Source: an uncultured Gammaproteobacteria bacterium
GTDB taxonomy: Bacteria; Pseudomonadota; Gammaproteobacteria; UBA9214
Length of the DNA: 64,000 nt
Reading direction: 5' to 3'
NCBI GenBank assembly: GCA_963773065.1
Contig: CAVYZN010000027.1
Span: 64,001 to 128,000, forward strand
The notes beneath the pieces are model-generated. The model was not told the origin of the DNA. It did no database searches and was given only the letters and a program-made list of their open reading frames with translations. Every line of letters starts with the position of its first letter. Within the stretch, counting starts at the first letter, position 1. Positions 1-64,000 of this stretch are shown one piece after another. Both the position numbers and the translations under genes were made by a program.

Positions 1-258
1 GCCCGCCTCAGACAGGCGGGCATGCTGCTGGAAGAACATGTATTTCCCGATCATCATGCCTATACGGCGGCAAATCTGGATTTCGGTGACGACAGGCCGG
101 TCATGATGACGGAGAAAGATGCGGTGAAATGCCGGAATCTCTGCCTTACTAACGCCTGGTATGTTCCGGTTACAATTGAGATGACGGCGGAGTTCGGGGC
201 CAGGGTGCTGGACCTGCTCGCCCGAGGCGGGAAGAACGCCCTTGCGGTGGCTTCGTGA
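1..258 (+). CDS. lpxK: Tetraacyldisaccharide 4'-kinase, 3' part (runs off window start)
   Basis: FPDHHAY...MTEKDAVKC...AWYVPV C-terminal motifs; lpxK-ycaR-kdsB synteny. Confidence 0.9.
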   Translation, partial: ARLRQAGMLLEEHVFPDHHAYTAANLDFGDDRPVMMTEKDAVKCRNLCLTNAWYVPVTIEMTAEFGARVLDLLARGGKNALAVAS

Positions 259-283
259 TATCGATGAAGGATGGAAATGAGCG

Positions 284-463
284 ATGGATAAAAAATTACT
301 CGAGATTCTTGCCTGCCCTGTATGCAAGGGGCCGCTGGTCTACCGTGAGAAGGCAGGGGAACTGATCTGCAAGGTGGACCGCCTGGCCTATCCGGTAAGG
401 GATGATATTCCCGTCATGTTGGAGGATGAGGCGCGCAAGTTGCGCGCGGAAGAAGAGGTTTGA
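284..463 (+). CDS. ycaR: Trm112 family protein (59 aa, absent from ORF track)
   Basis: Manual translation [18 protein letters not shown]...[25 protein letters not shown]; between lpxK and kdsB. Confidence 0.95.
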
Positions 464-622
464 GTTCCTCACGCCTGCTTCCGAACGCAGGAGCGACGGG
501 CAGGCAGGTATCACGCTTCCGACTGATCTGCCTCAAACCCTCATGAGGGAATATTGCAGGCGATATTCTGTGGATTTGATCGCTCTCCCGCTTAACCGCC
601 CATGGCGAGTGCAGACACGGAT

Positions 623-1388
623 ATGACCACAGCGTTTAAGATCGTAATCCCCGCGCGTTATGCCTCGACGCGGCTGCCCGGCAAACCATTGCGTCTGCTC
701 GCAGGCAAGCCCATGTTGCAGCATGTCCACGAACGCGCCCGGGCGAGCGGTGCGCAACACATCGTCATCGCGACCGATGACCAGCGCATCGCGGCGGCGG
801 CGGCCGGTTTTGGCGCCGATGTCTGCATGACATCAACGGCACATGCCTCGGGCACCGAGCGGCTGGCCGAAGTCGTTGCGACGCGTGGATGGGATGATGA
901 CGCCATCGTCGTCAACCTGCAGGGCGACGAGCCCTTGATGCCTCCCTTGCTGATTGACCAGGTGGCCGCCGATCTTGCCACCCATCAATCCGCCTCCATC
1001 ACTACCCTGGCCTATCCCTTGAAGGCATCGGAGAACGAAACCGACCCGCATATCGTCAAGGTGGTTGCTCGATCGCGATGGCTATGCGCTGTATTTCAGC
1101 CGTGCTCCGATCCCCTGGCATCGTGATCCGCCAGAAACGGGTTCCGGCATACCGGGCGGGTATCCCCTGCTGCACCACATCGGCCTCTACGCCTACCGGG
1201 CGCGTTTCCTGCGTCATTACAGCCGGCTGGAACCCTCACCACTGGAGAATTTCGAGAAACTCGAACAGCTGCGCGCGCTCTGGCATGGCCTGAAGATACA
1301 CGTCGGCATCGCCGAGGCAATACCTGCTCCTGGGGTCGATACCGAGGCGGACTTGGCAAGGGTTGAGCGGGTCTTGTCAGCGAGATGA
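623..1388 (+). CDS. kdsB: 3-deoxy-manno-octulosonate cytidylyltransferase; apparent frameshift near 1065
   Basis: [22 protein letters not shown] in one frame; [24 protein letters not shown] in the next. Confidence 0.93.
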
Positions 1389-1425
1389 TAGAGTCGGTGG
1401 GTAATCGGGTGTGGAGTCTGTTCTG

Positions 1426-1902
1426 ATGGTCAGGGTCTTGTTCGTGTGCATGGGAAATATCTGCCGTTCACCCACGGCTCAGGGCGTGTTTGAGTATCTG
1501 GTCGAGCGCCAGGGCTTATCATCGCTGATCCGGATCGATTCGGCGGGAACGCATGCCTACCATATCGGCGAACGACCGGATGAACGGGCTGCGCAAGCCG
1601 CCATGCGGCGCGGGATCGATCTCGGCAAACAGCGCGCCCGCAGGGTCACCGAAAATGATTTTCTGCTATTCGACTATGTGCTGGCGATGGACCGGAGAAA
1701 TTATGAAGACCTGATGGCATTCTGCCCGCCCGCCCATCGGCCCAAGCTGCGGCTGTTCCTGGAATTTGCTCCCGAACTTGCCGAGGATGAGGTACCAGAC
1801 CCTTATTATGGCGGGGCAACCGGTTTTGAGCGGGTGCTGGATCTGATTGAACGGGCTGCCGAGGGCTTGCTGGCGGAGATCCGCCAGCAACATCGTCTGT
1901 GA
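1426..1902 (+). CDS. Low molecular weight protein-tyrosine phosphatase
   Basis: VCMGNICRSPTA P-loop; DPYYG motif. Confidence 0.95.
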   Translation: MVRVLFVCMGNICRSPTAQGVFEYLVERQGLSSLIRIDSAGTHAYHIGERPDERAAQAAMRRGIDLGKQRARRVTENDFLLFDYVLAMDRRNYEDLMAFCPPAHRPKLRLFLEFAPELAEDEVPDPYYGGATGFERVLDLIERAAEGLLAEIRQQHRL

Positions 1903-1965
1903 AGCCGGGTCAGCAGAATGGGCCTCTGTTATGGGGATGCCTTATCGATTTTGACCTCCGCCTTT

Positions 1966-4398
1966 TCAGCCGCGTAGGCCTGGGCGGGAGGTCCGTCCGA
2001 AGATTTTCTCTCCGTTTCCGCCATGGTAGTAGCCGGCTGCCGGTGTAGGGGCATCCGCCTTCTTCTGGGCCGATACACTGCCGTCCTTTGCCGGTGGCGG
2101 GTTTGGACTGCCTGTCGCAGAAGCCTGTTTCTCCGTGGCATGCGGGGCGCTCCGGCCATGTTCGTCTGAAGGCGGTGACGAAGTGGCAGGCGGTGGAGTA
2201 TGTGCGTCCGTGTTTGTAGTACCACCGCCGGTGCCCTCACCAGCATCGGTACGCTGTGCAGCGGCGGCGCGTTCCGGTGGGTTGTCGTTATTGCGTTTCT
2301 GGCCGGATGGTCTGTGCCGTCCACCGCGGCGCCCGCGCCGGGATGGGCCGCGTCCCTGGCTACGTTGCATGCGGCCACTCTCCGGCAATGAACCGGAGTG
2401 GTCATCCGCTGAATCCGGTGTTACCGGCATGTCATTTTGTTCTTGTTCCGCTACGGCGGGTTGTATCCTCTCTTCCTTGGGTGCGGTCTCATGGCGTGGT
2501 GGCTGGTCCGTCGATGCCTGGCGATTCTGGTTGCCGCCGCGTCTTCTTCCCCGGGGCTGACCACCACGACCCGTGCCGCCCCGCGGGTGACTGCCCTTGC
2601 CATGCTCGCGTGGTTGCGGGCTGCGGCGACTGGTTGACTGTTCCACGGGTTGGCTGGCCGGCCGCTCGGGCGTTTCGCCGGGCCCGAACAGGCTGGAAAT
2701 TAGCCGATTGAACAGTCCCGGTTTTTTCTCCTTCTCGGGTATCTTGTCATCGGCAGTCTCGACGAATATGTGTTCCGGTGCGGGCGTGGACGGCGCGACC
2801 GCCTTCACGGCAGGGGCCTCCAACCCCATTGGCATGGCCGAGGTCATGGCCGCCTGTATGGCTTCCGCTTCAGGCTCCTCGTGTACCATTTGGTAGCTCC
2901 GCTCGGCCGGTATGCCGCGCAATTCCTCGCCGCGTACCCGCTGGATGTCATAATTCGGCGTTTCCAGCGCGGGTGAGGGAATCAGCATTACCGAGACGCC
3001 ATGACGTGATTCGAGACTCAACAACAATTCGCGCTTTTCATTGAGCAAATAAGTGCCCACATCAACAGGCACGCGCGCCACGACACGGACCGTGCTCTCC
3101 TTCATGGCTTCTTCTTCGATGATACGCAACACGGAAAGTGACAGGGACTCGACACCCCGTATCGACCCCCGACCGGCACACCGGGGGCAGGCGATCTGGC
3201 TGGACTCGCCCAGAGAGGGGCGTAACCGTTGTCGTGACATTTCCAGCAGGCCAAAACGTGAGATGCGGCCGATCTGGACACGGGCACGGTCCATATTGAG
3301 CGCATCGCGTAACCGGTTCTCAACCTCCCGATGGTGGCGCGGCGGCTGCATGTCGATAAAGTCAATCACGATCAGACCGCCGAGATCGCGGATACGCAGC
3401 TGACGGGCGATTTCATCGGCCGCTTCAAGGTTGGTGTTCAGGGCGGTTTCCTCGATATCGCTACCTTTGGTCGCGCGTGCCGAGTTGATATCGATGGAGA
3501 GCAGGGCTTCGGTATGATCGATGACGATGGCGCCACCGGAGGGCAGCGAGACTTCACGCTGGAAGGCTGATTCAATCTGGGATTCGATCTGGAAGCGGCT
3601 GAAGAGCGGTATCTTGTCCTGGTACAACTTGAGCTTGCTCAGGTTATGCGGCATGACCTGCTGCATGAATTCCTTTGCTTTTTCGTAAACATCCTGGCTG
3701 TCGACGAGGATTTCCGCAATGTCCTTGCGCAGGTAGTCACGCAGTGCGCGAATAATGACATTACTTTCCTGATAGATGAGAAACGGCGCGGGCTTCTCTC
3801 CGGAAGCCTTGGTGATGGCATCCCACAGCGTGATCAGGTAATCGAGATCCCACTGGAGTTCCTCGGCGCTGCGGTCGACGCCGGCGGTACGCACGATCAT
3901 ACCCATGTCCTCGGGGATATTGAGTGAGCTCATGGCATCGCGTAGAACGTTGCGCTCATCTCCCTGGATGCGCCTGGACACGCCGCCGGCGCGAGGATTG
4001 TTCGGCATCAGGACGAGGTAGCGTCCGGCGAGACTGATGAATGTGGTGAGTGCCGCGCCCTTGGTGCCGCGTTCTTCCTTTTCGACTTGGACGATCAGCT
4101 CCTGTCCTTCCTTGAGGGCATCCTTGATGCTCTGTCGGCCACCGCCTTCTCTGGCAGTATCGGAAAAATAGTTGCGTGAAATATCCTTTAACGGGAGAAA
4201 TCCATGGCGCTCGGCACCGTAATCGATGAAGGCCGCTTCCAGGCTGGGCTCGATGCGGGTGATTTTACCTTTATATACGTTGGATTTTTTTTGTCCCCGT
4301 GAAGGTATTTCGATATCGAGATCGTATAGTTTCTGGCCATCTACGAGGGCCACGCGCAACTCTTCGGGTTGGGTGGTGTTGATGAGCATTCTTTTCAT
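1966..4398 (-). CDS. rne: Ribonuclease E (extreme C-terminus may be frameshifted)
   Basis: MKRMLIN, S1 domain, [28 protein letters not shown] Zn link, long disordered tail; divergent from rluC. Confidence 0.97.
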
Positions 4399-4828
4399 GT
4401 CTTATGTCTCTCGCGCGCTCGACCGTTTCCTGCACAGCGCAAGGTAGCCGGCAAGCCATGTCGCCTGTCCGCCAGGCAAACACGGACGAGCCGATGTTTG
4501 CCAGCCAGACACTGAAATGGGAGATGACAGCCAGCAGGCTATATTGCGATGCGATAACCACGGGAGCGCTAGTTATGTGTCAAAAAAAGTCCAAAATCAG
4601 CCGATTGCTGAAACTGCTGAATAATCGATTGAGACGAATCACGCATTCTTCAGCAGGAAATTAGTGTTCCTGACGTGAATTAGCCGCCTTCGGTTGCTGG
4701 CGGCGAGGACCACGCCGTGGCGCGACTATATCAATGATGTCGTGTCCTAGCAAACGAAGATACTGAATGTTATGTGAATTTGAAGGTACAATGCCGGGCC
4801 TTCAACTCACGTCTTGCGAATAACGGGA

Positions 4829-5803
4829 ATGGGCAGCACCGCTCACATGCCTCCGGCACAGGTCCGAATCATCGATGTCACCCGGGATGAAGCCGGGCAG
4901 CGAATCGACAATTTTCTGGCGCGGTACCTGAAGGGTGTGCCGCGCAGCCACATCTACCGCATCCTGCGCCGTGGAGAGGTACGGGTCAACAGCAGCCGGA
5001 TACGCGCCCAGTACAAGGTGAAGTCGGGTGATAAGGTGCGCATTCCTCCCGTGCGCGTGGCGCCGGACAAGGAAAAAACCACGCCAGGGAAAAGATTGCT
5101 GACGATCGAGGATTCTATCCTGCTTGAGAATACTCACCTTCTGGTAATCGACAAACCCGCCGGGGTTGCCGTTCATGGCGGCAGCGGTATCAGTCACGGT
5201 ATCATTGAAGCGCTGCGGCTCATACGCCCGGATGCCCCCTATCTGGAACTGGTTCACCGGCTTGACCGGGAAACCTCGGGTTGCCTGATCATCGCCAAAC
5301 GACGCAGCGCATTGCGCGCACTGCACGAGCAATTGCGCGCGGGCAGGATGAATAAACGCTACCTGGCGCTGGTGCGGGGCGATTGGCCGGGTGGTTCGAG
5401 ATCCGTGGCGGTGGCGCTGCGAAAAAACCAGCTGCAGGGCGGCGAACGGGTCGTAAGGGTGGACGATCAAGGCAAGGAGGCGGTAACGCTGTTCCACCCC
5501 GTGTCTACACACGGGCCGGCGAGCCTCGTGGATGTCGAGCTGAAAACGGGCAGGACCCATCAGATCCGTGTGCATGCCGCGTATATCGGCCATCCTTTGG
5601 CCGGTGACGAGAAATACGGTGATGATGAGTTTAACCGCATCATGAAAGGTTACGGGCTGCGGCGTTTGTTCCTGCACGCCCACAGGATTGAATTTACCGA
5701 TCCGGGGAGCGGTGAGATCGTCGATGTCAGTACGCCTCCGGGTCAGGACCTGAAACAGGTGCTCGATGCGCTGGATAATGCCGTCTTGCCATCCCATGAC
5801 TGA
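4829..5803 (+). CDS. rluC: 23S rRNA pseudouridine synthase C
   Basis: GQRIDNFL S4 domain, HRLDRETSG, GRTHQIRVH. Confidence 0.95.
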   Translation: MGSTAHMPPAQVRIIDVTRDEAGQRIDNFLARYLKGVPRSHIYRILRRGEVRVNSSRIRAQYKVKSGDKVRIPPVRVAPDKEKTTPGKRLLTIEDSILLENTHLLVIDKPAGVAVHGGSGISHGIIEALRLIRPDAPYLELVHRLDRETSGCLIIAKRRSALRALHEQLRAGRMNKRYLALVRGDWPGGSRSVAVALRKNQLQGGERVVRVDDQGKEAVTLFHPVSTHGPASLVDVELKTGRTHQIRVHAAYIGHPLAGDEKYGDDEFNRIMKGYGLRRLFLHAHRIEFTDPGSGEIVDVSTPPGQDLKQVLDALDNAVLPSHD

Positions 5804-6504
5804 TACGGTCGAATTCTTTCCGGGGGAGATCCTAGCGCGCGAAATCAATCTTATCGTGTTCGACTGGGACGGGACGCTGATGGATTCCGAGGCGCAGATC
5901 GTCTCCTGCCTGCGCGCGGCCGTGAGCGACCTGTCGCTGGAGCCGATGGATGACGAGACGCTGAGGAACGTGATCGGATTGGGCCTGCGTGAAGCCATCG
6001 ACACGCTGGTTCCCGGGCGGGATGAGGTCTTTCTACCAGTCTTTCATCGCCAACTACCGGCGCCACTGGTTCAACTCCGGCGGGTCCAGTCTGTTTGCGG
6101 GTGTGCGTGAGATGCTGGACATAGTCAGGCGGCAGCACTTCCTGCTCGGCGTCGCGACAGGCAAGGCGCGGCGAGGACTGGATCGGGTGTTGGGGGAAAC
6201 CGGACTGGAGAGCTGTTTTCATGCGACCCGCTGTGCCGACGAGGCGCCTTCCAAGCCGCACCCGCAGATGCTCATCGACCTCATGGATGAGCTGGGCGCG
6301 ACTCCTGAGCAGACTATCATGGTCGGTGATACCGAGTATGATATGGAAATGGCAACCAATGCCGGTGCCGCGAAAATCGCTGTCGCAACCGGCGTACACA
6401 GCGCAGAGCGTTTGAACCGCCATGCCCCGCTGGTGTGTCTGCGGCGCATTTCGGATATGCCGGCGTGGCTGTCGAATGCAGGCATCGTCGCTGTCAACAA
6501 ATAA
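5796..6504 (+). CDS. HAD-IA family hydrolase; apparent frameshift near 6030
   Basis: VFDWDGTLMDS motif I, ATGK, KPHP, MVGDTEYD over two frames. Confidence 0.88.
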
Positions 6505-6533
6505 TCATCCGTCGATTTATCCAGGTGGAGCAT

Positions 6534-7547
6534 ATGTCAGAGAAGGAGACATCCGGTACGCCGTCAAAGCGGGACCCGGTTCATTTCGAACCGCTGGATG
6601 GGGCAATGAGCACTAATGATGACTGGCATCGGGACCTGGTCAATCGCCTTGCCTTTGCCTCACTTAATGAACAGCGCCGCACCCGGCGCTGGAATATATT
6701 TTTCAAGTTTCTACTGGCGCTCTACCTCGGCGCGGTTCTGCTGCTTTACTGGCCCGCCGATTGGTCAACCATCGAGCAGGTGGGTGGAAAACATACCGCC
6801 CTGGTCGAACTGAAAGGCATCATCTCGGACGAAACCGAGGCCAGCGCCGATAACGTGATCGGCGGCCTCAAGGATGCCTTCGAGGACAAGAATACCGCCG
6901 GCATCATTCTGCGCATCAACTCCCCCGGGGGCAGCCCCGTGCAGTCCGGTTACATCTACAACGAGATCAAACGCCTCAGGGAGAAATATCCTAAAACGCC
7001 CCTTTACGCCGTGGTGACCGATATCTGCGCTTCGGGTGGTTATTACGTGGCCTCCGCCGCCGACAAAATCTATGCGGACAAGGCCAGTATCGTGGGGTCC
7101 ATCGGGGTGCGCATGGACAGTTTTGGCTTTGTCGGCAGCCTGGAGAAGCTCGGCGTGGAGCGCCGCCTCTACACGGCCGGCGAAAACAAGGGTTTCCTGG
7201 ACCCGTTTTTACCGACCAAGCCGTCCGACGTAGACCACGTAGAGAAACTCCTGAAAGATATCCACGAACAGTTCATCACCTCGGTCAAGGAGGGCCGGGG
7301 GGATCGCCTGTCCAATGATCCAGAGCTGTTCAGCGGCTTGTTCTGGACCGGCGAGGAAAGTCTCGATAGGGGTTTGGTCGATGCGCTCGGCAGTGCGGGC
7401 TTTGTCGCCAGGGAAGTGATCGGCGAAGAAAAGATCGTGGATTTCACCCAGAAGCCCGACCTGCTCGAACGTCTCAGCAAACGCATCGGCGTGGCCATGG
7501 CCGGTGCAATGGCCGAGATGGCGAGCGGCCCCGTTTCCCTGCGCTGA
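6534..7547 (+). CDS. sppA: S49 family signal peptide peptidase
   Basis: INSPGGSPVQS, CASGGYY, GSIGV; N-terminal TM helix. Confidence 0.92.
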   Translation: MSEKETSGTPSKRDPVHFEPLDGAMSTNDDWHRDLVNRLAFASLNEQRRTRRWNIFFKFLLALYLGAVLLLYWPADWSTIEQVGGKHTALVELKGIISDETEASADNVIGGLKDAFEDKNTAGIILRINSPGGSPVQSGYIYNEIKRLREKYPKTPLYAVVTDICASGGYYVASAADKIYADKASIVGSIGVRMDSFGFVGSLEKLGVERRLYTAGENKGFLDPFLPTKPSDVDHVEKLLKDIHEQFITSVKEGRGDRLSNDPELFSGLFWTGEESLDRGLVDALGSAGFVAREVIGEEKIVDFTQKPDLLERLSKRIGVAMAGAMAEMASGPVSLR

Positions 7548-7669
7548 CGTTTACGTGAGGGTGTACCAGGTATTACCCGCATTGCTCGTGTCGATTCGCA
7601 GGCCGGGCAGAGCAGCGGCGCGACGGGTTGGCAAACATCGGCATGGCGTGTTGCGCCGGAAAATACCGG

Positions 7670-8263
7670 TCAGGGCAGCGTGATGCCGGCCTTGGCCAGC
7701 ATACCCGTCAGACAAATCAGCGGCAGCCCGCCCAGTGCCGTCGGATCATCTCCCTCCATGCGTTCGAACAGGGCAATCCCCAGACTCTCCGCTTTGAAAC
7801 TGCCGGCGCAGCCATAGGGCCGGTCGTGGCGCAAATAGCGCTCGATCTGGCTCTCGTCCAGTTCTCGGAATTGCACCCGGAATGGAACCACATCCACCTG
7901 TGCCTCACCCGTGGCGGTGTTCAACAGGCACAGCCCGCTGAGGAAGGTGACGGACCGGCCGGACAAGCGGCGCAACTGTTCCGCAGCCCGCTCGTGGGTT
8001 CCCGGTTTTCCCAGCACATCCCTGCCGACGGTTGCAACCTGGTCTGAGCCGATGACCAGTGCCTCGCGTGAGGGACCGATGGCGCGCGCTTTGGCCTCGG
8101 ATAACCGGCGCACCAGGTCCAGCGGTGGTTCATTGACTTGGCGGCTTTCATCAATATTAGGCGCGGCGGTTTCGAACTGGAGCCCCAGGCGTGACAACAG
8201 TTCCCGGCGGAACGGCGAGGTTGACGCGAGGATGATCGGCAGGGCGGATGTCGGGGAGTTCAT
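7670..8263 (-). CDS. Maf-like nucleotide pyrophosphatase (YceF type)
   Basis: [32 protein letters not shown]. Confidence 0.92.
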
Positions 8264-8293
8264 GTCCTAAGACCGCATATCATTACGCGCTTG

Positions 8294-8434
8294 TTCACCG
8301 CAAAGCCGCAAAGAACGCAGATTCGAGAGACGAACATAAGAAGTCACCTAGACGACACATTCTTAGCCTTGTACACGCCGGTATGTCCGTGTATTTTCAT
8401 CGTAAGCGATTTCTTTCTGCGTCTTTCCGGTGAA
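8294..8434. repeat. Intergenic inverted repeat of the CACCGCAAAG family
   Basis: ttcaccgcaaagccgcaaagaacgcag ... ctgcgtctttccggtgaa; related copies at 14725-14779 and 38170-38262. Confidence 0.6.
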
Positions 8435-8465
8435 TGTCTTCTCGTGATACAGCAATTCCGGCTGG

Positions 8466-10286
8466 CTATTCGATTTCCACCAGGGTTTCATCGGGGTTGA
8501 CCGATTCACCCTTCTTGACGTGGATGGCCTTGATGCCGCCGGCGACGGGGGCCTGTATCTCGGTCTCCATCTTCATGGCCTCGGTGATCAGGACGGGCGT
8601 TCCCGCCGCGACCGTGTCACCGACATTGACCAGGATGTCGACGATGGTGCCCGGCATCGAGGTCGTTACATGTCCGGGCAGCGTGGCCCGCGGCCGCTGG
8701 CTGCCCTTGATGGCGGATTTGCCCGAGGCGGGCGTGCTTTCAAGCTGGATCTCGTCCAGGATCTCGACCAGCACCTCTTCGGGAACGCCATCGACCGTCA
8801 TGTAGAAGGGGCGGTTGTCCTGAGTGCGATGCCCGGTGCCCGTAACCCTGATATGGTAAGTTTCACCGTGCAGGGTAACGTTGAATTCCGTCGGCCGGGC
8901 ATGCTCATTGGCGCGCCGGTTGAAGATCTGTTCCAGGGGTTCCGATACCAGGGCATTTTTGCCGCGTTGTTCGAGAAATTCCCTGCCGATCTCGGGAAAC
9001 ATGGCGTAGGTCAGCACATCCTCTTCGGACTTGGCCAGCTCGCCGATGGACGCGCGCAGGTTGTCCATCTCGTTATCCAGCAGATCGGCGGGACGCACAT
9101 CGATGATGTTTTCATTGCCGATGGCAAGCTGCTGTACGAAGGAGTTGATGCTGGCCGGCGCCTTTCCGTAGCGGCCCTGGAGGTAGAGTTTTACCTCATT
9201 GGTTATGGTCTTGTAGCGTGCGCCGGTGAGTACATTGAGCACGGCCTGGGTTCCGACGATCTGTGATGTGGGGGTCACCAGCGGAGGGAAACCCAGATCT
9301 TCCCGTACGCGCGGAATCTCCTGGAAGACCTCGTTCATCCGGTCCAGGGCGCCCTGTTCGCGCAACTGCGTATACAGATTGGATATCATGCCGCCGGGTA
9401 CCTGATAGACCTGCACCCGGGTATCCAGTCCGGTGAATTCGCTCTCGAACTGGTGGTATTTCTTGCGCACGTCGCGGAAATAAAAACCGATTTTCTGCAA
9501 CGCCTCGAGGTCGAGGCCGGTGTCGTATTCGCTGCCGCGGAATGCCGCGACCATGCTTTCGGTCGCCGGATGGCTGGCGCCGCCCGCAAACGCGGAGATG
9601 GCGGTGTCGATATGACAGCAGCCGTTCTCGATGGCTTTCAGCATGCACATCTCGGAAGTGCCCGCGGTGGCGTGGCTGTGCAAATGTACCGGGAGACCCG
9701 TGGCCGTGACGATTTCACGGACCAGTTCACCCGTCACCATCGGTGTCAGCAACCCTGCCATGTCCTTGATCGCCAGGCTGTCGCATCCCAGGGATTGCAG
9801 GTCCTTCGCCAGGGTCACGAAGGTCTGGATGTTATGCACCGGGCTGGTGGTGTAACAGATCGTGCCCTGGGCATGCTTGCCGGCCTGCCGGGTGGCGTCG
9901 ACGGCGACCTCCAGGTTGCGGATGTCGTTCAGGGCATCGAAGATGCGGAATACGTCTATGCCGTTCTCGGCGCTGCGCAGGACAAATTCACGCACCACGT
10001 CATCCGAATAATGCCGGTAACCGAGCAGGTTCTGTCCCCGCAGCAGCATCTGCAGCCGGGTATTGGGCAGCGCCGCGCGCAGGCTGCGCAGCCGTTCCCA
10101 GGGATCTTCCTTGAGATAGCGCAGGCAGGCGTCAAACGTGGCGCCACCCCAGACCTCCAGTGACCAGTAGCCGATGCCGTCTAGCTGCTTGCAGATCGGC
10201 AGCATGTCCTCGGTGCGCATGCGGGTCGCGATCAGCGACTGGTGGGCATCGCGCAGAATGAGATCCGTTATGTGTACCTTGGGCAT
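8466..10286 (-). CDS. pycB: Pyruvate carboxylase subunit B (carboxyltransferase + biotin carrier; OadA-like)
   Basis: RDAHQSL, WGGATFD, KDMAG, EAMKME biotin site; co-transcribed with a biotin carboxylase. Confidence 0.88.
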   Translation of the reverse strand: MPKVHITDLILRDAHQSLIATRMRTEDMLPICKQLDGIGYWSLEVWGGATFDACLRYLKEDPWERLRSLRAALPNTRLQMLLRGQNLLGYRHYSDDVVREFVLRSAENGIDVFRIFDALNDIRNLEVAVDATRQAGKHAQGTICYTTSPVHNIQTFVTLAKDLQSLGCDSLAIKDMAGLLTPMVTGELVREIVTATGLPVHLHSHATAGTSEMCMLKAIENGCCHIDTAISAFAGGASHPATESMVAAFRGSEYDTGLDLEALQKIGFYFRDVRKKYHQFESEFTGLDTRVQVYQVPGGMISNLYTQLREQGALDRMNEVFQEIPRVREDLGFPPLVTPTSQIVGTQAVLNVLTGARYKTITNEVKLYLQGRYGKAPASINSFVQQLAIGNENIIDVRPADLLDNEMDNLRASIGELAKSEEDVLTYAMFPEIGREFLEQRGKNALVSEPLEQIFNRRANEHARPTEFNVTLHGETYHIRVTGTGHRTQDNRPFYMTVDGVPEEVLVEILDEIQLESTPASGKSAIKGSQRPRATLPGHVTTSMPGTIVDILVNVGDTVAAGTPVLITEAMKMETEIQAPVAGGIKAIHVKKGESVNPDETLVEIE

Positions 10287-10309
10287 GGCGATCCGGTGTT
10301 ATTAGCTGT

Positions 10310-11728
10310 TCAAAGACCAAAATGCGCCGACAGGGCGGCGGCGATGACTGCCGAGAGTTCGCGTGTCGGACGGCTTGTCTTGTACTGGGTGAGTTCCGGG
10401 TGATCATCCACGAATCCGGTATCAAAGGAACCTTGACGGAACTCCGGCACCTTCAGTATTTCCATGTAAAAGGGGATCGTTGTCTTCACGCCATAGACGC
10501 CGATATCCTGCAAGGCGCGCCCCGCGCGATTGAGCACTTCCGGCCAGCTCAGCGCCCAGACCGTGAGCTTGGCGCACATGGAGTCATAGTGGGGTGGAAT
10601 CAGATAGCCGGTGTAAATGGCGCCGTCGGTGCGCACGCCCGGTCCGCCCGGTGCGAAATAGCGGGTGATGCGCCCGAAACTCGGCAGGAAATCGTTTTTC
10701 GGGTCTTCCGCATTGATACGCAGTTCCATGGCATAACCGCGCTTCTGAATCTCCGACTGCGCATATCGGAGGGGCTGGCCATCGGCGATCCGTATCTGTT
10801 CCCTCACGATGTCGATACCGGTAATCGCCTCGCTGACGGTATGTTCGACCTGCAGTCGCGTGTTCATTTCCATGAAATAAAACCGCTTGTCGGTGTCCAT
10901 CAGGAATTCCACCGTGCCGGCGTTTTCATAGCCGACGGCGCGCGCGACCCGCACCGCGGTTTCACCCAGCCAGGCGCGCTGCTGCTCATCAATCTGTGGC
11001 GATGGCGCAATCTCGATGAGTTTCTGGTGGCGCCGCTGGATGGAACAGTCGCGTTCAAACAGGTGTACGACATTGCCATGGGAGTCGGCCAGCACCTGAA
11101 CCTCGATATGCCGTGGGCGATCAATGCACTTCTCCATGAAGACATCGGCCCGGCCAAACGCCTTGCTTGCTTCGGAGAGCACCCGGTCATAGCTCTTTCT
11201 CAGGTCCTGCGCTGAATTGCAGCGCCGGATACCCCGGCCGCCGCCACCGGTAGTCGCCTTGAGCATGACCGGGTAACCGATTCCGTTGGCTACGGTCAGG
11301 GCTTCATCCAGACTGGCCAGGTTACCGTCGCTACCGGGCACCACGGGTATGCCGGCTTCCTGCATGGCCTTGCGTGCGGCGATCTTGTCCCCCATTTTTT
11401 GTATCACAGCAGCCGACGGGCCGATGTAACGCAAATTGCGCTCCTTGCAGATCTGCGCCAGCATCGGGTTCTCGGAGAGAAACCCGTAGCCCGGGTGCAG
11501 GGCATCGCAACCGGTGGCAACCGCGAGGTTGACGATGCGGTGTGCGTTTAGATAGCCGGCGATGGACTCCGGACCGATGTTGTAGGCCTCGTTGGCTTTT
11601 TTGACATGCAATGCATGCCGGTCGGCATCGGCGTAGATGGCAACGGAGGTGATATTGGCCTCGGCGCAGGCACGGATGATGCGGACGGCGATTTCGCCAC
11701 GGTTGGCAATCAGGATCTTCTGGATCAA
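10310..11728 (-). CDS. pycA: Pyruvate carboxylase subunit A (biotin carboxylase)
   Basis: KILIANRGEIA, HPGYGFLSEN, GGGGRG, RDCSIQRRHQK, EMNTRLQVEH. Confidence 0.88.
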   Translation of the reverse strand: MIQKILIANRGEIAVRIIRACAEANITSVAIYADADRHALHVKKANEAYNIGPESIAGYLNAHRIVNLAVATGCDALHPGYGFLSENPMLAQICKERNLRYIGPSAAVIQKMGDKIAARKAMQEAGIPVVPGSDGNLASLDEALTVANGIGYPVMLKATTGGGGRGIRRCNSAQDLRKSYDRVLSEASKAFGRADVFMEKCIDRPRHIEVQVLADSHGNVVHLFERDCSIQRRHQKLIEIAPSPQIDEQQRAWLGETAVRVARAVGYENAGTVEFLMDTDKRFYFMEMNTRLQVEHTVSEAITGIDIVREQIRIADGQPLRYAQSEIQKRGYAMELRINAEDPKNDFLPSFGRITRYFAPGGPGVRTDGAIYTGYLIPPHYDSMCAKLTVWALSWPEVLNRAGRALQDIGVYGVKTTIPFYMEILKVPEFRQGSFDTGFVDDHPELTQYKTSRPTRELSAVIAAALSAHFGL

Positions 11729-11923
11729 AATAGTATTCCGCTCGGTTAGCTCGTCTGCCGGGGCCGTCTGCCTGAAAATACCGGTAATTATCCCTGCACC
11801 CCCCCACGATGCAAGCCGGTCATTTCCGGCGCTGCGGCGCGGGTGGAATAGGGTGTGGAAAGTAACTGAATGCCGGTGTTTTTCTTTGACAGAATCCGGA
11901 GCGGATTATAGTATAAGCGGGTT

Positions 11924-12436
11924 ATGATAAACCACCTGCCGGATCGCCTCGATCTCTACGCAACGGCCGAGGTGGGGCGTGCATTGCGGGGCCGGATAAA
12001 ACTGGCCAGTCTGGATCGGGTCTTGCCGCTGCTCGAATCCCATGAAGGCGAGCTTGAGATCGTGCTCGAACTGGACAGAGACGAGGACGGGACGCGCTTC
12101 CTCGCCGGCTCCATTCAAGGCAGGTTGGTGCTGCAATGCCAGCGTTGTCTCGAACCCTTGGACTATCCCCTGGAGGTGACATTCCGGCTGGGACTCGTGC
12201 ATACCCAGGAAGAAATGCAACGCCTGTCTGATCTCTACGAACCGTTGCTCGTTAGCGGGGAACCGGCGAAACTTGCCGAGGTGATTACGGATGAGGTGAT
12301 GCTGGCTTTGCCGATCGCGCCACTGCACAGCGGCGTGAGCAAGTGCCGGCCGCCGATGACGGCTCAGCAAACAGCGGCCAGCAGCCAGCGGGAGAGCCCG
12401 TTTGCCGTGCTGGTGCAATTGAAACAGAAACAGTAA
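11924..12436 (+). CDS. yceD: DUF177/YceD family protein
   Basis: LQCQRCLEP, DEVMLALPIAPLH, SPFAVL; upstream of rpmF. Confidence 0.9.
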   Translation: MINHLPDRLDLYATAEVGRALRGRIKLASLDRVLPLLESHEGELEIVLELDRDEDGTRFLAGSIQGRLVLQCQRCLEPLDYPLEVTFRLGLVHTQEEMQRLSDLYEPLLVSGEPAKLAEVITDEVMLALPIAPLHSGVSKCRPPMTAQQTAASSQRESPFAVLVQLKQKQ

Positions 12437-12457
12437 TTCTCGAAAGGAGTAAGCAGT

Positions 12458-12637
12458 ATGGCCGTCCAGAAGAGCCGGAAAACGCCATCCACGCGTGGCA
12501 TGCGTCGTTCCCATGACAGCCTCAGTGGCCCCACGCTGTCGATTGAACCAACCACCGGCGAGACCCACCGTCGCCACCACATCAGTCCCGACGGCTATTA
12601 CCGAGGCCGCAAGGTTATCAACAAGGATCTGGACTGA
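12458..12637 (+). CDS. rpmF: 50S ribosomal protein L32 (absent from ORF track)
   Basis: Manual translation [20 protein letters not shown]...[20 protein letters not shown]; AGGAG RBS. Confidence 0.97.
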
Positions 12638-12722
12638 TTTGAAGTGTAGCCCGGCCTTGGCAGTCCCGAGCATCACCCCGACTTGACCGGTTAACCAGCA
12701 GGCGCATTCGTCACTTCTTGCC

Positions 12723-13751
12723 ATGAGTACGGGGGTAACGATTGCGCTTGATGCAATGGGGGGCGATTTTGGCCCGGATGTGGTCGTCCCCGCCGCGCTC
12801 AGAGCGCTTGAAGAGCATGGCGACTTGAACGTGATCCTGGTGGGCGATGAGGCCGTGCTGAGAAACGCGCTCCAGCGCCACAAGGCAGCCACCCATGGCC
12901 GCGTGAGGATCCATCACGCCAGTCAAAAGGTCGAGATGGATGAAACACCCTCGCACGCGCTGCGCAACAAGAAGGATTCTTCCATGCGCGTGGCGATCGA
13001 TCTCGTAAAGAACGGCGTTGCCGGTGCCTGCGTGAGTGCCGGCAATACCGGCGCACTGATGGCCACCGCCCGGTTTGTGCTGAAGATGCTGCCGGGTATC
13101 GATCGCCCCGCCATTTGCACCGCACTTCCCACCATGACCTCGCATACCTGGATGCTGGATCTTGGGGCAAATGTCGACTGTAACGCCGAGCATCTGCTGC
13201 AGTTCGCCCTCATGGGGTCGGTGCTGGCCGGGGCGGTGGACAACAACCCCCAGCCGCGGATCGGCTTGCTGAATATCGGCGAGGAGGAAATCAAGGGCAA
13301 TGAGCAGGTCAAGGAAGCGGCGCGGTTGCTGGCCCAGAGCCCGCTCAACTACAGCGGTTATGCCGAGGGCGATGATATCTACAAGGGAAACTTCGATGTC
13401 GTAGTCTGCGACGGATTTGTCGGTAATATTTCACTGAAATCCAGCGAGGGCGTTGCCAGGATGATTGCCCATTTCATACGCCAGGAATTCACGCGCAACC
13501 TGCTGACGAAACTCGCGGCATTGTTCGCCATGCCGGTACTCAGGTCGTTTCGGGAGAAGATCGATCCGCGACGTTACAATGGCGCCAGCCTGCTGGGGCT
13601 GAAGGGCATCGTGATAAAAAGCCACGGCAGCGCCGATGTGCTTTCCTATGCCAATGCCATCAAGGTTGCCGTCGTCGAGGCGCGCGAATCCGTGCCAGAG
13701 CGGATCAGCGCCCGGCTGCAAACGTTTCTGGAGAACAGGCAGGCGTCATGA
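12723..13751 (+). CDS. plsX: Phosphate acyltransferase
   Basis: [31 protein letters not shown]. Confidence 0.97.
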
Positions 13752-14716
13752 TCTATTCCCGTATCACTGGAACCGGCGGTTATTTACCCGAGAAGGTGCT
13801 GACCAACCATGATCTCGAGAAGATCATGGATACCAGCGACGCGTGGATCCGGGATCGCACCGGGATCTACAAACGTCATATCGCCGCCGGTGACGAGACC
13901 ACCTGTGATCTCGCCGAGATCGCGGCAAACCGCGCCATGGAGGCGGCCGGTCGCACCCCCCGGCAGATCGACCTGATCGTTTTCGCCACCACGACGCCCG
14001 ACCGCGTGTTCCCGAGTACCGCGTGCCTACTGCAACAGCGGCTGGATATTCATGGGACGGCGGCCTTTGATGTACAGGCGGTGTGTACCGGTTTTATCTA
14101 CGCGCTGGGTATCGCCGACAAATTCATACGCACCGGCTCCTCGCGCTGCGCCCTGGTGGTCGGGGCGGAGACGCTGTCCCGTATCGTCGACTGGAATGAC
14201 CGCAGTACCAGCATACTGTTTGGCGATGGCGCCGGGGCGGTCGTGTTGGAGGCCAGTGATGAACCCGGCATACTCTCCACGCACCTGCATGCCGATGGCA
14301 GCTACGAGCATCTGCTGACGGTGCCGGCCGGCATCTCCTCCGGCTATGATAAGGTGCAGAGCGGGCAGGCCTATGTCCAGATGCAGGGCAACGAGGTCTT
14401 CAAGATGGCGGTGAATACGCTGGGGCGCATCGTCGATGAGACACTCGCCGCCAACAAGCTCGACAAGTCCGATGTCGACTGGCTGATTCCCCACCAGGCG
14501 AATATCCGCATCATCCAGGCCACGGCCAAGAAACTGAAAATGTCCATGGACCGGGTGGTGGTGACCGTGGATGATCACGGCAATACTTCGGCGGCCTCTG
14601 TCCCCCTGGCGCTGGATGTGGCCGTGCGCGACGGGCGTATCCAGCGTGGCGAAACCCTGCTCATGGAGGCGTTCGGTGGCGGTTTCACCTGGGGTTCGGC
14701 CTTGCTCAAGTACTAG
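13748..14716 (+). CDS. fabH: 3-oxoacyl-ACP synthase III
   Basis: AVCTGF, FGDGAGA, HQAN, GNTSAAS. Confidence 0.97.
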
Positions 14717-14809
14717 CCCGCAATTCTCACCGGGCGGCGGCAGATCAGTAACTATGCGAGCTTTGCGCCTTTGCGGTGGACAAGCCGGTTTATCTTTTCT
14801 CTGCTGACG

Positions 14810-15764
14810 ATGAAGACATCTTTCAATAACGCCGATCAGACGCTTGCCATGGTGTTCCCGGGGCAGGGGTCCCAGTCCGTGGGCATGCTGTCCGGGCTGG
14901 CGCAGGACTTTCCGTTGGTGAGCGAGACGTATCGGGAAGCCAGCGATACCCTGGGTTATGACCTGTGGAAACTGGTCATGGAAGGCCCTGCCGAGGAACT
15001 CAATCTAGACCGACCGGACGCAGCCTGCGATGCTCGCGGCGGGTGTGGCCGTGTGGCGCATCTGGCGGGCGCAAGGCGGTAGGCATCCCGCCGTCATGGC
15101 GGGACACAGCCTGGGTGAATATACGGCGCTGGTCTGCGCCAAGGCGCTGGCGTTTACCGATGCCATAAGACTTGTGGCCGCGCGCGGCCGTTGTATGCAG
15201 GAGGCGGTCGCGGCAGGCAGCGGGGCGATGGCGGCCATACTTGGCCTGAGTGACGCGGATGTTACCGATGTCTGCGCGCGGGCGGCCGAGGGGCGCGTGG
15301 TCGCCGCCGTCAACTTCAATTCACCCGGCCAGGTGGTGATAGCCGGCGATGCCGGGGCCGTGCGGCGTGCGATCGAACTGGCAAAGGCGCGCGGCGCGAA
15401 ACGCGCCGTCCCCTTGCCGGTCAGCGTGCCGTCCCACTGCGAGCTGATGCGCCCGGCAGCAGACCGGTTTGCGGAACATCTGCAGCAGACGGTGATCAGA
15501 GCGCCGGCCATCCCGGTCATCCAGAATGCCGATGTGACGGCCCACGATGACCCGGCCGCCATCCGAGACGCGCTCAAGCGGCAGTTATACAGTCCGGTAC
15601 AGTGGATGAGAACGGTGGAATCGATGCGCGGCGCCGGCATCCAGCGTATTCTCGAGGCCGGTCCGGGCAAGGTCCTCACGGGTCTTTGCAAACGCATCGA
15701 CAAGGAACTGATTACGGCGGCGGTTTATGATCCGGACAGTCTGAACGCGGCATTGAACGCTTGA
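14810..15764 (+). CDS. fabD: Malonyl-CoA:ACP transacylase; apparent frameshift near 15005
   Basis: FPGQGSQ then GHSLGEY, VPSHC in another frame. Confidence 0.93.
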
Positions 15765-15791
15765 TGAACAGGCGCTGCTAGGGAGGCAGGC

Positions 15792-16535
15792 ATGGGATTG
15801 AATGATGAGATCGTACTGGTAACCGGCGCGAGCCGCGGTATCGGCAGGGCCATTGCGCGCGAACTGGGCGCCCGGGGAGCAACCGTCGTGGGCACGGCAA
15901 CCACCGAACAGGGCGCCCGGGGCATTCAAGAAGAGCTGTCGAAGAACGCCATTCGTGGCGCCGGCATGGTCCTGAATGTCACCAGCAGCGATTCCATAGC
16001 GGCGTTTTTCAAGACCCTGCAGGACGATTTCGGGAATCCCACGGTACTGGTTAACAATGCGGGCATTACCAGGGACAATCTTCTCATGCGCATGAAGGAG
16101 GAGGAGTGGGACCTTGTAATTCAAACCAATCTCACCTCGGTTTTCCATCTGAGCAAGGCCTGTCTGCGCGGCATGATGAAGGCGAGGCAGGGCAGGATCA
16201 TAACCATCGCCTCCGTCGTCGGGGCCACCGGCAACCCCGGGCAGGCAAATTATGCCGCAACCAAGGCGGGTGTCATCGGTTTTACCAAATCACTGGCGCG
16301 CGAAGTCGGTTCACGCGGCATCACCGTCAATGCCGTTGCCCCGGGATTCATCGATACGGATATGACGCGCGCCTTGTCCGCAGAACAACGGGAGAAATTG
16401 ATCGAGCAAATCCCGCTGGCGAGACTGGGCGATGCGAGGGATGTTGCCTGTGCGGTTGCTTTTCTCGCATCGCGCGAGGCCGGTTATATTACGGGCGAGA
16501 CGATCCATGTGAATGGCGGTATGTACATGACCTGA
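15792..16535 (+). CDS. fabG: 3-oxoacyl-ACP reductase
   Basis: TGASRGIG, NNAGITRD, YAATK. Confidence 0.97.
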   Translation: MGLNDEIVLVTGASRGIGRAIARELGARGATVVGTATTEQGARGIQEELSKNAIRGAGMVLNVTSSDSIAAFFKTLQDDFGNPTVLVNNAGITRDNLLMRMKEEEWDLVIQTNLTSVFHLSKACLRGMMKARQGRIITIASVVGATGNPGQANYAATKAGVIGFTKSLAREVGSRGITVNAVAPGFIDTDMTRALSAEQREKLIEQIPLARLGDARDVACAVAFLASREAGYITGETIHVNGGMYMT

Positions 16536-16771
16536 ATTATCAGCCGCGGCTCCGCCTTGTGCAGAATCTGATTCACACCGTCAGGATGACGATGCAAGAT
16601 GCTGTTTGATATGTACTAAATGCGTAATAGGTAGCCGTAACCGCGCCATGCGTGATTGTAACCATGCCTGTCCTCGCCACGGTGGGAGTGACTTGTATCT
16701 TGTATAAGGCATTCACTACAATACCCGCGCAGCGCATGCCGCCTTTTTTAAACACAGAGGAATAATCCGAA

Positions 16772-17008
16772 ATGAGCAACGTTGATGAACGTGTCAAGAA
16801 GATTGTTATTGAGCAACTGGGAGTCAAGGAAGAAGAGGTGACCAATGCCGCTTCTTTTGTCGATGATCTTGGCGCGGATTCTCTGGACACAGTAGAACTC
16901 GTCATGGCTCTGGAAGAGGAGTTCGAATGTGAAATTCCTGACGAGGAGGCCGAGAAAATCACCACCGTCCAGCAGGCAATTGATTACGTCAACGCCCACC
17001 TTGGTTGA
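16772..17008 (+). CDS. acpP: Acyl carrier protein
   Basis: [20 protein letters not shown]. Confidence 0.98.
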
Positions 17009-17028
17009 TCATTCCCCTATCAGATACC

Positions 17029-17066
17029 GGCCGCACCGGCCTGAACAGCGGTGCGGCCTTTTGTTT
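17029..17066 (+). terminator. Intrinsic terminator-like hairpin after acpP
   Basis: ggccgcaccg...cggtgcggcc stem followed by ttttgtttt. Confidence 0.6.
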
Positions 17067-17107
17067 TCAGCACGTATGAATTCATACAGGACACTGGCGG
17101 AAATCGG

Positions 17108-18352
17108 GTGTTGTCCAGAAGACGCGTAGTTGTCACCGGGCTGGGTATCGTTTCGCCGGTCGGTAATTCTGTCGATGACGCTTGGGCCAGCATCCTGGCG
17201 GGGAAAAGCGGTATTGGACCCCTTACCCGTTTCGACGTCTCCGCGTTCCCGGTGCGTTTCGGCGGCGAGGTCAGGGATTTCGACGTCACGAAATATATCC
17301 CCGCAAAGGATGCGCGCAAGATGGCGCCGTTCATCCACTATGGTATCGCGGCGGCGGGCCAGGCCTTTGCCGATTCCGGTCTGGTAATCGACGAAAGCAA
17401 TGCCGATCGCGCCGGCATGGCCATCGGTTCGGGTATCGGCGGACTGCCGGGAATCGAGGATGCCTATCAGGCCTATATCGATGGTGGTCCACGCAAAATT
17501 TCCCCGTTTTTCGTACCCAGCAATATCATCAACATGATCGGCGGCAACCTTTCCATCCTCCACGGCATGAAAGGACCGAATATCGCGATCGTTACCGCCT
17601 GCGCCACGTCGACCCACAATATCGGCGTCGCGGCCCGCATGATAGCCTACGGCGATGCCGACATCATGATGGCGGGGGGCGCTGAAATGACGACCTGCCC
17701 CACGGGTATCGGCGGATTCGCGGCGGCACGCGCGCTGTCGACCCGCAACGACGACCCGCAGGCCGCGAGTCGTCCATGGGATCGGGAGCGGGACGGTTTT
17801 GTGCTCAGCGACGGCGCCGGCATACTGATGCTCGAGGAGTATGAACAGGCGCGGCGGCGCGGCGCGAACATCTACGCCGAAGTGGCCGGTTTTGGCATGA
17901 GCGGTGATGCCTATCACATGACCCAGCCTGCCGTCGGGGGTGAGGGCGCGGCGCGGTGCATGCACAATGCCATCGCCGATGCGGCCATGGACAAGGCTGA
18001 CATCCACTACATCAACGCCCACGGCACCTCAACTCCCGCCGGTGATCTTGCCGAGACGCTGGCGATAAAACGGGTGTTCGGCGACTATGCCGGCAATGTG
18101 GCCGTCAGTTCCACGAAGTCGATGACCGGGCATCTGCTCGGGGCGGCGGGCGGGATCGAGGCGGTCTTCTCGGTGCTGGCGCTGCGCGACCAGGTGGCGC
18201 CGCCGACGATCAACCTGGAGCATCCCGACCCCGAGTGTAATCTGGACTATGTGCCGAATGTGGCCCGGGAGATGAAGATCGGCACCGTGATGTCGAATTC
18301 ATTCGGTTTCGGCGGAACCAACGCAACGCTGATCCTGCGCAAACCGGACTGA
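17108..18352 (+). CDS. fabF: 3-oxoacyl-ACP synthase II
   Basis: [37 protein letters not shown]. Confidence 0.97.
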
Positions 18353-18357
18353 AACCA

Positions 18358-19776
18358 GTGAAAGCCCTGTGCGACATGGGCGGCAACCTGGGCTCATCAA
18401 CCTATGCTTCCCAGCCGCGCTGCCAGGTGCGCGAGGTCAACCGGTCGTTCGATCTGGTCGAACTGCATGCGGGCAACCCGGCGCGTTATCCGCACCTTCT
18501 GCAAAGCCTGGCGCACGGGCGCTACGACCTGCTGTTCGCCTTCCCGGATGAATCGCTCAGACTCGACCCATCCGGCGCGCTGAGCGGACCCGCGGAAGCA
18601 GAACCGGCAAGCGGTGACTTTCTCGCGGCGCTTGATCGCTGGTGGTCTTCGTCATCAACTGACAATAGTGCGCCGGAAGACCTGCCTTTTACCGGCGGCT
18701 GGTTCGTCTACCTGGGCTATGAACTGGCCGCGCAGATCGAACCCCGTCTGCGTCTGCCGTGTGCCGGTGGGGTATTGCCGGTCGCTATCGCCACGCGATT
18801 CGCGACGGCGATTGTGCGTGACCATGTGAAACACACGACCGCCATCGTCGCGGAAGCCGGGCACGAGGGACGGGTCGCCGCCATCGAAAGGGACATCACC
18901 GGCCTGTCATCCGCAGATCGGCGGTATCGGGAAGGGCTGCGGCTTGAACGGCTGATCGAGGCACCCGGGGAGCACTATCTGGATGCCGTTACGCGCATCC
19001 ACCGGTACATACGCGAGGGCGACGTATTCCAGGTCAACCTCTCGCGGCCGTGGCGGATAACTGCACGGGACACGGTGGATGCGGCGGCGCTCTACAAGAA
19101 TCTGAGGCGTCACAATCCGGCGCCCTACAGCGGGATCGCCCGCTTCGGGGATGCCGCCATCATCAGCTCTTCGCCGGAGCGGCTGGTGCGGGTGCGGGGT
19201 CGAACGGTGGAGACGCGCCCGATCGCCGGGACGCGGCCCAGAGGCCGCAACAAGATAACCGATAGCGATTATTCCAGGGAATTGCTGGCGCACCCGAAGG
19301 AACGGGCCGAGCACGTCATGCTGATCGACCTGGAGCGCAATGACCTGGGACGTATTTGCATACCGGGCTCCGTGGTGGTCGATGAATTCATGGTGCTCGA
19401 ATCCTACGCGCATGTACATCATATCGTGTCGAATGTTAAAGGCGAGTTGCGCGGCGAGGTCTCCCCTGGACAGGTGTTACAAGCCGTGTTCCCGGGCGGA
19501 ACGATTACCGGCTGTCCCAAGGTGCGCTGCATGGAAATCATTGCCGAACTTGAACAGCAGCCGCGGGACGCCTATACCGGTTCCATGGGTTATATCAACC
19601 GCGACGGCAGTATGGACATGAACATCCTGATCCGCAGCATGATCGCCTCGGCCAACGGCGTGCACTTCCGTGCCGGTGCCGGCATCGTCGCGGATTCGGT
19701 TCCCGAGGCGGAACTGGCCGAAACGCGCGCCAAAGCGCTCGGTTTGCTGCATGCGCTTGGCGTTGATGATGCCTGA
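18358..19776 (+). CDS. pabB: Aminodeoxychorismate synthase component I
   Basis: GDVFQVNLS, SSPERL, PIAGTRPR, EHVMLIDLERNDLG, PGGTITGCPK. Confidence 0.85.
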   Translation: MKALCDMGGNLGSSTYASQPRCQVREVNRSFDLVELHAGNPARYPHLLQSLAHGRYDLLFAFPDESLRLDPSGALSGPAEAEPASGDFLAALDRWWSSSSTDNSAPEDLPFTGGWFVYLGYELAAQIEPRLRLPCAGGVLPVAIATRFATAIVRDHVKHTTAIVAEAGHEGRVAAIERDITGLSSADRRYREGLRLERLIEAPGEHYLDAVTRIHRYIREGDVFQVNLSRPWRITARDTVDAAALYKNLRRHNPAPYSGIARFGDAAIISSSPERLVRVRGRTVETRPIAGTRPRGRNKITDSDYSRELLAHPKERAEHVMLIDLERNDLGRICIPGSVVVDEFMVLESYAHVHHIVSNVKGELRGEVSPGQVLQAVFPGGTITGCPKVRCMEIIAELEQQPRDAYTGSMGYINRDGSMDMNILIRSMIASANGVHFRAGAGIVADSVPEAELAETRAKALGLLHALGVDDA

Positions 19777-20651
19777 TGTTCGCGGACTTGCGCCCATGAC
19801 CTCACGAGACATGCCGCGTGTCCTGATCGACGGTGAGGCGACGGATCGCATCTCGAGCCTGGACAGGGGGCTCTTGTACGGTGACGGTGTCTTTGAAACC
19901 ATCGCCGTGAAGGATGCGCGGCCGCACTTCTGGTTGCGGCACTTGGCGCGACTTCATGCCGGCTGCGAGCGTCTGGGCATTCCGTGTCCGGACGGAAACT
20001 CGGCTCCTTGAGGAATCACTGCTAATCATTGCAGGCATGAACCGGGGCGTACTCAAAATCATCGTGACCCGAGGGGCGAGAGGGCGCGGCTACCGGCCGG
20101 CGGCGAAGGTAAGCCCGACCCGGATCATCCAGTTACATCCATGGCCTGACTATCCGGATTTCTGCAGCGAGGCAGGGGTGGCGGTTCGCCTATGCCGGCA
20201 GCGCCTGGGTTGCAATCCGGCGACGGCCGGCATCAAGCACCTCAACCGTCTCGAGCAAGTCCTCGCGCGGCGGGAATGGGATGATCCCGGCATCCTGGAA
20301 GGACTGCTACTGGACGGGGATGAACGCCTGGTGGAAGGCACCATGAGCAACCTATTTCTCATCAGGGATAGTGTCTTGATGACACCCGGGCTGACCCGCT
20401 GCGGCGTGGCAGGCATCCTGCGCACGGTCGTGATGGAGCTGGCCGCAGGCTTGCCGCTGCAGGTGCAGATCAAGGCGCCTGGATTGCCTGACCTGTGGCG
20501 CGCGGATGAGGTCTTCCTGACCAACAGCGTCATCGGCATCTGGCCGGTCGTCGCGGTCGACGGCCACCCGTTTCAAAAGGGGGCGGTCACCCGGCGCCTG
20601 CAGGAACTGCTGGCGAGTCTGCCATCGGAAGGCGAGGCGTGGCTTAACTGA
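19766..20651 (+). CDS. pabC: Aminodeoxychorismate lyase; apparent frameshift near 19995
   Basis: DRGLLYGDGVFETI then GIKHLNRLEQV, EGTMSNLF, FLTNS. Confidence 0.9.
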
Positions 20652-20676
20652 AGCGTGAGCGTTATCCTCTATTCCC

Positions 20677-22370
<1,694 letters not shown>

Positions 22371-22517
22371 CGTGGGTGAACAGGACTCCCCGGTAACACC
22401 TGATGCAGGCGCACGGAGTCAATCCGCTTTCTTCTGGATGGTGGACTATGGAAACGGATGCTCACGGGAGCTGCTGTTGCAAAGCCTGAGAGATAAAGCG
22501 TAACTATTTGTTAGTAT

Positions 22518-23495
22518 ATGGATAATATGTATCCATGGCTTGAACCTTTCTGGGATCGCCTGATGGCGTCGCACAGGCAAAACCGCTTGCCGCATGCCTT
22601 GCTGCTGACCGGTCAACCAGGCATGGGCAAGGCCGTATTCGCCAATGAACTGGCGCGCTTACTCCTGTGTGAGCGCCCGGTGGCAGGCGCCGCGCCCTGC
22701 CGGGAGTGCAGCAGTTGCACGCTGTTCGCAGCCGGCAACAACCCGGATTTTTTCCGCCTCAACCCGATCGAGGACAGCAAGGTGATCAGGATCGACCAGG
22801 TCCGGGAACTCTCCGAGAGCCTGTCCCTGACCAGTCACGGCAACGGTTACAAGGTGGCCATTCTGGAACCGGCGGATGTCCTGAATATCAATGCCGCCAA
22901 CAGCTTGCTAAAGACACTTGAAGAGCCGTCCGATAACACGGTACTGGTTCTGGTCAGTGCCCATCCGGCCCGTTTGCCGGCCACGATACGCAGCCGCTGC
23001 CAGGAAGTCTGCCTCCAGGCGCCTGACCGCGACATGACCGCCCGGTGGCTGGCCACACAGTATGCCGGTCCGTCGCCGGAGGTGTATCTCGCACTGGCGA
23101 ACGGTGCGCCGCTGCAGGCGCTGCAACTGGCGCAGGCGAATGCACTGGAAGAACGCCACCAGCGTTTCCAAGCGTTGCTCGGCATCCATGCGGGTCATGA
23201 CGATCCCCTCACCGTGGCGCAGGACTGGGCCAAGGACGAGGATTTAAAGGGACTTTGCTGGATGCAGGAATGGCTCATGGACATGCTGAGAATCCGCCTC
23301 ACCGGACAGACGCGAGGGATACACAGCATCGACCTGCTGGACGGCCTGTCCGTGCTTGCGCAGCAACTGGATAGCAGGGTACTGTTCGGCCTGCTTGACA
23401 GCGTCAACCGGATGCGGAAACTTGCCGACGGCACCTTGAACCGGCAATTGATGATGGAAGATATCCTGCTCGCATGGGCGGACCGGACTTCCTAG
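22518..23495 (+). CDS. holB: DNA polymerase III subunit delta'
   Basis: YPWL, HALLL, Zn Cys cluster, AANSLLKTLEEP, TIRSRC. Confidence 0.96.
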   Translation: MDNMYPWLEPFWDRLMASHRQNRLPHALLLTGQPGMGKAVFANELARLLLCERPVAGAAPCRECSSCTLFAAGNNPDFFRLNPIEDSKVIRIDQVRELSESLSLTSHGNGYKVAILEPADVLNINAANSLLKTLEEPSDNTVLVLVSAHPARLPATIRSRCQEVCLQAPDRDMTARWLATQYAGPSPEVYLALANGAPLQALQLAQANALEERHQRFQALLGIHAGHDDPLTVAQDWAKDEDLKGLCWMQEWLMDMLRIRLTGQTRGIHSIDLLDGLSVLAQQLDSRVLFGLLDSVNRMRKLADGTLNRQLMMEDILLAWADRTS

Positions 23496-23535
23496 ACTAG
23501 GACGACACCGATCACCAGGAAAGGGTAGTAGAGAC

Positions 23536-23889
23536 ATGAACCAGGCAAGCGCACCGCGACAGGGAATTCTCTCACTCACCATCAAGGACAAGAGCGCCTT
23601 GTATGCCGCCTACATGCCGTTCGTCAAGGGCGGCGGCCTGTTTATACCGACAAAAAAGCATTACAAACTGGGTGATGAGGTTTTCATGCTGCTCACCCTG
23701 ATGGACGAGCCGGAGAAGATCCCCGTGGCCGGCAAGATCGTCTGGATTACACCCGTCGGTGCTCAGGGCAACCGTGCGGCCGGAATCGGTGTGCAGTTCA
23801 GCGACCAGGATGACGGGGCGGCCCGCAACAAGATCGAGGGTTATCTCGCCGGGACGCTGGAGTCCGACCGCCCGACCCATACCCTGTAG
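23536..23889 (+). CDS. pilZ: Type IV pilus assembly PilZ
   Basis: LSLTIKDKSALYAAYMPF...GIGVQF...PTHT; holB-pilZ-tatD synteny. Confidence 0.95.
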   Translation: MNQASAPRQGILSLTIKDKSALYAAYMPFVKGGGLFIPTKKHYKLGDEVFMLLTLMDEPEKIPVAGKIVWITPVGAQGNRAAGIGVQFSDQDDGAARNKIEGYLAGTLESDRPTHTL

Positions 23890-23954
23890 CCGCCGCGGTT
23901 GCGGTAATCCCGAAACCGACTATCATTCAGCCTCTCGTCGAGTAGAGGCTCTTC

Positions 23955-24739
23955 ATGCTGGTTGATTCCCATTGCCACCTGGATCTGCTGGACCTGCATT
24001 CCTTTTCGGGCGGGCTTGAGGGTGTGATCGATGCGGCGCGCGAACAGGGCGTCACCCACCTGCTGTGCGTATCCATCAATCTGGAGAATTACCCGCGCAT
24101 GTTGTCGCTGGTTGAACGCCTTGCAGAGGTCAGCGTTTCCGTCGGGGTGCATCCCAACGAACGGGGCGGGCACGAGCCATTAGCCGGTGAGCTAGTCGAA
24201 CTTGCCGCTCACCCCAGGGTCGTGGCCATCGGCGAGACCGGCCTGGATTACTTTCGCAGCGAGGGTGAGCTGGAGTGGCAGCGCGAGCGGTTCAGGAATC
24301 ACATCAGGGCGGCGAAACAGGCCGGAAAGCCGCTGATCGTGCATTCGCGTGATGCCAAGGAAGACACCCTGGCGATCCTGCGGGAAGAGGACGCCGGCGA
24401 GGCGGGTGGCGTCATGCATTGTTTTACCGGCGACTGGGAGATGGCCAAGCGGGCCATGGATCTGAACTTTTATATCTCCTTTTCCGGCATCGTGACCTTC
24501 AATAGCGCCCGGGAACTCATGGATGTCGCACGCCGTATGCCGGCTGGAGCGCATGCTGGTGGAAACGGACTGCCCCTACCTGGCGCCGGTGCCCCACCGC
24601 GGCAAGCCCAACCAGCCGGCCTACGTGCGTCATGTCGCGGAGCATATTGCGAACCTGCGCGGCGAATCTTTCGAGCAGCATCGCCGCGACAACGACGCGT
24701 AATTTCCTGACGCTGTTCAATCCACCCGCGCCGGTTTGA
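23955..24739 (+). CDS. TatD family DNase (YcfH type); apparent frameshifts near 24545 and 24680
   Basis: [24 protein letters not shown]; [12 protein letters not shown] in a shifted frame. Confidence 0.9.
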
Positions 24740-24840
24740 TCGTGGCGCGCGTCGTTACATCGGTGTGATGACTGAGGGCGGCGATTAGCGGGTAAGGTGC
24801 GTGCGGAAAATTCGTGCCAATACGAATATCGGTGGTGGCA

Positions 24841-25238
24841 TCAGTCCGACCGCGGCAACGGCGCGGACGGCGGTTTTCGTCCACGGCGACATAGGTCACA
24901 TCGGCCTCCGTGACCTGGATGTACTCGTCGCGGTCACCATGGCGCTCGGCATACGCCTTGACATGCACGGTCAATGACGTGTGGCCGACCCGTGTGATCT
25001 CCGCATAGCAACTGATCAGGTCGCCGACGAATACCGGGTGATGGAACTGGAAGGCATTGACCGCGACGGTGACGATACGGCCGCGGGCGCGCCGTCTGGC
25101 GATGACGCTGCCGGCGATGTCGACCTGGGACATGATCCAGCCGCCGAAGATATCGCCCGCGGCGTTGGTGTCCGCCGGGCCGGCCATGACGCGGATGGCC
25201 AGGTGCCGATCATCCGGTAAGCCCTCTGCGCTAGTCAT
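24841..25238 (-). CDS. Acyl-CoA thioesterase (hotdog fold, YciA-like); 3' end uncertain
   Basis: PADTNAAGDIFGGWIMSQVD, VFVGD, TYVAVD. Confidence 0.88.
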
Positions 25239-25259
25239 GAATCATCCGCATCGCAGCGA

Positions 25260-27065
25260 TCAGTGTCCCGCGTACATAGCCGCGACCGCATCCTCGAAGT
25301 GCGCCATGATGCGGCTACGCTTGAGCTTCATGGTGGGTGTAATCAGGCCATTGTCCACGCTCCAGTGCTCGAGTGTGCTGGTGGCGCGATGGATCTGGGC
25401 GTAACCGGGAAATTCAGTCAGGCGGCTGGCCAGTCTTTCGAGTACGGCCTTTTCCATGGCCTCGCTCTGCAGCGCGGTGGGATCGGCGGGATCCAGCTTC
25501 AGGTCACGCGCCAGCGCCTTCCATTGTTCCGCATTCAATACCGTGAGGGCCGTGAGGTAGGGTCGTGAATCACCGAGGATCATCACCTGTTCAAACAGCG
25601 GGTCGAGTAGAATCGCCATTTCCATGTCGGCGGGCGGGAGCTTCTCGCCATTGGCCAGCACAATGATTTCCTTCAGGCGGCCGGTAATGTAGACATGGTT
25701 GTTCTCGATCCGCGCCTGGTCACCGGTATGCAGCCATCCGTCGGCATCGATGATATCCCGGGTAGCCTCGGGATTGTCCCAGTAGCCCAGCATGACACAG
25801 GGACCGCGGGTCAGCAGTTCATCGTTCTCGCCAATACGCACCTCGACATTCCGCAGGGGAATGCCGACACTGGCCGGGTCATTGTCGTCGGACGTGTTGC
25901 AGGCAATGATCGGACTCGTCTCGGTGAGCCCGTAACCCTGGACCAGATTGAGGCCAAGCCCGATGAACACCTTCGCGATCGCGGGTGGCAGGGGCGCGCC
26001 GCCCGCCGCGGCGAGTCGCATGCGGCCGCCCAGTTTCGCCATGATCTTGCCGGCCACCAGTTTGTCGAGCAACGGCCATAGCAGAAACGCGGGATGCCAG
26101 CCGCCCCGCCCCTGGCGCCGGAGGAAACGCCTCCAGCCGGTATCGACGGCCAAGTTGAACAGCCGGGTGGCGAACGGCGGTTTCTCCGCCAGTCCGGCCA
26201 TGATCTTGTTGTAGACGCGCTCGTAGATGCGCGGCACCGATATCAGCACCGTCGGCCTGATGGTGAGCAGGTCCTCGGCGAGCTGCGGAATGGAACGCGC
26301 GTAGGCCACGGTTGCGCCTATCATCATGGGGGCGTAGTAGCCGACCGTGCGTTCGAAGGTGTGTGACAGCGGCAGAAAGGACAGCAAGATGTCTTCCCGG
26401 TACATGGGTACGAATTCCAGACCGCTGTCGGCATTGGCCAGAATATTGCGGTGGCTCAGCATGACGCCCTTCGGCCGCCCCGTGGTGCCCGAGGTGTAGA
26501 CGATGGTCGCCAGCTCACCCGGTGCGACGTCATTGGCCAGCAATTCACCACGCGCGGCGGGCAACCAGTCCGCGACCGCTTTGACGCGTGTTTCCCCTTT
26601 CGGGACATCGACGGGTTCCTGCGTGACGATGCGCGCCAGGGTGCCGAGCTGATCGTACACCGTCAGCAGCCGCTCCCAGTGTTCCGCGCCCCGGATGAAC
26701 AGCAGCTTGACGCCGGCATTGTTGAGGATGTAGGCGGTATTCTCGGGCCGGTCATCCAGGTAGAGGGGAACGACGACCAGGCCTGAGCCGAGGGCCGCCT
26801 GGTCGAAGATGACCCATTCCCTGCAGTTGCGCATCAGGATGGCGACCCGGTCGCCGGGCCGGAGATCTTCCCTGGCGAGGGCGGCCTGCCAGTGCGCGAC
26901 GGCGGCGGCCATGTCGGCCCAACTCGAATCCTGCCATCGTCCCTTGGTCTCGTCATAGTGACGGTAGGCGATGGCGTCGGGGCTGCGGCGCACCCGTTCG
27001 CGAAACAGGCCGGCGAGCGTGCCCGCGGTTTCGGCGGATATCTTGTCGATGGTACCTGGGGTCAT
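25260..27065 (-). CDS. Long-chain fatty acid-CoA ligase
   Basis: YTSGTTGRPKG, GYGLTE, GWLHTGD, TPTMKLKR. Confidence 0.92.
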   Translation of the reverse strand: MTPGTIDKISAETAGTLAGLFRERVRRSPDAIAYRHYDETKGRWQDSSWADMAAAVAHWQAALAREDLRPGDRVAILMRNCREWVIFDQAALGSGLVVVPLYLDDRPENTAYILNNAGVKLLFIRGAEHWERLLTVYDQLGTLARIVTQEPVDVPKGETRVKAVADWLPAARGELLANDVAPGELATIVYTSGTTGRPKGVMLSHRNILANADSGLEFVPMYREDILLSFLPLSHTFERTVGYYAPMMIGATVAYARSIPQLAEDLLTIRPTVLISVPRIYERVYNKIMAGLAEKPPFATRLFNLAVDTGWRRFLRRQGRGGWHPAFLLWPLLDKLVAGKIMAKLGGRMRLAAAGGAPLPPAIAKVFIGLGLNLVQGYGLTETSPIIACNTSDDNDPASVGIPLRNVEVRIGENDELLTRGPCVMLGYWDNPEATRDIIDADGWLHTGDQARIENNHVYITGRLKEIIVLANGEKLPPADMEMAILLDPLFEQVMILGDSRPYLTALTVLNAEQWKALARDLKLDPADPTALQSEAMEKAVLERLASRLTEFPGYAQIHRATSTLEHWSVDNGLITPTMKLKRSRIMAHFEDAVAAMYAGH

Positions 27066-27076
27066 GCCGGATGCCC

Positions 27077-29124
27077 TTATTCTGAAGAGCTGGATAACAT
27101 ATCCCAACCCGGGTCGGGGGTGAAACGTTTGCCGCGCAGCTGTTGCAGGTGCTGCAATTGCCCGCGCATGACTTGCGGGCCGATGGCCTCGATGTGATGC
27201 ATGGGCCCGCCGCGAAACGGCGCGAAGCCGGTGCCGAATATCATGCCCGCATCCAGCAAATCGCTATTTTCCACTACCCGTTCGCGCAGGCAAGCACCGC
27301 TTCGTTCAACAGGCGCAGCACCAGCCGGTCGGTGATCTCCGGCAGGTTCCAGTTGCCGCCGGTCGTACCCGGTTTGACCGCCTTGCCCTTGTTGTAGCGG
27401 TAGAAACCGCGGCCGGACTTTTTGCCGAGGTGGCCCGCGGCCACCAGTTGCTGCAGGCGCGCGGGAATTTCGGCATGAAAATGTTCGGCCAGTATCTCCG
27501 CGACATGCAGGCAGATATCCAGCCCGGTCGTATCGGCCAGCTCCATCGGACCCATGGGCATGCCGAAGGCGGTAGCGGCCCGGTCGATGACGGCGGCCGG
27601 AACGCCTTCGGACTCCAGTAGGACGGCTTCCAGGAGATAGGGCATGAGTATGCGGTTGACCAGGAAGCCGGGCGTGCTGGTCACCGGCAGCGGCAGCCGG
27701 TCGATCAGGCGCGTAAACGCCATGGCCTTGCCCGAGACCTCAGCCGCCGTGGCTTTGCCGTTGACGATCTCCACCAGCTGCATCACGGCAACCGGGTTGA
27801 AGAAATGCAGTCCGACCAGCCGCTCGGGTCGCGCCAGCGCCCCGCTCAGTTCCTCCAGCGGAATGCTCGAGGTGTTGGTCGCCAGGATGGCATCGGCCTG
27901 CATGCGCGGTTCGATGTCCCGGTACAGCGCCCGCTTCACCTCGGCGTCCTCGAAGATCGCTTCGATGACGATGTCGGCGCGCGCAATACCCATGCCCCTG
28001 TGATCCGGCAGCAACCGGTCCAGCGCCGCCTGGATCGCGCGCGGTTCCTGCAGCCTGCGTTTGAACAGCTCATGGGCGCGTTTCATGGCCGGGGCGATGC
28101 GTTCCGGCGACTGGTCCTGGAGCGAAACCCGGAAACCGCGCAGGGCGCACCAGGCGGCGATGTCGCCTCCCATCGTTCCGGCGCCGATGACATGGACGGC
28201 GCGCGGCTTCCAGGTGCTGTCCTTGCCCAGCGCCTTGAGCCGCTCCTGCAACAGATAGACGCGGATCAGGTTGCGAGCCGTCACGCCCTTCACCAGGCGG
28301 GCGATGGAGTCCGCCTCGGCTTGCAGCATTTGCGCGGGATTGTCCGCGTATTTCTGCCAGATATCGATCAGCGCAAACGGGGCCGGGTAATGCAGTCTGG
28401 AAGCCTTGGCCGAGACCCGCCGGCGCAGCACGCGGGCGAGCAGCGGCCGGACCAGGGGGTGGTTCGAGAGCCTGTCCAGCCAGCCGGGCCGCCGCGCCGG
28501 CGGGGCGTCGAGAACCAGTCGGCGGGCGGCGACCCGCAGGTGGCGTTCCGGCGCCACGCGGTCCACCAGCCCGATGCGCCTGGCCTGGCGGACATCGAGG
28601 GTGCGGCCGCTCAGCATCAGGTCCATGGCCTTTAAGCCGCCCACCAGGGGCGTCAGCCGGACGCTGCCGCCGAAGCCGGGATGGATGCCGAGACGCACTT
28701 CCGGCAGACCCAGCCGGGTGCCCGGGTCTTCGCTCGCCACGCGGTAGCGGCAGGCCAGCGCCAGTTCCAGGCCGCCGCCGAGACAGAAGCCATGGATTAG
28801 CGCGACGGTCGGGAAACCGAGCGCCGCCAGGCGGTTGAATACCGACTGGCCAAGCCGGATCAGTTCCAGCGCCTGGGTTTCATTCTGAGGCGGGTGAATT
28901 CATGAATGTCGGCGCCGGCGATGAAACCGTTGGGCTTGTCCGAGAGGATGACCAGCCCGCGCGGGGAACGGTCTCGCGATGGTCTCCAGATGCCGGTCCA
29001 GTTCCCGCAGGACCTCGCTGCTGAGGACATTGGTGCCCGCATCCGCCTTGTCGACGTGCAGCCAGACGATCGTGTCGGCGTCGGTTTCGATCCGGAAATG
29101 GTGCTGTTCGGTGCTGATGTCCAT
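27077..29124 (-). CDS. Enoyl-CoA hydratase/3-hydroxyacyl-CoA dehydrogenase (FadJ/FadB-like); several apparent frameshifts
   Basis: FIAGADI, GLPEVRLGIHPG, GAGTMG, TNTSSI, HFFNP, GTGFAPFRGGP over several frames. Confidence 0.88.
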
Positions 29125-29129
29125 GCGTG

Positions 29130-30440
29130 CTACCCCGCTGTCCGCTCGATTAGCATGGCGCCGCCCTGGCCGCCGCCGATGCACAGGCTGGCGATGCCGC
29201 GCCTGGCGTCGTTGCGCTTCAGCACCTGCAGCAGGTGCAGCACGATGCGCGCGCCGCTCGCGCCCACGGGATGGCCGATGCCGACCGCGCCGCCATCGAC
29301 ATTCAGCCGTTCCTCGTCGATCGGGTCAAACGGCGCGTCCCAGCCCAGTTCGTCGCGGCAGAAGCCGGCATCCTGCCAGGCCGCCAGACACGCGAGGACC
29401 TGGGCGGCGAAGGCTTCGTTGATCTCCCAGTAATCGATGTCGGCGCTGCCGAGTCCATGCCGGCGCAGCAGCGGCGCCATGGCATACACGGGACCGAGTC
29501 CCATCTGGGCGGGATCGAGCCCGGCCCACTGACTGTCGACGAGCCTCCCCAGCACCGGCAGTTGATGGCGCGACACCGCCTCCTCCGAGGCGAGGATGAG
29601 CCAGGCGGCGCCGTCGGTGACCTGGGCGCTGTTGCCGGCGGTCACCGCGCCATAGGGTTTGTCGAAGACGGGTCCGAGGCCAGCCAGTTTTTCCAGGGTG
29701 GAATCCGCGCGCACGCCGTCATCGTGGTCGTAGTAGCCGCCGTGCCGGTCGTAGATGACCTCGATCTCCCCGAGGAGGCCGTCGCGGCGCGCGTTGTCCA
29801 GCCGCTGATGGCTACGCAGCGCGAAGCGGTCCATGGCGTCGCGGCTGATGGCGAAGCGATGGGCGATGATTTCCGCGGTCTGCCCCATCGACAGGCCCAC
29901 GACCGGGTCGGTGAGGCCGCGCAGCAGGCCGATGACCGGCCGCAGATGGGCCGGGCGCAATTGCGTCAAGACCTTGAGGCGCGCCCGCGGCGTGCGCGCG
30001 CCGTTCCATGCCGCGAGCCAGTTGACCATGGCCGCACTGAACAGGATCGGGGCATGGCTCATGGATTCGACGCCGCCGGCCAGCACCAGGCTGGAGCGGC
30101 CGCTGGCAATGTTGCCGGCGGCGGCATCGAGCGCCTGCATGCCCGAGGCGCAATTGCGCTGCACCGTCCAGGCCGGCACGCGTTCCCCGCAGCCTAGGCG
30201 CAGCGAGACCACCCGGGCGATGTTGGCCTCGTTGGCCGACGGCATGACGCAGCCGAGGATGACTTCGTCGAAATCGGCGGGAGGAAACGGCTGGCGGGCG
30301 AGCAAGGGGTTCCCGGCGGCGACCGCGAGGTCGGCAGCCGCAAACGGGCCCGGTTTGCCGCGCGCCTTGAGAAAGGGCGTGCGACACCCGTCGACTATAT
30401 AGACTGGCCGGCCTTGCCGGCCGCCTGCCTGTTCTTCCAT
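29130..30440 (-). CDS. Acetyl-CoA C-acyltransferase (thiolase)
   Basis: RTPF, RNCASG, EINEAFA, GHPVGASG, LCIGGGQG. Confidence 0.93.
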   Translation of the reverse strand: MEEQAGGRQGRPVYIVDGCRTPFLKARGKPGPFAAADLAVAAGNPLLARQPFPPADFDEVILGCVMPSANEANIARVVSLRLGCGERVPAWTVQRNCASGMQALDAAAGNIASGRSSLVLAGGVESMSHAPILFSAAMVNWLAAWNGARTPRARLKVLTQLRPAHLRPVIGLLRGLTDPVVGLSMGQTAEIIAHRFAISRDAMDRFALRSHQRLDNARRDGLLGEIEVIYDRHGGYYDHDDGVRADSTLEKLAGLGPVFDKPYGAVTAGNSAQVTDGAAWLILASEEAVSRHQLPVLGRLVDSQWAGLDPAQMGLGPVYAMAPLLRRHGLGSADIDYWEINEAFAAQVLACLAAWQDAGFCRDELGWDAPFDPIDEERLNVDGGAVGIGHPVGASGARIVLHLLQVLKRNDARRGIASLCIGGGQGGAMLIERTAG

Positions 30441-32875
30441 GCTGCATGCTCCTTGGTTAGGTGTTCAGGGAGAAATTCGTCGACCTGGATGACCATCCTG
30501 CGCGCCGCGACAGCCGCGCGGATAGCCGCCGCTTCCGGTTCGCCGATCACGCCCGCCGCAACGCCGCCGTCGACGCCATCTTCCGGATCGCCACGGGGCA
30601 GGGCGCCGTCCTGCATGGCCTTACGCAGCTTGCGCAGCGCCGCTTCGGCCGCCGTGCTTTTCTCAAGGGCGTCTTCAAGCTGGGCAAGCGGGGCGTTCGC
30701 GTCACCGGAATATACACGCCTTCCGTCAGGCGGTCGCGCGCCGCGCCCGGCGCGAGGATGAGCTCGGCTACCCGCTGACCGAGTCGATCCCGCGGGCGCT
30801 TGCCGGGTTTGCCGAGCGGGAATGTCAGACAGCGCGTCAACGCGGCGACGAAACGGTTGGGCAGGTTGTCGAGCACCTCGTGCAGGCGTTCCTGGATGTT
30901 GAACAGCAGGTCGGTCGCAGGCCCATTCCAGCAGCGGCAGCTCGTCCTCCGGCGCGCCGTGATCGTAATGGTGCTTGAGTACGGCGCTGCCGAGATACAG
31001 CAGGCTCAGCACGTCGCCCAGCCGGCCGGAGAGGGATTCCTTGCGCTTGAGTGTACCGCCCAGCGACAGCAGCGCCATCTCGGTGGTGACGGCAAAGGCG
31101 AGGCACATGCGCCCGAAACGGCGGTAGTAATGAGCCGCGCACGCCGGTCTCCGGCGCGGCCAGCAGGCGGCCGCCGGTGAGTCCATGAAAGAGGCTGCGC
31201 ACGGTGATGCTCAGGATATGGCTGGCATGACCGAGCAGGGCCGCATCAAACGCCGCCACGTCGTTCTGCGATCGGCGGCTTCCATCTCCCGGAAGAGGTA
31301 AGGGATGGCAGCGGATCGCCCCCTGGCCGAAGATGATCAGGTTGCGGGTAAGGATGTTGGCGCCTTCCACGGTGATGCCGATCGGCAGGGCCTCGTAGCC
31401 GCGCGCCACGAAGTTTCTCGGTCCCATGCTGATGCCGCAGCCGCCCAGGATGTCCATGGCGTCGTTCACCACCAGGCGCATGCGTTCGGTCAGGTGATAC
31501 TTGACGATCGCCGAGGCGACCGAGGGATCCTCGCCGCGTCGAGGGCGGCGGCGGTGAAGCCGCGCGCGGCGTTCATGACGTAGGTAGTGCCCGCGATGCG
31601 CGCCAGCACCTCGCTGATGCCCTCGAACCTGCCGATGGGCTGCTTGAACTGTTTCCTGACGGCGGCATAGGCGCCGATCGCGCGGCTCATCTTCTTGCCC
31701 GACGCGGTGCTCAAGCGCCGGCAGGGAAATGGCGCGCCCGTCGGAGAGGCAGTTCATCAGCATGCGCCACCCCTTGCCGACGCAGGCTTCGCCGCCGATG
31801 ACCCAGTCCATCGGGATGAAGACATCCGTGCCGCGGTTCGGACCGTTCATGAAGGACCTGGTTCATCGGGAAGTGGCGCGTGCCGATTTCGATGCCCGGT
31901 GTGTGCGTCGGGATCAGCGCCAGCGTGATGCCGATGTCCTGCGTGTCGCCGAGCAGGTGATCCGGATCGTAGAGGTGGAAGGCGAGGCCCAGCAGCGTCG
32001 CCACCGGCCCGAGCGTGATGTAGCGCTTCTCCCAGTTCAGGCGGATACCCAGCACATCGGCCTTGCCTCCGTAGCTCTGGCGGCAGACGATGCCCTTGTC
32101 CGGCATGGCCGCGGCATCGCTGCCGGCTTCCGGTCCGGTGAGGGCAAAACAGGGGATCTCCGTCGCCGCGCGCCAGGCGCGGCAGGTAATAGTCTTTCTG
32201 GGCGTCGGTGCCGTAGGAGAGCAGCAGCTTCGCCGGACCGAGCGAGTTCGGCACCATCACGGTCACCCCGGCGGAAATGCTGACGCTGGCGATCTTCATG
32301 ACGACCAGGGAATGCGCGTTCGCGGAAAATTCCAGGCCGCCGTATTGCCTGGGAATGATCATGCCGAAGAACCCCTGCCGTTTCATGTAGTCCCAGGTCT
32401 GCGGCGTCAGGTCGCGCCGTTCTTCCGTGATCTCCCAGTCATCGATCATGCCGCAGAGTTCCTCGACCGGCCCGTCGAGAAAGGCCTGTTCCGCCGCGGG
32501 GAGTTGCGGGGCAGGGAAGCCGCGCAGACGCTGCCAGTCCGGCCGGCCGCTGAACAGTTCCGCTTCCCACCACACCGTGCCGGCCTCGAGCGCCGCGCGT
32601 TCGGTGTCCGACATGGCCGGGCATGATCCTGCCGGTATACGGCGAGCAGGGGTTTCATGGTCAAACGCCGGCGCAGGGGGTCAGGTCAGCAGCGCGGCGA
32701 GCAGCACGAACAGCATCCCGGCGGCCAGCATCGCCGCGGCCGGCGGGTCATGGAAGACACCCCAGTAGGCGAGGCCGGCGCCGAGCAGGGCCGTCCAGAG
32801 ATAACGCGATGCCTGCCGCGCCATCAGCAGGCCGATGGCGGTGATGACAAACAGCAGTTCAATGATCCAGTTCAT
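30395..32875 (-). CDS. fadE: Acyl-CoA dehydrogenase FadE-type; multiple apparent frameshifts
   Basis: N-terminal [59 protein letters not shown] across frames. Confidence 0.85.
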
Positions 32876-33508
32876 GGCGGCCGTCCTGTGTGCGGAGATC
32901 AGTTCATGCCGCGCCAGTTCCCGCAGCGGTCTACCTGCAACTGGCTGTGAATAACGCGATAACCCAACTTCAATGTATCGACACGATTCCGGCTATTTGA
33001 ATTTTAAAACAGGAATAAGGCCGGTGGGTTGCGCGGGGGTGACCGGTCTCACGGTATCCGGCAATACCCCTTTACCCTGTCCGGGTAATGATACGGTTGG
33101 GTGGCAATGCCGTGTATGCCGTGTAACCGGCCGGTGATTTCCGGCAGACAGGCTTGCGCAGATAATCGCCGATTCGTCAGCCGTGGCAGGCGGCGTGCCC
33201 CGGATCATATCCATCGGAACTGTCTGCCGCCCGTCGGGTAATCTGCCGCCGCGGTCCGTGACTACGGGGCGCTTTTGCCGGCGTGTCACCGGGCTGGCTA
33301 TAGGTTCATTCAGGGTATTTATAAAATATATAAATAACAATAGCAAATACAACTAATTTAAATAATTCGGCACAATGGGATTGTGCCCGCGATGGACGCT
33401 GGTTCAGGTGCTCAGGATAAAGCGATGACGGCTCACGCGGCCGCAAGATACGCGAGGATGAATAGTTATTGGTATAGTAGCGGGCAATCGCGACGTGGCC
33501 ATACGATC

Positions 33509-34228
33509 ATGAAGCGCACCCAACTGACAGAGCTGGACATCGCCGGGGCCGCGCCGCGCCTGCGTCAGTGCGTGCTGTTTTCCGACCTCGACGCCGGCCA
33601 GTTCGACGGTATCATCCGGCACACGTGCCGCGTGCTGCTGCAGGAAAACGAAGTTCTGTTCGAACAGCAGCAGCCGGCGCGGGAGATTTTTCTGCTGGAG
33701 AGCGGGCAGATCAAGCTCGCGCGAGTTTCCCCGGAAGGCCAGGAGAAGGTCATCGACCTCATTTCGCCGGGCGACTCATTCGCCGAGGCGGTCATGTTCT
33801 CCCGCGATCGCACCTATCCGGTAACGGCGACGGCCATCGTCGCCAGCCGGGTGTGGTCCATCGATGCCGAGCACTACGCCGGCATCCTGCGCCAGTCGAC
33901 GGACGCCTGTTTCGCCGTCATGGCGCAGATGAGCCGGCGGCTGCACTGGCAGATCGCGGAACTCGACCGTCTGACCCTGCACAACGCCACCTTTCGCGTG
34001 GTGAGCTATCTGCTCGACCAGGTTCCCAGCACCCACCTGGTGACCTCGGAGATCCAGCTCGACACCCCCAAACATGTGATCGCCTCGCGCCTGTCCATCA
34101 CACCGGAAACCCTGTCGCGCACCTTTGCCAAGCTGAGCCGTGAGGGCTACATCGACATCATGGACAACATGATCCGGCTCAACGACATCGAGCGCCTGCG
34201 CCATTACACCCAGCCCGGTTCGTCGTAG
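33509..34228 (+). CDS. Crp/Fnr family regulator, DNR type
   Basis: cNMP domain (SFAEAVMF), HTH ITPETLSR, no FNR N-terminal Cys cluster; next to NO reductase genes. Confidence 0.85.
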   Translation: MKRTQLTELDIAGAAPRLRQCVLFSDLDAGQFDGIIRHTCRVLLQENEVLFEQQQPAREIFLLESGQIKLARVSPEGQEKVIDLISPGDSFAEAVMFSRDRTYPVTATAIVASRVWSIDAEHYAGILRQSTDACFAVMAQMSRRLHWQIAELDRLTLHNATFRVVSYLLDQVPSTHLVTSEIQLDTPKHVIASRLSITPETLSRTFAKLSREGYIDIMDNMIRLNDIERLRHYTQPGSS

Positions 34229-34386
34229 ATCAGCGAGTCGGCATGGCCTTACCGTGCGCCATGGTTCAATGGTCCCTGTGCAGTTTCGGCCGAAACAGGG
34301 GCTACACGTGATCGAAGCGTGTGGTTTGCGGACAATCCTGCACGCCACTATGATTCATCACGGCGATTAGCGTAAGCTCGCCGCAC

Positions 34387-34569
34387 ATGGAGATGATCTA
34401 TTTCACGCTGGCGGCCGTTGTCCTCTACGTGGGCACCGACTGGATTCTCGACCGCATCGAAATCGCGGCCGGACGGAGGCTGGAATACCGTAATCTCGTG
34501 TTCTTCGTCATCATGTTGACCATGGCAATCACATCTTTTGCGCTGATTCGCCACTTCGGCAGCCAGTAA
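34387..34569 (+). CDS. Small two-TM hypothetical protein
   Basis: 60 aa, two hydrophobic helices around DWILDRIE...GRR..RNLVFF. Confidence 0.65.
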   Translation: MEMIYFTLAAVVLYVGTDWILDRIEIAAGRRLEYRNLVFFVIMLTMAITSFALIRHFGSQ

Positions 34570-34646
34570 GCATCACGGTGGCATCACCCCAGTCATCGAC
34601 TTCTTGTCCCATCAGGCAAACCACGTGATGCCGTGACTGGCGATCC

Positions 34647-34660
34647 TTGACTTAAATCAA
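34647..34660. promoter_or_regulatory. FNR/DNR box upstream of the NO reductase operon
   Basis: TTGACttaaATCAA, 9/10 match to TTGAT-N4-ATCAA, extended by cc/gg. Confidence 0.8.
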
Positions 34661-34807
34661 GGCGTACTTTTTCGAATAACTGTTTTATACGCTACTCAAA
34701 TTAAGTTAGCATCAGGTGCCCTGAATAACCGCCATGGGCATATTACAACACGCCGGCACGCGACCCAGGGCGTGAAAAATGAACAGCTAACGAAGAGGGA
34801 GTTAGGA

Positions 34808-34981
34808 ATGAGCAAATCTAATCAGCCTGATAACGTGGAAACGGAAGAGGAACGCATCCCCACGATGCAGAAACTCCTGGATAATCCGTTTCTGCTGCTG
34901 TTCCTCGGCGTAGCCATGCCCACGGTCCTGTATCTGATCTGGGGTGTGATGGAAATCGTCACCATTCCGATAGCCAAATAA
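34808..34981 (+). CDS. Small single-TM heme-copper oxidase accessory subunit
   Basis: MQKLLDNPFLLLFLG...IWGVMEI directly upstream of subunit II; GAGG RBS. Confidence 0.65.
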   Translation: MSKSNQPDNVETEEERIPTMQKLLDNPFLLLFLGVAMPTVLYLIWGVMEIVTIPIAK

Positions 34982-34999
34982 CCAAGGGGGCACGACACT

Positions 35000-35548
35000 A
35001 TGGCAATTCATCCTCCACCCGAGCGCAACTGGTGGAAAGAACCGATTGCGCGCACCGAACTCATCTGGATCGTCATCGCCTTTTGCTGGGGGCTGTTGAT
35101 GTTCTCCGCCATGGTCTACTGGCACATCGCCGGTAAGCAGAATCTCTCCAACGAGGCCTATCGCACCACGCCCGAGGCATTCGCGGCAAAAGCCAACGAG
35201 ATGGTGGAGAAGTACCAGGTGCGCGAGGAGGCGGGGATGCCCGTCGTTCATCCGCCACCCGGCAGCGACGTCTACATGATCGCGCGGCTATGGCAGTGGT
35301 GGCCCATACTGGAGTTCGAGAAAGACCAGACCTACCGCCTGCATCTTTCCTCCATGGACTGGATGCACGGGTTTTCCCTGCAACCGGTCAACATCAATCT
35401 GGAGATCCACCCGAATTACGATGTGATCGTGACGATGACGCCGAATCAGGCGGGCGAATTCGGCGTGATATGCAACGAATTCTGCGGCATCGGCCATCAG
35501 AACATGATCGGCAAGATCTACGTGGCTGAAAAAGTGGCCGAGCAATAG
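35000..35548 (+). CDS. Heme-copper oxidase subunit II (CuA), eNOR-type
   Basis: One TM; DWMHGF and CNEFCGIGHQNM CuA ligands. Confidence 0.9.
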   Translation: MAIHPPPERNWWKEPIARTELIWIVIAFCWGLLMFSAMVYWHIAGKQNLSNEAYRTTPEAFAAKANEMVEKYQVREEAGMPVVHPPPGSDVYMIARLWQWWPILEFEKDQTYRLHLSSMDWMHGFSLQPVNINLEIHPNYDVIVTMTPNQAGEFGVICNEFCGIGHQNMIGKIYVAEKVAEQ

Positions 35549-35553
35549 GGGGA

Positions 35554-37239
35554 ATGAGCAAGATGGCAAACTTCAAACATCGCGTCTGCCCGGCCACCGG
35601 GCTGCGCATCCACAGCGCCGCCGAGAACCTGATCAAGGCCAATGCCGTAACGGCGGTCATTTTTCTCGCCGTCGGCGGCTTTTTCGGTCTGCTGGTCGCG
35701 CTGACCCGCTGGCCGGCCGTGCATCTGTTGCCGGCGGACTGGTTCTACCTGGTGCTCACCGGCCATGGCCTGAATGTATTGCTGGTATGGATCATCTTTT
35801 TCGAAATCGCCGTGCTGTATTTTGCTTCCGCGATCCTGCTGAATTCACGCCTTGCCGCGCCACGCTGGGCCTGGAGCGGATTCGCGCTGATGCTGGTCGG
35901 CGCCGTGACGGTCAACGTCGCCGTACTGCAGGGCAACTCCAGCGTCATGTTCACCTCGTACGTGCCCATGCAGGCGGCGCCCCATTTTTACCTGGGGTTG
36001 ATCCTGTTCGCCGTGGGCGCCCTGATCGGCTGTTTCGTGTTCTTCGGCACGCTGGTGATCGCCAAGGAGGAGAAGACCTACGAGGGGTCGGTTCCGTTGG
36101 TGACCTTCGGCGCGATCACGGCCGCGATCATCGCGGTCTTCACCATCGCCTCGGGCGCGATCATCCTGATCCCGACCTATCTCTGGTCGCTCGGATACAT
36201 CAGCAATATCGATACCCTGATGTACAGGACCGTCTGGTGGGCCATGGGTCATTCCTCCCAGCAGATCAACGTCTCGGCGCACGTCTCCATCTGGTACCTG
36301 ATCGCCGCCGTCGTGCTCGGCGCCAAACCCTTATCGGAGAAGGTCAGCCGCACGGCGTTTCTCATGTACATCCTGTTCCTGCAGCTTGCCAGCGCCCACC
36401 ACCTGCTGGTGGATCCGGGCATCAGCTCCGAGTGGAAGATCTTCAACACCAGTTATGCCATGTACCTGGCGGTGCTGGGCAGCATGGTCCACGGCATGAC
36501 GGTGCCGGGCTCGATCGAGGCGGCCCAGCGCGCGCGCGGCTATACCAACGGCCTGTTCGAGTGGTTGCGCAAGGCGCCGTGGGGCAACCCGGCTTTTTCC
36601 GGCATGTTCATGTCGCTGGTCATGTTCGGCTTTCTCGGCGGCATCTCCGGCGTCGTCATGGGCACCGAGCAGATCAACCTGATCATCCACAACACCCTGT
36701 ATGTGCCCGGTCATTTCCACGCCACCGTGGTTGCCGGCACCACGCTGGCCTTCATGTCCGCCACTTACCTGCTGGTGCCGTTGATATTCCAGCGTGAACT
36801 GGTCATGAAGAAACTGGCCCGGGTGCAGCCCTACCTGTTCGGCCTCGGGGTCATGGGTATCTCGGTGTTCATGATGGGGGCGGGTACGCTCGGTGTACCG
36901 CGTCGCAACTGGGACATTACCAATGCGGATGCGGTACTGCACTACGATTATCCGGGCGCGGCCTACCTGATGATGGGCCTGAACGGCATGTCCGCCATCC
37001 TGGCGGCCATCGGCGGCTTTGCCTTCATTGCCATCGTCGTCGGCTCGCTGTTGTTCGGCAAACGCACCGGGGACAAACCGCTCGAAGGACTCACCATGAC
37101 CACGGCCACCCAATATGGCAGCGCCGATACAATCAAGATACCGGGGACGGTCGTACTGGTCGGGGTGTTCTTCACGGCCTTCGTGCTCTACTACTTCGTC
37201 AACTGGAAGTATCTGGCCGAAGTCTGGCCGCTGCGCTAG
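35554..37239 (+). CDS. Heme-copper superfamily subunit I, probable eNOR nitric oxide reductase
   Basis: TGHG, GHSSQQIN (Gln at H+4 instead of cross-link Tyr), SAHHLL, GHFH; many TM helices. Confidence 0.8.
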   Translation: MSKMANFKHRVCPATGLRIHSAAENLIKANAVTAVIFLAVGGFFGLLVALTRWPAVHLLPADWFYLVLTGHGLNVLLVWIIFFEIAVLYFASAILLNSRLAAPRWAWSGFALMLVGAVTVNVAVLQGNSSVMFTSYVPMQAAPHFYLGLILFAVGALIGCFVFFGTLVIAKEEKTYEGSVPLVTFGAITAAIIAVFTIASGAIILIPTYLWSLGYISNIDTLMYRTVWWAMGHSSQQINVSAHVSIWYLIAAVVLGAKPLSEKVSRTAFLMYILFLQLASAHHLLVDPGISSEWKIFNTSYAMYLAVLGSMVHGMTVPGSIEAAQRARGYTNGLFEWLRKAPWGNPAFSGMFMSLVMFGFLGGISGVVMGTEQINLIIHNTLYVPGHFHATVVAGTTLAFMSATYLLVPLIFQRELVMKKLARVQPYLFGLGVMGISVFMMGAGTLGVPRRNWDITNADAVLHYDYPGAAYLMMGLNGMSAILAAIGGFAFIAIVVGSLLFGKRTGDKPLEGLTMTTATQYGSADTIKIPGTVVLVGVFFTAFVLYYFVNWKYLAEVWPLR

Positions 37240-37263
37240 CACGCTCATGAGGATGGCATCACG

Positions 37264-38128
37264 ATGAAGGAGACCCTGGCGCTCGTTTACTCGGTGTTCA
37301 AGATCCGCATCGGGACGGCCATCATGCTGACCGCGCTCGCGGGTGTGGCGGTGGCCCCCGGACCGGCGCCGCAGGCGTGGAAGATCGCGGTACTGGCGCT
37401 GGCCGTCCTGCTGTCTTCGGCCAGCGCCGGCGCCTTCAACCAGTTCATGGAGCGCGATCTCGATGCGCGCATGAAGCGCACCCGCAACCGGCCTTTCGTA
37501 ACCGGGCGGTTCACCGCCAACGGCTACTGGATGGCCGGAATCGTGCTGTTGCTGGTGTTTGCCGTGGCGGCGGCCGCGCTCGCGACCAACGCCATTGCCG
37601 CGATGTACGTCTTCCTCGGCGCATTTTTCTATGGGGTGGTCTACACCGTCTGGCTGAAACGCCGCACCTGGATGAATATCATCATCGGCGGTCTGGCCGG
37701 CAGTTTCGCCGTGCTTGCCGGCGCGGCCGCCGTCGATCCCGGACTGGCGCCCGCCCCGGTGATACTGGCTGTCGTGCTGTTCCTGTGGACTCCGCCGCAT
37801 TTCTGGAGCCTGGCCTTCAAATACAAGGACGAATACGCGGCGGCCGGCGTGCCCATGCTGCCGGTGGTGCTACACGATGCGACGGCGGCACGCATCATTC
37901 TTGCGCATACCCTGTTGCTGGTCGGCCTGTCACTGCTACCGGCACTGTACGGCTTGGGTTGGATCTATCTGCTGGGCGCCGCCACGGGCGGCGGCTGGTT
38001 CGTGTGGACCAGCATCCGCCTTGCCCGCAATCCCTCACCGGCGGCGGCCATGACGCAATTTCCACGCTTCGCTGTTGCAACTGAGTCTGCTGCTTTGCGC
38101 CGCCATTCTGGATGCGTGGTTGACCTGA
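37264..38128 (+). CDS. ctaB: Protoheme IX farnesyltransferase (CtaB/CyoE family); apparent frameshift near 38052
   Basis: FNQFMERDLDARMKRTRNRP, YTVWLKRRT, LWTPPHFWSLA. Confidence 0.9.
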
Positions 38129-38169
38129 GGAAGCCGTATTTTTTAGGTAGTGTTCATCCATAAACACCG

Positions 38170-38262
38170 TTTTCACCGCAAAGACGCAAAGTTCGCGAAG
38201 AAACTTATTAACAAAAACAATTAAACGGCTTTGCGTTCTTTGCGCCTTTGCGGTGAGAAAAA
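38170..38262. repeat. Intergenic inverted repeat of the CACCGCAAAG family
   Basis: ttttcaccgcaaagacgcaaag ... ctttgcgcctttgcggtgagaaaa. Confidence 0.7.
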
Positions 38263-38282
38263 TCGTGACAGGAAACCCGTAG

Positions 38283-39141
38283 ATGCAACCGTTCCGCCTT
38301 TTGATTCTTGTCGGCCTGCTCATCGCGGGCACGGCCGGCCACGCCGCGGATCACCGACCATGGCCGGCGCCGGGCACGGGGCGGGCGCCGCGCACAGACA
38401 CAGGCCGGTCCGGCCTATGACGAAGCCGCCGCCCTTGCCAGAAGCCAGGCGGCCATGGGCCGGCTGGTCGGCGACTATGAGTTCCTGGACGGCGAGGGAC
38501 GGCGCGTCGCGCTGGGCGCCTTGCGCGGCAAGCCGGTGCTGATCAGCCTGGTCTACACCAGTTGTTATCACATCTGCCCGACGGTAACGACCAATCTGGC
38601 CCGTCTGATCAGAATCGCGCAAGGTGCCCTGGGTAATGACAGCTTTTCGGTTCTGACCATCGGTTTCGATACCCCGGTCGATACGCCGGATCGCATGCGT
38701 GAGTTCGGCAAACAGGTGGGGGTCATCAACAACTGGCATTTCGTCAGCGCCAGCGCCGAGACCATGAAGCGCCTGTCCGATGATGTGGGTTTCATCTATT
38801 TCAAATCACCGAAAGGATTCGATCATCTTATCCAGGCCACGATGCTCGATGCGGACGGCAAGGTGTACCGCCAGATTTACGGGATGGCCCCGGACCCGCC
38901 CGCCCTGGTGGAGCCGCTCAAGGAGCTGCTGTACGGCAAACCGGTGGCCGCCTCGCCCCTGAAAAGCCTGATGAACAATATCCGCCTGTTCTGCACCGTC
39001 TATGACCCGACGACCGGCCGGTATCATTTCGACTACTCGCTCTTCGTCAGCATCGCCATCGGCTTTCTGACGCTTGGAGCAACCGCCGTGTTCATCGTCC
39101 ATGCCTGGCGCAGACCCCCGCCGCCGGGACCCGCGGTTTAA
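38283..39141 (+). CDS. SCO family copper chaperone with C-terminal TM; apparent frameshift(s) after signal peptide
   Basis: MQPFRLLILVGLL signal; YTSCYHICP CxxxC, FDHL. Confidence 0.85.
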
Positions 39142-39162
39142 ATCCAGGGAAGTCCCGGGCAC

Positions 39163-40734
39163 ATGACCGGTCCGCGCAGGGTTGCCAGAGCGGCTTTTGA
39201 AAGCGTCGAAAACGGCTTCGATCGCGCCTTTGGCCCCACCTGGAATCCCCTGCACCAGTTGGGCGCGCTCGGCTGGTTCTTCTACTGGATCACCATCGTC
39301 AGCGGCATCTACCTCTACATCTTTTTCGACACCGGCATCAGCCAGGCCTACGAATCCCTGGAATACCTGACCCATGTGCAGTGGTATGCCGGCGGCGTCA
39401 TGCGCAGCCTGCATCGCTATGCCTCCGACGCCCTGATCATCGTCATGATGCTGCACCTGGTGCGCGAATACGTGATGGACCGCTATCGCGGCGCGCGCTG
39501 GTTTGCCTGGTTTACCGGCGTACCGCTGCTGTGGCTGGTCTTTGCCTGCGGCATCAGCGGCTACTGGATGGTATGGGACATACTCGCCCAGTACATCGCC
39601 ATCGCCACCACGGAGTGGCTCGACACGCTCGGCATCTTCGGTGAATCCATCGCCCGCAATTTCCTCACTCCCGCGACCCTGAGCGGCCGGTTCTTCACGC
39701 TCATGGTGTTCATCCACATCGCCGTGCCCCTGGTCATGCTGCTGGTGATGTGGATCCATATCCTTCGCCAGCGCAACGCCAGGGTGAACCCGCCCGTCGG
39801 TCTGGCCGCCGGTACCCTGGCCATGCTGCTGGTGTTGTCTTTCATCAAACCGGCCCTCAGCCAGGCGCCGGCGGATCTCGGCGTCGTGCCTGCGGTGATC
39901 CATCTCGACTGGTTTTACCTGGCGGCCTATCCCTTGCTCGACCGGGTCCCCGGGCGAGTGATGTGGGCGATCGCCTTGGGTGTAACCCTGTTGCTGTTGC
40001 TGGTGCCGTGGCTGCCGCCGCTGCGCCGCCGGAAGCCGGCCAGCGTCGATCTGGATAACTGCAATGGTTGCGGCCGCTGCGTCGAGGACTGTCCCTTCAG
40101 CGCCGTCGCGCTGCAGCCGCGCACGGACGGCGCCGGTTTTTCGCAGGAAGCCGTCGTGGCGAATGAGCTGTGCACCAGTTGCGGAATCTGCGTGGGCGCC
40201 TGCCCGACCTCCACGCCCTTCCGGCGCACGACCGAGCTCATTCCCGGTATCGACCTGCCGGATCTGAGGATCCAGGCGATGCGCGACACGATGCTGGCGG
40301 CGGCATCCGGCCTTAGCGGAAAGGCACGCGTCCTCGTGTACGGCTGCGACCAGGGTCCCGATCTGAACGAACTCCGGGGCCCCGGAGTCGCGGTACTCCG
40401 GCTGCCGTGTATCGCCATGTTGCCGCCATCCTTTTTCGATTTCATCATCACGCGCCATCACGTCGATGGCGTTTTCCTGACCGGCTGCGCCGAGGGAGAC
40501 TGTCACTACCGTCTCGGCATTCAATGGACGGAGCAGCGCCTGGCGGGGGAACGCGATCCCTATCTGCGCAAGCGTGTCCCGCGCGAACGCATCGGCGAGT
40601 TCTGGTCCGGACTCACCCATGGCAAACGACTCAAGCGCGAACTCGCCGATTTCCAGGCGAGCCTCGGGTCGCTGCCGCCCGTCGCGCGGCGGGCGGTTGA
40701 ACAAACGAGCGAGGGTGCCGTGCGCCATGACTAG
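39163..40734 (+). CDS. Cytochrome b N-terminal domain + 2[4Fe-4S] ferredoxin + MvhD/FlpD-like domain fusion
   Basis: MRSLHRYAS/LHLVRE/FIHIA heme b His; CNGCGRCVEDCP and CTSCGICVGACP; LPC...GCAEGDCHY. Confidence 0.82.
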   Translation: MTGPRRVARAAFESVENGFDRAFGPTWNPLHQLGALGWFFYWITIVSGIYLYIFFDTGISQAYESLEYLTHVQWYAGGVMRSLHRYASDALIIVMMLHLVREYVMDRYRGARWFAWFTGVPLLWLVFACGISGYWMVWDILAQYIAIATTEWLDTLGIFGESIARNFLTPATLSGRFFTLMVFIHIAVPLVMLLVMWIHILRQRNARVNPPVGLAAGTLAMLLVLSFIKPALSQAPADLGVVPAVIHLDWFYLAAYPLLDRVPGRVMWAIALGVTLLLLLVPWLPPLRRRKPASVDLDNCNGCGRCVEDCPFSAVALQPRTDGAGFSQEAVVANELCTSCGICVGACPTSTPFRRTTELIPGIDLPDLRIQAMRDTMLAAASGLSGKARVLVYGCDQGPDLNELRGPGVAVLRLPCIAMLPPSFFDFIITRHHVDGVFLTGCAEGDCHYRLGIQWTEQRLAGERDPYLRKRVPRERIGEFWSGLTHGKRLKRELADFQASLGSLPPVARRAVEQTSEGAVRHD

Positions 40735-41230
40735 ACCGCTGCAGCTCCTGGGCCAGGCGATCGCCTATGCGGTGTTTGCCGGCGTGGTCGGCTACTTCGC
40801 GGCCTCGCCCGCCTATACCCATCTCGATCCGGGACTCGCCCTGATCAAGCTCAGCTTCAGTCATGCCGGTAAGCACAAGGGGGAATGCCGGCAGCGGACG
40901 CCCGAGGAACTCGCCAAACTGTCACCCAATATGCGCCGGCCGCTGGATTGCCCGCGTGGACGCTTGCCGCTGCAGGTCGAACTCATGCTGGACGGAGAAC
41001 CCCTTTACCGTGGCGAACTGCCTCCCTCGGGTCTGGCGGGAGACGGCGCCGCCATGGCCTACAGCAAATTTCCCGTCGCGCCCGGCCGGCACCATCTCGC
41101 GGCCCGCCTGCGCGATAGCGACCGCTCGACAGGCTATGATTACGAGAAGGAGGCGGAGATCACGCTGCATCCGCGGCAGAACTTCGTCATCGATTTCCGG
41201 CCGGCGTTGGGCGGGTTCCTGTTCCTGTGA
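40727..41230 (+). CDS. Membrane-anchored hypothetical protein
   Basis: N-terminal TM, SHAG..ECR...NMRRPLDCPR; overlaps upstream stop. Confidence 0.7.
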   Translation: MTRPLQLLGQAIAYAVFAGVVGYFAASPAYTHLDPGLALIKLSFSHAGKHKGECRQRTPEELAKLSPNMRRPLDCPRGRLPLQVELMLDGEPLYRGELPPSGLAGDGAAMAYSKFPVAPGRHHLAARLRDSDRSTGYDYEKEAEITLHPRQNFVIDFRPALGGFLFL

Positions 41231-41237
41231 GGCTGTC

Positions 41238-41627
41238 ATGGCACTGATTGAATGGAAGGATGAATTCGCCACGGGGGTTCCCGACGTCGACAGCGAGCAC
41301 CGGCAGCTCATCGAGCTGATCAACGCCTTGCATGTCGCCCTGCTGCGCAAGGATGTCACCTACACGGTGATGGATTTCCTGGGCCAGATCTACGCGCGCA
41401 TCTCGGGGCATTTTGCCCTGGAGGAGAAGATCATGCGCGAGCGCGGCTACGACCAGTTTGAAGATCACAAGGCGGACCATGAACGCCTGCTCGATGAACT
41501 GCGGGACATCATGGATGACTATGAAGAGCATGCCTATTTCAGCGATGAGGAATTCGCCCGGCAGATCGAGACCTGGTTTTCGCAACACTTCAAGACCCGG
41601 GACGCGCGTTGCACAAGCACCTGTTAA
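41238..41627 (+). CDS. Bacteriohemerythrin (last codons probably frameshifted)
   Basis: IEWKDEFATGV..VDSEHRQL, HFALEEKIM, HKADH, WFSQHFKTRD. Confidence 0.9.
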   Translation: MALIEWKDEFATGVPDVDSEHRQLIELINALHVALLRKDVTYTVMDFLGQIYARISGHFALEEKIMRERGYDQFEDHKADHERLLDELRDIMDDYEEHAYFSDEEFARQIETWFSQHFKTRDARCTSTC

Positions 41628-41743
41628 TCCCGATCGTGTTGTATGCGTAACCCACTGGCTCGAAGACACGCGCATTTATGGCCCATATCGTCCCCGCTTT
41701 CGTGGTGATGAGAGATACTATTTCGCAGTATAGATGCCCAGGT

Positions 41744-41807
41744 GTAGGTGCGAATTTATTCGCACCTACTGAACGATGAGGTAACCATGCGAATAAATTC
41801 GCACTAC
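41744..41807. repeat. GTAG-type REP doublet
   Basis: gtaggtgcgaatttattcgcacctac and inverted tgcgaataaattcgcactac. Confidence 0.7.
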
Positions 41808-41812
41808 GGGGG

Positions 41813-41930
41813 ATGATGAAGCAAAAGCTGGAACTCACCGGGATCGGGAAGGAGAACCGGCCGAGACTGGAGTCGCGGATTCTGCTGGAAGACCCGGCGA
41901 AGTCCTATTACGCGGTGCATCGGCAGCGGA
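41813..41930 (+). pseudogene. 5' remnant of a type III restriction-modification methyltransferase (Mod)
   Basis: MKQKLELTGIGKENRPRLESRILLEDPAKSYYA resembles Mod N-termini; no catalytic part follows. Confidence 0.6.
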
Positions 41931-41954
41931 AAACCGGTCCGGTTGAAGCTGTTG

Positions 41955-42257
41955 TCATGTCTGCTCAGCGTCGATTTCGCTCAAGCGCAGCAACTGGTTC
42001 CCCCGACGCACGGTGAGGACATCCACTTTATCCCTCACACTATAAATCACGCGATATGCGCCGAAGATAACCTCTCTGATTCGACGAATACCGACTTCCG
42101 GGACGACTCGACCGCTCTCCGGAAAGTCAGCCAGACGTTCCACTGTATCGAACAGTTCGACCACCCAGCGGGCGGCGGCATCCGGGTTGTCTTGCGCAAT
42201 GTACTGCGCGATATCCTCAACTCGCTCCAAGGCAAGTGGAGACCACTCTACCTTCAC
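41955..42257 (-). CDS. RelE/ParE family toxin
   Basis: MKVEWSPLA...YIAQDNPDAA...FPESGRVVPE...YRVIY. Confidence 0.9.
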   Translation of the reverse strand: MKVEWSPLALERVEDIAQYIAQDNPDAAARWVVELFDTVERLADFPESGRVVPEVGIRRIREVIFGAYRVIYSVRDKVDVLTVRRGNQLLRLSEIDAEQT

Positions 42258-42535
42258 CGTGCCAGCCCTTTCAGGACGCGCGCTCTGGCCTCCTCATGTG
42301 ACACACCTTCACCGGCCGCGAGTTGTTCCTCGGCGCAATAGATGTCTTCCAGGATATCCAAACGTTGTTGCATCAACTCAAACTCGTGCACATCCATCAG
42401 AACGGCTACGCCGCGACCCCGCTGAGTCAGTACCATCGGTCGCCGGGTCTCGTGAACCTGCTTCAGAAAGGACGCGACCCCGGCCCTGAACTCAGACAAC
42501 GGGCGGATATCTTCATCGACTCTCATCTTGGTCAT
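42254..42535 (-). CDS. Phd/YefM family antitoxin
   Basis: DIRPLSEFRA...PMVLTQRGRGVAVL; 4-nt overlap with toxin. Confidence 0.9.
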   Translation of the reverse strand: MTKMRVDEDIRPLSEFRAGVASFLKQVHETRRPMVLTQRGRGVAVLMDVHEFELMQQRLDILEDIYCAEEQLAAGEGVSHEEARARVLKGLAR

Positions 42536-42682
42536 AGTCACCTCAACGTACGTTCGACTGTACGTTGGACTGTACTCCAACCCGCTTTGTTTGGCCAGAA
42601 GACAGCGTATGGCTTGCTGCTTGAATACTTGTATACCTTATTGGGTTCACGCATTAACACCGGCGATGAACCCATCCGAGCG

Positions 42683-44263
42683 TTAGTGGCTGGTGCCCTC
42701 CGCGTAGTGGATCTTGTTGTAGACGTTGTACTTGCCGACCGGCTTGTTCATGGGGAGGCGCTTCACCTCCTCGAACGTATTGGCGTCGTAGACTACGATG
42801 GCGCCGTCGGTTTCCCAGATGCTCACCAGAGCGTATTTGCCGTCGCGGGTGAATTCCACGTGCGCGGAGGTCTTGCCGGGCGCCGGGCGCAGCGTTTTGA
42901 CGATCTCCAGCGTCTGCTTGTCGATGACCTGCATCGCGTCCTTGTTGGGACCGGAGAACACATCCACCCAGGCATAGCGCGTGTTTACATGGCTGCGCAT
43001 GAAAAAGCCCGGGCCGAGCGTCGCGATCTTCTTGATCGTTTTCCAGTTCGCGGTGTCGATGATGCTGACCACGACCCTCCTTGAGATTGGGCGTGGCCAG
43101 CACGGTGGTGCCGTTCCAAGGCCAGGTGATGCCGGAACCCAGATGCGGCATGCCCGGCAGATCCACATCGGCGATCTTGCGCCCGACGATGAGATTGACC
43201 ACCTGGCCCTTGTTGCCGTCGCGCGCGGCGCCGATCAGATGCTCGTAGTTCTGGTCGAAGAAGAAGTCATCGAGGTAGTCATCGAGTGGGATGCGCCGCA
43301 CGGGAAAGCGGCCCGGTCTCCGCCAGTCCCTCGCCCAGGCGGTAATCGTGCACCAGTCCGCCGTAGACGGGCGGCGGGTGGTCGGCGTAGCTGATTTCCC
43401 AGACCTGCTTGATATCCTTCAGCGCGACGATGAAACTCTGCGCGCGGCGGCGCGGTGTAGACGGCGCTGACCCGCGAGCCCTTGCCGAGACCGTCATCGA
43501 CCGGTATCACCTTGATCAGACTGAGGTCGCGCGCGTCCAGCAGCACCAGGTCCTGCGGCAGGTAGTTGCCGACCAGGACGTAGCGGTCATCGGCGGATAC
43601 CGCCAGATTGCGGGTGTTGAGGCCGGCGCGCACCTCGGCCACGGTTTCCAGGCGGTACAGGTCGAACTTGCTGATCCAGCCGTCGCGCGAGGCGAAGTAG
43701 ACGAAGCGCCCGTCGGAGGAAAACTTCGGTCCGCCGTGCAGGGCGTAGCGCGACTTGAAGCGGAAGATCGGCTCCAGCTTGTCGCCGTCCAGCACCGTGA
43801 CATGATGATCCCCGGCCTCGACCACCAGAAACAGGTTCAGGGGATCGGCCGTGTAGACCGGCTTGACCGTCGTGGCGTTGCCCTCGACCGACTCGGGTTT
43901 GTACACCACCCGGCTTGCCCTGATCTCCGCCTCGCCCCACACCGGCGGGATCGCGGGCGCGGTGTAGATATACTCGACCAGCGCCGCGATCTCCTCGGGC
44001 TTAAGCGTCTCCCGAAAGGCCGGCATCTGGGTGGCGGGCAGTCCCGCGGCAATGAGCTCGGCCGCCGTGTCCTTCGGCGTGCGCTGCAGGCTCTCGGGCA
44101 AGAGGGCAGGGCCCATGGCCCCCAGCCGGTCCGCGCCGTGGCAGCTCGCGCAGTGCTTCCCGAAGAGGGCGGCGGCGTCCGGTGCCGCGGCGGCAACCGG
44201 GCCGTTCACGGATAAACAGAGCATCACAAGCAGCCCGCATGCTGTCGATTCTTTATTGATCAT
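42683..44263 (-). CDS. nirN: Heme d1 biosynthesis protein NirN (cytochrome c + d1 propeller); several apparent frameshifts
   Basis: CASCHGADRLG, ALHGGPKF, LDDFFFDQ, MPHLGSG, GPGFFMRSH, GKYNVYNKI..EGTSH end. Confidence 0.85.
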
Positions 44264-44333
44264 TTCGAATTTTCGGGGTGGCCATTAGTTGAGACGAAGT
44301 AGGGTGCGCCGTGCGCACCAGGCGAGAGAATAA

Positions 44334-44365
44334 CAAAAAAATCGGCGACCCGAAGGTCGCCGCAT
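44334..44365 (-). terminator. Intrinsic terminator downstream of traT
   Basis: Minus strand cggcgaccttcgggtcgccg followed by a T-run. Confidence 0.7.
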
Positions 44366-44375
44366 TTATCCTGCT

Positions 44376-44557
44376 TCAGGAAGCGCTGATCAAGCCTGTC
44401 ATTCCCGCGAAAGCGGGAATCTAGAAATGTAGAGTGGGTTAGCGTTTTTTGCGTAACCCACCAGGCATTGCGCAGCAACACAACGCATTTTTTAATGAGT
44501 GCCCCCCGGCCCATCCGGTGGGTCACGGCACCAACGGGCGTGCCTGACCCACCCTGC
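44376..44557. repeat. Cluster of REP-like palindromes, including ATTCCC-N8-GGGAAT
   Basis: gtcattcccgcgaaagcgggaatc; gtgggttagcg...cgtaacccac; gtgggtcacggcac...gtgcctgacccac. Confidence 0.6.
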
Positions 44558-44568
44558 ATCATTGAATC

Positions 44569-45324
44569 TCAGAAAAAGCCCGCCATCGCGTAGGCGGTCT
44601 TCTGGAACATCAGGTCCTGGGCGTCCGCCAATTTCAGGTTGACCTTGTTCGCCGTCGTTACGATACGCGTGGTGTACTCTTTCCGGCCAGTGGCTTCCGA
44701 GACACGCTGGGTGCTGGATCCGGCATCCGATATCTTGACGCTGATCTGGGTGTCCTTGCGGACAACCACTCCGCTGCGTGTTTTTTCCGTGATCTGTATA
44801 TCGGCGACGAGCATGTAGGTCACGTCATGAACCAGCGCGCCGCTGACCGTTTCCGCCACGCCGGCAATCAAACCACCCGCGGCGGCGCCCGTATACGGGT
44901 TGCTCTGGTTAATCAGCGCCCCGGTCACTGCACCGGCGGCAAGCGAGCCAACATAGCCGCCACTCAAAGCCTTATCGGCCGCTGTCGGATTGGTCTTTTC
45001 CAGGTTCAGGACATACACCTTCATCTGGAAATGCGCGGCATCGGGATCTTCCACCAGACGATAGCCGTCTTCATTCTGGTCGAATTGTTCCTTCATGAAT
45101 TTCTTGAACGCGTTGCGATCGAATTCCATCACGCCGCTGCGAATATCCATGAATACGGTTCGTTTGTTCTTCGCCACGGGGTCGATGAATATTGCCGTAC
45201 TGGTCCTGGTCTGAACCTCCAGATCCTTGTGGGCCAAGGCCGTCTGTGTTGCCGCACATCCAGTGAGAAAGGCAAGATAACTGCCGAAGAGCAGAATGCC
45301 TATAAGTCTCAGAACATTTTTCAT
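44569..45324 (-). CDS. TraT family complement-resistance lipoprotein
   Basis: LTGC lipobox, DLEVQTRTSTAIFIDPV, Gly-zipper, TYMLVADIQI, TTANKVNL. Confidence 0.85.
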   Translation of the reverse strand: MKNVLRLIGILLFGSYLAFLTGCAATQTALAHKDLEVQTRTSTAIFIDPVAKNKRTVFMDIRSGVMEFDRNAFKKFMKEQFDQNEDGYRLVEDPDAAHFQMKVYVLNLEKTNPTAADKALSGGYVGSLAAGAVTGALINQSNPYTGAAAGGLIAGVAETVSGALVHDVTYMLVADIQITEKTRSGVVVRKDTQISVKISDAGSSTQRVSEATGRKEYTTRIVTTANKVNLKLADAQDLMFQKTAYAMAGFF

Positions 45325-45389
45325 TGCAGGAACTCCTTCATTATTGGTGGTTATGTAGTGAACGACTTTCCAGCCACATGCGACACAGA

Positions 45390-45788
45390 CTATTCATCCG
45401 GATAGTCGTGCCCATAGTAGCGGTGGTAATACATGCAATCCCGATACTCACTCCAGGAGTATTGCAGCATGTCCTGACAGGTATACCCGGGTTTCCAATG
45501 CTCGCCTTGATACACCTGCGGCTTGACGCGTTTCTTCATGGCCTGCCGGATATAGGCATTGACCTGTTCGGGATGCTCCGCGTAAAACGGTTGTGACATG
45601 ACCTCCTCATTAAACCGCTTCTGCGTCGCCGCCATATCGTCTGTCTCGGCGGGAAACGCCGGTGATGTCTGAAGCACGGATACAGCCAAGAGAAGGAGAC
45701 TGTTGGATAACTTACGTGGACGATGTCCCGATGGGAAACGACGATACCCGGAGTGTTTACCGGTAGAGGCGGGACTGGATACGCACAC
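45390..45788 (-). CDS. Hypothetical exported protein (start uncertain)
   Basis: Hydrophobic stretch, then Tyr/Cys-rich C-terminus; upstream of traT. Confidence 0.5.
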   Translation of the reverse strand: MCVSSPASTGKHSGYRRFPSGHRPRKLSNSLLLLAVSVLQTSPAFPAETDDMAATQKRFNEEVMSQPFYAEHPEQVNAYIRQAMKKRVKPQVYQGEHWKPGYTCQDMLQYSWSEYRDCMYYHRYYGHDYPDE

Positions 45789-45873
45789 TGTCCGCCCGGT
45801 GCTGTGATTCCATCATGATGGTTTCCCCCTTTATTATTTTTTATTGATGTTATCCCTATTTCTGGGGCTTCTC

Positions 45874-45887
45874 TTGATGCATATCAA
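45874..45887. promoter_or_regulatory. Perfect FNR/DNR consensus box
   Basis: TTGATgcatATCAA = TTGAT-N4-ATCAA, 10/10, intergenic. Confidence 0.7.
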
Positions 45888-46159
45888 GATTCCGCCTTAA
45901 TTCTTTAATTATTATTCCTGCAGTTCGGCAGGAGGTAGCCTGATGTTGAACGCAGTGAAACCCGGGTTTCACTACAGACAGGGGAATTCCTGAATCTGCG
46001 TGATACTAGATGCCGCGAGAATTGTACCCTGGTTGTCCGCAGGCTACACAGTGGAAGTGGTTGGTTTTCCAGCCAAGGCGCACATAAACAAACCAAAACG
46101 ATCAACCATGCGCACGAAGAATGATGGGTATACGTATTTGTACGTATATAAAGAATTAC

Positions 46160-47342
46160 GGCTCTTTTATTAGTGGGTTAATGCGCCACATGTGGGTTGA
46201 GTTTGGAGAAGTCGAGTTTGCCGGCGATCAGGAAAATCACAGTACGGATCGTGCTGAACCAACCGTAGCCGCGCGCTTTGCGCTTGGCGGACTGGAACAG
46301 CCCGTTCAGTGCCTCCAGGAAACCATTGGTCTGACGGGTCTGCGCCCAGGCAATGATGCTCTCGAAATGGTTGCGGATCAGTTTGGCAACTTCCTTCATG
46401 GGTTCGACTTTGGAGCGCATGACATTGGTACACCACTGCCAGAGCATGGCGGCGACCACGTTGATCTGTTTGCGATCGAGGATCTCGCGCAACTGCTCAC
46501 GGTACACCCACGCTCGGGCGGTCCGCTTCGTGGTGAGTTTGGCGAGCAGGTTGTCGACTTCCGCGCGGGCGGTGTCGCTGAGAGTTCCGTAATTGCGCAG
46601 CAGCTTCCAGCGCAACCCCTTGAGGCCGGGCGTGGTTTTCTGCTCGATGCGCCGGGTCTCGTCCAGGGCCCTGGAGGCGTGGGCGATCACATGGAACTTG
46701 TCGAAGGTGATCCGGGCATTGGGAAGACTCTCGGCGCAGCCCTTGATGAAGGCCGGCGACATGTCGATGCTGACCGAGTCGATGGCATCAATGTCGGCAC
46801 CATGGGCCCGGAGATCCTCGGCCAGCCGCCGGATCGCCTCGGCCTCACGGCCTTCGGTGACGAACAGCACCGCGCGGCGCTCGGCGTCGGCGGCCAGGGT
46901 GACATAGTCGTGGCCGCGGGCTCGCGAGGTCTCGTCGATGGCCAGGCGGGTGACCTCGGAGAAGTCGGCCTCGGCCAGCGCGAGATCGACATAGCGCCCG
47001 CAAATCGCCGCCACCCGATGCCAGCTCTCGCCGGTGAGACGTGCCACCGCCGCAAACGGCATCTCGCGCGCCAACATCAGCACAAGTGCCTCAAAGAGCA
47101 GCGTGAAGCCCGAGAGCTTCCCGGTCCAGCCCGGCTCGACCTGGCGCACCGCGCCACCAGGCAGCTTCACGCGGGGTACGCGGACCTCCAGGTAGCACTC
47201 GTGCTGGAAGAAATTGAGGTGCCGATAACGCTTGCTGACCGTATCGTGCACCGGATGGACGCCAGTCTCACCAGCCACAGCGAACCGGCTGCCAGCAGTG
47301 AAGTCGATGCCTACGGTCAGAGTCTTTGCCGTCGCGTCCAAG
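46160..47342 (-). mobile_element. ISL3 family insertion sequence, 5'-truncated, flanked by 8-bp direct repeat AGAATTAC
   Basis: GGCTCTT end at 46160; agaattac at 46152-46159 and 47343-47350. Confidence 0.8.
46178..47341 (-). CDS. ISL3 family transposase lacking its N-terminus
   Basis: RHLNFFQHECYL, AIDETS, SIDMS, FDKFHV, TNGFLEALN, KRKARGY. Confidence 0.9.
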   Translation of the reverse strand: MDATAKTLTVGIDFTAGSRFAVAGETGVHPVHDTVSKRYRHLNFFQHECYLEVRVPRVKLPGGAVRQVEPGWTGKLSGFTLLFEALVLMLAREMPFAAVARLTGESWHRVAAICGRYVDLALAEADFSEVTRLAIDETSRARGHDYVTLAADAERRAVLFVTEGREAEAIRRLAEDLRAHGADIDAIDSVSIDMSPAFIKGCAESLPNARITFDKFHVIAHASRALDETRRIEQKTTPGLKGLRWKLLRNYGTLSDTARAEVDNLLAKLTTKRTARAWVYREQLREILDRKQINVVAAMLWQWCTNVMRSKVEPMKEVAKLIRNHFESIIAWAQTRQTNGFLEALNGLFQSAKRKARGYGWFSTIRTVIFLIAGKLDFSKLNPHVAH

Positions 47343-47466
47343 AGAATTACCTTGTTTGATAGAAGACTTCTCGACTAAGATGTCCCAGTAATTAAGTCCC
47401 AGTAATAATGTGTCCCGCAAAATTTGCGGAAAAACTAATCACCAATAAAGACCGCAGGGCGATGTC

Positions 47467-48357
47467 ATGCCGTTCGAAACAACAACAATAAAACAGGGAA
47501 AAATTCAAACGCAGTGTGTGTTCACATGCGCCGCGAAACAAGAACATAAAGAAAAGGCGGAAACCGGCCGTGAGCATTCGCCGCGGGTGAGTGGCGGGGG
47601 GCGGTTCAGTGCGCGTTGTGGGTGTGCGGCCTTCGCCCTGTTCGCCGCTGTCGTGTTCCCATGCCACGCGGCGCCTCTCAACGACACCGGCATCACCACC
47701 TGTTCCAACAACACCGCTAACGGCCTGCCATGTCCGCAGACGGATTTTCCCGGTCAGGATGCCGAGTATGGCCGCGATGCCGCCGCGGCGGCCGGCACCC
47801 TCACCAAGATCGGCGGCGGACGCGCTGGGTTCGACTTCACCAAGCTGGATGTCGACGGTAACGCACTACCAGCCTCGGCTACGGAGTGGTCATGCGTACG
47901 CGACAACGTCACCGGGCTGACCTGGGAAGTCAAGACCGCTGACGGCGGCCTGCGCGACCAGAACAATACCTACACTTGGTACAACCCCGATCCGAATACC
48001 AATGGTGGCGACGCCGGCACGCAAAACGGCGGGACATGTACCGGTGGTATCGCCTGCGACACCTATCATTATGCTCAGGCGGTGAACACAGCAGGTCTAT
48101 GCGGTGCGGGTGATTGGCGCTTACCATCGCAGGAGGAATTGATTTCCATCGTGGATTTTGGTATCCCTCACTCAGCGCCGCCTACCATTGACACCGCATA
48201 TTTCCCGTATACGCCAAGTTGGCTCTGGTGGTCGGCCTCTCCCAATGCTAGTGGTCCCGGCGGTGCGTGGGTCGTAAACTTCTTTAATGGCTCCGATGTG
48301 GTCGTAGAAACGTCTCTTGGTAACACACTCATTCGTCTCGTGCGCGGTGGACAGTGA
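47467..48357 (+). CDS. DUF1566 (Lcl/C-type-lectin-fold) exported protein
   Basis: LNDTGITTC, GQDAEYGRD, DNVTGLTWE, DWRLPSQEEL, IRLVRGGQ. Confidence 0.88.
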   Translation: MPFETTTIKQGKIQTQCVFTCAAKQEHKEKAETGREHSPRVSGGGRFSARCGCAAFALFAAVVFPCHAAPLNDTGITTCSNNTANGLPCPQTDFPGQDAEYGRDAAAAAGTLTKIGGGRAGFDFTKLDVDGNALPASATEWSCVRDNVTGLTWEVKTADGGLRDQNNTYTWYNPDPNTNGGDAGTQNGGTCTGGIACDTYHYAQAVNTAGLCGAGDWRLPSQEELISIVDFGIPHSAPPTIDTAYFPYTPSWLWWSASPNASGPGGAWVVNFFNGSDVVVETSLGNTLIRLVRGGQ

Positions 48358-48552
48358 ATTGATATACGGATTGGAGTGAGAAATATGCATGGATGGTGAC
48401 AGAGGTGTATTCGCGTAAATTGCAGATTGTATTCTCTCCTAGAAGGGCCATTACAAGAACAGGATGAAACGATGTCGGCTACATATCACTTGCAACTCGC
48501 AAACCTAAAACACGGAATTTTTCGCATACGCCGGTATGCAGGGGGTGCGATC

Positions 48553-50961
48553 GTGCAGCGCGTGATCACCGGATTGCTGCTTATCCTTCTGATGCTGACG
48601 GGCGAGTCCCAGGCACAGACCTGCAGCAGCAGTATTCCGCCAACGACGCCCACTAGCCGCTTCACCGATAACGGTGACGGTACGGTGACGGATAGCGCGA
48701 CCGGACTGATGTGGAAACAGTGCTCGGAAGGCCAGACAACGGCCGGTGCGGGCGGTTGCAGCGGCACGGCGTCGGCATTTACCTGGCAGCAAGCCTTGCA
48801 GCGGGCGCAACAGGTCAACGCGGGCGCGGCGGGCCAGCCGTTGGGTTATGCGGACTGGCGGGTGCCCAATATCAAGGAACTGATTTCCCTGGTGGAACGA
48901 GCCTGCACTTCCCCTGCCATTAACATAGGCCTGTTTCCACCCGTCCCCACATCGGAAGCGTTCGGGTTCTGGTCGGCTTCTCCCCAAGCCGACTTTCTCG
49001 GCGCCGCGTGGGTCATGTTCATCGGTCTTGGCGAATCCGGCTACGACAATGAATCCGTTGGCAATTACGTTCGTCTCGTGCGCGGCGGACAGTCTTTTTC
49101 GCCCCCGATAACTTCTCACTTCCGGCTGCCAACAAATCTAACTGATCAGACCGTTAATGTTTCATTTCCTATCACGATTGAAGCTCTGCTTTCTAACGGA
49201 CAAAGAGATACAAGTTTTAATGGTAAGGTCACGCTATCAACCAACTACTCATCCCATAAAGTTTTACCTAGTTCAATTGAACTTATAAACGGTGTTGCGA
49301 CGGTAGACGTTATAATTGACAGCGCTGGAACTGGTGCGAAGGTAATCGCGATGTATGGGTCGTTAAGCGGTAGTAGCAATGCATTTGATGTCGTGAATTC
49401 GGCGGCGGTACCTACGACCCTTTTTATTCAGTTGGTTGACCAAGCTGGGCAGCCGTTCATCAGCAATTCATTTTTAGATCTTAGTGATTCCGCCAACAAT
49501 TTTGAACATTATGAAAATTGGCCAAATAATCCCGGTAATGGAAGTTACGTTTACAAAAATTTAGATGCTGACCATTATACATTTCAGGCGATTTCGGGCG
49601 TAACTGGATTCGCTAGCGAGAAAATAACCATTGAAATAGCCACTGGCACGAGCCCACAAACACAAGTCGAAACAGTGAGGATGCGGGGTACAAGCAAGCC
49701 GCCGGTATTGCTGGTGCCGGGAATCATGGGTAGCACCATCGAAGGTATCGGACGATACAGTAACATGAATACCTACCCAGTTCTAAGTAAGAACCCTCCA
49801 ACACCAGCAAATGAGTTAAAGATTTTCAATAATTTTTTATGGTTGGCAGACGGTGGTTTTGATGATATCGCAACCGAACTAGAGACCGACTATACCGTCT
49901 ACGATGTACCCTGGGATTGGCGCGTCAGTCTTACCTGTCCCGAATTTACCTCCTGCCCGAATGCATGGAGGTTGTATCTAATGAAGGCGATTGATGATGC
50001 CAAGAAGGATCCGGAACATGACGGAATCATCAAATTCCAGAAAGTAGATATTGTGGCCCATAGCATGGGGGGGCTGCTTGTGCGGGCCTATATACAGAGT
50101 CCTGATTATAGAAATGATATCGATAAATTTGCCATGGTAGGCACACCTAACGAGGGCTCAGCAAAGGCTTATTATATGGCGGAAGGTGGTGACCCAGCTC
50201 GCGCAGATAGGATAGACGGCTGCACATTCCCAACTGATAAGCTAGGAATGAGTTGCTTTTACGCCAGGTCAACGGATGCGCTCTATAAGGCAATGAATTA
50301 CGGGCAAACACCGTTTGCTCAATATGAAAACTTTCTTACCGTACCCCCATATTATGTTATTACCACTAACTATGCAGTGGTGCCAGATCCGTCAAAACTG
50401 GTTCAGTTCTATGCCGAGAACGTGCCAACAGCACGCCAGCTACAAGCCACCTACAGTGTTTTAAAAACAAACAGCGGGACACCCCAAAAATTATTGGCAG
50501 AGCCTAACAAATTTCTGGAAGCGTTAAATTCTCAAAATTTGACTGATTACTATATTAATGAGTCTGATCCTAACCCGGACTCAAGAGTCAGGACAAAAAT
50601 ATTTATGTCAAATAATAATCTGACCTTGGAAATAATCAACGTTGCAGATCCTTTAATGTCATATCCAGAACAATATCATCCATACAAAGATGGCGTCCCA
50701 AGTGGTGAGGCCATAATGGATTACTTTGGAGATGGCACTGTGCTGGCGTGCTCTGCAGGCTTGCTTGGTGAACCAAGCTGCACGACCCGCTTGCTGTTTG
50801 GTGATATTCAATTGAATTGGGCTACGCTCCATATTGACTTCTTAAAGGGAAATGACAGTGAACACCTAGCGCTCATGAAGGCATTTAGTAAAGAGATTCA
50901 TGAGTTCTTGAATCGGGGAGGTAGCAATGAAAATGAGTTCGCATTTTCCTGTCCGCCCTGA
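48553..50961 (+). CDS. DUF1566 domain fused to beta-rich domains and an LCAT/lipase-like alpha/beta hydrolase
   Basis: RFTDNGDGTVTDSATGLMW, DWRVPNIKEL, VRLVRGGQ; later LVPGIMGS, AHSMGG, GTPNEGS, GDGTV. Confidence 0.82.
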   Translation: MQRVITGLLLILLMLTGESQAQTCSSSIPPTTPTSRFTDNGDGTVTDSATGLMWKQCSEGQTTAGAGGCSGTASAFTWQQALQRAQQVNAGAAGQPLGYADWRVPNIKELISLVERACTSPAINIGLFPPVPTSEAFGFWSASPQADFLGAAWVMFIGLGESGYDNESVGNYVRLVRGGQSFSPPITSHFRLPTNLTDQTVNVSFPITIEALLSNGQRDTSFNGKVTLSTNYSSHKVLPSSIELINGVATVDVIIDSAGTGAKVIAMYGSLSGSSNAFDVVNSAAVPTTLFIQLVDQAGQPFISNSFLDLSDSANNFEHYENWPNNPGNGSYVYKNLDADHYTFQAISGVTGFASEKITIEIATGTSPQTQVETVRMRGTSKPPVLLVPGIMGSTIEGIGRYSNMNTYPVLSKNPPTPANELKIFNNFLWLADGGFDDIATELETDYTVYDVPWDWRVSLTCPEFTSCPNAWRLYLMKAIDDAKKDPEHDGIIKFQKVDIVAHSMGGLLVRAYIQSPDYRNDIDKFAMVGTPNEGSAKAYYMAEGGDPARADRIDGCTFPTDKLGMSCFYARSTDALYKAMNYGQTPFAQYENFLTVPPYYVITTNYAVVPDPSKLVQFYAENVPTARQLQATYSVLKTNSGTPQKLLAEPNKFLEALNSQNLTDYYINESDPNPDSRVRTKIFMSNNNLTLEIINVADPLMSYPEQYHPYKDGVPSGEAIMDYFGDGTVLACSAGLLGEPSCTTRLLFGDIQLNWATLHIDFLKGNDSEHLALMKAFSKEIHEFLNRGGSNENEFAFSCPP

Positions 50962-52234
50962 TTGTCGTTTTTTAGGCAGAGTAGTCTGTGTTTTTTTCAT
51001 ACTAAGCCCATTAATTTCAAATGCCGCTCCATCACTATCGCTCTTCATACAAGGCAGAACACAGCCTTACTTAAGTCTCGTAAATGGAGGATCAATTGGC
51101 GTTAATCCGGTCACTAAGACACTGGAAAATTCGTTAGTAAATTCGGATATTGAGATTAAGGCTGACTTATCGAATATTCAGATGGTCAATCCTGCAGCGG
51201 GCACTTATAACGTAACATTGGCTGGAACCTCCGAAGACATAATCACTATATATGCCGCATATTCTGATGATATTAAAGGTGCCCACGAAGAACAGACTGC
51301 AATGGTCTTGCAGCATGGTAATCCCTTGTACTTCTCCGTTGTATATGATCCTCTGCAACAGCCTGCGCTACAGCTTATTTCGCCAGTAGCTCCACCTGCT
51401 TCGCCGAAAGCTGCTAATGTTGGTGGAACTGTTCAGCTTAGATGGCTTAGCCCATCCGACCCTACCATTACTGCGTATCGTGTTTATGGACGTCTCGAAG
51501 AAATTCCCAAGTTTTCTTTATTGGGTGAGACTCAGTCACTCTCCTTTGATACAGGCCATGTAGCGAGGAGTGGCGATGAAGGACAGCATTGGCAATATGT
51601 TGTAGTTGGAAAAAATGCGGCGAATAGGGAAAGTTTCTACTACATGCCAGTCAATAATCTCGTGCAAATGCTAGCGGTTTTTAGTGCCGCTCCAACCGAG
51701 GGTACTGTGCCTTTAAGTGTCTCATTCGAAGACTATTCTCAAGGCAGTCCGACTGCATGGGAATGGGACTTTGATGGTGATGAAATTGTAGACAGTACGG
51801 AACAGAACCCAACGCATACCTATACTCAAACAGGGAACTATGACGTCACGCTAAAAGTAACCGGTTCCTTAGGTATCTCTACCCGCTCAGAACAGGGTTA
51901 CATCACGATATTTGCGGATACTGTGGATACCGATGGGGATGGCGTTTTCGATGGAAGCGACAACTGCAGTCTGAAGGCCAATCCGACGCAGCTCGACAGC
52001 GACCACGATGGCTTCGGCAACCAGTGTGACTGTGATTTCAACCAGGACAATTTCTGCGGCGGCCCGGACTTCACGCTATTTATCGGCTGTTTCAATAAAC
52101 CAACGGGCGGTAATCCGGTCTGCGAGGCAGCGGACATGAACGGCGACGGTTTTGTCGGGGGGCCGGACTTCACCCTGTTTGTTGGCGGGTTCAATAAACC
52201 GCCGGGGCCATCCGGGCTGGCTGTGAAGAATTGA
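50927..52234 (+). CDS. Exported FN3-like + PKD + TSP3 repeat protein with C-terminal dockerin-like domain
   Basis: Signal peptide; VQLRW..YRVY; WEWDFDGD..NPTHTY..GNYDVTL; DTDGDG..DNC; twin DxNxD loops. Confidence 0.8.
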   Translation: MKMSSHFPVRPDCRFLGRVVCVFFILSPLISNAAPSLSLFIQGRTQPYLSLVNGGSIGVNPVTKTLENSLVNSDIEIKADLSNIQMVNPAAGTYNVTLAGTSEDIITIYAAYSDDIKGAHEEQTAMVLQHGNPLYFSVVYDPLQQPALQLISPVAPPASPKAANVGGTVQLRWLSPSDPTITAYRVYGRLEEIPKFSLLGETQSLSFDTGHVARSGDEGQHWQYVVVGKNAANRESFYYMPVNNLVQMLAVFSAAPTEGTVPLSVSFEDYSQGSPTAWEWDFDGDEIVDSTEQNPTHTYTQTGNYDVTLKVTGSLGISTRSEQGYITIFADTVDTDGDGVFDGSDNCSLKANPTQLDSDHDGFGNQCDCDFNQDNFCGGPDFTLFIGCFNKPTGGNPVCEAADMNGDGFVGGPDFTLFVGGFNKPPGPSGLAVKN

Positions 52235-52317
52235 AAAACTTGTCCGATGCGAGTCGGATTTAGGGGGCATTAAAAGCGGCCAGCATTTCTCACCGGGCGG
52301 CGACAGAACGACATTAA

Positions 52318-52427
52318 GGAAGGTCTGATTAAACCTGTCATTCCCGCGCAAGCGGGAATCTAGTCCATCCAAGATCAGTGGGTTACTGGATCCCCGCTTT
52401 CGCGGGGATGACCTGTTCAGAGTTGCT
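52318..52427. mobile_element. MITE/REP element with IS5-like ends, flanked by TTAA
   Basis: ttaa|ggaaggtctga...attcccgcgcaagcgggaat...tcagagttgct|ttaa; similar left part at 44376-44424. Confidence 0.55.
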
Positions 52428-52444
52428 TTAAGGGAGGAGCGTTT

Positions 52445-54388
52445 ATGGTCAGGCCACCCGAGTCAGGCGTCATCCCCGTCGTATATCCGTTAGGTTTTCC
52501 CAAAGCAAGTTTTTGCTCGTTGTCTTCAGCGTTACTCGCACTTGTGGTTGGCATTGCGAGCATATCGTGGACTGAGGTAACGGCAAATGAACAAACCCAA
52601 AAAACCACGAATCAAGCCGCGGATACAGTCGGCGGTCAGGGCGCGACATCGCTAAGACCGCGCTGGACACCGGCGAAACCCGCAAAGACCCTCCTCAAAC
52701 CATGGCAGGAACGAAACCGCGTCATTGTTAAGTTTGTCGAGGGCAGCGACATTAGATTGCGGCAAGAGAGCTTAGTAAGCCTCAAGGGTCGTGATATCGG
52801 ACGAGTCCGTGACGTGCTGGCCCGATATCGTATCGGCGCAAAGGAGCTTCGACGGTATTTCACCCGGTCTGAAGCATTGCTTAGCCAAGAGAAGCGCAGC
52901 GGCGAAGCGCGCAGCGGTCGTCAACTTGCCGATTTGAACTTGTATTTTGAACTTTCAGTCGCAGCGGACATCGACGTTGGCGCGTTATGCGACGACTTGA
53001 ATGCCCTGGATATTGTTGAACTCGCCGAACCGGCGCCAAGGCCGGCACCGCCGCCCGTGGACCTAGCCCCGCCGACTCCAGACTTTTCCTTCCTACAGAG
53101 TTATCGAGACGCACCACCCGGCATTGGTGTTAGCAATCTCAACATCAACGGCATAGACGGCAACGGCATTGCTTTTGTTGATATTGAATATAGCTGGCTG
53201 TTGAATCACGAAGATCTTGAATTGCCAAGTACGGCGAATATAGATACCGCAACAGCATCTGATCCCTTTTCGGACAGTAATCATGGTACCGCAGTGCTTG
53301 GCGAAATTGTCGGCGGTGATAACGGTTACGGAGTCGTAGGAATAGCGCCGGCGGCGTCGGCTTTTGTTGCACCGGCGAGTACCCTGGAGTATGGCTACAA
53401 TGTGGGACGGGCCGTCAATTTGGCTGCGACGTCTCTGAACTCTGGTGACGTGATACTAATCGAACAACAAGCGGCTGTATGTGGAGGGGTTTGTGATCAA
53501 ACGCAGGTCGGTTGTGGCCCAGTAGAGTGGAATCAATCTTTGTATGATGCGATCGCTAATGCAACTGCTAATGGTATTGTTGTCGTCGAAGCGGCCGGTA
53601 ACGGTAACGTGAACCTCGACGACTCCGCCTGCCTTTCACAATTTGATCCAGCGGTGCGCGACTCCGGAGCGATCATCGTCGGCGCGGGTTTCCCTGCTAC
53701 ACATGAAAAATTAAGCTTTTCAACTTACGGTAACCGCGTAGATGTCCAAGGGTGGGGGGAATTTGTGACCACTACCGGCTACGGCGACAAGTTCGATCCT
53801 GGTGATGCTCGCCAACGCTACACGACTAATTTTTCTGGAACATCGAGCGCGTCGCCCATGGTTACCGGTGCAGTCCTGGCCATTCAAGGAGTACGTAAAG
53901 CGGCTGGATTAACCCTGCTATCCCCGGACCAACTGCGCCAGTTACTCGTTGATACCGGTACCCCTCAAGCCGGCAGCACACACATCGGCCCGTTACCGAA
54001 TGTCAGCGCTGCGCTGGAACACGACAGCGATGGAGATGGTGCCGTAGATGTACTCGACAACTGTCCCGCGATCGCCAATGCGGGCCAGGGAGATACCGAT
54101 GGGGACGGTGTGGGTGATGCTTGCGATAACTGCCTGGCAGTGGCCAATGCGGATCAGCGCGATACCGATGGCGACGGTTACGGCAACCGTTGCGACTGTG
54201 ATTTCAACCAGGACAATTTCTGCGGTGGTCCGGACTTCACCCTGTTCATTGGCTGTTTCAATAAACCAACGGGCGGTAATCCGGTCTGCGAGGCAGCGGA
54301 CATGAATGGCGACGGTTTTGTCGGTGGACCCGATTTCACCCTGTTCGTTGGCGGGTTCAATGGCCCGCCAGGGCCATCCGGGCTGTGA
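52445..54388 (+). CDS. S8 subtilase + TSP3 repeats + dockerin-like domain (copy 1)
   Basis: VDIE (Asp), NHGTAVLG (His), AAGNG, GTSSASP (Ser); shared C-terminal tag. Confidence 0.9.
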   Translation: MVRPPESGVIPVVYPLGFPKASFCSLSSALLALVVGIASISWTEVTANEQTQKTTNQAADTVGGQGATSLRPRWTPAKPAKTLLKPWQERNRVIVKFVEGSDIRLRQESLVSLKGRDIGRVRDVLARYRIGAKELRRYFTRSEALLSQEKRSGEARSGRQLADLNLYFELSVAADIDVGALCDDLNALDIVELAEPAPRPAPPPVDLAPPTPDFSFLQSYRDAPPGIGVSNLNINGIDGNGIAFVDIEYSWLLNHEDLELPSTANIDTATASDPFSDSNHGTAVLGEIVGGDNGYGVVGIAPAASAFVAPASTLEYGYNVGRAVNLAATSLNSGDVILIEQQAAVCGGVCDQTQVGCGPVEWNQSLYDAIANATANGIVVVEAAGNGNVNLDDSACLSQFDPAVRDSGAIIVGAGFPATHEKLSFSTYGNRVDVQGWGEFVTTTGYGDKFDPGDARQRYTTNFSGTSSASPMVTGAVLAIQGVRKAAGLTLLSPDQLRQLLVDTGTPQAGSTHIGPLPNVSAALEHDSDGDGAVDVLDNCPAIANAGQGDTDGDGVGDACDNCLAVANADQRDTDGDGYGNRCDCDFNQDNFCGGPDFTLFIGCFNKPTGGNPVCEAADMNGDGFVGGPDFTLFVGGFNGPPGPSGL

Positions 54389-54636
54389 AAAATTGAATAT
54401 AGGTCCGAAGCAAGCATGATTTAAGGGGCATCAAAAGCAGCGGATTACGTAATTTCCTTTTTATAGACAGTGAGTAACAGCCCTCAATTCAATAACGGCA
54501 GTTCAATGATTCCGGCGGAGTCATGAACTTGACGAGATAATTTGTAAACTGTATTGTTGCGAAAATTAATAATAACGATAGTTGCAGTTCTTGAATTACG
54601 GAGATCCTACTAACCGAAGTAAGAGGATCTTCAATA

Positions 54637-55275
54637 ATGAACAAGTTCACTTGGTTTATCTTACGCCTTGTTGGTGGTGTCTGTGGGTGCATGTTCGCAG
54701 TTACCCAATCCCAGGCTGTAACCATTGGTCTCACACTCGGGAGCGACACGGATCCACTCACGGTAACTAACGGCGATACGATCACCTTCACGGTGGGAAT
54801 GACTCCCGTGGAGGCGATTACCGGCTATACGCTGGATATCCGCTATGATTCCACGGAGCTGGATTTTCAGACAGCCGCCCAGTTGGTACCTTTCTTCGGC
54901 GGTGCCTTTGTTCCACCTTTTAACCTAGACCCGGCATCGACGGCGGGCGATTCGGGCAGCACCGGTTTGGCAACTTCAGACAGCGGTCGGGCTTCCGTCT
55001 TGCAGGTGAGTGATTCGCAGCCTGTAGGGGATCTTTTCAGTCTGACGTTTACCGTGTTAACGCCTGTATCCGATGGTCTGGCAGATCTGACGGTCGGGCT
55101 GCTCAATTCCGGTGCGGATGATATCAACCCTGCAGTCGGGGGTGCCGCGTTCACCATCGATCCAGACACGGTCAGTGCATCGATCGGGGCCGTTCCTGTT
55201 CCTGCCGCCATCTGGCTTTTCGGTTCCGGTCTGATGGGGATGATTGGACTAGCCAGAAGCAAAAAAGCGGCTTAA
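54637..55275 (+). CDS. Cohesin-like protein with VPLPA/PEP-CTERM sorting signal (copy 1)
   Basis: Signal peptide; GDTITFTV..ITGYTLDIRYDSTEL..GDLFSLTFTV; VPVPAAIWLFGSGL-TM-RSKK. Confidence 0.78.
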   Translation: MNKFTWFILRLVGGVCGCMFAVTQSQAVTIGLTLGSDTDPLTVTNGDTITFTVGMTPVEAITGYTLDIRYDSTELDFQTAAQLVPFFGGAFVPPFNLDPASTAGDSGSTGLATSDSGRASVLQVSDSQPVGDLFSLTFTVLTPVSDGLADLTVGLLNSGADDINPAVGGAAFTIDPDTVSASIGAVPVPAAIWLFGSGLMGMIGLARSKKAA

Positions 55276-55378
55276 CAGCTTCAGACGTGATGACGTGATT
55301 GCGGCGGCCTGTCGGTCGCCGTATTCGTTTGGTGGTTGGTGGTGTTGCCCTGAGTTTGGCCGACCCTGTCACATTACC

Positions 55379-55702
55379 TCACAGCACCGCATCCAGTCCC
55401 TTGCGATCGATCAGATTGAGCAGCTTCAAGGACGGGCCGCTCGGCTTCTTGTCGCCTATCTCCCACTTCCGCACGGTCGACAGACTCGTGTTGAGCACGG
55501 CTGCCAGAACGGCCTGGCTTAGATGGAGGTTTTTCCGTAGCGCGCGGATCTTCGCGGCGTTGTATTCGGGAATGGGTTCCATGCACAGCGCGCCGTACTT
55601 CTGCATCTTGCGCTTGTCGATGAATCCGAGACGATGCAAGTCACTCGCCATCTCGTGGACGGCTTCGAGGATTCGGCTCTTGGCCTTACGTTTGGTGGTC
55701 AT
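55379..55702 (-). CDS. XRE/HigA-like HTH antitoxin; only a short 3' remnant of its toxin lies upstream
   Basis: KIRALRKNLHLSQAVLA..TVRKWEIGDKKPSG; upstream ALEDDSLQEICHD fragment. Confidence 0.85.
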   Translation of the reverse strand: MTTKRKAKSRILEAVHEMASDLHRLGFIDKRKMQKYGALCMEPIPEYNAAKIRALRKNLHLSQAVLAAVLNTSLSTVRKWEIGDKKPSGPSLKLLNLIDRKGLDAVL

Positions 55703-55860
55703 GGCAAATCTCCTGCAGCGAATCGTCTTCGAGCGCCTCACTCAACTGCCGAGCAGTGGACTTTACGGATAAGGGCTCTTATTCTTCTATACATACTGCG
55801 GTTTGTTAGTAGATACCGAAGACACATTGAGCCAGGCGAACCGTTAACGAGGACCACACC

Positions 55861-56109
55861 ATGACGACGTTGCAAGTCAAACTGGAGTTACCTGATCCCC
55901 TTGCCAAAGAGGCGGCGACCATGGGTTTGCTGGAACCACAGGCTTTACAAACACTGTTGCGCGAGGCGGTGCGTAATCGCCACATCGCACGGCTCGCGGA
56001 AGCGCGTCGCAAGATCGCTGAGGCGGGCATTCCGCCTATGACGATGGAAGAGATTCAAGCCGAGATCGAGGCTGTCCGCGCCGGGCGCCGCACAAAAAAT
56101 ACTGACTGA
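55861..56109 (+). CDS. Putative antitoxin
   Basis: 82 aa, MTMEEIQAEIEAVR; coupled to PIN gene. Confidence 0.7.
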   Translation: MTTLQVKLELPDPLAKEAATMGLLEPQALQTLLREAVRNRHIARLAEARRKIAEAGIPPMTMEEIQAEIEAVRAGRRTKNTD

Positions 56110-56528
56110 TGCGGCTGGTACTCGATACGAACATCGTCGCCTCGGGTCTCCTGTGGAACGGTGTGCCGGCACAATTGGTCGATGCGGCGCGGGCGGATGA
56201 AATAGAGATATTCACCAGTCGCATGTTGCTTGCCGAACTCACGCGCGTTTTGTGCCGCGCCAAGTTCGCCAAGGTAATCGCCGTGAGCGGTTTGTCGCTC
56301 GATGAGTTGATGCTTAGCTACGCCGAACTCGCTACCCTCGTTACACCCGAACCAATTCCCGCAACCGTCCTCAACGATCCCGATGACGATCACGTACTCG
56401 CCTGCGCGCTCGCAGCCAAGGCCGACCTCATCGTCTCCGGAGATCGACATCTGCTTACGCTAAAAAGTTTTCAGCAGATTCCGATCGTGACGGCGGCGGA
56501 AGCCGTGCGGATCACCAGCGGACGATAA
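56109..56528 (+). CDS. PIN-domain putative toxin
   Basis: LVLDTNIVASG, DPDDDHVLACA, IVSGDRHLL. Confidence 0.9.
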   Translation: MRLVLDTNIVASGLLWNGVPAQLVDAARADEIEIFTSRMLLAELTRVLCRAKFAKVIAVSGLSLDELMLSYAELATLVTPEPIPATVLNDPDDDHVLACALAAKADLIVSGDRHLLTLKSFQQIPIVTAAEAVRITSGR

Positions 56529-56609
56529 CCGTTTCTGGTCCCCCGGGTTACGTGAACTGTTCCGCCAGCGATGACTATCTCTTCGCCATGGCCCAGGCGC
56601 GCGAGGTGC

Positions 56610-56654
56610 TGGTAGGCAGCGCGGTGGCAGATTCATATCGACGAGCAGTTTCAT
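56610..56654 (-). pseudogene. Truncated DUF5615 PIN-like gene
   Basis: MKLLVDMNLPPR start overlapping the DUF433 stop, then similarity is lost. Confidence 0.55.
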
Positions 56655-56881
56655 GCATTGGCCAGCATGACCTCGCGTTCCTCGGCGCGCCATGCCGCGT
56701 AGCGAAGCGCTTGCATGATGTCCTCGCGTTCGAGGTAGGGATAGTCGGTGAGGATTTCATCGACGCTGCGTCCCGCTCCGATCTGGCCGACGATCATGCC
56801 AACCGTGAGGCGCATGCCACGGATGCACGCCTTGCCGCCCATCACGTCAGGCTGCTGGGTGATGCGATCCAATCGTCCCAT
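56651..56881 (-). CDS. DUF433 family protein
   Basis: RITQQPDVMGGKACIRGMRLTV..ILTDYPYLEREDI. Confidence 0.92.
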   Translation of the reverse strand: MGRLDRITQQPDVMGGKACIRGMRLTVGMIVGQIGAGRSVDEILTDYPYLEREDIMQALRYAAWRAEEREVMLANA

Positions 56882-57216
56882 GCTCCGCTCCTTATCGAAA
56901 CTCATTGCCTTGCTATCGGATTGATATAGGGGTTCAAGTTACCTATAAGCAAACAGGAACGATCATCCCTGTGCAAGAAGAATCATTGGCATACGTATAA
57001 ATACGTAGAGAAAAATTTCCTTGCTCAAACGGAGATTCTGTGGCTAATACCTAAGATAACAGCAGTGCCATTGTTACGATAAAGGTATGATGAGTTCAGC
57101 GATTCTAGTTTCATCTTACTGTTGCTCGACGTTGATTCTTTGCCGTAGTCGGCGATGCAGCTCCTAAATGCCAGGCCAGGAACAAGGTCACAGAGAAATA
57201 ACAGGGAGGAGCGTTT

Positions 57217-59139
57217 ATGGTCAGGCCGCTCGAGTCAGGCGTCATCCCCGTTGTATATCCGTCAGGTTTTCCCAGAGCAAGTTTTTGCTCGTTGTCTTCA
57301 GCGTTACTCGCACTTGTGGTTGGCATTGCGAGCATCTGTTGGACTGAGGTAACGGCAAACGAACAAAACCAGAAGACCACGAATCAAGCCGCGGCTACAG
57401 TCGGCGGTCAGGGCGCGACATCGTCAAAACCGCGCTGGACACCGGTGAAACCGGCAAAGACCCTCCTCAAACCATGGCAGGAACGAAACCGGGTCATTGT
57501 TAAGTTTGTCGAGGGCAGCGAGATTAGATTGCGGCAAGAGGGCTTAGTAAGCCTCAAGGGTCGTGATATCGGACAAGTCCGCGCCGTGCTGGCTCGATAC
57601 CGTATCGGCGCAAAGGAGCTTCGACGGTATTTCACCCGATCCGAAGCATTGCTGAACCAAGAGAAGCACAGCGGCGAAGCGCGCAGCGGGCGTCAACTCG
57701 CCGATTTGAACTTGTATTTTGAAATTTCAGTCGCGGCGGACGTTGATGCTGGCGCGTTATGCGATGATTTGAATGCCTTGGATATTGTTGAACTCGCCGA
57801 ACCGGCGCCAATGCCGGCACCGCCGCCCGTGGATCTAGCCCCGCCAACTCCAGACTTTTCCTTCCTACAGAGTTATCGAGACGCACCACCCGGTATTGGT
57901 GTTAGCAATCTAAACATCGGCGGTATTGATGGCAACGGCATTGCGTTTGCGGATGTGGAATTCAGTTGGCTATTGAACCACGAGGACCTTGAACTCCCGA
58001 GTACCACCAATATCGACACGGCAACTGCATCTGATCCCTTTTCGGACAGTAATCATGGGACCGCGGTGCTTGGCGAAATTGTCGGCGGTGATAACGGCTA
58101 CGGGGTTATAGGAATAACGCCGGCGGCGTCGGCTTTCGTTGCACCGGCGAATACCGTAGAGTTCGGCGAGAATGAGGCACGGGCTATTAACTTGGCCGCG
58201 GCGACTCTGAACGCGGGTGATGCGATACAGATCGAACTACAAAATACAGTATGCGGGTTGAATAATGGTCCAATGGAGTGGTACCAACCCGAGTTTGATG
58301 CGATCGCGAATGCAACTGCCAATGGGATTGTTGTCGTCGAAGCGGCCGGGAATGGAGGCGTGAATTTAGACGATCCCAGTTGTGAATCGCGCTTTGACAG
58401 AGCAGTACGTGACTCCGGCGCGATCATCGTCGGCGCGGGTTTCCCAGCTACACATGAAAAATTAGACTTTTCCGATTACGGTAACCGCGTGGATGTTCAA
58501 GGGTGGGGGGTATTGGTGACCACTACCGGCTACGGCGACAAGTTCGATCCTGGTGATATTCGCCAACGCTACACGACTAATTTTACTGGAACATCGAGCG
58601 CGTCGCCCATGGTTACCGGTGCGATCCTGGCCATTCAAGGAGTACGTAAAGCGGCTGGATTAACCCTGCTATCCCCGGACCAACTGCGCCAGTTACTCGT
58701 TGATACCGGTACCCCTCAAGCCGGCAGCACACACATCGGCCCGTTACCGAATGTCAGCGCTGCGCTGGAACACGACAGCGATGGAGATGGTGCCGTAGAT
58801 GTACTCGACAACTGTCCCGCGATCGCCAATGCGGGCCAGGGAGATACCGATGGGGACGGTGTGGGTGATGCTTGCGATAACTGCCTGGCAGTGGCCAATG
58901 CGGATCAGCGCGATACCGATGGCGACGGTTACGGCAACCGTTGCGACTGTGATTTCAACCAGGACAATTTCTGCGGTGGTCCGGACTTCACCCTGTTCAT
59001 TGGCTGTTTCAATAAACCAACGGGCGGTAATCCGGTCTGCGAGGCAGCGGACATGAATGGCGACGGTTTTGTCGGTGGACCGGATTTCACCCTGTTCGTT
59101 GGCGGGTTCAATGGCCCGCCAGGGCCATCCGGGCTGTGA
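57217..59139 (+). CDS. S8 subtilase + TSP3 repeats + dockerin-like domain (copy 2)
   Basis: ADVE, NHGTAVLG, AAGNG, GTSSASP; same tag. Confidence 0.9.
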   Translation: MVRPLESGVIPVVYPSGFPRASFCSLSSALLALVVGIASICWTEVTANEQNQKTTNQAAATVGGQGATSSKPRWTPVKPAKTLLKPWQERNRVIVKFVEGSEIRLRQEGLVSLKGRDIGQVRAVLARYRIGAKELRRYFTRSEALLNQEKHSGEARSGRQLADLNLYFEISVAADVDAGALCDDLNALDIVELAEPAPMPAPPPVDLAPPTPDFSFLQSYRDAPPGIGVSNLNIGGIDGNGIAFADVEFSWLLNHEDLELPSTTNIDTATASDPFSDSNHGTAVLGEIVGGDNGYGVIGITPAASAFVAPANTVEFGENEARAINLAAATLNAGDAIQIELQNTVCGLNNGPMEWYQPEFDAIANATANGIVVVEAAGNGGVNLDDPSCESRFDRAVRDSGAIIVGAGFPATHEKLDFSDYGNRVDVQGWGVLVTTTGYGDKFDPGDIRQRYTTNFTGTSSASPMVTGAILAIQGVRKAAGLTLLSPDQLRQLLVDTGTPQAGSTHIGPLPNVSAALEHDSDGDGAVDVLDNCPAIANAGQGDTDGDGVGDACDNCLAVANADQRDTDGDGYGNRCDCDFNQDNFCGGPDFTLFIGCFNKPTGGNPVCEAADMNGDGFVGGPDFTLFVGGFNGPPGPSGL

Positions 59140-59387
59140 AAAATTGAATATAGGTCCGAAGCAAGCATGATTTAAGGGGCATCAAAAGCCGCGGATTACG
59201 TAATTTCCTTTTTATAGACAGTGAGTAACAGTCCTGAATCCAATAACAGCAGTTCAATGATTCCGGCGGAGTCATGAACTTGACGAGATAATTTGTAAAC
59301 TGTATTGTTGCGAAAATTAATAATAACGATAGTTGCAGTTCTTGAATTACGGAGATCCTACTAACCGAAGTAAGAGGATCTTCAATA

Positions 59388-60026
59388 ATGAACAAGTTCA
59401 CTTGGTTTATCTTACGCCTTGTTGGTGGTGTCTGTGGGTGCATGTTCGCAGTTACCCAATCCCACGCTGTAACCATTGGTCTCACACTCACGAGCGACAC
59501 GGATCCACTCACGGTAACTAACGGCGATACGATCACCTTTACGGTGGGAATGACCCCCCTGGAGGCGATTACCGGCTATACGCTGGATATCCGCTATGAT
59601 TCCACGGAGCTAGATTTTCAGACAGCCACACAGTTGGTACCCTTCTTCGGCGGCGCCTTCGTTCCACCTTTTAACCTGGACCCGGCATCGACTGCGGGCG
59701 ATTCGGGCAGCACCGGTTTGGCAACTTCAGACAGCGGTCGGGCTTCCGTCCTGCAGGTGAGTGATTCGCAGCCTGTAGGGGACCTTTTCAGTCTGACATT
59801 TACCGTGTTGACGCCTGTATCCGATGGTCTGTCCGATCTGACGGTCGGGCTGCTCAATTCCGGTGCGGATGATATCAACCCCGCCGTCGGGGGTGCCGCG
59901 TTCACCATCGATCCAGATACGGTCAGTGCATCGATCGGGGCTGTTCCTGTCCCCGCCGCCATCTGGCTTTTCGGCTCCGGACTGCTGGGGTTGATTGGAA
60001 TAGCCAGAAGCAAAAAAGCGACTTAA
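59388..60026 (+). CDS. Cohesin-like protein with VPLPA/PEP-CTERM sorting signal (copy 2)
   Basis: 212 aa, few substitutions versus 54637-55275. Confidence 0.78.
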   Translation: MNKFTWFILRLVGGVCGCMFAVTQSHAVTIGLTLTSDTDPLTVTNGDTITFTVGMTPLEAITGYTLDIRYDSTELDFQTATQLVPFFGGAFVPPFNLDPASTAGDSGSTGLATSDSGRASVLQVSDSQPVGDLFSLTFTVLTPVSDGLSDLTVGLLNSGADDINPAVGGAAFTIDPDTVSASIGAVPVPAAIWLFGSGLLGLIGIARSKKAT

Positions 60027-60169
60027 CAGTTTCAGACGTGATGACGTGATTGCGGCGGCCTGTCGGTCGCCGTATTTCTTTGATGGTGTAACTCTGAGTT
60101 TGGCCGATCCTGATGCCATGGTCAGATAACAGCCAAGAAATGAAAATAACAGCCCCTCGCCGGGCAGTT

Positions 60170-60330
60170 GCTTGGCCGGTCATTGGCGTTGTCCTCCTCG
60201 CGGATGCCCAGTTCCTCGTCATCCAGATAACAGGCCGGGTCCTCCCACCACGGGTCGCCGGTCAACTGGAAGGCGCGCACCCGCGTATTGCCACCGCGAT
60301 GTCGCGGAAGCCGCGGACGCGGTAGCGACC
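60170..60330 (-). pseudogene. Degenerate duplicate of the nirJ 3' end
   Basis: [32 protein letters not shown] identical in protein to the nirJ C-terminus at ~62710-62805. Confidence 0.88.
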
Positions 60331-60690
60331 GACTCGCCAATCTCAGTGGACTTTACGGAAAAGGGCTTTTATTCCTATACATGCCGGGCTTGTTTAACTG
60401 ACCGCAGTCAGGACAAAAAAATTCAATACTAATACTAAGGAATCAGGCAAGGATGCCGGCCAGGCAGTAGCGGTAGGGATGACCTTTGCGTGTGAGTGAG
60501 GAAAGAAAGAAAACCGGCGAAAGGGAGACGTATTCAGATCGGATATGGGCCAGCAGCCGGGGGAGTCAGCCAGGTATTCAGGGGAAGAGGTCTGACGGAT
60601 AGTGGCCTTTTTCGGTTGGAGTCATAGGGAATTGGTTGGCTATACTTTCATTGTGGACAACCTCATCGGGTCACAGGACATGACCACATC

Positions 60691-62526
60691 ATGAAGCGGC
60701 GTATTTCACCATTGCTTCGCAGCCTGTGTCTGGCGTCGATCTTTCTGGCACCCCTCGCCATGGCGGAGATCGGGCCTGATCCACCCAAACTCTCTCCCGA
60801 AGGCAAACTCGGGATCATGGGCGACAGTCTGGCCTTGGGTATCCACGCCTCGGAAATGTGCGGCAATGCCGACGCCTATGAATGCGCGCAGCAGGCCCTT
60901 GGCGCCTCCAGTCCCGACTGGAGTTATGTGGCAGCCGACAAGAGCTGGTCGATTGCCAGCCTGCTCGGCTTTGACCAGGCGCATATCGTTGCGGCCTATG
61001 TTGGTGGCGCAGAATGGAAGGACGCGCTCAACCAGGCCGTGACCGTTATGGCCGATCCTCAGGTCGAGGCCGTCTTCATCGGCCTCGGGGCAAACAATGT
61101 CTGCGTGCCACAGGGTCATGATTACAGTGATGATCTTGCGACCATTGCCGGGCACATCGACGCGACCCTGACTTATCTCACGGATCACCTGCCCGCCGGG
61201 GGGCGTATCTACTGGAGCGGGGTGCTGGATGTCCTGCAGCTTCGCGAACTCATGCGCGGGCGCGACCACAATTACTGGTTTGAAACCTGCCAGGGTGCCT
61301 GGGACCTGGACGCGAACAAGATCAAGGACGGGGCGGCGAATGATGTGTGTGATCACATCTTCAATCACACCGCCTGCCAGCTTACCAGCGCCGTCGAGGA
61401 AGCCAAGGACGCGCTGACTGATCTACTGCTCAATACCTGGCGTGACCTCGAGGGCGTGGATGAGGGGCCCTGTGGCAAGATCCTGAGCAGCCGTTCGACC
61501 GACGCTGACCGGGAGGAGGCCCGACAATTCAACCTCGCGCTTAACCAACTGATGTCCGCCAAGGCGGCGGAATACGACGGCCGGAACGGCGTCGCGGTGT
61601 ATTACAGTGACCGCATCTTCGAGGCATCGGCTAACCTCAGGCCCTATCATGTCTCCCGCCTGGACTGTTTTCACCCGAGCCGGGCCGGGCAGATATTCCT
61701 TGCCAATGAAACCTGGAGGGGATTTAACCCCCTCACCGAGTCGGCCGGCCGCTACTTTTTTGACGAATTTGACAGCCAGGACTATTGCGCCCAGGAATAC
61801 ACCACGTGGGGTTCATGCTGGACCGAGATCGGCGAGAATAACGGGCCCTCGGCCGGTGATATCCAGATCAACGTGCATGAGCTCCGGGTGCGGGACAAGG
61901 ACAAGGGTATCATGCGCAGCCTCGACCTGGACGGCATGCAAGCCGCCTGGCTCCAGTTCAACTGGCGGCGCGACGGACTGGACAACAATGACGATTATGT
62001 CTCAATCGACGTGTCACCGGATGCCGGCATGACCTGGTTTCAACAGGACCGCATCAAGGGCGATGGCGATGACTACAATACCCACCGCGGCTACTACTAT
62101 GACATCACCCCCTATGCCACGGGGAACACGCTGCTCCGTTTCAAGAGCTCGAGTGATCTGGGTGATCACGACGAGGTGTTCTTTGACAATATAACCGTCT
62201 TTGGCTGGGGTCCAATCGTGCAGACCCAGGACACCGACGGCGACGGGGTTCCCGATGCGAGCGACAACTGCATCAGCCAATCGAATGCCGACCAGCGCGA
62301 CACGGACGGCGACGGCTACGGTAACCTTTGCGACTGTGATTTCAACCAGGACAATTTCTGCGGCGGTCCGGACTTCACTCTCTTCATCGGCTGTTTCAAT
62401 AAACCAACAGGCGGTGATCCGGTCTGCGAGGCAGCGGATATGAATGGCGACGGTTTTGTCGGTGGGCCAGATTACACTTTGTTTGTTGGCGGGTTCAATG
62501 GCCCGCCGGGGCCATCCGGGCTGTGA
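60691..62526 (+). CDS. Exported SGNH/GDSL hydrolase + beta-rich domain + TSP3 + dockerin-like domain
   Basis: Signal peptide; MGDSL, GANN, DCFHP; shared C-terminal tag. Confidence 0.82.
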   Translation: MKRRISPLLRSLCLASIFLAPLAMAEIGPDPPKLSPEGKLGIMGDSLALGIHASEMCGNADAYECAQQALGASSPDWSYVAADKSWSIASLLGFDQAHIVAAYVGGAEWKDALNQAVTVMADPQVEAVFIGLGANNVCVPQGHDYSDDLATIAGHIDATLTYLTDHLPAGGRIYWSGVLDVLQLRELMRGRDHNYWFETCQGAWDLDANKIKDGAANDVCDHIFNHTACQLTSAVEEAKDALTDLLLNTWRDLEGVDEGPCGKILSSRSTDADREEARQFNLALNQLMSAKAAEYDGRNGVAVYYSDRIFEASANLRPYHVSRLDCFHPSRAGQIFLANETWRGFNPLTESAGRYFFDEFDSQDYCAQEYTTWGSCWTEIGENNGPSAGDIQINVHELRVRDKDKGIMRSLDLDGMQAAWLQFNWRRDGLDNNDDYVSIDVSPDAGMTWFQQDRIKGDGDDYNTHRGYYYDITPYATGNTLLRFKSSSDLGDHDEVFFDNITVFGWGPIVQTQDTDGDGVPDASDNCISQSNADQRDTDGDGYGNLCDCDFNQDNFCGGPDFTLFIGCFNKPTGGDPVCEAADMNGDGFVGGPDYTLFVGGFNGPPGPSGL

Positions 62527-62637
62527 AGAATCGAATACCTGTCCGATCGATGAGCTATCACGGGTAACCCGCTATTTTGACGGACCTGTAATCATCCAGA
62601 GTTTCCTTAACGGTCTGGGCGGGTGTGTCATCCTGGC

Positions 62638-63856
62638 TCATCCGGCGTGGCGGATGGTGCGGGTTGCGAGCCCGGCGGGTTCCGGGCGGTCGTCGGCATA
62701 GTCCGCCGCGCGGATGCCCAGTTCCTCGTCATCGAGGTAGCAGGCGGGGTCTTCCCACCAGGGGTCGCCGGTCAACTGGAAGGCGCGCACCCGGGTGTTG
62801 CCGCCGCAGATGTCGCGGAAGCCGCAGACGCGGCAGCGGCCCTTCAACGGCCGCGGGCTGGCCTTCAGGCCGGCCATGAGCGGGTCGCGGGTGTCCACCC
62901 AGATCTCCGAGAACGGGCGCTCCTTCACGTTGCCGAGGTTGTAGTTCCACCAGAAGGTGTCGGGATGCACGTTGCCCAGGTTGTCGATGTTGGCGATGTT
63001 GACGCCGGAGGAATTGCCGCCCCAGCGCACCAGGCGTTCGCGCAGCTCGTCGTAGCGTTCCGGCAGGCGGCGCTGCACCCACTGGAGCAGGTAGACGCCG
63101 TCGGCGTCGTTGTTGCCGGTGACGAACTCGCGCCGGCGGCCGGCCTGCACGTCGGCCCAGCAGGCGTCGAACAGCAGGTCCATCAGCCGGCGCGTCGTCT
63201 GGTGCACGACGTCGGATTTGCGGTTGCGGTTGCCGCGGCCGGCGTAGTTCAGGTGCGAGACGTAGAGCTTGTCGACCCGTTCGTCTTCCATGAGCTGGAG
63301 AATGAGCGGCAGCTCGTGGGCGTTGTCCTGGGTCGGGGTGAAGCGCATGCCCACCTTGATGCCGGCCTCGCGGCACAGGCGGATGGCCTGCAGCGAGGCG
63401 TCGAAGGCGCCCGCTTTCTGGCGGAAGCGGTCATGGGTGTCGCGGATGCCGTCGATGCTGATGCCGACGTAGTCATAGCCGACCGCGGCGATGTCCCCGA
63501 TGCGGCCGGCATCGATGAGCGTGCCGTTGGTGGACAGGCCGACGTAGAAGCCGAGCGCCTTGGCGCGCCGGGAGATGTCGTAGATGTCCGGGCGCAGCAG
63601 CGGCTCGCCGCCGGAGAGGATCAGCACCGGCACCCCGAAGCCGCGCAGGTCGTCCATGACGGCGTAGACCTGGGCGGTGCTCAACTCGCCGGGGAAGTCG
63701 ATATCGGCCGAGATCGAATAGCAGTGCTTGCAGGTCAGGTTGCAGCGGCGGATCAGGTTCCAGATGACCACCGGGCCGCTCGGCTTGCGCGCTGCCGGTT
63801 GCGCCGCGCTCCGGCGGCTGCGCGAGCGCCTGCAGATAGTGCGAAATGCGAAACAT
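62638..63856 (-). CDS. nirJ: Heme d1 biosynthesis radical SAM protein; apparent frameshift near 63790
   Basis: MFRISHYL start; [45 protein letters not shown]. Confidence 0.93.
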
Positions 63857-63857
63857 G

Positions 63858-64000
63858 TCAGCCTCCCAGGCGCAGCCCGGTTTTTTTCAGGATGCGCGTG
63901 CTGAACAGGATATCGTAGCCGCGCACGCGCTCGCCCAGTTGTTGCGCGATCCGAGCGACCTTCTGCCGGACCTCGTCCTGGCTGTGGCCGTGCACCATGG
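63858..64000 (-). CDS. nirH: Siroheme decarboxylase subunit (Lrp/AsnC fold), 3' part
   Basis: Manual translation MVHGHSQDEV...ILFSTRILKKTGLRLGG; directly upstream of nirJ. Confidence 0.85.
   Translation of the reverse strand, partial: MVHGHSQDEVRQKVARIAQQLGERVRGYDILFSTRILKKTGLRLGG

What the first reader, a model, noticed from the sequence alone, without database searches (positions are those of the whole stretch)
50927..62526. Candidate cellulosome-like cohesin-dockerin surface display system anchored by VPLPA/PEP-CTERM
Seen: four exported proteins with three unrelated architectures (FN3/PKD 50927, S8 proteases 52445 and 57217, SGNH hydrolase 60691) end in TSP3 repeats plus the same ~65-aa tag. 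The tag has two 12-residue loops, DFNQDNFCGGPD and DMNGDGFVGGPD, each followed by FTLF. Two interleaved 212-aa genes (54637, 59388) encode a signal peptide, a beta-rich domain and VPVPAAIWLFGSGL-TM-basic tail. Established: duplicated DxNxDGx...D calcium loops plus helices define type I dockerins; GDTxTxxV...YD...LTF is the cohesin pattern; VPLPA/PEP-CTERM tails are exosortase-processed surface anchors of Gram-negatives. Inference: single-cohesin anchors capture dockerin-tagged proteases and esterases on the cell surface of a gammaproteobacterium, for protein/lipid rather than cellulose degradation. I know of no characterised cohesin-PEP-CTERM system, though non-cellulosomal dockerins are known.
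Basis: partly seen in the sequence, partly recalled or inferred. Interest (0 to 1): 0.92.

Follow-up and report, generated by a model that had tools for sequence, protein, structure and literature searches.

The report
Exosortase-anchored cohesin with dockerin-tagged enzymes
A Gram-negative bacterium appears to use the plug-and-socket parts of Gram-positive cellulosomes (dockerin and cohesin) to tether secreted proteases and a lipase-type esterase to a small protein carrying a Gram-negative surface-sorting tail; I found no paper describing this arrangement and the binding itself is untested.

Summary
Four exported proteins (PKD protein, two S8 proteases, one GDSL/SGNH hydrolase) end in thrombospondin-type-3 repeats plus one 67-residue tag. 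Two 212-aa genes encode signal peptide, beta-rich domain and a VPVPAA-TM-basic tail.

Single-sequence Pfam scores fall just under threshold. Family profiles do not: the tag profile's six best PDB hits are dockerins. The 212-aa family's PDB hits are cohesins (11 of 12). It aligns to threshold-passing cohesins at 95.7% hhalign probability, and a 78%-identical homologue's Atlas model is nearest to cohesin clusters.

The genome encodes the VPLPA-CTERM-specific exosortase XrtD (split into two ORFs) and a type II secretin.

In a 400-genome class sample, 12 of 20 tag-bearing genomes had a cohesin match, against 22 of 380 without the tag. In 8 of 12 inspected tag loci a small cohesin-like gene, seven with a VPxPA-type tail, lies beside the tagged gene. 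A second, decayed pair sits on another contig.

Binding, calcium dependence and surface location are untested. The structure service was unavailable and the complex prediction gave no verdict.

I rate it a new variant of a known kind. Literature searches found no cohesin-exosortase description. This scan has noted the same kind of system on other DNA at least eight times.

The parts
50927..52234 (+). Cargo 1: exported 435-aa protein with a PKD domain, a TSP3 repeat and the C-terminal dockerin-like tag (tag core 52019-52219)
   Evidence: ORF. PKD_4 56.4 bits, TSP_3 21.6 bits (below cut-off 25), Dockerin_1 21.9 bits (cut-off 22.9). Tag HMM A4 E=1.2e-38.
52445..54388 (+). Cargo 2: S8 subtilase (647 aa) with TSP3 repeats and the dockerin-like tag (tag core 54185-54385)
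   Evidence: ORF. Peptidase_S8 74.0 bits, TSP_3 33.3 bits, Dockerin_1 16.6 bits. Tag alignments A2 and A4.
54529..54557 (+). Promoter-like site upstream of cohesin A; an identical site lies at 59280-59308 upstream of cohesin B
   Evidence: TTGACG-17-TATTGT, 9 of 12. The whole-region count of such sites is not above shuffles (8 found against a mean of 9.2), so this is weak. The intergenic region is conserved with locus L003.
54637..55275 (+). Cohesin A: 212-aa protein with a signal peptide, a cohesin-like domain (about residues 27-184) and a VPVPAA-TM-RSKKAA sorting tail
   Evidence: ORF. Cohesin 22.9 bits (cut-off 24.1) and PEP-CTERM 19.5 bits (cut-off 20.7). VPLPA-CTERM 18.3 bits (cut-off 25.35). 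Family-profile evidence.
55300..55323 (+). Terminator-like hairpin closing the protease-cohesin A unit
   Evidence: 10-pair stem with 7 GC pairs followed by a T-rich tail. An identical hairpin follows cohesin B.
57217..59139 (+). Cargo 3: second S8 subtilase (640 aa), a paralogue of cargo 2, with TSP3 repeats and the tag (tag core 58936-59136)
   Evidence: ORF. Peptidase_S8 71.8 bits, TSP_3 33.2 bits, Dockerin_1 18.2 bits. Duplicate-cassette identity profile.
59388..60026 (+). Cohesin B: 212-aa paralogue, 96% identical to cohesin A, with the tail VPVPAAIWLFGSGLLGLIGIARSKKAT
   Evidence: ORF. Cohesin 21.7 bits and PEP-CTERM 19.2 bits. VPLPA-CTERM 21.4 bits. 96% identity.
60051..60074 (+). Terminator-like hairpin closing the protease-cohesin B unit
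60691..62526 (+). Cargo 4: GDSL/SGNH hydrolase (611 aa) with a TSP3 repeat and the tag (tag core 62323-62523)
   Evidence: ORF. Lipase_GDSL 31.8 bits, TSP_3 20.3 bits (below cut-off), Dockerin_1 16.1 bits. In a related MAG its orthologue lies directly upstream of a 79%-identical cohesin gene (L003).

Best explanation
This is a non-cellulosomal cohesin-dockerin tethering system of a diderm (Gram-negative) bacterium. Four Sec-exported proteins carry a C-terminal module made of calcium-binding TSP3 repeats, a cysteine-rich dockerin with two near-identical calcium loops and helices, and a PPGPSG end. They are two subtilases, one GDSL esterase/lipase and one PKD protein. Two nearly identical 212-aa proteins supply the socket: a single cohesin domain followed by a VPLPA-CTERM sorting signal. 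The genome's VPLPA-specific exosortase XrtD would cleave that signal and pass the cohesin to the cell exterior, onto the surface or into the exopolysaccharide matrix. The tagged enzymes, probably exported across the outer membrane by the type II system, would dock on it in a calcium-dependent way and so stay close to the cell. What is shown: homology of both modules, presence of XrtD and a GspD secretin, and conserved gene adjacency and genome co-occurrence of tag and cohesin. What is inferred: the binding itself, its calcium dependence, the export route and the final location. The near-identical tag-intergenic-cohesin DNA unit, which has different cargo upstream in a related genome, suggests that cargo is exchanged by recombination within the tag.
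For: (1) Dockerin identity. Pfam Dockerin_1 hits all four tags over profile positions 3-50 of 57, at 16.1-21.9 bits against a cut-off of 22.9. The six best PDB hits of the tag profile A2 are all dockerin-bearing chains, with E from 5e-5 to 1.4e-3 and both repeats covered. Of the 120 listed tag-bearing relatives, 11 carry a precomputed PF00404.
(2) Cohesin identity. Pfam Cohesin hits 23 of 33 family members at E<=0.01. Of the 12 PDB hits of profile A1, 11 are cohesins, the best at E 5.4e-7. hhalign of the domain profile A5 against 12 cut-off-passing PF00963 segments from other genomes gives 95.7% probability and E 9.8e-9 over 107 columns. An HMM built from those 12 segments hits only cohesin A and cohesin B among 21,996 frames of this genome. 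The Atlas model of a 78%-identical homologue is nearest to a cluster that is 99% Cohesin (TM 0.65), to an SLH+Cohesin cluster (TM 0.54) and to a PEP-CTERM+Cohesin cluster (TM 0.66). Among its hits the A5 profile retrieves long proteins with up to 23 matched stretches, which look like scaffoldins.
(3) Sorting. The VPVPAA-TM-basic tails can be read directly. Nine of 33 relatives carry VPEP/IPEP at that place instead. XrtD (TIGR04152) is matched at 333 plus 224 bits on two adjacent ORFs.
(4) Linkage. In the class sample, 12 of 20 tag-positive genomes have a cohesin match, against 22 of 380 tag-negative genomes. In 8 of 12 inspected tag loci from other genomes, small cohesin-like genes lie beside the tagged genes, 7 with a VPxPA-type tail. 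Together with the C14 cohesin-like gene these neighbours form profile A8, whose PDB hits are all cohesins (13 of 13). Six of 11 related contigs hold both modules, and the other five are all 2.4 kb or shorter. A second, divergent pair lies on contig C14 of the same genome.
(5) Tag properties. The tag is C-terminal (within 10 residues of the end) in 116 of 120 relatives and sits on very diverse cargo.
(6) Export. A GspD secretin is present at 571.9 bits.
Against: No binding evidence of any kind exists. The window's own sequences fall below every curated cut-off: Cohesin 22.9 and 21.7 against 24.1, Dockerin_1 at most 21.9 against 22.9, VPLPA-CTERM 18.3 and 21.4 against 25.35, and PEP_CTERM 15.5 and 15.7 against 16. 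No structure model of the window's protein could be made, and the Atlas model of the homologue is only of moderate confidence (pTM 0.61). Position 9 of both calcium loops is Gly, where I recall canonical dockerins having Asn, Asp or Ser. Eight of 20 tag-positive genomes gave no cohesin match in the genome-wide searches; on inspection one of them, G176, had a cohesin-like neighbour. Four of the 12 inspected loci showed no cohesin-like gene within the fetched stretch. The two same-family genomes lack the cohesin domain, so the system is patchy. XrtD is split into two overlapping ORFs, which could be a frameshift, an assembly error or an inactive gene. Gene adjacency can also reflect co-regulation without contact. 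The genomes compared are related to one another, so the counts are not independent.
Confidence: 0.6

Rival explanations
1. The two modules are co-regulated but do not touch. The dockerin-like tag is a calcium-dependent stabilising or matrix-binding module, for example one that binds exopolysaccharide or LPS. The cohesin-like PEP-CTERM protein is a separate structural matrix protein. They lie together because both belong to one secreted surface or matrix regulon.
For: Other VPLPA-tailed proteins in this genome and in relatives carry unrelated domains. Examples are the Lcl_C/DUF1566 proteins P0037, P0041 and P0048 and the ORF L047:698-1393. Lcl_C proteins without the tag lie just upstream in the window. 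Eight of 20 tag-positive genomes had no cohesin match in the genome-wide searches. The window's loops lack a canonical position-9 ligand (read; the canonical pattern is recalled).
Against: Both modules are homologous specifically to the two halves of a known binding pair. The pairing recurs at immediate adjacency in genomes from at least eight different families of the class sample, with unrelated cargo. One relative has cohesin and dockerin in a single 319-aa protein next to another cohesin-like gene, an adaptor-style layout that makes sense only if the modules bind (L050). Tag identity falls in step with cohesin identity across loci: 91/79, 81/66, 76/60, 61/42, 53/35, 40/32 and 42/28 percent. 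Shared descent alone would give this trend too.
Confidence: 0.15
2. The cohesin acts as a carrier rather than a display anchor. Cohesin and tag bind while the cohesin is still held in the inner membrane by its C-terminal helix. The cargo then rides with it through the exosortase and exopolysaccharide export route, or is held inactive there until release.
For: The cohesin tail is a membrane-spanning sorting signal and XrtD is present. Cargo and cohesin genes are tightly linked, with a terminator-like hairpin only after the cohesin gene. The five conserved cysteines in the tag (all five present in 115 of 120 relatives) suggest that the tag folds in the oxidising periplasm.
Against: No known exosortase system carries passengers (recalled; not searched specifically). 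A GspD type II secretin is available as a conventional route. There are four tags for two nearly identical cohesins here, and up to five tagged proteins apparently share one metagenomic contig with a single cohesin; that last point rests on matching contig lengths only. Such ratios fit a shared dock better than a one-to-one carrier.
Confidence: 0.12
3. The locus is a decaying or selfish island without present function. The modules are relics carried on a horizontally acquired segment.
For: G+C is 0.45-0.55 across 48-60 kb, against about 0.57-0.69 in most of the rest of the window. TraT, PIN and HTH antitoxin-like genes lie in or beside the segment. The second pair on C14 is broken by an ISL3-type transposase and a frameshift. 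XrtD is split. The two same-family genomes lack the cohesin.
Against: All six window ORFs are intact. The catalytic motifs can be read (GDS and DxxH in the GDSL protein; the His and Ser motifs of S8). The tag and the cohesins are kept at 93-100% and 96% identity while the protease bodies have diverged to 65-95%. The tag is conserved at 65-100% identity in 137 proteins from many samples.
Confidence: 0.05

Closest known systems
Single-cohesin cell-surface anchoring proteins of cellulosome producers. These are the SLH-anchored SdbA, OlpA and OlpC of Clostridium (Acetivibrio) thermocellum and the sortase/LPXTG-anchored ScaE of Ruminococcus flavefaciens. The names and their anchors are recalled. 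SdbA appears among the PDB hits as 2bm3_A and 2b59_A, and an SLH+Cohesin cluster appears.
   Same: One cohesin module is joined to a C-terminal cell-envelope anchoring device and is encoded near dockerin-bearing partners. The nearest solved relatives of the neighbour-gene profile A8 are anchoring or adaptor cohesins (3l8q_A, 5g5d_A, 2bm3_A).
   Different: The anchor here is a VPLPA/PEP-CTERM signal for an exosortase of a diderm, not SLH repeats or LPXTG with sortase. The partners are enzymes themselves, not a scaffoldin. No carbohydrate-active enzymes, CBM or multi-cohesin scaffoldin are present. The dockerin is preceded by TSP3 repeats, carries five conserved cysteines and ends in PPGPSG.
Non-cellulosomal cohesin- and dockerin-like modules. 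Peer et al. 2009 (FEMS Microbiol Lett 291:1) is cited in PMC5244752, but its text is not held and I did not read it. The Saccharophagus degradans 2-40 genome paper is PMC2386152; I read passages of it.
   Same: Cohesin-like and dockerin-like modules occur outside cellulolytic Firmicutes, including in a gammaproteobacterium. The S. degradans paper notes two ORFs with dockerin-like motifs and six with cohesin-like modules, and proposes testing whether they bind. The ANME review states that the function of such modules outside cellulosomes is unknown.
   Different: The passages I read make no link to PEP-CTERM or exosortase sorting. They describe no conserved tagged-gene and anchor-gene cassette and no TSP3-dockerin-PPGPSG tag family.
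PEP-CTERM/exosortase protein sorting. Haft et al. 2006 and 2012 are recalled. The relevant NCBIfam models are TIGR02595, TIGR03370 and TIGR04152 (XrtD). The PEP-CTERM floc protein is PepA (NF033554). For the cyanoexosortase B paper PMC12188702 I saw only the start of the abstract in a search listing.
   Same: The C-terminal Pro-rich motif, hydrophobic helix and basic cluster are present, and a dedicated exosortase is in the genome. The abstract start of PMC12188702 states that exosortases traffic PEP-CTERM proteins to the cell exterior of Gram-negative bacteria.
   Different: The PEP-CTERM proteins I know of are structural or matrix proteins of mostly unknown function (recalled). Here the passenger domain is a protein-protein docking module, with identifiable partners encoded next door.
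TSP3-repeat surface proteins of Myxococcus: MtsC and MtsD, MYXO-CTERM cell-cell cohesion proteins (NCBIfam NF047638 and NF047639).
   Same: TSP3 calcium-binding repeats occur in exported surface proteins that are linked to a C-terminal sorting system. The two proteases match NF047638 at 68.1 and 68.0 bits.
   Different: The match covers only the repeats (cut-off 350 bits, so it is not membership). Here the sorting signal sits on the partner protein, not on the TSP3 protein.

Membership tests
Dockerin (Pfam PF00404 Dockerin_1) | Score at or above the Pfam gathering cut-off (22.9 bits) | tested here: not met
   The window's tags score 21.9, 16.6, 18.2 and 16.1 bits. In the six-frame genome search they score 18.4-20.1 bits. 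Eleven of 120 listed relatives carry a precomputed PF00404. The canonical-type tag of L050 scores 26.0 bits.
Dockerin (Pfam PF00404 Dockerin_1) | Tandem duplicated segment: a 12-residue calcium loop (Asp/Asn at positions 1, 3, 5 and 12) followed by a helix, twice in about 60-70 residues | tested here: met
   DFNQDNFCGGPD-FTLFIGCF and DMNGDGFVGGPD-FTLFVGGF can be read. The profile aligns across both repeats to solved dockerins, and the six best PDB hits are all dockerins with E from 5e-5 to 1.4e-3. Position 9 is Gly in both loops; the canonical ligand pattern is recalled.
Dockerin (Pfam PF00404 Dockerin_1) | Calcium-dependent folding and binding to a cognate cohesin | not testable with these tools
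   This needs ITC, SPR or pull-down with and without EDTA.
Cohesin (Pfam PF00963) | Score at or above the Pfam gathering cut-off (24.1 bits) | tested here: not met
   Cohesin A scores 22.9 bits and cohesin B 21.7 bits, and only over residues 44-80. Twenty-three of 33 family members match at E<=0.01, with a best E of 1e-4.
Cohesin (Pfam PF00963) | Homology over the whole roughly 140-residue domain | tested here: met
   hhalign of A5 against 12 cut-off-passing cohesin segments gives probability 95.7% and E 9.8e-9 over 107 columns (query 15-142 of 158, template 8-121 of 131). Eleven of the 12 PDB hits of A1 are cohesins. The A6 HMM finds only these two genes in the genome.
Cohesin (Pfam PF00963) | Nine-stranded beta-sandwich (jelly-roll) fold | tested here: inconclusive
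The ESM Atlas model of the 78%-identical P0003 (pTM 0.61) is nearest to a 99%-Cohesin cluster at TM 0.65 over 169 residues, and to SLH+Cohesin and PEP-CTERM+Cohesin clusters.
VPLPA-CTERM / PEP-CTERM sorting signal (TIGR03370, TIGR02595, PF07589) | Curated score cut-offs | tested here: not met
   VPLPA-CTERM scores 18.3 and 21.4 against 25.35. PEP_CTERM scores 15.5 and 15.7 against 16. PF07589 scores 19.5 and 19.2 against 20.7. All are narrowly below. Sixteen of 33 family members match PF07589 at E<=0.01.
VPLPA-CTERM / PEP-CTERM sorting signal (TIGR03370, TIGR02595, PF07589) | Extreme C-terminal tripartite signal: a Pro-rich motif (VPLPA or PEP), a hydrophobic helix and a basic cluster | tested here: met
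   AVPVPAAIWLFGSGLMGMIGLARSKKAA lies at the very C-terminus. Nine of 33 relatives have VPEP or IPEP at the same place.
VPLPA-CTERM / PEP-CTERM sorting signal (TIGR03370, TIGR02595, PF07589) | Cognate exosortase in the same genome | tested here: met
   PF09721 matches at 250.7 bits on G000:C6. The best NCBIfam model is TIGR04152, the VPLPA-CTERM-specific exosortase XrtD. It is matched at 333.4 bits (positions 3-268 of 486) and 224.4 bits (positions 284-486) on two adjacent overlapping ORFs, each below the 400-bit cut-off on its own. Eight ORFs with such tails occur in the genome.
Cellulosome | Multi-cohesin scaffoldin, a carbohydrate-binding module and dockerin-bearing glycoside hydrolases | tested here: not met
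   Only single-cohesin proteins are present, and the cargo in the window is two S8 proteases, one GDSL hydrolase and one PKD protein. The genome holds only three cohesin-like genes.

The most novel reading that the evidence does not exclude
Exosortase-sorted single cohesins with dockerin-tagged secreted proteins form a general, so far undescribed way for double-membraned bacteria to keep exoenzymes, adhesins and even multihaem cytochromes on their surface or in their matrix. Within it there are orthogonal specificities. This genome holds a cysteine-rich tag (five conserved cysteines, possibly disulfide-stapled) with its own cohesin subfamily, beside a canonical pair. The nearly invariant tag-intergenic-cohesin DNA unit serves as a recombination handle that swaps cargo onto the dock.
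Probability: 0.5. Interest if true: 0.85.

Novelty: new variant of a known kind. Interest (0 to 1): 0.72.

Why it matters
Cohesin-dockerin assembly is a textbook device of Gram-positive cellulolytic bacteria. Its role outside cellulosomes has stayed open since it was first noted; the ANME review states this, and the S. degradans genome paper posed it as a question for a gammaproteobacterium. The function of most PEP-CTERM/exosortase substrates is also unknown. This locus joins the two open questions and makes both testable with two small soluble domains. If the pair binds, it would give a function to a class of exosortase substrates. It would also explain how diderm bacteria retain secreted proteases, lipases and other enzymes near the cell. 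It would add a new family of possibly disulfide-stabilised, mutually orthogonal plug-and-socket pairs that could be used for surface display in Gram-negative hosts. The cargo list in relatives suggests broad ecological use: proteases, esterases, a matrixin, a PHB depolymerase, glycosidases and multihaem cytochromes.

Tried and rejected
(2) Complex prediction was run on cohesin A residues 27-184 (alignment A1) with the tag (alignment A3). The scores were 0.15 and 0.29 against a mark of 0.32, the controls were not run, and the verdict was 'no answer'. It counts neither for nor against binding.
(3) The look-up of sequencing runs was run on 53700-55400. This says nothing about expression or habitat.
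(4) The genome survey with the full-length profile A1 was uninformative for the cohesin domain. Nearly all of the 71 of 400 positive genomes matched only the sorting tail (profile positions about 165-208). I repeated the survey with the domain-only profile A5.
(5) The Pfam PF00963 genome search missed this genome entirely (0 candidates), so its negatives are weak.
(6) Peer et al. 2009 (PMC3035643) is not held. What it says about proteobacterial or single-cohesin proteins could bear on the novelty claim, and I could not check it.
(7) I considered cysteine covariation (positions 5 and 13 of the tag lost together) as evidence for a disulfide. Among the five of 120 tags that lack a cysteine, two lose both positions and three lose only one, so this is not conclusive.
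(8) I considered the idea that the tag is a C-terminal secretion signal of a known class. NCBIfam gave only a weak, sub-threshold match to the GC-type dockerin model NF041540 (15.3 bits against 29) and nothing else.
(9) Searches of this scan's notes by sequence and by place in this genome returned nothing.

Full report
**The observation.**
Pfam confirms four domain calls: a PKD domain in the 435-aa protein, Peptidase_S8 in the 647-aa and 640-aa proteins, and Lipase_GDSL in the 611-aa protein. TSP_3 repeats pass the cut-off in the two proteases and fall just below it in the other two. No FN3 domain was found.

All four proteins end in the same module. At DNA level a 263-nt repeat occurs four times at 81-100% identity and runs about 20 nt past the stop codon. 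At protein level the four copies are 93-100% identical, and the 3.84-Mb genome has no other close copy.

The two 212-aa proteins are 96% identical. The protease-cohesin unit is a ~2.9-kb duplication. The protease body has diverged to 65-95% identity, while the stretch 53765-54664 is 97-100% identical. That stretch covers the TSP3 repeats, the tag, the intergenic region and the cohesin start. A strong terminator-like hairpin follows each cohesin gene and none separates protease from cohesin. The promoter-like site before each cohesin is weak evidence, because such sites are no more frequent here than in shuffled sequence.

**What the modules are.**
Taken singly, the window's sequences score just under every curated threshold:

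| Model | Score (bits) | Cut-off (bits) |
|---|---|---|
| Dockerin_1 | 16.1-21.9 | 22.9 |
| Cohesin | 22.9 and 21.7 | 24.1 |
| PEP-CTERM (PF07589) | 19.5 and 19.2 | 20.7 |
| VPLPA-CTERM | 18.3 and 21.4 | 25.35 |

I therefore built family profiles.

The 212-aa protein has 33 full-length relatives at 47-96% identity. All are unnamed or called hypothetical, and none has a precomputed Cohesin domain. The evidence that this family is a cohesin is as follows:
- A profile of the family (A1) hits 12 PDB sequences at E<=10, and 11 of them are cohesins. The best is 3l8q_A at 5.4e-7, but that alignment covers only the first strands.
- To test the whole domain I fetched 12 segments from other genomes that pass the Pfam Cohesin cut-off. 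Compared profile to profile with the domain-only alignment A5, they give 95.7% probability and E 9.8e-9 over 107 columns, which is nearly the whole domain.
- An HMM of those 12 independent cohesins, run over all 21,996 frames of at least 80 aa in this genome, hits only cohesin A and cohesin B.
- Twenty-three of 33 family members match Pfam Cohesin at E<=0.01.
- Against 1.84 billion representative proteins, the A5 profile finds 494 at E<=1e-3. They include long proteins with up to 23 matched stretches that look like scaffoldins. They also include 38 small proteins of 300 aa or fewer among the best 150, of which 25 end in a PEP-CTERM-type tail by my pattern.
- The ESM Atlas holds a model of the 78%-identical P0003 (pTM 0.61). 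Its nearest structural neighbours are a 99%-Cohesin cluster (TM 0.65), an SLH+Cohesin cluster (TM 0.54) and a PEP-CTERM+Cohesin cluster of Pseudomonadota (TM 0.66).

I could not model the window's own protein, because the structure service was unavailable throughout.

For the tag, the six best PDB hits of the profile are all dockerins, with E from 5e-5 to 1.4e-3 and both repeats aligned. EF-hand proteins follow.

**The tag family.**
A search for longer proteins carrying the 67-aa tag found 137 at E<=1e-3, 65-100% identical over the tag. In the 120 listed, the tag lies within 10 residues of the C-terminus in 116, and all five cysteines are present in 115.

The cargo is very diverse (precomputed Pfam). 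It includes nine S8 proteases, GDSL esterases, a matrixin, a PHB depolymerase, a GH17, glucose/sorbosone dehydrogenases, a BNR sialidase-like protein, a metallophosphatase, DUF11 and FN3/PKD repeat proteins, RHS repeats and multihaem cytochromes. Eleven of the 120 carry a precomputed Dockerin_1.

In other gammaproteobacterial genomes the equivalent tag has the ordinary dockerin sequence, for example DLNQDGAVNFVDLGLLK followed by DLNGDGAVNFLDLGLLK. It is preceded by TSP3 repeats and followed by PPGPSG. The window's version is therefore a cysteine-rich variant of a wider TSP3-dockerin-PPGPSG tag family.

**Sorting and export.**
The cohesin tail, AVPVPAAIWLFGSGL...RSKKAA, is a tripartite C-terminal signal. 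Nine of 33 relatives have VPEP or IPEP at the same place. That is what one expects if the tail is an exchangeable exosortase signal.

The genome has one exosortase. Its best model is the VPLPA-CTERM-specific XrtD, which is matched by two adjacent overlapping ORFs at 333 and 224 bits. I cannot tell whether this split is a frameshift, an assembly error or real.

Eight ORFs in the genome carry such tails, and three of them are the cohesin-like genes. A GspD type II secretin is present.

**Linkage of plug and socket.**
Four lines of evidence link the two modules.

(a) Same genome. Contig C14 carries a second, divergent pair. It consists of a 193-aa cohesin-like VPxPA-tailed gene and, directly upstream, the tail of a gene with TSP3 repeats and a canonical dockerin. 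That upstream gene is interrupted by an ISL3-type transposase and a 1-nt frameshift.

(b) Close relatives. Six of 11 related contigs hold both modules, and the other five are all 2.4 kb or shorter. In a Gammaproteobacteria MAG the GDSL orthologue with the tag directly precedes a 79%-identical cohesin, and the tag-to-cohesin intergenic DNA is conserved with the window. The same tag-spacer-cohesin unit therefore has different cargo upstream. Eleven contig lengths are shared between the cohesin hits and the tag hits. One 19,391-nt contig is listed for five tagged proteins and one cohesin. This rests only on equal contig lengths and is circumstantial.

(c) Class sample of 400 genomes.

| Search | Genomes with a match |
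|---|---|
| Tag profile A4 | 20 of 400 |
| Domain-only cohesin profile A5 | 9 of 400 |
| Pfam Cohesin PF00963 | 26 of 400 |

Twelve of the 20 tag-positive genomes have a cohesin match, against 22 of the 380 tag-negative genomes. These genomes are kin, so no test statistic is offered.

(d) Inspection of tag loci. I fetched one tag locus from each of 12 of the 19 other tag-positive genomes. Eight of the 12 have small cohesin-like genes (164-289 aa) directly beside the tagged genes; seven of these loci include a gene with a VPxPA-type tail, and G068's tail lacks that motif. The eight genomes are G068, G095, G124, G133, G176, G182, G204 and G331, from eight different families. Four show none in the stretch fetched: G010, G129, G212 (cut by a contig end) and G302.

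A profile of those neighbour genes together with the C14 cohesin-like gene (A8) hits 13 PDB sequences at E<=1. All 13 are cohesins, aligned over about 120 positions. A8 matches A5 at 96.2% and the Pfam-cohesin set at 94.8%.

One relative (G095) has a 319-aa protein with both a cohesin and a TSP3-dockerin (Dockerin_1 at 26.0 bits, above the cut-off), next to another cohesin-like gene. That is an adaptor-like layout.

**Mechanism.**
My best reading, at about 0.6, is a tethering system. XrtD processes the cohesin and passes it to the cell exterior, either the surface or the exopolysaccharide matrix. The tagged hydrolases, exported by Sec and probably the type II system, then dock on it through calcium-dependent dockerin-cohesin binding.

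The two near-identical halves of the tag would allow the dual binding mode known for some dockerins (recalled). Homology, the presence of the sorting enzyme and the genomic linkage are shown. Binding, calcium dependence, route and location are inferred.

The rivals are co-regulation without contact (0.15), a carrier or holding role before exosortase cleavage (0.12), and a decaying island (0.05).

**Context.**
The segment from about 44.5 to 62.6 kb has lower G+C, as low as 0.45. It holds TraT, two Lcl_C/DUF1566 proteins (one fused to a lipase-like alpha/beta hydrolase), an HTH antitoxin-like gene and a PIN gene. It lies between a cytochrome cd1 nitrite-reductase gene and a radical-SAM/SPASM gene. 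The two same-family genomes in the sample lack the cohesin domain. The system looks horizontally acquired and patchy.

**Comparison with what is known.**
The modules are cohesin and dockerin homologues, but this is not a cellulosome. There is no scaffoldin, no CBM and no glycoside hydrolase. The closest functional analogues are the single-cohesin anchoring proteins of Gram-positive bacteria (SLH- or sortase-anchored; recalled), here with an exosortase signal instead.

Cohesin-like and dockerin-like modules outside cellulosomes have been catalogued. Peer et al. 2009 is the standard reference, but it is not held and I did not read it. Such modules were noted, untested, in the gammaproteobacterium Saccharophagus degradans (PMC2386152, passages read).

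Full-text searches gave the following:
- 'cohesin' + 'dockerin' + 'PEP-CTERM': 0 papers.
- 'dockerin' + 'PEP-CTERM': 0 papers.
- 'dockerin' + 'exosortase': 1 paper, and 'cohesin domain' + 'exosortase': 1 paper. Both returned only an ANME review, which treats the two topics separately.
- 'VPLPA-CTERM': 1 unrelated paper.

Database clusters already carry both Pfam labels automatically. The architecture is therefore visible in databases but, as far as these searches reach, it has not been described or tested.

This scan has noted the same kind of system before on other DNA: eight notes from other genomes and phyla. One of them (e1-4293417) is marked 'part of it fell', and I cannot see which part. 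Those notes are not independent evidence, and my counts above are my own.

**Verdict.**
I rate it a new variant of a known kind, with interest 0.72.

Noticed in passing
G000:C14:38366-42415 (locus L002:6364-10415, minus strand): This is a second, divergent cohesin-dockerin pair in the same genome. The 193-aa cohesin-like VPxPA-tailed gene is intact. The upstream gene's TSP3-plus-canonical-dockerin tail is separated from a 563-aa DUF7453 protein by an ISL3-type transposase, and its second dockerin repeat continues only after a 1-nt frameshift. The result is an orphan socket beside a broken plug.
   Followed up: partly
window 60174-60297 and 62684-62807: A 124-nt direct repeat (87% identity) flanks the GDSL gene. 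The second copy lies inside the 3' end of the radical-SAM/SPASM gene (62638-63771, minus strand), so the first copy is a duplicated fragment of that gene. It may be a footprint of the insertion or rearrangement that brought in the GDSL cargo gene.
   Followed up: no
window 55379-55741 (-) and 56109-56528 (+): An HTH_3/MqsA-like antitoxin-type gene and a PIN_3 toxin-type gene lie between the two protease-cohesin cassettes, on opposite strands and without obvious partners.
   Followed up: partly
window 44569-50961: Upstream of the system lie a TraT-like lipoprotein (208.8 bits) and two Lcl_C/DUF1566 proteins. One of these is an 844-aa fusion with an LCAT/alpha-beta-hydrolase lipase domain. None carries the tag. 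In relatives, Lcl_C domains occur with the VPLPA tail (P0037, P0041, P0048; L047:698-1393) and with the tag (P0068).
   Followed up: partly
window 48001-60000: G+C drops to 0.45-0.55, against about 0.57-0.69 in most of the rest of the window. The low-GC segment sits between a cytochrome cd1 nitrite-reductase gene (43235-44263, minus strand; only D1 positions 2-141 of 368 are matched in that ORF) and a radical-SAM gene. This suggests an acquired island within denitrification genes.
   Followed up: no
G000:C6:35983-37582 (locus L001:762-2361, minus strand): The VPLPA-specific exosortase XrtD is split into two overlapping ORFs: a 348-aa exosortase part and a 206-aa EpsI part. Each scores below the 400-bit cut-off on its own. 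The cause could be a frameshift, an assembly error or a genuine split.
   Followed up: partly
L050:409-1368 (minus strand; G095:C100): A 319-aa protein combines a cohesin-like domain (PF00963, E 6e-4, positions 6-136 of 139), a TSP3 repeat and a dockerin (26.0 bits, above the cut-off). It is followed by another cohesin-like gene cut by the contig end. This is an adaptor-scaffoldin-like layout in a Gram-negative genome.
   Followed up: partly
L011:860-4558 and L013:74-3706: In the most distant cohesin subfamily (32-35% identical to cohesin A), the tag-like module lies near the N-terminal end (residues about 99-178) of a stop-free frame of about 1,200 aa, directly upstream of the cohesin gene, rather than at a C-terminus.
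   Followed up: no
all tag copies, e.g. window 54365-54385: The motif PPGPSG(L) follows the second dockerin helix in the window's tags and also in the canonical-type tags of other genomes. It is not part of the dockerin model and its role is unexplained.
   Followed up: no
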